The position numbers and the translations under genes were made by a program. Shown here piece by piece: positions 1 through 36,848 of a DNA stretch of 36,848 bases. Under the pieces are notes generated by a model that was given only the letters and a program-made list of their open reading frames with translations, searched no databases and was not told the origin of the DNA. This DNA comes from Chiloscyllium plagiosum (taxonomy: Eukaryota), in the NCBI RefSeq assembly GCF_004010195.1, contig NC_057754.1, positions 5,662,278 through 5,699,125 of the forward strand, given 5' to 3'. Every line of letters begins with the position of its first letter. Positions within the stretch are counted from its first letter, which is position 1.

Positions 1-114
1 CTCGGGACAAAGCAGACCCTTCTCACCCACTCCCCCCCCCCCCCCCCCTCGACACTCAGTAGCAGCAGTGTCGACAAGACGCACTTCAGTAACTAGTCAA
101 AGCCTATTCAGCAG

Positions 115-390
115 AGTTAAAAATCGCACAACACCAGGTTATAATCCAACCGGTTTATTTGGAAGCACAAGCTTTCGGAGCGCCGCTCCTTCACCAGGCA
201 GCTGTGTGATTTCTAACATTCCTGATGAAGGGCTCCCGTCGATTTTTCCTGCTCCTCGGATGCTGCCTGGCCTGCTGTGCTTTTCTAGCACCGCTCTAAT
301 CTTGACTCTGATCTCCAGCGTCTGCAGTACCCACTGGCTTGATTTTTAACTTTGTCCACCCCAGTCCAACACCGGGCTCCTCCACATCCT
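115..390. mobile_element. Short inverted PLE terminal-repeat insertion (family A), with a family-B piece nested at 218-339
   Basis: 115-200 on the minus strand reads CCTGGTGAAGGAGCGGCGCTCCGAAAGCTTGTGCTTCCAAATAAAC (hammerhead-like core plus AATAAA). The same family continues on plus (TGATTTTTAACTTTGTCCACCCCAGTCCAACACC). Flanks are GCCTATTCAGCAG (102-114) and GCCTAGTCGGCAG (391-403). Confidence 0.75.
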
Positions 391-403
391 GCCTAGTCGG
401 CAG

Positions 404-500
404 TAGTTTTCCAAACCCGCACCCTCTACAACTGAGAAGGATGAGGTTGGCAGAACATCAGAGGTTCACCTCCAAGTCCTATACCATCCATCTCCAAGCA
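404..500 (+). mobile_element. Degenerate LINE 3' fragment, same family as 17190-17820 and 29410-29785
   Basis: TTTCCAAAC...AGAAGGA...GTTCACCTCCAAG resembles 29481-29565. Confidence 0.45.
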
Positions 501-719
501 CTTGCTCGTTTACTTTAGTTGGCATTTCACCCTTAGGTCGACTGCTTGGTGATATTTTCCTCACCAATGTATATCATCACAAGGGCCCAAGGACGTTGGA
601 GCAGAGTCCAGCCTTCCTGTCCAGTACTTACGCACAGTTTTTAGCTCCACCTTCTGATGAGAATCATTACCTGGCTGTTTCAAAGCACTGGCATCGATGA
701 GAGGGCTCCCGGGACAGAA

Positions 720-884
720 TAAAAGCAAATTACTGCGGATGCTGGAATCTGAAACCAAAAGAGAAAACCCTGGAAAGTCTCAAAGCTGCTTTGACAAAGG
801 GTCAGTTAGAGTCGAAACGTCAGCTCTTTTCTCTCCTTACAGATGCCGCCAGACCTGCTGAGATTTTCCAGCATTTTCTCTTTT
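720..884. mobile_element. Short inverted PLE terminal-repeat insertion (family C)
   Basis: Inverted arms at about 757-782 and 859-885. Degenerate hammerhead TTGACAAAGGGTCAGTTAGAGTCGAAACGTCAGC at 791-824. Flanking direct repeat GCTC(C/A)CGGGACAGAA at 705-719 and 885-899. Confidence 0.75.
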
Positions 885-1159
885 GCTCACGGGACAGAAG
901 GTGGGAGGATGGGCTCAAGAAACGTGTCAGCCATGATGGAATAGCAGACCAGATCTGATGGGCCATATGGCCTAACTCTCCTCCTGTATCTAGTAATGGC
1001 AGATCAGGCCTGTAATGTTCTTAAAATTTATTGTGTCACCAGCTAGGACAAGTATTTCTTGCTCGACCCAAGTTATCTTTAAGGAGGTGATGAAGAGCTA
1101 TCTTCTTGAACTGTTGAAGTCTGTTGGCAGTGTTTAAAAGCCATCTTGGGGTAAAATTA

Positions 1160-1975
1160 AGATCCCCGCAGTGCAGATAAGGCCAAACGTCGACGCCACT
1201 CTCACCAAGACTCCCTCACCCTGAAGCTACTGCCTTTCCCATGGATATCCCACCTAGAATGCACACACCCTAACCTGCACATCCCTGGGCACTATGGGAC
1301 AGTTTAGCATGGCCAATCCACCCTAACCTGCACATCCCTGGGCACTATGGGACAATTTAGCATGGCCAATCCACCCTAACCTGCACTACCCTGGGCACTA
1401 TGGGACAGTTTAGCANNNNNNNNNNNNNNNNNNNNNNNNNNNNNNNNNNNNNNNNNNNNNNNNNNNNNNNNNNNNNNNNNNNNNNNNNNNNNNNNNNNNN
1501 NNNNNNNNNNNNNNNNNNNNNNNNNNNNNNNNNNNNNNNNNNNNNNNNNNNNNNNNNNNNNNNNNNNNNNNNNNNNNNNNNNNNNNNNNNNNNNNNNNNN
1601 NNNNNNNNNNNNNNNNNNNNNNNNNNNNNNNNNNGGACAATTTAGCACGGCCAATCCACCCTAACCTGCACATCCCTGGACACTATGGGACAATTTAGCA
1701 CGGCCAATCCACCCTAACCTGCACATCCCTGGACACTATGGGACAATTTAGCACGGCCAATCCACCCTAACCTGCACATCCATGGGCACTTTGGGACAAT
1801 TTAGCACGGCCAATCCACTCCAACCTGCACGTCCTTGGACACTATGGGACAATTTAGCACGGCCAACCCACCCTAACCTGCACATCCCTGGGCACTATGG
1901 GCAAATTTAGCATGGCCAATCCACCCTAACCTGCACATCCCTGGGCACTATGGGCAAATTTAGCACTGCCAATCC
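1160..1975 (-). repeat. HE1 SINE 3' part with tandem 53-bp minisatellite, spanning the gap at 1416-1634
   Basis: Units CACCCTAACCTGCACATCCCTGGGCACTATGGGACAATTTAGCACGGCCAATC, the reverse complement of the 4.2-8.7 kb unit. Confidence 0.9.
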
Positions 1976-1989
1976 ACATCCACATCACA

Positions 1990-2290
1990 TATTGTCCAGG
2001 GATGTGTAGGTTCGGTGCATTAGTCGGGGGGGGGGGTAAATGTAGACTAATAGCGAAGGGGAATGGGTCTGGGCTGGTCACTCTTCGGAGGATCAGTGTG
2101 GACTTGTTGGGTTAAGTGGCCTGTTTCCACAGTGTAGGGATACTAACGTCTAAAGTGTCCTGTAGTGTGGAGGGATCTGCAGGTTAGTGATGAGATGTGC
2201 AGGGTTACAGGGTTGCGCCAGGGTGGGATGCTTGTGGTGGACCTGATGGGCCAAATGGCCCGCTTCCATGCTCTGGGGATTCTATGATAT
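1990..2290 (+). mobile_element. Two tandem HE1 SINE 3' fragments
   Basis: CAGTGTGGACTTGTTGGG...GGCCTGTTTCCACAGTGTAGGGA, then a second tail ending GGGATTCTATGA. Confidence 0.7.
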
Positions 2291-2294
2291 CCCA

Positions 2295-2395
2295 TCCTCC
2301 CTTCTTAAATAATGGCACAACATTGGCTGTCCTCCAGTCCTCTGTTTGTTCTCTTGTGACCACAGAGGAATTGAAAATCATTGGCAGTATTCCTG
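2295..2395 (-). mobile_element. CR1 LINE ORF2 fragment
   Basis: Translates as PMIFNSSVVTREQTEDWRTANVVPLFKKG, the CR1 'EDWRxANVxPLFKKG' motif. Confidence 0.85.
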
Positions 2396-2589
2396 CTTCA
2401 TCTGGGCTGGTTGAGAATATTGAGTTAGTCAGTGCTTCAAGAGATAAGCTGTAACAAGAGCCATTTTCTGTCGCTAAATCATGGGAAAATGTCATCCCCG
2501 TTGTCATATTAAGTGGCTTTTAATATATCTGAGGATCTGAGCTCTTTAAGGTTCCTTAATCAGTAATATTTTCCCGTCTCGTACAGAAG

Positions 2590-2780
2590 GTCATTTCCCC
2601 AGGGTCGGGGAAGTCTGGAATTAGAGACCGTGGGTTTTAAGAGGGGGAAAGATTTAAAAGGGACCTGAAAGGCAGCTTTTTCACACAGAGGGTGATGCAT
2701 AAGTGGAACATAGGTAGAGATGGGTACAGTTACAATAGTTAGAAGACTTCTGGACAGGTACGTGGATAGAAAAGATTTAG
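2590..2780 (+). mobile_element. CR1/HER1 LINE 3' fragment
   Basis: GGAAAGATTTAAAAGGGACCTG...TTTTTCACACAGAGGGTG, as in the other CR1 copies in this window. Confidence 0.8.
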
Positions 2781-2784
2781 AAAA

Positions 2785-3735
2785 TAAAACTCAGAACAGT
2801 ACAGCACAGGACTAGATCCGTTGGCCGGTGATGTTGTGCTGAACATGACCCCACATTAAACTATTCCCTCCTGCCTGTCCTTGGTCCATCTCCCATCGTC
2901 CCTGGCATATTCATGTGTTTATCTCAAGTCCCTTAAACGCCCCTATCACATCTGCCTCCACCACCACCCCAGGCAGTGTGTTCCACACTCCTACCACTCT
3001 CAGTTTAAAAAAACTTGCCCCTCACATCTCCTTTGAACTTTCTCCCTCTCACGTTTAAATGCATGCCTCCTAGTATTAGACGTTTCACCTCTGGGTAAAA
3101 GCTTCTGACCGTCAACCCTATATCTGTGCATCTCACAATTTTGTAGCCTTCTATCAAGTCTCCCCTCAGCCTCCAGAGAAAACAACCTGAGTTTTTCCAG
3201 CCTCTCCTTACAGCTCCTACCCTCTAATCCAGGCAGCATCCTGGGATACCTCTCCTGCACCCTCTCCCAAGCCCCCACATCCTTCCTGTAATGGGGCGAC
3301 CAGAACTGAACGCAATACTCTAAGTGTGGCCTAACCAAAAGTCTTGTAGAGCTGCAACATGACATCCTGACTCTTGTATGTTGAGAGTGTGTTGCTGGAA
3401 AAGCACAGCAGGTCAGGCAGCATCCGAGGAGCAGGAAAATCGACGTTTCGGGCCAGAGCCCTCCAATAAAGGTAAGTGTGCCTTACACCTTCTTTACCGC
3501 CCTGTCGACTTGTGTAGCCACACTCAGGGAGCTATGGACTTGAACCTCAAGATCCCTCTGTACATCAAAGCTGTTCAGGGTCCTGTCTTTAACTGTACAC
3601 TTTTCCTGAGCATTTAATCTCCCAAAATGCAGCACCTCACACTTACCCGGATTAAACTCCATCTGCCATTTCTCCGCCCTTATTTGCAACTGATCTATGT
3701 CCCAGTGTATCCTTTAACAACTTCTACACGAACGA
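2785..3735 (-). mobile_element. CR1/HER1 LINE 3' region (RT C-terminus plus tail), interrupted by a PLE piece at 3378-3465
   Basis: ORF remnants AEKWQMEFNPGKCEVLHFGR and LVRPHLEYCVQFWSPHYRKDV...ERVQ. Confidence 0.92.
3378..3465 (-). mobile_element. PLE family-B terminal-repeat fragment with a truncated hammerhead
   Basis: Minus strand reads GGGCTCTGGCCCGAAACGTCGATTTTCCTGCTCCTCGGATGCTGCCTGACCTGCTGTGC. The CUGANGA part is missing. Confidence 0.8.
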
Positions 3736-3744
3736 CAACTCTTT

Positions 3745-3860
3745 GTGTTTCGAGGGATATTACCAAAATGCAGACAAATGGAACAAGTTCACTTTAGGAA
3801 GCCTGGTCAGCGTGGATTGGTCGGGCCGAAGGGTCTATTTCTGTGCTGTATGACTCTAAC
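3745..3860 (+). mobile_element. CR1/HER1 3' tail
   Basis: GGGCCGAAGGGTCTATTTCTGTGCTGTATGACTCT. Confidence 0.75.
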
Positions 3861-4061
3861 TCTTCTGAACTGGCTTGCTCAGCATTGTAGCTTTTCCTCT
3901 CTACTTCTCGCTCTCTGGCCAAGCGTTAATAATCCTGAGGAGTCAAGGACCTGAACAATGTCGCAGTGATTGAACTCCCAATATTGAGGTTCCCTCCAGA
4001 TGCATGCCACCTTGACCTGGAAGTGCTTTGCTGTTCCTTCGGTTAAATCCCTGGCATTGAC

Positions 4062-7000
4062 CGCGCTGTGGCTCAGCCGTTAGCACCACTTTCTCAGGGC
4101 GCCAGGAACCTGGGTTCGATCCCAGCTTCAGACGACTGTCCGGTGGGGAGTTTGCATGTTCTCCCCATGTCTGCATGAACTTTCCACCCACAGTCCAAAG
4201 CTGTGCAGACGAGGGGGGATTGGCCGTGCTAAATTGTCCCATCGTGCCCAGGGATGTGCAGGTTAGGGTGGATTGGCCGTGCTACATTGTCCCATAGTGC
4301 CCAGGAATGTGCAGGTTATGGTGGATAGGCCGTGCTAAATTGTCCCATAGTGCCCAGGAATGTGCAGGTTGAGGGGGATTGGCCGTGCTATATTGTCCCA
4401 TAGTGCCCAGGGATGTGCAGGTTATGGTGGATAGGCCATGCTAAATTGTCGCATAGTGCCAAGGAATGTGCAGGTTGGGGTGGATTGGCCGTGCAACATT
4501 GTCCCATAGTGCCCAGGGATGTGCAGGTTATGGTGGATAGGCCGTGCTAAATTGTCCCATAGTGCCCAGGGATGTGCAGGTTAGAGTGGATTGGCCATGC
4601 AAAAGTGTCCCATAGTGCCCAGGAACGTGCAGGTTAGGGGGGATTGGCCGTGCTATATTGTCCCATAGTGCCCAGGAATGTGCAGGTTATGGTGGATAGG
4701 CCGTGCTACATTGTCCCATAGTGCCCAGGAATGTGCAGGTTATGGTGGATAGGCCGTGCTAAATTGTCTCATAGTGCCCAGGGATGTGCAGGTTGAGGGG
4801 GATTGGCCGTGCTAAATTGTCCCATAGTGCCCAGGAATGTGCAGGTTGAGGGGGATTGGCCGTGCTATATTGTCCCATAGTGCCCAGGGATGTGCAGGTT
4901 AGGGTGGATTGGCCGTGCTACATTGTCCCATAGTGTCCAGGGATGTGCACGTTAGGGTGGATTGGCCGTGCTGAATTGTCCCATAGTGCCCAGCGATGTG
5001 CAGGTTAGGGTGGATTGGCCGCGTTAAATTGTCCCATAGTGTCCAGGGATGTGCAGGTTGGAGTGGATTGGCCGTGCTAAATTGTCCCATAGTGCCCAGG
5101 GATGTGTAGGTTAGGGTGGATTGGCCATGCTAAATTGTCCCATAGTGTCCAGGGATGTGTAGGTTAGGGTGGATTGGCCGTGCTAAATTGTCCCATAGTG
5201 CCCAGGAATGTGCAGGTTGGGGTGGATTGGCCGTGCAAAATTGTCCCATAGTGCCCAGGAATGTGTAGGTTAGGGTGGATTGGCCGTGCCAAATTTTCCC
5301 ACAGTGCCCAGGAATGTGCAGGTTGGGGTGGATTGGCCGTGCTACATTGTCCCATAGTGCCCAGGAATGTGCAGGTTATGGTGGATAGGCCGTGCTAAAT
5401 TGTCCCATAGTGCCCAGGAATGTGCAGGTGAGGGTGGATTGGCCATACTAAATTGTCCCATAGTGCCCAGGGATGTGCAGGTTAGGGTGGATTGGCCGTG
5501 CTAAATTGTCCCATAGTGCCCAGGGATGTGCAGGTTAGGGTGGATTGGCCGTGCTAAATTGTCCCATAGTGCCCAGGGATGTGCAGGTTAGGGTGGATTG
5601 GCCGTGCTAAATTGTCCCATAGTGCCCAGGGATGTGCAGGTTAGGGTGGATTGGCCGTGCTAAATTGTCCCATAGTGCCCAGGGATGTGCAGGTTAGGGT
5701 GGATTGGCCGTGCTAAATTGTCCCATAGTGCCCAGGGATGTGCAGGTTAGGGTGGATTGGCCGTGCTAAATTGTCCCATAGTGCCCAGGGATGTACAGGT
5801 TAGGGTGGATTGGCCGTGCTAAATTGTCCCATAGTGCCCAGGGATGTGCAGGTTAGGGTGGATTGGCCGTGCTAAATTGTCCCATAGTGCCCAGGGATGT
5901 GCAGGTTAGGGTGGATTGGCCGTGCTAAATTGTCCCATAGTGCCCAGGGATGTGCAGGTTAGGGTGGATTGGCCGTGCTAAATTGTCCCATAGTGCCCAG
6001 GGATGTGCAGGTTAGGGTGGATTGGCCGTGCTAAATTGTCCCAGAGTGCCCAGGGATGTGGAGGTTAGGGTGGATTGGCCGTGCTAAATTACCCCATAGT
6101 GCCCAGGGATGTGCAGGTTAGGGTGGATTGGCCGTGCTAAATTGTCCCATAGTGCCCAGGGATGTGCAGGTTAGGGTGGATTGGCCGTGCTAAATTGTCC
6201 CATAGTGCCCAGGGATGTGCAGGTTAGGGTGGATTGGCCGTGCTAAATTGTCCCATAGTGCCCAGGGATGTGCAGGTTAGGGTGGATTGGCCGTGCTAAA
6301 TTGTCCCATAGTGCCCAGGGATGTGCAGGTTAGGGTGGATTGGCCGTGCTAAATTGTCCCATAGTGCCCAGGGATGTGCAGGTTAGGGTGGATTGGCCGT
6401 GCTAAATTGTCCCATAGTGCCCAGGGATGTGCAGGTTAGGGTGGATTGGCCGTGCTAAATTGTCCCATAGTGCCCAGGGATGTGCAGGTTAGGGTGGATT
6501 GGCCGTGCTAAATTGTCCCATAGTGCCCAGGGATGTGCAGGTTAGGGTGGATTGGCCGTGCTAAATTGTCCCATAGTGCCCAGGGATGTGCAGGTTAGGG
6601 TGGATTGGCCGTGCTAAATTGTCCCATAGTGCCCAGGGATGTGCAGGTTAGGGTGGATTGGCCGTGCTAAATTGTCCCATAGTGCCCAGGGATGTGCAGG
6701 TTAGGGTGGATTGGCCGTGCTAAATTGTCCCATAGTGCCCAGGGACGTGCAGGTTAGGGTGGATTGGCCGTGCTAAATTGTCCCATAGTGCCCAGGGACG
6801 TGCAGGTTAGGGTGGATTGGCCGTGCTAAATTGTCCCATAGTGCCCAGGGACGTGCAGGTTAGGGTGGATTGGCCGTGCTAAATTGTCCCATAGTGCCCA
6901 GGGACGTGCAGGTTAGGGTGGATTGGCCGTGCTAAATTGTCCCATAGTGCCCAGGGACGTGCAGGTTAGGGTGGATTGGCCGTGCTAAATTGTCCCATAG

Positions 7001-8795
7001 TGCCCAGGGACGTGCAGGTTAGGGTGGATTGGCCGTGCTAAATTGTCCCATAGTGCCCAGGGACGTGCAGGTTAGGGTGGATTGGCCGTGCTAAATTGTC
7101 CCATAGTGCCCAGGGACGTGCAGGTTAGGGTGGATTGGCCGTGCTAAATTGTCCCATAGTGCCCAGGGACGTGCAGGTTAGGGTGGATTGGCCGTGCTAA
7201 ATTGTCCCATAGTGCCCAGGGACGTGCAGGTTAGGGTGGATTGGCCGTGCTAAATTGTCCCATAGTGCCCAGGGACGTGCAGGTTAGGGTGGATTGGCCG
7301 TGCTAAATTGTCCCATAGTGCCCAGGGACGTGCAGGTTAGGGTGGATTGGCCGTGCTAAATTGTCCCATAGTGCCCAGGGACGTGCAGGTTAGGGTGGAT
7401 TGGCCGTGCTAAATTGTCCCATAGTGCCCAGGGACGTGCAGGTTAGGGTGGATTGGCCGTGCTAAATTGTCCCATAGTGCCCAGGGATGTGCAGGTTAGG
7501 GTGGATTGGCCGTGCTAAATTGTCCCATAGTGCCCAGGGATGTGCAGGTTAGGGTGGATTGGCCGTGCTAAATTGTCCCATAGTGCCCAGGGATGTGCAG
7601 GTTAGGGTGGATTGGCCGTGCTAAATTGTCCCATAGTGCCCAGGGATGTGCAGGTTAGGGTGGATTGGCCGTGCTAAATTGTCCCATAGTGCCCAGGGAC
7701 GTGCAGGTTAGGGTGGATTGGCCGTGCTAAATTGTCCCATAGTGCCCAGGGATGTGCAGGTTAGGGTGGATTGGCCGTGCTAAATTGTCCCATAGTGCCC
7801 AGGGATGTGCAGGTTAGGGTGGATTGGCCGTGCTAAATTGTCCCATAGTGCCCAGGGATGTGCAGGTTAGGGTGGATTGGCCGTGCTAAATTGTCCCATA
7901 GTGCCCAGGGATGTGCAGGTTAGGGTGGATTGGCCGTGCTAAATTGTCCCATAGTGCCCAGGGATGTGCAGGTTAGGGTGGATTGGCCGTGCTAAATTGT
8001 CCCATAGTGCCCAGGGATGTGCAGGTTAGGGTGGATTGGCCGTGCTAAATTGTCCCATAGTGCCCAGGGATGTGCAGGTTAGGGTGGATTGGCCGTGCTA
8101 AATTGTCCCATAGTGCCCAGGGATGTGCAGGTTAGGGTGGATTGGCCGTGCTAAATTGTCCCATAGTGCCCAGGGATGTGCAGGTTAGGGTGGATTGGCC
8201 GTGCTAAATTGTCCCATAGTGCCCAGGGATGTGCAGGTTAGGGTGGATTGGCCGTGCTAAATTGTCCCATAGTGCCCAGGGATGTGCAGGTTAGGGTGGA
8301 TTGGCCGTGCTAAATTGTCCCATAGTGCCCAGGGATGTGCAGGTTAGGGTGGATTGGCCGTGCTAAATTGTCCCACCAGAGATGTGCAGGTTAGGGTGGA
8401 TTGGCCTTGCTATATTGTCCCATAGTGTCCAGGGATGTGCAGGTTAGGGTGGATTGGCCATGCTAAATTGTTTCATAGTGCCCAGGGATGTGCAGTTAGG
8501 GTGGANTTAGGGTGGATTGGCCTTGCTATATTGTCCCATAGTGTCCAGGGATGTGCAGGTTAGGGTGGATTGGCCATGCTAAATTGTTTCATAGTGCCCA
8601 GGGATGTGCAGGTTAGGGTGGATTGGCCATGCTAAATTGTCCCATAGTGCCCAGGGATGTGCAGGTTAGGGTGGATTGGCCGTGGGAAATGAAGGGTCAC
8701 AGCGATAGGATAGGATGGTGGGTCTGCTCATCGGAGGGTCAGTGTGGACTCGCTGGGCCGAATGGCCTATTTCCACACTGTCAGGATTCTATGGT
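4062..8795 (+). mobile_element. Single HE1 (tRNA-derived V-SINE) copy inflated by an internal minisatellite
   Basis: Head has A-box-like TGGCTCAGCCGTTAG and B-box GGTTCGATCCC (about 4113-4123), followed by GGAGTTTGCATGTTCTCCCC. The LINE-like tail GGGCCGAATGGCCTATTTCCACACTGTCAGGATTCTATG ends at about 8793. Confidence 0.88.
4200..8685 (+). repeat. 53-bp tandem minisatellite, about 84 units
   Basis: Unit GATGTGCAGGTTAGGGTGGATTGGCCGTGCTAAATTGTCCCATAGTGCCCAGG; period 53 (e.g. 5631 to 5684). Confidence 0.98.
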
Positions 8796-8829
8796 GGAGG
8801 CTAATAATGACCGGGGGGAGTGTGGGGAA

Positions 8830-9095
8830 AAGGCTAAGATTTAAAGTAAGACACAGTAGGTTCAGAGGCAAACTGAGGGAAAACATTTTTACCCAGAGGG
8901 TGGTGGGATCCTGGAACGTGATGCCTGAGGGGGTGGGGGGGTGGAGAGCCAGTACCCCCCCCACTCCGCATTGAAGAAGGATTGAGACAGGCACTTGCGA
9001 TGCCAAGGCTATGGGTCAAGTGCTAGAATAGGGATGGTTGGCACCGGCTCGATGGGCCGAAGGGCCTTTTTTTTGTGCTGCAGACCTCTGGGACT
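8830..9095 (+). mobile_element. CR1 LINE 3' end
   Basis: Translates RFKVRHSRFRGKLRENIFTQRVVGSWN, followed by a GGGCCGAAGGGCC tail. Confidence 0.85.
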
Positions 9096-9859
9096 CGACA
9101 TCACTATTCCTTCATCGCTACTGGGTGGAAATCCTAGCACTCCCTCTACCGCTGTCTCAGGGGGCAGTTAGAGTCAGATAATAAATACGGGCTTCGCTAG
9201 CGAGGCCCACCTTCCTGAAAGGGTTAAAGACAACGCTGCAGACGTGTGGGTGGACGTAGCAGCAAGGCGCTGACGGGCTGGGATATTTCACCTGGAACAA
9301 AGCAGGTCTGTCGGGTGAGGCTTTCAAAACGGCGAGACATTTCCATCGAGGGAGAGAGAGCTTGCTCCCTCTTGTGTGGAAGTGCCTAAGTAGAGGCCAT
9401 CAATAATATAAGTTAGTCACCGAGTTACCCAGTTGGGAATTCCATCGGAATCTCTCCTCTGTTGGGAATGTGACAGTCGTGACCGCAGAATAGTTACACG
9501 TGAGTATTATCGATGGGTTTACCTGGAATCCTAACAAAGGTGAGAGGCAGAAGGGAATAAATATTCACAATGTGTGTGAGAATCGATCATAAATACTAGC
9601 GCCGATGATCGGGGCCCTGATGGCTTGCATCTTAGGATCACAAAAGCTACAGGGGTAGTTGGTGCATTGGTTGTCATTTGGAAAAAAAAATCCTTGGATC
9701 TTCTTAGAACAGTGGTAATGAGAAACTTTCTCGAGATTGAATTCAAGTCCCACATCTGACCGTGGTGGGGTAAAAATCCTTGGATTCTGGAGAAATTACC
9801 AGAGGGAGAAAGTTCCGCTCGGGAGGTTAAGCTATCAGATAACAGCACACGGTGTTGGA

Positions 9860-10163
9860 GATTATAGAGATTCACCGCCGATATACCTGGAAACAGGCCC
9901 GTCGATCTACACTGACCCACCGAAGAGTATCCCACCCAAACCCATTCCCCAACCCTATTAGCCTATTTTTAGCCCTGACTATTGCACCGAGCCTACACGT
10001 TCCTGGACACTGTGGGGTAATTTAGCACGGCCAATCCACCCTAACCTGCACAACCCTGGGCACTATGAGACAATTTAGCACGGCCAATCCACCCTAACCT
10101 GCACATCCCTGGGCACTATGGGACAATTTAGCACGGCCAATCCACCCTAACCTGCACATCCCT
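9860..10163 (-). repeat. HE1 3' tail plus 53-bp array running into the gap at 10164-11069
   Basis: GGAAACAGGCCC...CCCATTCCCC, then about 3 units of the 53-mer. Confidence 0.85.
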
Positions 10164-11189
10164 NNNNNNNNNNNNNNNNNNNNNNNNNNNNNNNNNNNNN
10201 NNNNNNNNNNNNNNNNNNNNNNNNNNNNNNNNNNNNNNNNNNNNNNNNNNNNNNNNNNNNNNNNNNNNNNNNNNNNNNNNNNNNNNNNNNNNNNNNNNNN
10301 NNNNNNNNNNNNNNNNNNNNNNNNNNNNNNNNNNNNNNNNNNNNNNNNNNNNNNNNNNNNNNNNNNNNNNNNNNNNNNNNNNNNNNNNNNNNNNNNNNNN
10401 NNNNNNNNNNNNNNNNNNNNNNNNNNNNNNNNNNNNNNNNNNNNNNNNNNNNNNNNNNNNNNNNNNNNNNNNNNNNNNNNNNNNNNNNNNNNNNNNNNNN
10501 NNNNNNNNNNNNNNNNNNNNNNNNNNNNNNNNNNNNNNNNNNNNNNNNNNNNNNNNNNNNNNNNNNNNNNNNNNNNNNNNNNNNNNNNNNNNNNNNNNNN
10601 NNNNNNNNNNNNNNNNNNNNNNNNNNNNNNNNNNNNNNNNNNNNNNNNNNNNNNNNNNNNNNNNNNNNNNNNNNNNNNNNNNNNNNNNNNNNNNNNNNNN
10701 NNNNNNNNNNNNNNNNNNNNNNNNNNNNNNNNNNNNNNNNNNNNNNNNNNNNNNNNNNNNNNNNNNNNNNNNNNNNNNNNNNNNNNNNNNNNNNNNNNNN
10801 NNNNNNNNNNNNNNNNNNNNNNNNNNNNNNNNNNNNNNNNNNNNNNNNNNNNNNNNNNNNNNNNNNNNNNNNNNNNNNNNNNNNNNNNNNNNNNNNNNNN
10901 NNNNNNNNNNNNNNNNNNNNNNNNNNNNNNNNNNNNNNNNNNNNNNNNNNNNNNNNNNNNNNNNNNNNNNNNNNNNNNNNNNNNNNNNNNNNNNNNNNNN
11001 NNNNNNNNNNNNNNNNNNNNNNNNNNNNNNNNNNNNNNNNNNNNNNNNNNNNNNNNNNNNNNNNNNNNNTCTCCCCCTCTTCCTCTTCCCCTCTCCCCTC
11101 CCCCTCTCCCCCTCTCCTCTCTCCATCTCTCTATCTCTCTATCCTGTCCATGGATGCTCTGGGACCCGCTGAGTTTCTTCAGCGATTTC

Positions 11190-11880
11190 TGTTCGTGTCA
11201 TTGGGCCAGCAGTTGGCAAACAGAATATAATGTGGGAAATGGTTGTATGGTTTGGAAGGACAAAGTGATTTTAAAATGGACAAAAAGCTGCAACACAAAG
11301 GGACCTGGCTGTGGGGGGGGAGGGGACTTGTACACGAAACACAGCAAGCTCACGCGCAGGGGCAGCAGGGAATCGGGAAGGGTAATGGAATGTAGGCCCT
11401 TATTTCAAGGGGGTTGGAGGGGAAGAGTGGGGAAGTCTTGCAGCAACTAGACAAGGTGCTGGTGAGACCACCATCTAGAGCACTGGGCCCTCTTCTTTAA
11501 GGAGAGAACTCATTTCACTGGAGGCCATTCAGAGACGGTTCGTTAGGATGGTCCCCGATACGGAGGGACTGTCTCATGAGCAAAGGCTAAACCGGGGTTG
11601 GCACTCTGGGGTTTAGAAGGATGGGAGGTCATCTCTCATTGAGGGGCTTGACAGGGTCAATGCTGAGAGGGTGTTTCCCCCCTCATGGGGAGAGTCTGGG
11701 ACCAGAGGGTGCAGTCTCAGAATAAAGGGGGGGGTGCAATTTCAGACTGAGATAGACAGATGCTTGATCAACCGGGACGTCAAGGGTTATGGGGAAAGGG
11801 CAGCAAAGTGAGGAATTTCGGATCAGCCATCGGATGGCTGGAAGGGCCGAACGGCCTGGTCCTGTTCCTATTTCTTACGG
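11190..11880 (+). mobile_element. Degenerate CR1 LINE 3' region
   Basis: Translates WASSWQTEYNVG; also CAAGGTGCTGGTGAGACCAC and the tail GAAGGGCCGAACGGCCT...TCCTATTTCTTA. Confidence 0.8.
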
Positions 11881-12149
11881 CCTTATTGTCTCAGGCAGCT
11901 CACCCCCGCTTTCTCCAGACCCAATCAGGGCGGGGGCCGCAAACACCCACATCCCCGTGAGCGAATAAACAAAAGGGAAAAAAATAAAGAAAGCCCCCAA
12001 AGTATTTTGTAAACGCTCACCACTGGCTGCAAGGAACGTTTAGGGACAAAAGGGCGCTACAGAAATGCAAGTCCTCTGCTGCTGGCCAGTACCACGTCAA
12101 ACCACAGGGTGGCAGCAGAGGCGTAGTTAGACTGTCCCCCTGCAACAGT

Positions 12150-12330
12150 TCAACCCAAGTTGTACGCAGGGAAACAGACCCTTCGGTCCACCTTGTCCAT
12201 GCTGACCACGTGTCCCCAAACTAAACTAGTCCCAGCTGCCTGCGTATGGCCCATATCCCTCTAAACCTTTCCTATCCATGCATCCATCCAAATGCCCTTT
12301 AAACGTTGTAACTGTACCCGCCTCTACCAT
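12150..12330 (-). mobile_element. CR1/HER1 3' tail
   Basis: GGAAACAGACCCTTCGGTCCA...GGCCCATATCCCTCTAAACC is the reverse complement of the tail at about 21320-21430. Confidence 0.8.
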
Positions 12331-12744
12331 AGTCTGGCAGCTAATCCGCAACAGAGACACCCCGAGGGGAATACTTGGCAGGGACAGTTATGAGGACCGC
12401 TTAGCTATCACCCTGGGAATTATAAAGGCCAAATAAGAGCCAGGTTACATGAGAGAGGAGAGACGCTGAGGGCGGGGTGACCTAACGTATGTCTTTGGAG
12501 TTATGAAGGGGTTTGATATGTTAGACACGGAGAGGATGTTCACGCCTGTGGGTGACACGAAAATTCAGGGCCAGGAGTTAATAAACCCAGTCATTAATTC
12601 AGGAGAGTTCGGGGCCTGAGAGAATGCAGAATTGGCTATCACAGCCATTACCACACCCTCCTTCCCATTACCCAAGTCTTTACCTGCACACCAAGGCATA
12701 CCAACTGTTTCTCAAAATACTTTTTTAAATGTTGGGAGGGTTAA

Positions 12745-13133
12745 TAGAACCCTGCAGTGTGGAAGTGCATTCAGCCCATCAAATCCACACTGGCCCTCCA
12801 AAGAGTATCCCACCCAGAGTCACCCCATTCCCATTAATCATCGCTAGCCCACCTCAACGACACATCCCTGGGCACTATGGGACAATTTAGCACGGCCAAT
12901 CCACCCTAACCTGCACATCCCTGGGCACTATGGGACAATTTAGCACGGCCAATCCACCCTAACCTGCACACCTTCGGACTGTGGGAGGAAACCGGATCAC
13001 CCAGGGGAAACCCCACACAGACACGGGGGGAGAATGTGCAAACACCACACTGACAGTCGGCCGAGGGTGGGATCGAACCCGTGACCCTAGCGTTGTAAGG
13101 CAGTAGTGCCAACCACTGAGCCACCGTGCCGAG
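12745..13133 (-). mobile_element. Near full-length HE1 SINE with about 2 copies of the 53-bp unit
   Basis: Minus strand reads GGCACGGTGGCTCAGTGGTTGGCACT (A box)...GGGTTCGATCCC (B box)...GGTTTCCTCCCACAGTCCGAAGGTGTGCAGGTTAGGGTGGATTGGCC. Confidence 0.9.
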
Positions 13134-13274
13134 CATGGCCGAGTTGGGCTGAAGGGTCCGTCTGCGTGCTGCACAACCCGATGATCTGTCTGGGTGACCG
13201 TGTTCCTGCCCGCCTTACCCAGCACCTGGAGTATGAGGTGATCCATGAGCCTTGTGGCAGTGGCACATTGCACC

Positions 13275-13625
13275 CACCGTGCCTTTTTAAAATCTCTCTC
13301 CTCTCACTTTAAAAATGTGCCCTCTCGTCTTAAAATCCCCCATATTTGGGAATAGACACTCATCATTAACTCTACCTATACCTCTCATTATTTTATAAAC
13401 GTCTGTCGGATCACCTCTCAACCTCCTACACTCCAGCGAAAAAAGTCCCGGCCTATCCAGCCCCTCCTTATAACCCAAACTCTCCATTCCCGGCAACATC
13501 CTGGTAAATCTCTTCTGACCCCCTCTCCAGCTTCATAATATCCTTCCTGTAACAGGGCACAGTAATCCAGACGAGGCCTCACCAATGTCCTCTACAACCC
13601 CACCATGACGTCCCAACTCCAGTAC
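13275..13625 (-). mobile_element. CR1 LINE ORF2 3' fragment
   Basis: Translates MLPGMESLGYKEGLDRPGLFSLECRRLRGD...VYKIMRG...TRGHIFKVRGERF. Confidence 0.9.
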
Positions 13626-13664
13626 CAGTTGAACTCTGGTTGCCCTCAGTTGATTGCAGTTAAT

Positions 13665-14383
13665 GATGTGGAGGAGACGGTGTTGGGACTGGGGTGGACA
13701 AGGTCAGAAATCACATGACACCAGGTTATAGTCCGACCGGTGTATTTGAAATCACAAGCTTTCAGAGCGCTGCCCCTTCATCGGAAGGAGTGAGAGAGAA
13801 GCACACACTCACAGAGTTTGTAGGCAGGGAGATTGAATCATACACAGGTGGTGTGAGGGGTGCGTCGACAGGCTGAATAACAAGTCTCTGCAGGTGATCG
13901 AGAGCGTCGGATGGTGTGAGGAAAGTGTAAAGAGAGATAATTACAAAAACCGATTCAAGCTAAGACGGTGCTGGAGAGAAACCAAACGGCTGGAATGGGC
14001 GTGAAAGGTGTAAGAGTAGCACACCTAGAGTCTCGCCAAAGTGACGAATAGTCCAAAACCGTACAAACTAATTAAGGCCAAGAGGTCATAGCAAGTTACC
14101 GAGGTGATGGTGCAAAAACAGGAGGGTAAGGAAGATCTTACAGACACATAACAGTGTGGTATGGAACATGGCTATCGGTTTCTGCTTGGCGACTGTGCGT
14201 GGTGTATTCCGAAGGCCGCCTTGGAGGATGCTTACCAGAATCTCCCGGACCCTGGAGGTGTTCCCCGGGCTGGGAGGGAACATCCCTGCCTGGTGGTTGT
14301 TGTGCTGTGTCCGTTCATCCATCCGCTGCCGTAGCGCCTGTTGGGTCTCGCCAATATAGCGTGCCTCAGGGCATCCCTGCTTT
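13665..14383 (-). mobile_element. PLE family-A 3' end: GIY-YIG endonuclease remnant plus terminal repeat
   Basis: Minus strand from about 14379 translates QGCPEARYIGETQQALRQRM, then with frameshifts MNGHS...RQGCSLP and VSILQGGLR...VAKQKPIAMFHT. The terminal repeat contains CCGATGAAGGGGCAGCGCTCTGAAAGCTTGTG...AAATACAC. Confidence 0.88.
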
Positions 14384-14449
14384 CAAATTGAACACGATTA
14401 AACACGAATGCCACTCATTGATCCCACTTCAGTTTCAATGGTTCCCGTG

Positions 14450-14900
14450 GAGATCACAATTGAACTCTATGTGACCTCTGCGGATGACCATTAAACTCTA
14501 ACTGCCCTCCGTTAATCACAATTAAACTCTAATTGCCCTCCTTTGGTCACAATTAAACTCTAATTACCCTCCATTAATCACAATTAAACTCTCGTTGCCC
14601 TTCATTAATCACAATTAAACTCTAACTGCCCTCCGTTAATCACAATTAAACTCTAATTGCCCTCCTTTGATCACAATTAAACTCTAACTGCCCTCCATTA
14701 ATCACAATTAAACTCTAATTGCCCTCCATTAATCACAATTAAACTCTAACTGCCCTCCGTTAATCACAATTAAAGTCTAATTGTCCTCCTTTGATCACAA
14801 TTAAACTCTCGTTGCCCTCCTTTGGTCAGTATTTAAGTTTAGTTGCCCTCTGTCAACCCAATTGCACTCTAATTGCCATCTCCCCCCACCCAGTTGATTA
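14450..14900 (+). repeat. 31-bp AT-rich minisatellite, about 12-14 units, with outlying units at about 13630 and 15670
   Basis: Unit ATCACAATTAAACTCTAATTGCCCTCCATTA. Confidence 0.95.
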
Positions 14901-15664
14901 CGTTATGACACAGTGATGATCCTTTCTCTTAATTAAACCAAACGCCCAGAAACGCTCATCTCGCCCCGTAATCTGTTAAAGTGAGTGACAGAGAACTCCC
15001 GAATCCTACTATATAAAAAAAACCCAATTTATTCTTCAACTTTCAAAGTGAACATTAAATAACAACCATTTACAACTCTAAGCCTCCTTACTCCGACCTG
15101 CTCGTTATCTGCCTCCAACTCTGTAACAATCTACTGTTTCCAATAACACTCCGTATTAAAATTACAGCAACTTTATTTCCAAACCAGACAGTGGTTATTG
15201 TCTCTAGTGTCTTCCTATGGCTGTAGATCTCCCTGGGTTGTCTTCTGTCTTTTGCTACAGAGATGTTTCTCATGCAAATGGTCCCTTCGATAGAGAGTGT
15301 TTTGCAGTGACTCTGGTGATGGCAGTTGGTCGCTCTCTCTCTCTCTCTCTCTGTGGCTAACTCTCAGACTGCTGGTTTCTTTATATCCCAAACATATCAT
15401 CGGTTCAATGTTGGCAAAACAGCAAAATTCAAATTCGATTGGGTTTTACTATCCCAGGGCATAACTTAAGCTGCTTGGTCAAATTCGAACCGTTGTGAAA
15501 ACATAGCAATCAAAAGTCATATTTTTGTTTCACAGCCAGATTTCAAGTTTCTCGTTCACTCTGAGACTGCTAGTCAGTCACATGGCAGGCGCCGACAAGC
15601 CCCGAGTGCAAAGCAGCTTTCACTCTCTCTTAAAGGAACAGTACACACCTTCAACTTCATAACA
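14901..15664 (-). mobile_element. Probable solo LTR of about 764 bp
   Basis: Inverted termini (C/T)GTTATGA...TCATAACA. On the minus strand there is a TATA-like ATATAAAG (about 15379-15386) upstream of AATAAA (about 15028-15033). The 31-bp repeat resumes on both sides. Confidence 0.6.
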
Positions 15665-15954
15665 ACCACAATCAAACTCTAATCGCCATCAGTTGTTAGA
15701 AGTAGGGCAGACGGTGGTTATAACATGACTGAATGACAAGACGGGCAGAAAGGATCCCTTGGGTTGAGAAAGTGAGTCCACCGGGGATTGGGACTGTCAC
15801 TTTAAGGGATTCAAAGTACCACCCTTTCCAAGGCCCTAATAAAAACTAAAAGCCAAAACCACAAAGAACTAATTAGCACCGGCGCGGCATTTAACTGGCA
15901 ATTAGGGCTGAGTGCTCCAATCGTATCAATAGATCTGTACTGGAGAACACTTAC

Positions 15955-15975
15955 TGAGATACTTGCATTTCTGAG
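15955..15975 (-). CDS. Candidate 21-nt exon (SEMQVS); alternatively the 3' end of a TATA-driven first exon
   Basis: tccttcacatcag|CTCAGAAATGCAAGTATCTCA|gtaagt, a perfect donor hexamer; phase 2-2. Confidence 0.35.
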
Positions 15976-16075
15976 CTGATGTGAAGGAGTTGATTCATCA
16001 ATCAATCTCAGACTCGGAATGTGCAATGATACCCAAGGTCACAGCAAGACACGCTTGTGTCTTAAGAGCTCTCAG

Positions 16076-16115
16076 TTTTATAGTCTGTGTCCTCTCCTCT
16101 GGTGTTGGTTATCTC
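16076..16115 (-). promoter_or_regulatory. Candidate TATA box plus GATA site
   Basis: Minus strand has AGATAA (16109-16114) then CTATAAAA (16076-16083), about 120 bp upstream of the GTAAGT donor at 15954. Confidence 0.3.
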
Positions 16116-16148
16116 ACACTGGACAGAATGTTTCTCACAAGGATCACC

Positions 16149-16490
16149 TACAGAGTAAAGCTCCCTCCACACCGTCCCCCATCAAACACTCCCCAGGACA
16201 GGGACAGCACGGGGTTAGATACAGAGTAAAGCTCCCTCTACACTGTCCCTCATCAAACACTCCCTGGACAGGGACAGCACGGAGTTAGATACAGAGTAAA
16301 GCTCTCTCCACACCGTCCCCCATCAAACACTCCCCAGGACAGGAACAGCACAGGGTTAGGTACAGAGTAAAGCTCCCTCTACACCATCCCCCATCAAACA
16401 CTCCCCAGGACAGGAACAGCACAGGGTTAGATACAGAGTAAAGCTCCCTCTACACTGTCCCCCATCAAACACTCCCAGGACGGGGACAGA
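16149..16490 (+). repeat. 70-71 bp minisatellite, about 4.8 units
   Basis: Unit TACAGAGTAAAGCTCCCTCTACACTGTCCCCCATCAAACACTCCCCAGGACAGGGACAGCACGGGGTTAGA; unit starts at about 16150, 16221, 16291, 16362 and 16433. Confidence 0.95.
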
Positions 16491-17100
16491 ACGATTCTTT
16501 CGACCGAGCAGCGGAGTTTAAAGACAGGGCAGAGCGGGGGTTAATCTTTTGAGCCGCTGGTTGGGATGGGGGTGGGCGGGGTGGGGGTGCTGCTGTGTGA
16601 AAGTCCTTGTGCCCTGCGAGGCCGGTGGCGACCAGGACCCGGGGAGGCAGCATCCCACCCACTCCCCCGGCCCGTGCCTCCTGAATCCCAAAGTGGGAAA
16701 ATTCAGTCTCCTCCCTCCCCAACCACCACACACCCGCTCGCCCGTCGCACAAAACCCCTGGGGGGGGTGGGGGGTGGCGTGGGGAAGCCTCATGGTCAGG
16801 CCGAGGGGCTCGGTGAGCGGGCGGCGTCTCAGCGCAGGGCCTGAGAAACCTGCCCTCCCCCCCTACTGCTCCGGCAGGCCTTCGAGAAAATCAAAACGTC
16901 GCTCCGTTTACGGAGGGCTGCACTCATTCTGCTCACGGCGCGAAAGGGTGGGCCTCGATAAACGCGGGGTGCTTGCTTTCGGATCGTGAGAGGCGGAGGA
17001 CGCAACAGCGGATTGGAATCTCGGTGAAAATTAAACAAAACAAAATGGCTACCTTGGCAGTTTCCAGGCCCGCTCGCTGTTTTCCTTCACGCTCTCCTTC
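16490..17100. promoter_or_regulatory. CpG-island-like GC-rich unique segment
   Basis: Visibly dense CG dinucleotides and G/C runs (GGGCGGGG at about 16574); no match to repeats elsewhere in the window. Confidence 0.5.
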
Positions 17101-17142
17101 CTGAAGTCATTATTCTCAACGTTACTCTGAGGGGCCTGTGGG
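17053..17142 (-). CDS. Candidate 90-nt exon (PQAPQSNVENNDFRKESVKENSERAWKLP)
   Basis: ctgctccccag|C CCA CAG...CCA AG|gtagcc; purine-rich and open; phase 2-2. An alternative acceptor at 17135 gives the same reading frame. Confidence 0.35.
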
Positions 17143-17189
17143 CTGGGGAGCAGTCCGGAGATGAACCTCCCCACAGTCTCCAACTTTGT

Positions 17190-17820
17190 CTCCTTCGTGG
17201 GATGTGGACGTCTCTGGATGTGCCCAGCATTTATTCTCCCCCCCCCCCCACCCCCACCTTGAGAAGGTGAGGGTGAGCCGCCATCTTGAACCGCTGCAGT
17301 CCGTGTGTGCTGTGGGTTAGGCCCACAATGCCCTGGGGGAGGGAGTTCCAGGATTCAGACCCAAAGAACGACCGATATATTCCCAAGTCGGGATGGGGAG
17401 TGGTGGGAACTTGCAGAGGGGGGTGGTGTTCCCCATGTACCTGCTGCCCCTTGTCCTTCTAAGATGGTGGTGGGTTTGGAAGGTGCTGCCTGAGGAGCCT
17501 CGGGGAGTTGCTGCAGTGTGTCTTGTAGATGGTACACACTGCTGCTACTGAGGGGAGGGGTGGAGGGAGGGGGTGTGGGGCCAATCGAGCGGGGGGGGCT
17601 TTGTCCCTGGATGGGGTTGAGCTTCTCGAGTGTTGTTGGAGCTGCCCCCCCATCCAGGGACAAGTGGGGAGTGTTCCCTCACCCTCCTGACCTGTGCCTT
17701 GTCGATGGTGGGACAGGCTTTGGGGGGAGTCAGGAAGGTGAGTTACTCGCTGCGGGATTCCCAGCCTCTGACCCGCTCTCGTAGCCGTTGTATTGACGAG
17801 GCTAGTCCGATTGAAATTCT
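17190..17820 (-). mobile_element. LINE 3' region (CR1/L2-group family distinct from HER1; clade uncertain)
   Basis: Remnants AAPTTLEKLNPIQ and SVAAVCTIYKTHCSNSPRLLRQHLPNP; tail AATAAATGCTGG on minus; homologous to 29410-29785. Confidence 0.75.
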
Positions 17821-18167
17821 GCTCCGTCGCACTCCTGACCCGTGCCTGGCTGATGCTGAAACACCCCTTAGAGAGCGGCCCCTGGCAACGCGCATTTGAG
17901 TGGCGCCGTCAGCGTCCCCTTCGCTGACGACTCCCGGCAGAGGGCGGTCTGATAACACACGGATGCGAGACAGCCATTGCGGTCAGGAGCGTGGGTGAAA
18001 GAGGTGGAGGCTGAGAATGAAGGCAGTTCAGTGTTGAGGAACACAGGTGGGTGAAGACACAGCCAGTGTCGGCGCTACACTAATCCAGAGAGACCGGAAT
18101 CGAGGATCTGGAGGAGGTCATACACAGGGAGACAGTGTCGCCTGGCTCAAACGAGGTGATAGGGACT

Positions 18168-18280
18168 TAGAGTCGTAGAGATGTACAGACCCTTTGTCCA
18201 CGCCGACCAGATATCCGAAATTAATCCTGTCTCATTTGCCAGCATTTGCCTCACATCCCTCTCAACCCTTCCTATTCATA
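18168..18280 (-). mobile_element. CR1/HER1 3' tail
   Basis: TAGAGTCGTAGAGATGTACAG...GCCGACCAGATATCC. Confidence 0.75.
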
Positions 18281-18771
18281 GAATAATAGAAACAGCCATT
18301 CAGCCCTTCAAATCCACACTGGCCCGGTGAAGAGCATCCCACCCAAACCTACCCTTATCCCAGTAACCCTGCGTGTCCATGGCCAATCCACTCTAACCTG
18401 CACATCCCTGGACACTATGGGACAATTTAGCATGGCCAATCCACCCTAACCTGCACATCCCTGGGCACTATGGGACAATTTAGCACGGCCAATCCACCCT
18501 AACCTGTGCACCCCTGGACATTACGGGACAATTTAACACGGCCAATCGACCCTAACCTGCACATCCCTGAGCACTGTGGGACAATTTAGCACGGCCAATC
18601 CACCCTAATCTGCACATCCCTGGGCACTGTGGAATTTAGCACGGCCAATCCACCCTAACCTGCACATCCCTGAGTACTTTGGGACAATTTAGCACGGCCA
18701 ATCCACCCTGACCTGCACATCCCTGAGTACTTTGGGACAATTTAGCATAGCCAATCCACCCTAACCTGCAC
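18281..18771 (-). repeat. HE1 3' part with about 7-8 diverged 53-bp units
   Basis: Repeated GGCCAATCCACCCTAACCTGCACATCCCTG. Confidence 0.9.
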
Positions 18772-19140
18772 ATAGAGTCATAGAGATGTACAGCATGGAA
18801 ACAAACTCTTTAATCCAGCTCGTCCATGCCGACCAGATATCCTGATCTAATCTAGTCGTATTCCCCAGCACTTGGCCCATATCCCTCCAAACCCTTCCTG
18901 TTCATGTCCCCATCCAGATGCCTTTTAAATGTTGTCATTGTACCAGCCTCCACCACTTCCTCTGGCAGCTCATTCCACACACGCACCACCCTCTGTGTGA
19001 AAAAATCCATTTATCCTATCCGTGCCCCTAATGATTTTGTAAACCTCTATAAGGTCACTCCTCAGCCTCCGACCCTCCGGGGAAAACAGCCCCAGCCTCT
19101 CCCGAGAGCACAAACCCTCCAAACCCAGCAACATCCTTGT
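18772..19140 (-). mobile_element. CR1/HER1 3' end with internal deletions
   Basis: CAGCTCATTCCACACACGCACCACCCTCTGTGTGAAAAA is the reverse complement of the FFTQRVVRVWNEL coding sequence. Confidence 0.88.
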
Positions 19141-19333
19141 CAATTTAAGAGGTGTCCCAGGAACATCTGGACAGCACCTGGGAATGAAGCCTTATCTGCT
19201 AATAAATACCTGTCTCCTCCAATCAGCAGGTTTATGGAGACATGGGCTTAAATCATCTTTTTACGAGACTAGTTCGAGCTAACTTTGCCAGCACGAGGTA
19301 TTTGCTTGTCAACGAGCCAAGAGTCCAGCTCAC

Positions 19334-19428
19334 AATCCCACAGGTGAATGAACTGGCGGAATGTGCATTTCCCTAGCGCCTCTCTGCGCAAGCCCTGAAG
19401 CTCCCTGCGTCCAGCAGAACGTGTTCTT
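19334..19428 (-). CDS. Candidate 95-nt exon (KNTFCWTQGASGLAQRGAREMHIPPVHSPVG)
   Basis: tcctgcccttcag|AAG...GGA TT|gtgagc; phase 0-2; lies in a non-repeat island. Confidence 0.28.
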
Positions 19429-19461
19429 CTGAAGGGCAGGACTGCAGGGCACCCAGCAATG

Positions 19462-19565
19462 ACAGTCCCCTCTGTACACTTCCCTCTGTGTGCCCCCTGT
19501 CAAACACCCCCCAGGACAAGGACAGCATGGGGTTAGATACAGAGTAAAGCTCCCTCTACACTGTC
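19462..19565 (+). repeat. 71-bp minisatellite family, second locus, running into a gap
   Basis: Same unit as 16149-16490. Confidence 0.9.
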
Positions 19566-19828
19566 NNNNNNNNNNNNNNNNNNNNNNNNNNNNNNNNNNN
19601 NNNNNNNNNNNNNNNNNNNNNNNNNNNNNNNNNNNNNNNNNNNNNNNNNNNNNNNNNNNNNNNNNNNNNNNNNNNNNNNNNNNNNNNNNNNNNNNNNNNN
19701 NNNNNNNNNNNNNNNNNNNNNNNNNNNNNNNNNNNNNNNNNNNNNNNNNNNNNNNNNNNNNNNNNNNNNNNNNNNNNNNNNNNNNNNNNNNNNNNNNNNN
19801 NNNNNNNNNNNNNNNNNNNNNNNNNNNN

Positions 19829-20850
19829 TAACACCACACTCTCACACACACATACACATATACATACACACACACTCATATACACACACTCTCACACACA
19901 CATACACCTACTCACATACACACACTCTCTCTGACACATAAACTCTCATGTACGCCACACTAGCACATACATGTACTTTTTCTCACACACATACACTTGC
20001 ACAAACACCACACTTGCACATATACATACTCTCTCTCACACTCACACACATTCTCATTTATATACACACACAAACACACACACTCAAACACACAGACTCA
20101 CATCCATCACACTTGTACATTGTGCATACCTACACACACTCTTTTACAACACAGACAGATGCACAACACGCACAAACAGATGCACAGACACACACTTCAG
20201 ACACACACAGACACATTCTCATTTATACGCACTCTCTCACATATACAGACACTCAAACACACACACACACTCATATATATACACACTCTTACACACTCTC
20301 AACACACACACACTCTCAACACACATTCACACTCAATACACACACACACTCACACTCAATACACACACACTCACTCTCGATACATATACACTCGCTACGT
20401 ATACACACACTCGCTCACTCTTGATACACACACACTCAATATACACTCACTCACACTTGATACACACACACTTGCTTGCACTTGATACGCACGCTTGCTC
20501 ACACACTATCGCTCACACTTGATGGACACACACACTCTCGATACACACACACTCGATTCATGTACACACTCAACCTGCAAAGGACCTTTGCTGTTCTTCA
20601 TAATATCCTGAGACACACTCACTCTTGATGCACACACTCACTCTCGAAACACACACACACTCGCTCACACTCAATACAGACACACACTTGCTTGCACTTG
20701 ATCCGCTCGCTTGCTCATGCACAATCGCTCACACTTGATGTACACACACACATTCACTCTCAATACACACACACACACTCTCACACTTGATACACACGTA
20801 GTCCCTCACACACACACACCTTCTCGCTCACACTGCATACACACTCACTC
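19829..20850. repeat. (CA)-rich low-complexity tract
   Basis: Imperfect CA/CT/TA dinucleotide runs. Confidence 0.95.
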
Positions 20851-20926
20851 CTTCATGCAGCGTGTTGTTGAGCATTCGTAATGTACCCTTCATCTTCCCC
20901 TCACACCTCCAACCCCCTGCCCTCAC

Positions 20927-20959
20927 CAGCAGCGACAGGAGCAGTCTGGTGTAGGACAT
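20927..20959 (-). CDS. Candidate 33-nt exon (MSYTRLLLSLL)
   Basis: tttcttttgagacagacag|ATG TCC TAC ACC AGA CTG CTC CTG TCG CTG CTG|gtgagg, in a unique island of about 200 bp between repeats. Confidence 0.38.
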
Positions 20960-21053
20960 CTGTCTGTCTCAAAAGAAATCTATCATTTTCTCTATTATCA
21001 TTCTTTGAGTAAAACTGAAAATGGAGTCCACTAACTTCCCATAATATGTTCGC

Positions 21054-21432
21054 AGGAGGTTGAGGGGTGACCTTCTAGAGGTTTATAAAATCATAAGGGG
21101 CGTGGATAGGGTGAACGGCTGGTGTCTTTCCCCTAGGGTGGGGGATTTCAAAACGAGGGGGGATTATTTTTAAGGTGAGAGAAGAGAGATCTAAAAACGA
21201 CTTGGGGGCAATTTGTTTACACAGAGGGTGGTCCGTGTGTGGAATGAGCTTCCTGAGGAAGTGGTGGATGTGGGGACAGTTACAACATTTAAAAGACATT
21301 TGGATAAGGACACAAATAGGAAAGGGATATGGGCCGGGGCAGGCAGGTGGGACGAGTTTAGTTTGGGATTATGGGTCGGCACGGACTGGTTGGGCCGAAG
21401 GGTCTGTTTCCGTGCTGTGTGACTCTATGACA
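21054..21432 (+). mobile_element. CR1/HER1 3' end
   Basis: Translates FTQRVVRVWNELPEEVVDVGTVTTFKRHLD; tail ends GACTCTATGAC. Confidence 0.92.
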
Positions 21433-22560
21433 CTCAAACATACATTCACTCACACACACACTTACTTGTTCACTCATACATGCACACTCATTCTCACACA
21501 CTCTCAGTCACATTCAATAAACATGTACTCACTCTTACGCACCCTCGCTCAAACTCGTACACATAATTGCTTACAAACGCTCCTTCTCACTAAACACCCA
21601 CATATACTTGCTCACACAGACACACACACATACACTCACTCACTCTCACATACACACACTCGCGTACACACACTCACTCCCACACACATACACTCACTCC
21701 CACACACACACACANNNNNNNNNNNNNNNNNNNNNNNNNNNNNNNNNNNNNNNNNNNNNNNNNNNNNNNNNNNNNNNNNNNNNNNNNNNNNNNNNNNNNN
21801 NNNNNNNNNNNNNNNNNNNNNNNNNNNNNNNNNNNNNNNNNNNNNNNNNNNNNNNNNNNNNNNNNNNNNNNNNNNNNNNNNNNNNNNNNNNNNNNNNNNN
21901 NNNNNNNNNNNNNNNNNNNNNNNNNNNNNNNNNNNNNNNNNNNNNNNNNNNNNNNNNNNNNNNNNNNNNNNNNNNNNNNNNNNNNNNNNNNNNNNNNNNN
22001 NNNNNNNNNNNNNNNNNNNNNNNNNNNNNNNNNNNNNNNNNNNNNNNNNNNNNNNNNNNNNNNNNNNNNNNNNNNNNNNNNNNNNNNNNNNNNNNNNNNN
22101 NNNNNNNNNNNNNNNNNNNNNNNNNNNNNNNNNNNNNNNNNNNNNNNNNNNNNNNNNNNNNNNNNNNNNNNNNNNNNNNNNNNNNNNNNNNNNNNNNNNN
22201 NNNNNNNNNNNNNNNNNNNNNNNNNNNNNNNNNNNNNNNNNNNNNNNNNNNNNNNNNNNNNNNNNNNNNNNNNNNNNNNNNNNNNNNNNNNNNNNNNNNN
22301 NNNNNNNNNNNNNNNNNNNNNNNNNNNNNNNNNNNNNNNNNNNNNNNNNNNNNNNNNNNNNACACACACATTCATCCACACGCTCCCAAACACACACACT
22401 TTCTCTCTCACTCATACACACTCACGCACATTCATTCACACTCACACACACACTCTCACTTACACACACATGTACTCACACACATCCCCACTCCCACATG
22501 TACACCCACTCACATTAACTCCCTCCCTCACACACATACTTGCGCACAGAAATACGCACA
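21433..22560. repeat. (CA)-rich low-complexity tract, with a gap at 21715-22361
   Basis: Imperfect CA runs on both sides of the gap. Confidence 0.92.
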
Positions 22561-22601
22561 GGACCAAAGCCTGTCTGTTTGCCCACACAATGAGCCCTCA
22601 C

Positions 22602-22628
22602 CTTCACGCTAAGCACTGACCCCGAAAC
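22602..22628 (-). other. Candidate 27-nt exon (5'UTR, or coding VSGSVLSVK)
   Basis: ctacctcactattctctag|GTTTCGGGGTCAGTGCTTAGCGTGAAG|gtgagg; strong acceptor and donor; only frame 0 is open. Confidence 0.38.
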
Positions 22629-22828
22629 CTAGAGAATAGTGAGGTAGCCTGTTTGAACATCTCTGAGGGGGTGGGTGGTGGGGGAGCGAGTTCCCACATT
22701 TACTGCTGTCAGTGCTCTGGGCCAGAAAGCTCAGTTACCAAGGCCTTGAACGAAACAGAAAGGGGTGAAAGATTGCATTTACATAGCACCTCCCGCAACA
22801 CCTATCCTGCCAGTGAGTCACTTTGCAA

Positions 22829-23328
22829 NNNNNNNNNNNNNNNNNNNNNNNNNNNNNNNNNNNNNNNNNNNNNNNNNNNNNNNNNNNNNNNNNNNNNNNN
22901 NNNNNNNNNNNNNNNNNNNNNNNNNNNNNNNNNNNNNNNNNNNNNNNNNNNNNNNNNNNNNNNNNNNNNNNNNNNNNNNNNNNNNNNNNNNNNNNNNNNN
23001 NNNNNNNNNNNNNNNNNNNNNNNNNNNNNNNNNNNNNNNNNNNNNNNNNNNNNNNNNNNNNNNNNNNNNNNNNNNNNNNNNNNNNNNNNNNNNNNNNNNN
23101 NNNNNNNNNNNNNNNNNNNNNNNNNNNNNNNNNNNNNNNNNNNNNNNNNNNNNNNNNNNNNNNNNNNNNNNNNNNNNNNNNNNNNNNNNNNNNNNNNNNN
23201 NNNNNNNNNNNNNNNNNNNNNNNNNNNNNNNNNNNNNNNNNNNNNNNNNNNNNNNNNNNNNNNNNNNNNNNNNNNNNNNNNNNNNNNNNNNNNNNNNNNN
23301 NNNNNNNNNNNNNNNNNNNNNNNNNNNN
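22829..23328. other. 500-N scaffolding gap
   Basis: Exactly 500 N, whereas the other gaps have irregular sizes (219, 906, 263, 647, 634). Confidence 0.9.
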
Positions 23329-23329
23329 G

Positions 23330-24210
23330 TGAACAGGAGACCTGGCCTGGCACGGTCTGGAGACTGGGCCCAGTGCGATATGGATACTGCACTTAGTGCA
23401 GTCTAGAGACTGAGCCCTGTCTTTTCTGGAGATTGGGCCAGTGGCAATCTGGAGCCTGGGCCCGGTGCAGTCGGAAGCCTGGCCTGGTGCATGTTCAAAA
23501 CTCAGCCCAGTACGTTCTAGAGACAGAGTCAGGTGCAGTCTGAAGACAGGTTCTGATGCAGTCTAGGGAATAGGATCATTCCAGTCTGGAGACTGGGCTC
23601 AGGGTAGTCTGGAGACTGTCCCCTTTGGGGTCTGAAGACTCAACCAGGTGCTATCTGGAGTCTGGCCTGGGTGTATTCTGGAGGCAGGGTCTAGTGCCGC
23701 CGGGATACTGGGTCTGGTGCATTCAGGAGACTGGGCCTGGTATGGTCTGGAAAGTGGCCTTGGTGCGGTCTGGAGACTGGAATCGTCCAAGTCTGGAGGC
23801 TTAGCCTGCTGTGGTCTGGAGATTGGGCCACGTTCGGCCTGGAGACTGGGCACTGTGCAGTCGGGAGGATGGATTTGGTGTATTTCGGAGAATGGGCTCG
23901 GTGCAGTATGGAGACTGGATCTGGTGTGACTGTACATGAACACGGTCCGGTCTGGAGACTGGGCCTCGGGCTGACTGGAGACTGGTCCTAGTGCAGTCTG
24001 GAGCCTCCGAGCTGTTCGAGCTGGAGGCTGGGACCAATGAGGTCTGGGAACATGGCCTGGAGCAGTTCTGGAGACTTGGCCTTTTGTTGTCTGGAGACCT
24101 GGCCTGGCGCGGACTGGAGCCTGGGCCCGGAGTTATTTGAATACCCGGCCTGGTGCAGTCTGCAGATTGGGCCAGGTACAGTCTGGAGACTTGGCCTGGT
24201 GCAGTTATGG
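23330..24210 (+). repeat. Diverged 23-bp minisatellite, about 38 units
   Basis: Consensus TGGTGCAGTCTGGAGACTGGGCC. Confidence 0.92.
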
Positions 24211-24519
24211 AATATATGGAAGTTAATTTAGCTGTTATACAATTATCTTCGTGGTGCAATGTATGCACAGGATCATGTTACTGGACATCAGTAACAGATA
24301 ATGGAAGCACACTAGGATGGGCCAGCTAATGCTAAAGACACTGGAAGAGTAGTGTGAAACGGAGAAGTGAAACCAGCAGACCAGTGTGGCAGAAGATGAT
24401 TAGTCCAGAAAGATTAAGCAAGCTAGTAGTTGACTTCAAGTTGGCACCTGGCTTCACTAGTGTTCCAAACTAGCACTGCACCCCACCCCACCCTGAGGTG
24501 AGGTTAGGGCTGGAGAAGA

Positions 24520-27500
24520 TGTACAAAGACCTCAGTGGGTTTCTCTCTCAGTGTAGCACCATGTCATCTCCTCTGCCCTAAAACCTTTCAACCATGGACC
24601 GAAACATACTCCTTTCTCAGTGCCTGCCTACGGAACCAACGGATCACACAAGGACTCTGGACAAACTGCAGATCAACAAAATTTGCATTTGAACAAGCCA
24701 ACTAGTGAAGACTATAAATTCCAAACCTCCAGCAACGGCTCTCCTTCTGGATCCTCCGCTCCATACATGCAGCCATGCACTCGCACATAATCTCTCCATA
24801 GTCAACCATGCCTCAACTGAGGGACACACTCTCTCAGAACTGGAAAGGACGCCTGCTGGATTACATACTTAGAAGAATTCACGCAATTAACATAGACTTT
24901 TCTCCAACATATGAGACGACAAAAAGTGCAAGTACAACAAACCTTCATGTACCCACTAAATAAACAGCATTCCTCGAATATTCCAGAAGCTTCCCCTGGC
25001 CTCCAAAACTACTTGGCTGCCATCAGCCATGAGGCAATACCAACAATCATAACCATCATGATCGATGATGCATTTTTGGTTCCTGCAGCCCAACAGCCTA
25101 CAGCTCCGGCTGATCATTCTGTCTCTGTGACCACCGACCAGACAACAGTTGCTGCAAGTGCTGGCCAGAAATCCACAGCCATGACTGCTATGAGATCCGC
25201 TGTCTCTGAGACCAACGCAAGGCCCATTCGGAACAACATTTCCATCCCCTCTGTTGCCACGACCGCAGTCACTCCTGATCCCTGTGATATCACCAAGACT
25301 TCTGCCCCTTTGTGGCCACTACTGCTGCCACTTCTGTTGCCAACAACATCACCTACACTGCACATTTCGCCACACCACCCTCTACATAATCATTTACGCT
25401 ACGTGTTCCGCCCATTCTGCCCCACAGCTGTCAGTGCAGCAAGCACTTCCACTCCACAATGACGCCACTCACATGAACATCGCTGACACGCCCACAATGG
25501 ATCCCACAGTCACCACCTCCACCCCGGAAGCCTGGGATGAGCATCATTTCAATAAATGGCGTCACCGCAGTCCCTCCATGTTGCTGCCAACTCCAGTTAC
25601 AATCTCCACCCGCACTTCCAGATCCAGCCCTCAGCCAGTTCCTAGATCCCAGCCCTGCCGAGTTTTGACTATCCTTTCAGACATCCTGCTCACGGAACAT
25701 GAACGATCAGTCCTCAGCAAAGGCCTTACCTTCATCCCGTTCCGCTCCTGTGTAGAAAATTCAACATGTGCTGTGACATCGAACACTACATCCGCCGCCT
25801 CTGCTTCTGAGCTTATGTTCTCCATCAAGACTTCTGTACACCTTCTGCGGACCTCTTCGCCCACCTCCAACACATCGCATCCAGCTGCACACCCCGTGCC
25901 AGTCGTTTACACTCCCTCGAACTCTTAATTCCACCTGCAGCTGGGCATTGACCATCTCAACCTGTCCAACCCTCTCAGCAACTTCAACCTCTCACCCTCA
26001 CAACATACAGCACTCCACTCCCTCTGGTCCCACCCCAACCTCACCACAAAAGCTGCGGACATGCGGGGTGCAGTGGTAGTTTGGCGCACTGACTTCTGCA
26101 CCACTGAAGCCAAGCGCCAACTTGAAGAGACTTCGACCAACTACCACTTCGACCATGACCTGACCTCCCAACACCGAACCATCATCTCAGAGGATCTCCC
26201 ACTCTCAGCTTTCAAACTCATAGTTCAGCAACACCACAACACCTGGTTCTAACTCCTTCCTAAGATCTACAAGACTAAGGACACCAGGTCACAGCCTGTT
26301 TCTAACCAACCAAATTCATTTCCACGTACTTCGACAAAGTCTTATGCATTCTGTTCCATTAACATCCCACAAACATTCGGGAAATCACTGACGCATGCCA
26401 ACTCCTCCAAGACTTCCATTTCCCTGGGACACAATGTCTCATGTTCACGGTGGACACCCAATCACTATACACGTCTATCTGCCACGATCAAAGCCTCCAA
26501 GCCCTCTGTTTCTTCCTCACCCGACGTCCCCACCAGTACCCTTCCACTGACATTATAAACGATTTTGCTGAACTGGTCCTCATCCTCAACATTTTTTCCA
26601 TTGAATCCTCTCACTTCCTCTCGATGAAAGTGGTACCCATAGGCACCCTCATGTTGCCCAGCTATGCCTACATCTTTATCGGTTTCGCGGAATAGTCTAC
26701 CTTCCACAGTTATACTGTCACCACTCCCCACCTTTTCCTCTGCAAAATTGATGACTGCATCGACGCCACGCGCAGGTTGAGCAGTTCATCAACTTCACTA
26801 ATTCATTCTCCCCCAACCTTCAATTCAACTGGGCCATCTCAGACACATCCCTCCACTTTCCGGACCTCTCCATCTCTATCAACAGTGACTTACTTAACAT
26901 TGACATTTTCTACAAACACGCTGACTCCGACAGCTAACTCACTACACCACCACCCACCCTGCCTCCTGCAAAAATGCTAGCCGGTATTCCCAATTCCTCC
27001 ATCTCTGCAACATGTGTTCCCAGGACGAGCAGTTCCATCACAGAATATACCAGAAGGCCTCATTCATTCAAGACCGCAATTTCCATCCCCACATATTTGA
27101 TTATGCTCTCCAAAGCACCACATCCATATCTCTCTCTACCGTCCTCAAACCCAACCCTTCCAAGTGCAACAAGGACAGAACACACACACCCCACCCCGAT
27201 CCTCAACTTCCATCTCTCAACCTCCATAAACNNNNNNNNNNNNNNNNNNNNNNNNNNNNNNNNNNNNNNNNNNNNNNNNNNNNNNNNNNNNNNNNNNNNN
27301 NNNNNNNNNNNNNNNNNNNNNNNNNNNNNNNNNNNNNNNNNNNNNNNNNNNNNNNNNNNNNNNNNNNNNNNNNNNNNNNNNNNNNNNNNNNNNNNNNNNN
27401 NNNNNNNNNNNNNNNNNNNNNNNNNNNNNNNNNNNNNNNNNNNNNNNNNNNNNNNNNNNNNNNNNNNNNNNNNNNNNNNNNNNNNNNNNNNNNNNNNNNN

Positions 27501-27920
27501 NNNNNNNNNNNNNNNNNNNNNNNNNNNNNNNNNNNNNNNNNNNNNNNNNNNNNNNNNNNNNNNNNNNNNNNNNNNNNNNNNNNNNNNNNNNNNNNNNNNN
27601 NNNNNNNNNNNNNNNNNNNNNNNNNNNNNNNNNNNNNNNNNNNNNNNNNNNNNNNNNNNNNNNNNNNNNNNNNNNNNNNNNNNNNNNNNNNNNNNNNNNN
27701 NNNNNNNNNNNNNNNNNNNNNNNNNNNNNNNNNNNNNNNNNNNNNNNNNNNNNNNNNNNNNNNNNNNNNNNNNNNNNNNNNNNNNNNNNNNNNNNNNNNN
27801 NNNNNNNNNNNNNNNNNNNNNNNNNNNNNNNNNNNNNNNNNNNNNNNNNNNNNNNNNNNNNNNNNATGTTGATTTTCCTGTTACTCGGATGCTGCCTGAC
27901 CTGCTGTGCTTTTCCACCTA
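24520..27920 (+). mobile_element. Decayed near-full-length Penelope-like retroelement (family B); RT pseudogene with the endonuclease region probably in the gap
   Basis: Frameshifted motifs LTEHERSVLSKGLTFIP, TKAADMRGAVVVW (KPADKGG), FTVDTQSLYTSICHD, KVVPIGTLMLPSYAYIFIG (GvaMG..PS.A) and LCKIDDCI (YIDD). The terminal repeat GATTTTCCTGTTACTCGGATGCTGCCTGACCTGCTGTGC follows the gap. Confidence 0.9.
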
Positions 27921-27959
27921 GTTTTCTACCCAATTCAAAAAAAAATGCTGTTGATCCAG

Positions 27960-28560
27960 TTCTACATCATTCTCCTGATCTCTCCTATACATTTAATCTC
28001 TAGAAATCCTTATTTCTTTTCAGTGTATTGTGTTCCACAGCCTTATGTGGGAGAGACATTACCAGCTTCACCAGTCTCTGTTTGCAGATACTTAGTCTCA
28101 CCTCAATGTTGAGTGGCCGGCCTGTATTTAATACTGTGGTTTCCGACATCCCAGTCCAGGGAATTATCATTCCTGCTTCCAATCTGTCTCGTCCTGACAG
28201 AGTTTTATATGTTTCACTGAGACCCCCACCCATTTTCGTCAACCCCAAGGAATACAGTTCCATTCGACCCAAACTCTGCTCCCACAACAAGCCTGTCATT
28301 CGAGAGATCTGTCTGGTTGTCCTTCGCTGCACTCCCTCAATATCATGATTGTCCTTTATTGGTTTAGCAGGCCCAAACTGCACCAGCTCTGCGCAATTTT
28401 CAGATAAGGTCTCACCAAGGCTCCGTACAGATGCAGTAAGACATCCTTAGTCCTGGATTCAAAACCATTTGAAATGAAGATCAACACCCCATTTCTCTTC
28501 CTAACTGCTTTCTGGCCCTGCCATTTTGTTTTCTGAGACTCGTGTACAGGGAGATCCAGA
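27960..28560 (-). mobile_element. Old CR1 LINE 3' region
   Basis: Translates KDVLLHLYGALVRPYL and IEGVQRRTTRQISRMTGL...LSETYKTLSGRDR. Confidence 0.88.
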
Positions 28561-28878
28561 TCATTTTCACTGTTACTTCTTGAGTCTGTGTACACTGGTC
28601 AGTGTGTTATTGCTATTCCCTACATTGACTTTTAGCTTCAGAACATGGATCTCGGAGTTCTGCACAGAAGGATTCAAAAAAGCATTGCTAGTGCATTCAT
28701 TCAGCAAGATTTCCTACATAGTCCCTTTTTAAAATGGTAGGTTGCCATCATTTTTCCTCCCACCAAAGCACTCAAACACCACAACTACCCACTTTGTTGT
28801 CATCTGCTCCTCATATTCTCTTCATTGCTCTTCATCTTCATTTGTCTATTCACTCCAATTGTCTCAATCTCCTTTGAA

Positions 28879-28945
28879 TGTGTGTGTGTGTCTGTGTATG
28901 TATGTGTGTGTGTGTGTGTATATGTGTGTATGTATACGTATGCAT
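28879..28945. repeat. (TG/TA)n microsatellite
   Basis: Directly visible. Confidence 0.9.
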
Positions 28946-28969
28946 GTACATGGGAGCCTGTGATCTTGC

Positions 28970-29265
28970 AGGAACTCGATTAACAAACACATCATTTTGA
29001 ACTCCATCTGCCACCCTCTGAGAAAAAGAAAAGAAAATGACACCGCAAACGCACGAAGTGACATCAAGACGAGGAAATGACATCACCAACCCAAGGCAAC
29101 CTGAACTCATAAATGGTTGGAGGGACATAACACCAGCTCTTCACCGGAGGCTCACTGATGATATAACCTAGAATGGTGATGAAACGTCTGAAAATGAACC
29201 TTCCTGGTGAGCGAGCAAACTTATATCCAGAACCTCAACCTGAGCTCCAAATCTTCTCACAACTA
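28970..29265 (+). mobile_element. PLE family-D 3' terminal fragment
   Basis: Carries the hammerhead at 29152-29191. The family assignment is inferred from that motif and from recall of a common shark repeat. Confidence 0.65.
29152..29191 (+). ncRNA. Minimal type I hammerhead ribozyme motif with a complete core
   Basis: UCA-CUGAUGA-U-AUAACC-UAGAAU-GGUGAU-GAAAC-GUC-UGA. Stem I is UCA/UGA, stem II pairs at 5 of 6 positions, and palindromic ACGU replaces stem III. Confidence 0.75.
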
Positions 29266-29409
29266 TATAAGATAAATTGTTTAGGTAAATTCCAACTGTT
29301 GTGAAAACATAGCGGCCAAGCTGAGGTAGTTGTTTCACAGGCAAATGTTGCATTCGTTCACGTTTCCTGTACACCTTTTTTCCTGCTCGGTGCTTGCTAG
29401 CGTTCACTC

Positions 29410-29785
29410 TCCGCTTCTTAACAAATGTGTACTATCGCCAAATGCATTGCAGAAATTCACCAAAGCTCATTAGCTAGCACTTTCCAAACAAACGACCTCT
29501 TCCATCCAGAAGGACAAGGGCAGCAGGAACTTGGGAAAACCACGAGTTGCAAGTTCCCCTCCAAGCGACTGACCACCCTGAGTTGGAAATAAACCGCCGT
29601 TCCTTCATCGTAGCTGGGTCAAAATCCTGGAATTCCCTACCTACCAGCATTGTGGATCAATCCACAGTAAGAGGAATGCAGCGATTCAAGAAAGCAGCTC
29701 ATAACCGCCTTTTCAATGGCAAATAGGGATGGGCTATTAATGCTGGACAGCCAGCGACGCTCGTTTCCCACAAATGAAAAGAAAA
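29410..29785 (+). mobile_element. LINE 3' end, same family as 17190-17820
   Basis: GGGTCAAAATCCTGGAATTCCCT...GGGATGGGCTATTAATGCTGG...CCAGCGACGC. Confidence 0.78.
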
Positions 29786-32389
29786 ATCGAATAGCTTCCT
29801 CCGGTTACTGAACACACGATAGGCTGAGACGGACAAACACAGGCGTTCAGTGGGCATGCACAGACAAACCTTCAAAGGCATGAGTCAAAACTCCTGAGAC
29901 ATCCATGTCCAACATGGAAAACGTCACGGGACACACGGGAGGTGAACAACAGCAAGACACACACAATTTCATGGTTTCTGAGCTTCACAATGCTAGCATT
30001 CAATCCATTATGGAGCAAAACTTCGAGGCCAAGGAAACGTAAAGAGAAACGGAAATATTCATATGTAAGCTAGAAATATACAATTACATAACTGGCAACA
30101 TGATGTGGCAATATGGGGCGATAGAGAAGAGTGCGACGAACTGGAGGAGTTACACCCTCAAAAAGCACGAATAAGAACGTTGAGTAAATGCATTTTCAGA
30201 ATAGCTGAAATGGTTTGTTGCATTCAATTCTGAATCTCCACCACAAAACCAGCCCAGACCCTATAAATTGGGATAATGTCACAGCCCAGCATGGAGAACT
30301 GTGCAAATTATGGCCGTCTATTGCTCAATAAACTTAACGATCTGCCCAGCATGGGGAGTCAGTGGATATCTGCCGAGCGTGGGAAGAATTGCAGCGACAT
30401 TGCGAGTGACAGTAAATGAGGCTGGGACAAATTAATATCTCTGCATCTGCATGCGTCAGCTCAAAGGAAGGGGTTTTGCGTGTGAGTGTGTGTGTCTGTG
30501 TGTGTGTCTGCGCGCGCGCGACGATTGATGTGAAGGCCATTGTTTGACAGATAATACACATGGAGGAACTTAGGTTACATCTGAACAATTGGCAGAAGTT
30601 TGGATAATTGACAGCAAGAGACCGAGGGATGGTTCATTTACAGATGTATGGCTTTCTTGAGAATATGAAAATAAGGGCACTGCCAGACCCAATTGCAACA
30701 TAAATCAATCCTCACAGGAATGATGGATGGAATGGATTTTGGTGTAAATTCGGATTGGAGCCATGGAGTATCGACTCATAGTGGCTTCTGCTGGTTTGAA
30801 GCTGGGAGTGTTAGCAGCAGATTATTGCTATCATTAAGAAGGTATTTCATAGCCCAAGGTTCACATAGCAGATGGGATGAGCCAGTGATGTATAATCAGT
30901 AACTGTTAGTAGTTAAAATCAGGACTGGTCAAAATATGTGTCGTGTATCAGTTCATGGACAAAGGGATCATCACAGTTGCAACTCGTCTATTTCAGTCTA
31001 AGAGTTTTGGCCCGGGATGGGATGGAATAGAGAAAGGAAATAGGACTAGTAACCAGAACAGAAGATGGTGGACCCCTTGATCTTACGACGTAAATAACAA
31101 GAGCATTTGGCACAATGAATTTTGTTTCACAGCTGAAACTGAGAGTGAACTTAAAGATCCACGAGGGACACTGCCAGAAGCAAAGAGCAAAAGAGTGAAT
31201 GCACACATCCATGATGCAGTAAGGGACGGCTTGGAGAGGGAATATCTGGAATCAGAGTCACAGCAATAACAACAAAAATAAGCAGAGAAGAATCAATGAA
31301 ATGAAGAGTATTACCGTCAAACACGGTTTACAGAATTAATGACTGAACAGCGAGACTTACCAGGGGCACCAACGATAGCCAGAATTGGATAATAGAAACA
31401 CCAAATAATGTAAAGTGCATATTCAATTCGACATGTTAGTGACCATTTATCATAACATCTAGAAAGTCACCAAATATCCTTGTATAAACCTCTGCCCATT
31501 TTTGGAAAATTCCAGGCTAATGTTCTCAGGTTCTGATCCATCATTGGAACATTGCAATTGAATGTTCTCAGAATCTGATCTCTCCTCCCCTCTCTCTGGA
31601 GATGCTGCTCCCTGTAACTGCTGTTGGTGATGCTCCCGGTCATAGTATGGGATAATCCATTGAATGGAGCCTATTTATGATTAAAAGCTAGAAACCCACC
31701 ACTGGGATAATTAGAATCCGTGGAGACTGTCCTTAATCACAGTCACTGAACAAACAGGTTCAGTTAAACTCTTCCTTACATCACTTTTTTTATCCCAATA
31801 GAAAGGAACATTTACTAAATCCACATGGATTGAATGGGTGTTTCTGACGGATGGACCATATATCTTTCAATCCTTTAAATCTTTATCCCCTGCTTGTTTG
31901 AGTAGTGTCATAACACTGCAGGTTGCATATATTCCATGCTGTTTGTAAAAGGAGACAGGGATAAAATAACAGACCAGCTGCATCAGATGACTGAGGGGAA
32001 ATTTCGAGGCACCATAATCCAGGCTACAAGATTGATTGCCCACTGACTTTGTGTAATGCTGCTCCTGGTTTTAACTGCCCTTTTATTAAGTCGTTCCATT
32101 ACCTTAGGAAATCATTCAGAGTCTCGAGACTGATGCTCAGGAACATGAGCAAGCAATTCTTTCCTCTTGTGTCTGTTACAGAGAGACATGAAAAGGCCAT
32201 TGGCCTCTCAAAGAGGTTACACTGAGAAAGGAGGAGGCCAATTAGCCACATAGTGCCTACCACAGAAGGACAGGAGGAGGATATTCAGCCGTTTGAGCCT
32301 GTTACACAGGGACAGGTGGGGGTTATTATGTTTCTTGTGCCTGTGGTGCAGTAATTGTTAGTTTTAAGATATCTATGCTGAAGAAGAGT

Positions 32390-33750
32390 CCAGATGGAGT
32401 TGCTGACGTTCTAAATTGAGTCAGGCCAATTTTGAACATTTCAGCCAAGGACTTTGAAAAGTTACTTGGGACAAGCTCGGGAAAGTGGGAGGCCTTCACA
32501 AATGAGATCGGAGTTTACCGATACTATGCTCCTGTTTATAAGGAGATAAAAGCTGGTAGTGTAGGGAATGCTCGATGGCGAGCAAAATTGAGGCTGTGGT
32601 TAATTAAGGAAAGGAAGCATATCTTTGGTCTGGACAGCAGGGAACAGAATCTATCAAGGAGTACAAGGGCAGTAGGTTATTACTCAAGAGAGAAATCAGG
32701 GTGGGAAAATGCAGTTATGAGCTATTTTGACAAATAGGGCAATGGAGAATCCAAAGAGATTCTACAAATACATTAAGGTCAAATGAGTAACCAGGGCAGG
32801 AACAAGGCTTGTTCAGCAGGTGACGGTGAGAAACTAAGGGAATATTTTGCATCAATATTTACTGTGAAGAAGAACACGGAAGAGGGAGAACTTGCAAAAT
32901 AAATAGTGACATCTTGAAGACTGACTATATTCTAGAAGAGGAGATGCTGGATGTTTTAAAATGCATAGAGAGGGATAAATCCCCAGGAATTGATCAGGGT
33001 GCACTCAAGAATTATCAAAGCTAGGACATTGACTGTTTGGCTGAGGTGCTGGAAGATTGGAGGATGGCTAACGTTGAGTCATGTGTTAAGAAAGGTGATA
33101 AGGAAAACTCAGATATCTATATACTGGTGAGCCTGACTTTGATGGTGTGTAAGTTGTTCGAGGAGATAATAAGGGATAGGATTTTTGTGTGTTTGGAAAA
33201 GTCGGGACTGATTGGAAATCATTAAAATGGCTTTGGGCATGGGAAATCGAGTCTCACGAACTTGAATAGTTTTTTTTTCTCAAGAAGTGATGGAGACGAT
33301 TGACCAGGCAAAGCAGTGGAGTTTGACCACATGCACTTCGGTAAGGTGTACTATAAGATTCCTCATGGTAAACTGGTTAGCAATTTCGATCACATGGAAT
33401 CCAGAGAGCTGGAGGTAATTGACCAGAAGATAAGTGATAGAGGTGGTGGTGGATGAATTTTTATGGACTGCAAGCTTATGCCCAGCAGTGTTCCGCAAGA
33501 TTCCAATGGATTTTGTCATTTATATTAATGATTTTGATGTGAATACCATAGGAATGATTGGTGAATTTGCAGATAACACTGAAATTGATGGTGTCGTGGA
33601 TATTGATGGTTACCTCGGCGTCCAACAGGACCTTGATCAGATTGGCGGAGGTTGGACAGATCGACTTTATTTTTGACAAACGGAATTTGTAGCATTTCGG
33701 CAAGTCAAATCAGGGCAGCACTTCACATGTAGGGACCGCAGAAGTGTTGC
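32390..33750 (+). mobile_element. Decayed CR1 ORF2 (RT domain)
   Basis: Translates EDWRMANV...KKGDKEN...VSLTLMVCKLFEEIIRDRI and FVIYINDFD...GMIGEFADNTEI (FADD motif). Confidence 0.9.
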
Positions 33751-33774
33751 CAAACAAAGGCATGTTATTAGAAA

Positions 33775-34372
33775 TTATACATGCCCAGCAATGTGGAAAC
33801 TGGACTTGTAGCCCACCAAGCCCACACTGACCCTCCAAATAGCTGGATTAGTATGGTGCTAGAAAAGGACTGCAGGTCAGTCAGCATCTGAGGAGCAGTA
33901 AAATTAAAGTTTCGGGCAAAAGTCCTTAATCAGGAATCAACCAGTGTTCGTGATGACGGGCTTTTGCCCAACACTTCGATTTTCCTACTCCTTGGACGCT
34001 TTCTGACCAGTTGTGCATTTACATCGCCACTTTAATCTCGACTCTAATGTCCAGCATCTGCAGTAACAACTTCTGCCTCCAAATAGCTTGCCACCAGGCA
34101 CACCCATACGTTACCCCGGGAACTCTACATTTCCCAAGGTTAATTCACATCACCTGCCCATCACAAGATGCTGCAACGCAATTTAAAAAGACCATTGCAC
34201 TGAAACTGCGCATTTTTGGTCTGTGGGAGGAAATCCAAGCACCGACAGGAAAACCACGTAGACACAGGAAGTATATAAGTCCCACACAGACAATCACCCA
34301 AGAGTGGAACTGAATCCAGGCCCTTGGTGCTTGGAGCCCACAGCGCGATCCACTGAGCCACCGTGCCACTCC
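33775..34372 (-). mobile_element. Old HE1 SINE interrupted by a PLE insertion
   Basis: Minus-strand head GGCACGGTGGCTCAGTGGATCGC...GGATTCAGTTCC; the tail resumes at 33775-33844. Confidence 0.8.
33845..34075. mobile_element. Head-to-head twin PLE family-B terminal-repeat insertion
   Basis: Minus copy at about 33845-33937 and plus copy at about 33946-34075, each starting at a decayed hammerhead. Perfect flanking repeat CCTCCAAATAGCT at 33832-33844 and 34076-34088. Confidence 0.82.
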
Positions 34373-34634
34373 AGTGACCAGCTCAGTGTGACTGCATTCT
34401 CCCATTTTCTCTGGAAACTTCACATCGTTTCAGATGATGTCGAATCCCAGTGGGGTACCTCCGACATAATCTGCTTTTCCCACAAACGAGAGATCATTTC
34501 CCCAAAATAAAACTCAGATTGACAGGGTGTAGGTAACCCATCTTCTGTATGTCTGCCCTCACTCCTTTCCCTCCTTCCGAAATCAAGTCATTCATTACTA
34601 GTGCCGCATGCAAGATAATTGCCAATCTACAATA

Positions 34635-34770
34635 AAACATATCACTGCAGATGCTGGAGATCTGAAACAAAAACAGTTCTGATGAAGAGCGCCCAGATTT
34701 GAAATGCTGACTATGTTTTCTTCCGACAAATGCTGCCAGACTCACTGAGTTTTAACAACAGTCTAATTCT
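34635..34770. mobile_element. Old inverted PLE family-C fragment
   Basis: ACTGCAGATGCTGGAGATCTGAAAC (compare 733-755), then CTGATGAAGAG...TTTGAAATGCTGAC...ATGCTGCCAGAC. Confidence 0.65.
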
Positions 34771-35579
34771 GTGCTTATATCATGCACAAAATCTGCCCTG
34801 CAATTTTGCTTTCTATATATAACATCCACCAGATTTGTTTTTCCTTGCTATTTTTAAACTCCAGGCAAACTGTTTGTGTGTAATCAGAGCACCGTTGTCT
34901 TTGGTGAGATTAATGGTAGATTAATGAGATGTTCCCTGACAACTTTCTTGATGCTATGATAGTCTCGTTGCCTCTTATTGGGTTCTTCTCAAGGGGAATG
35001 GTCAGATTCTCACTGGGTCTCCCCTTATACTGGCAAAGTGGAGAAGGACAATGATCTCCCTACAATGTTGTACATTCCTCCCGATGATTGAGCATGCTCT
35101 AACCCAGAAGGCAACTACAGAGCAGGCACACATGATCTGGTGTCATGGTCCCCAATTCTGTTTCTGGGGAAAGTGGAAGTCATGCCTGTGACCCTCCCCA
35201 CCTTGAAGGAGCCCCATGCCTCTGTCCACATTGCGACTTTGAGGAGGGCATTAATATCCCTCTGCCTGCCGCATGCAGGTTCAATATCAGTTGTTGTGCA
35301 GCGAAGCAGCGCAAGGACTTTGCTTGTCCCAGCACACTTTGGGCTTTCAAAGATGGCACTGTTTCCCGGGATGCTGAATAATTACAGGCTCACCGGTGAG
35401 TGGTGGGGTTGCTCTTGGAATGGAGTATAGTATGAGTTGGGGCAAATCCAACGTGATTCTCACTGTGACGGTTGGAACACCAATTAATGTTGAGTGTTTG
35501 ATGAAATCCCCTTAGTCTCACGGTGGGAATCTCCCTGCAAACTTAACAGAACTGGCACCTCCCATAAAAAAGATTAATT

Positions 35580-36440
35580 CATAAGAACATTAGGAATAGG
35601 ACCACGCTTGATACTGCTCCACCATTCAATAAGGCCATGGCGGATCTTTTAATTGAATCAGCTCCATTTCCCCGCCCTCTCCTCATTACCCTTATTTCCT
35701 TCACTATTCTAAAATCTGCGTTCGTTTACAATCAGCGAACCAGCATAGACTACTTCAAGAATCAAGGTAAACCACAGATTCAGGTTGGGATGTTCCCTCT
35801 CAACTGAGTCCTGAATCTGCGCCCGCTCATTTTGAAGTTATTCCACTTAGTTATACTTTCCCCCAACAGTGCACTCTACCAATTGTAATCCACAATTCCC
35901 CTGCTTCTATTTTATCTATTCCCTTCATAATTTTACCTTTCTATAAAATCTTCATTCATTCTTTTAAATTCCAATGAGAATAGTCCCAGCCAACTTGATC
36001 TCACCTCATTGTTCAACATTCTCGACTCTAGAATCAACAAAGCAAAAATTGTCTGCACCCACTACCATGCCTGTGCACTCATTCTGAAGTAAGGGAACCA
36101 ATACTGTAAACAGTAATCCGGGTGCGGCCTCTCCAAAACTGTATAGAACTACAACCTCCCTGTTTGTTAACTGCTGTATAGAACTACAACCTCCCTGTTT
36201 GTTAACTGCATCCGAAAAGGAATAAAGAAGAATATTCAAGTTGTCTTCCGAATTTCTGCAAACCAACGTTGTGTGCCCAAAGACCAGCCACCTTCCTTTG
36301 CACAACAGCATGCTGCATTTTCTTCCTCGTTTAACAGCCATGTTTACAGTTATTCCGAAAAAAATTGATAACCTAATATTTGCCAACATTGTCCTCCGTC
36401 TGCAAGACCTCTACCCACTCATTTAAACTATTTATATCTC
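35580..36440 (-). mobile_element. Old CR1 LINE 3' region
   Basis: Tail CATAAGAACATTAGGAATAGGA...CTGCTCCACCATTCAAT; AAGGGAACCAATACTGTAAACAGTAATCC is the reverse complement of a YCLQYWFP-like motif. Confidence 0.75.
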
Positions 36441-36519
36441 ACTGCAGACGTTCAGCGACCTCTACATATTTTGCTCTACAACTCAGTTTCATCTGCAAAC
36501 TTTGTCACAGTCGGAATCA

Positions 36520-36755
36520 CCAGTATGTCCACAAGCTGACACGGGGAGAGGTCATTTTGGTGTTGGAGCTTAGCAATGAGTCAGGACAGGTGTCAGATCT
36601 CACGGTGGGAGAACACTTTGGTGACAATGACTAAAACTGCCTCACATTTACCATAACCTTGGAGAGACAAAGGAACAGTTGCCAAGGGAAGATATTTAAT
36701 CGGGGAAAAGGAAATTATGATGCTATCAGACTGGAATTGGGAAGAAAAGATTGGG
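36520..36755 (+). mobile_element. CR1 ORF2 AP-endonuclease fragment
   Basis: Translates QYVHKLTRGEVILVLELSNESGQVSDLTVGEHFGDND (the APE 'LDL..N...G.SDH' region). Confidence 0.85.
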
Positions 36756-36848
36756 GCTGGAGATGTGTTGCTGGAAAAGCGCAGCAGGTCAGGCAGCATC
36801 CAGGGAACAGGAGAATCGACGTTTCGGGCATAAGCCCTTCTTCAGGAA
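36756..36848 (-). mobile_element. Young PLE family-B terminal repeat, cut by the window edge
   Basis: Close match to 3378-3465 and 27870-27918. Confidence 0.85.
36814..36848 (-). ncRNA. Minimal hammerhead ribozyme motif with a complete core
   Basis: UUC-CUGAAGA-A-GGGC-UUAU-GCCC-GAAAC-GUC-GAUU, with a perfect 4-bp stem II. Confidence 0.8.

What the first reader, a model, noticed from the sequence alone, without database searches (positions are those of the whole stretch)
161..36848. About ten minimal hammerhead-ribozyme motifs from about four Penelope-like families
Seen: the pattern CUGANGA-N-[stem II]-GAAA-(CGUC or GCUH) recurs, complete or decayed, at 165-197(-), 222-240(+), 791-824(+), 3440-3462(-), 13752-13784(-), 29152-29191(+), 33905-33935(-), 33950-33980(+), 34679-34711(+) and 36814-36848(-). 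The four families have different stem II sequences (GGAGC/GCUCC, GGGC/GCCC, GGGUC/GAGUC with one mismatch, AUAACC/GGUGAU) around a shared core, which amounts to covariation. All have one extra nucleotide after A9. In the better-preserved copies a palindromic ACGU or AGCU replaces helix III. Established: PLE terminal repeats encode minimal hammerheads, reported to cleave as dimers. Inference: roughly one motif per 4 kb here suggests a very large, mostly unannotated ribozyme population in this genome.
Basis: partly seen in the sequence, partly recalled or inferred. Interest (0 to 1): 0.72.

Follow-up and report, generated by a model that had tools for sequence, protein, structure and literature searches.

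The report
Shark Penelope hammerhead insertion scars
These motifs are copies of the small self-cutting RNA fold already known from Penelope-like jumping genes, mostly broken leftovers of short insertions (3 of the 10 are intact, about 160,000 genome-wide), and their 5' ends pile up just upstream of the ribozyme rather than at its cut site, which likely means they were copied from uncut transcripts that begin there.

Summary
Real, and of a known kind: minimal type-I hammerheads in the pseudo-LTRs of Penelope-like elements (Cervera and De la Pena 2014). All ten sites are element fragments, but only 791, 29155 and 36845 keep core, stem II, palindrome and cleavage triplet; 791 is a U3-A8 compensated family, not decay. 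Genome-wide (3.56 Gb, shark-like by inference) two patterns give 165,482 exact matches against 62 controls. A 1.36 Mb sample gives one fragment per 2.8 kb and one intact motif per 20 kb. Seven families covary in helices I and II; six lie downstream of a GIY-YIG-type endonuclease match or peptide. Neighbouring copies are head-to-head (103 pairs, tail on one arm in most), not tandem, so the 'ribozyme population' is mostly dead insertion scars. The one fresh point: in families A, B and C 5' ends cluster at the ribozyme's 5' edge, about 30 nt after a TATA-like box, often with a G before, and not at the cut site. That suggests run-off copying of capped, uncut transcripts; family D does not show it. 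The scan noted this class before on other shark DNA (57 notes, 18+ genomes), the 5'-end clustering and added G included.

The parts
112..198 (-). Family B pLTR fragment (stem II GGAGC/GCUCC, AGCU palindrome); hammerhead at 165-197 with one core substitution
218..335 (+). Family A fragment starting exactly 4 nt before C3; 3' half of stem II and GAAA deleted; carries the tail
340..388 (+). Family B tail fragment, likely the other arm of the inverted pair with 112-198
   Evidence: pairing is inference
718..763 (-). Decayed inverted arm (tail side) next to the family F copy
787..882 (+). Family F fragment; hammerhead 787-825 with U3-A8 compensated core, stem II with one mismatch, ACGU palindrome, GUC triplet
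3383..3465 (-). Family A fragment 5'-truncated inside the hammerhead (no CUGANGA)
13665..13784 (-). Family B fragment with tail; hammerhead 13752-13784 with one core substitution
25641..27200 (+). Decayed PLE reverse-transcriptase ORF (stops and frameshifts), Neptune-like by relatives
   Evidence: tblastn of full-length homologues E 7e-56; 22,732 first-look candidates genome-wide
27868..27916 (+).
28972..29259 (+). Family D1 (Penelope/Poseidon-like) pLTR fragment; hammerhead 29152-29191 with intact core and helix I UCA/UGA
33843..33937 (-). Family A, short arm of a head-to-head pair, decayed hammerhead
33941..34071 (+). Family A, tail-bearing arm of the same head-to-head pair, decayed hammerhead
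34631..34676 (-). Inverted tail-side arm of a family C/E pair
34674..34753 (+). Family C/E fragment; core letters intact at 34679-34711, stem II decayed
36748..36848 (-). Family A2 fragment; the one fully canonical minimal hammerhead of the window (36814-36848)

Best explanation
The motifs are minimal hammerheads carried in the pseudo-LTRs of several Penelope-like retrotransposon families, and most genomic copies are short, decaying insertion scars that were likely reverse-transcribed from uncut transcripts. Shown: each family's motif lies 3' of a GIY-YIG-type endonuclease (clear for A, B, D; few cases for C, E, F), is followed by a 33-40 nt optional tail, and in family A the tail runs on into the start of the next ORF, so in a partial tandem the hammerhead is at the head of the mRNA. 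Shown: 3' ends fall at two sites, head-to-head pairs carry the tail on one arm, and 5' ends of A, B and C pile up at the 5' edge of helix I, not at the scissile bond. Inferred: a TATA-like box about 30 nt upstream and an initiator-like site start transcription at the first base of helix I; the element's RT primes at the two internal sites about 90 and 125 nt downstream (as shown in vitro for the anole element), on both nicked strands, and runs off the capped 5' end; the two cDNAs join by microhomology or fold-back, giving solo or inverted 95-130 nt inserts with target duplications. Inferred: the fold is under selection in the source elements, likely as a slow, protein-assisted, dimer-dependent cutter acting on the mRNA leader or at a later step, while inserted copies are mostly inert passengers.
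For: Exact patterns 133,284 + 32,198 matches, reversed controls 53 + 9; family counts A 93,870, D 10,950, C/E 1,396, F 1,449, controls 0. Covariation: 8 of 11 pairs change on both sides, 92% of cells paired, slid controls at most 43%; B swaps the palindrome to AGCU; F has U3-A8 in 93 of the first 100 matches and no G8. Endonuclease match within 800 nt upstream: A 26 of 246, B 8 of 106, D 9 of 64, C 3 of 38, F 1 of 30, E 0 of 11; downstream control 1, 0, 0, 1, 0, 1. Relatives of the A ORF: 60 of 80 carry RVT_1, 18 of 80 GIY-YIG. Tail on exactly one arm in 57 of 62 A, 22 of 23 B, 13 of 16 C pairs. 5' ends per nt, peak vs 25 nt upstream vs cut site +-2: A 7.6 / 0.76 / 1.2; B 1.68 / 0.04 / 0.8; C 3.53 / 0.08 / 1.0. 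TATA-like element 30-32 nt before the peak in A, B, C/E and F (L287, read by eye). For subfamily A2, G precedes the start in 5,896 of 9,682 non-native cases; 3,668 cannot be fold-back, against about 1,160 expected. In 48 long A copies picked without looking at the motif (A1 and A2 scored), shared subfamily variants are 0 of 1,010 cells in the fold and 67 of 1,125 in the flank. Frangieh 2024 (PMC11167929, parts 1-2 read): uncleaved RNA is the dominant template, two internal start sites, both strands primed.
Against: No transcription start was measured. The promoter motifs were sought after the peak was seen, and family A's box is only TATA-like. Family D has a good TATA box but no peak: 24 of 35 D2 copies run 80 nt or more upstream; the RNA lay gave only 10 loose-ended reads at -22. 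The G is not dominant in C (4 G, 8 A, 2 T among non-C) or F, and where a target duplication could be read the G lay inside it in 4 of 5 copies (3 of 4 events), with further AT microhomology, so target preference is an alternative to a copied cap. The A peak is broad (-7 to +8). References for C mostly lack native upstream sequence, which inflates its cliff. Rare substitutions are also somewhat lower in the fold than in the flank (1.8% vs 3.2%, p 0.04), so purely neutral decay after insertion is not cleanly shown. Pfam found no significant GIY-YIG in our own fragments.
Confidence: 0.68

Rival explanations
1. Same elements, but 5' ends cluster for reasons other than a transcription start: RT stalls or jumps at the hammerhead fold, or the cDNA end anneals to an ATT-type nick in the target; the true template may be a cleaved and religated circle, as Cervera and De la Pena proposed.
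For: AT microhomology and G inside the target duplication at several junctions; palindromic fold-back junctions; no peak in family D; the anole endonuclease prefers ATT (PMC11167929).
Against: Family A has a second ATT right after the cut site, and only 6 of 238 ends lie within 2 nt of it; C, F and B peaks start on AG or CAC, not ATT; a stall would be expected on entering the fold from the 3' side, not on leaving it (general reasoning); the TATA-to-peak spacing is the same in four families with different sequences.
Confidence: 0.2
2. One reading: the genome holds a very large population of working ribozymes that cut host transcripts as tandem dimers.
For: About 155,000-175,000 intact motifs; the repeats are present in polyA reads on both strands; two copies can pair through the palindrome in cofolding of A2.
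Against: 3 of 10 window sites intact; partners are inverted, not tandem; the window pair folds as a -84.5 kcal/mol hairpin; min-HHRs cut poorly even as dimers and not as monomers (PMC4209133) and the anole one needs its protein (PMC11167929); cofolding gave the helix-III dimer as the minimum for only 1 of 5 copies.
Confidence: 0.07
3. The short copies are a self-propagating non-autonomous family (SINE-like or non-LTR retrozyme) with masters of about 130 nt.
For: Family C and F copies rarely have upstream element sequence; retrozymes derive from pLTRs (bioRxiv 10.64898/2026.07.22.740005, parts 1-2 read).
Against: No hammerhead-bearing tandem arrays in the window and few same-strand neighbours in the sample; every short type matches the pLTR of a long, endonuclease-linked subfamily; solo copies lack the upstream TATA-like box they would need.
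Confidence: 0.05

Closest known systems
Minimal hammerheads (min-HHR) of metazoan PLEs, Cervera and De la Pena 2014 (PMC4209133; parts 1-2 of 4 read, two supplement files searched)
   Same: Type I, no helix III, palindrome at 15.1-16.1, extra base after A9, G10.1-C11.1, short helix I, many families per genome, mostly single copies from truncated elements, pairs on opposite strands, and a U3-A8 variant (described there for Schistosoma Cercyon).
   Different: Scale: about 160,000 intact here against about 4,000 (coelacanth) and 9,000 (Xenopus), though with other descriptors. No shark was found in the supplement files searched. Stem II is short (4-6 bp). The paper did not examine 5'-end positions in the parts read.
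Poseidon element of the green anole (PAc), Frangieh et al. 2024 (PMC11167929; parts 1-2 of 4 read)
   Same: Hammerhead just upstream of two internal RT start sites that define the tail; both strands primed; uncleaved RNA is the template; protein-assisted cleavage. Our two 3'-end modes and one-arm tails fit this.
   Different: Most families here are Neptune-like (zinc-finger linker in A); only D looks Penelope/Poseidon-like. In A the ORF begins after the tail, not in stem II. A start-site cliff was not reported in the parts read.
EN+ PLE insertion structure: Arkhipova et al. 2013 (PMC3846280, passages), Craig et al. 2021 (PMC8557442, passages), Schostak et al. 2008 (PMC2377424, passages)
   Same: Partial tandems, inverted 5'-truncated copy, 30-40 bp tail on one end, 8-10 bp target duplications, promoter in the pLTR; a putative TATA plus Inr in a rotifer pLTR.
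   Different: Drosophila Penelope has a TATA-less internal promoter with an intron before the hammerhead; here a TATA-like box sits about 30 nt before helix I itself in five families.
Non-LTR retrozymes (Cervera and De la Pena 2020, search listing only; Li et al. 2026 preprint, parts 1-2 and passages read)
   Same: Type I hammerheads derived from pLTRs, present in the one chondrichthyan sampled.
   Different: Retrozymes are head-to-tail arrays of hammerhead-bearing units; these copies are solo or head-to-head.

Membership tests
PLE minimal hammerhead | Catalytic boxes CUGANGA and GAAA with UH triplet (or compensated U3-A8) | tested here: met
   All family majorities; 3 of 10 window copies fully
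PLE minimal hammerhead | Stem II with G10.1-C11.1 and one extra base after A9 | tested here: met
   50 of 54 sample motifs have the extra base although the scan did not require it; covariation
PLE minimal hammerhead | No helix III; palindrome at 15.1-16.1 | tested here: met
   ACGU or AGCU in all 10 representatives; departures are mostly CpG decay
PLE minimal hammerhead | Type I topology with short helix I | tested here: met
   3-4 bp helix I covaries between and within families, e.g. D1 UCA/UGA 10 and CCA/UGG 3 of 19
PLE minimal hammerhead | Self-cleavage as dimer or with protein help | not testable with these tools
   Bench assay needed; cofolding is inconclusive
Canonical hammerhead families in Rfam | Match to an Rfam hammerhead model | tested here: not met
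   No hammerhead family among 9 matches at E <= 10; expected for motifs without helix III (inference)
EN+ Penelope-like element | Single ORF with RT and C-terminal GIY-YIG, hammerhead 3' of it | tested here: met
   L050 ORF and its 80 relatives; endonuclease upstream of A, B, D and a few C, F copies; E only by eye. Pfam on our own fragments gave only RVT_1 at E 1.6e-5
EN+ Penelope-like element | Partial tandem: pLTR continues into the next ORF | tested here: met
   Family A at L070, L077, L118; not seen for B, C, D in the loci held
EN+ Penelope-like element | Inverted 5'-truncated copy and 30-40 bp tail on one end | tested here: met
   103 head-to-head pairs, tail on one arm in 92 of 101 A/B/C pairs
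EN+ Penelope-like element | Target-site duplication | tested here: met
   7-18 bp duplications in 13 of 39 solo A copies; the rest not resolved
Neptune vs Penelope/Poseidon clade | Zinc-finger linker between RT and EN (Neptune/Nematis) and RT phylogeny | tested here: inconclusive
   Cys-rich linker read in A and absent in D; no tree built because no named reference PLEs were held
Non-LTR retrozyme | Head-to-tail array of two or more hammerhead-bearing units | tested here: not met
   No such array in the window; 12 same-strand neighbours within 300 nt among 480 copies

The most novel reading that the evidence does not exclude
In these shark PLEs transcription starts on the first base of the hammerhead, so the ribozyme is the capped 5' tip of the element's mRNA. 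The million or so short copies are run-off cDNAs of that uncut leader, which makes the genome a fossil map of PLE start sites and argues that the ribozyme does not prepare the template; it would instead be a protein-triggered decapping or translation-to-transposition switch.
Probability: 0.4. Interest if true: 0.6.

Novelty: new member of a known kind. Interest (0 to 1): 0.33.

Why it matters
The class is published, so the catch itself is ordinary. Two things are useful. The copy number is about 20-40 times the highest genome counts in the 2014 paper, which gives a large natural alignment with compensated variants. And what the PLE hammerhead is for is still open (Craig 2021 passages call it unclear); end positions of hundreds of thousands of copies let one test whether cut or uncut RNA is the template, and they point to uncut RNA starting at the ribozyme's edge.

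Tried and rejected
Rfam scan: no hammerhead hit. Loose descriptor with two core mismatches: chance level. Pfam on window and locus fragments: no significant GIY-YIG; RVT_1 weak. A 3' splice site at the 5' edge of helix I, as in Drosophila Penelope, was considered and dropped: A and B have no AG there, and C copies keep it. The prediction that family D ends cluster 30 nt after its TATA box was not borne out in DNA and only weakly in reads. The look-up of sequencing runs: no RNA holder listed on record. Two single-cell polyA raw-read runs of a holder species that may not be this one were laid: X21 laid nothing, X20 laid 3,618 reads on both strands with loose ends at the same boundaries as the DNA copies (-4, +81, +90, +124 to +126; 6 of 179 sites shown) and no site where many molecules begin or end, so it is no test of a start site or of cleavage; the sense bias on family D fits internal oligo-dT priming. 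Cofolding gave the palindrome dimer as minimum for 1 of 5 copies. Family B rows misaligned in the first alignment and were left out of the pair count; they are in the hand-anchored table. Lunse et al. 2017 was not held; it is known here only through the review PMC6765202 (passages). Literature searches for a shark report or a start-site link: searches found none; subscription papers and preprint supplements are not covered, and one supplement file of PMC4209133 could not be searched.
Full report
Observation. The ten stretches are present and all are parts of dispersed repeats. A strict scan (both boxes, stem II of 4 bp or more with up to one mismatch) finds 3 in the window and 0 in 8 shuffles; looser scans fall to chance. 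With the full descriptor, U3-A8 allowed, 3 of 10 pass: 791, 29155 and 36845. Two have one core substitution, one lacks GAAA, one lacks CUGANGA and three are decayed. Rfam finds no hammerhead.

Scale. The genome is 3.56 Gb in 101,977 contigs; that it is a shark or relative is my inference from size and repeat content, and earlier scan notes say the same. Exact counts with reversed controls: family A 93,870 / 0; any core ending ACGU 133,284 / 53; ending AGCU 32,198 / 9; D 10,950 / 0; C/E 1,396 / 0; F 1,449 / 0. In 140 arbitrary 10 kb stretches (1,362,964 non-N bases) there are 480 family fragments and 70 intact motifs, 62 with helix I, reversed control 0. That scales to about 1.2 million fragments and 155,000-175,000 intact motifs. 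Cervera and De la Pena reported about 4,000 and 9,000 for coelacanth and Xenopus with another descriptor.

Structure. A scan of the first 580 kb that did not ask for them returned the extra base in 50 of 54 motifs and mostly CG or GC after GAAA. Across ten natural representatives helices I and II change sequence and keep pairing, and the palindrome is ACGU or AGCU. On 12 aligned sequences, family B left out for misalignment, 92% of cells pair, 8 of 11 pairs change on both sides, and slid controls reach at most 43%; the structure was drawn from these sequences, so the slide control leans in its favour. The site at 791 is a family whose core reads UUGACAA: 93 of the first 100 matches are U3-A8, 7 are C3-A8, none has G8. 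This is the compensated 3-8 pair described for Schistosoma elements.

Host elements. The window holds a decayed RT at 25641-27200 that ends in a family A segment. A relative with an open frame shows RT, a Cys-rich linker and a GIY-YIG-like motif directly followed by the A hammerhead; of its 80 longer homologues 60 carry RVT_1 and 18 GIY-YIG. Endonuclease matches lie within 800 nt upstream of 26 of 246 A, 8 of 106 B, 9 of 64 D, 3 of 38 C, 1 of 30 F and 0 of 11 E copies, against 3 downstream in all (these sets include loci picked by RT, so the fractions are not genome rates). In three loci the A tail continues into an ORF start. 3' ends are bimodal, about +90/+126 (A), +88/+120 (B), +98/+131 (C), +75/+112 (D). 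There are 103 head-to-head pairs, none tail-to-tail, and the tail is on one arm in 92 of 101 A, B and C pairs. Target duplications of 7-18 bp were readable in 13 of 39 solo copies. This is the published EN+ PLE insertion pattern and matches the two internal RT start sites and two-strand priming of the anole element.

Where copies begin. Anchoring on the 3' part, so that the hammerhead is not required, 114 of 238 A, 37 of 81 B and 53 of 112 C copies begin at the 5' edge of the motif; the density drops 10-fold or more just upstream and shows no peak at the scissile bond. A TATA-like element lies 30-32 nt before the peak in A, B and C/E, with an initiator-like site at -4 in A and C, and in F. For A2, a G precedes the start in 61% of non-native cases, and non-fold-back G is about three times the expectation; an added G at full-length L1 insertions is ascribed to a copied cap (PMC4038843, passages). 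Against: D has a TATA box but no peak, G is not dominant in C or F, and the G often lies inside the target duplication. RNA reads could not decide. I therefore hold the start-site reading as likely, not shown.

Function. Among 48 long A copies chosen by their flanks, subfamily-shared variants are absent from the fold (0 of 1,010 cells) and common beside it (67 of 1,125); rare variants are 1.8% and 3.2%. So active lineages kept the fold. Inserted copies mostly cannot form the tandem double hammerhead: the nearest partner is inverted and the window's pair folds as one hairpin. Published assays show no monomer activity, low dimer activity and protein dependence. The most likely picture is a ribozyme that matters in the element's own RNA and a genome full of its scars.

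Prior art. The class, its features and its abundance are in PMC4209133; searches for a shark report or a start-site link found none, within the library's limits. The scan's index holds 57 notes on this class in at least 18 genomes, some with the 5'-end clustering and added G; I had measured both before that look-up, and those notes are not independent support. Verdict: new members of a known kind, interest 0.33.

Noticed in passing
window 787-825 (+); genome-wide: Family F: about 1,450 exact copies with a compensated U3-A8 core; 7 of the first 100 read C3-A8, an unpaired intermediate that may be a minor subfamily.
   Followed up: partly
window 1266-1977, 4212-8684, 10019-10163, 12861-12970, 18381-18773: A 53-bp satellite (84 copies in the largest array) in both orientations; it looks like a tandem amplification of the 3' part of the dispersed repeat at about 12860-13210, probably a SINE (label recalled, not tested).
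   Followed up: no
window 25600-28300 and L047/L083 (same contig, about 28 kb away): The decayed PLE and its flanks are duplicated at 92-96% identity, a local segmental duplication.
   Followed up: partly
window about 2600-3480, 11200-11450, 18780-19150, 21050-21430, 28000-28450: Several 3' fragments of a LINE; the translations resemble CR1-type RT C-termini (label recalled). The family A copy at 3383-3465 is inserted in one.
   Followed up: no
window 16500-18150: G+C- and CpG-rich stretch that could be a promoter region; no host exon was identified in the window.
   Followed up: no
window 14453-14880, 16149-16493, 23356-24205: Further tandem repeats of 31, 71 and 23 bp.
   Followed up: no
L101, L112, L211, L277 and read joints: Some junctions are perfect fold-backs over a 3-4 nt loop at the 5' edge of helix I, as if the cDNA end primed on itself.
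   Followed up: partly
families A1 and A2 vs A3: The two largest subfamilies keep a U-U mismatch in helix I that A3 repairs; a weak helix I did not hinder spread.
   Followed up: no
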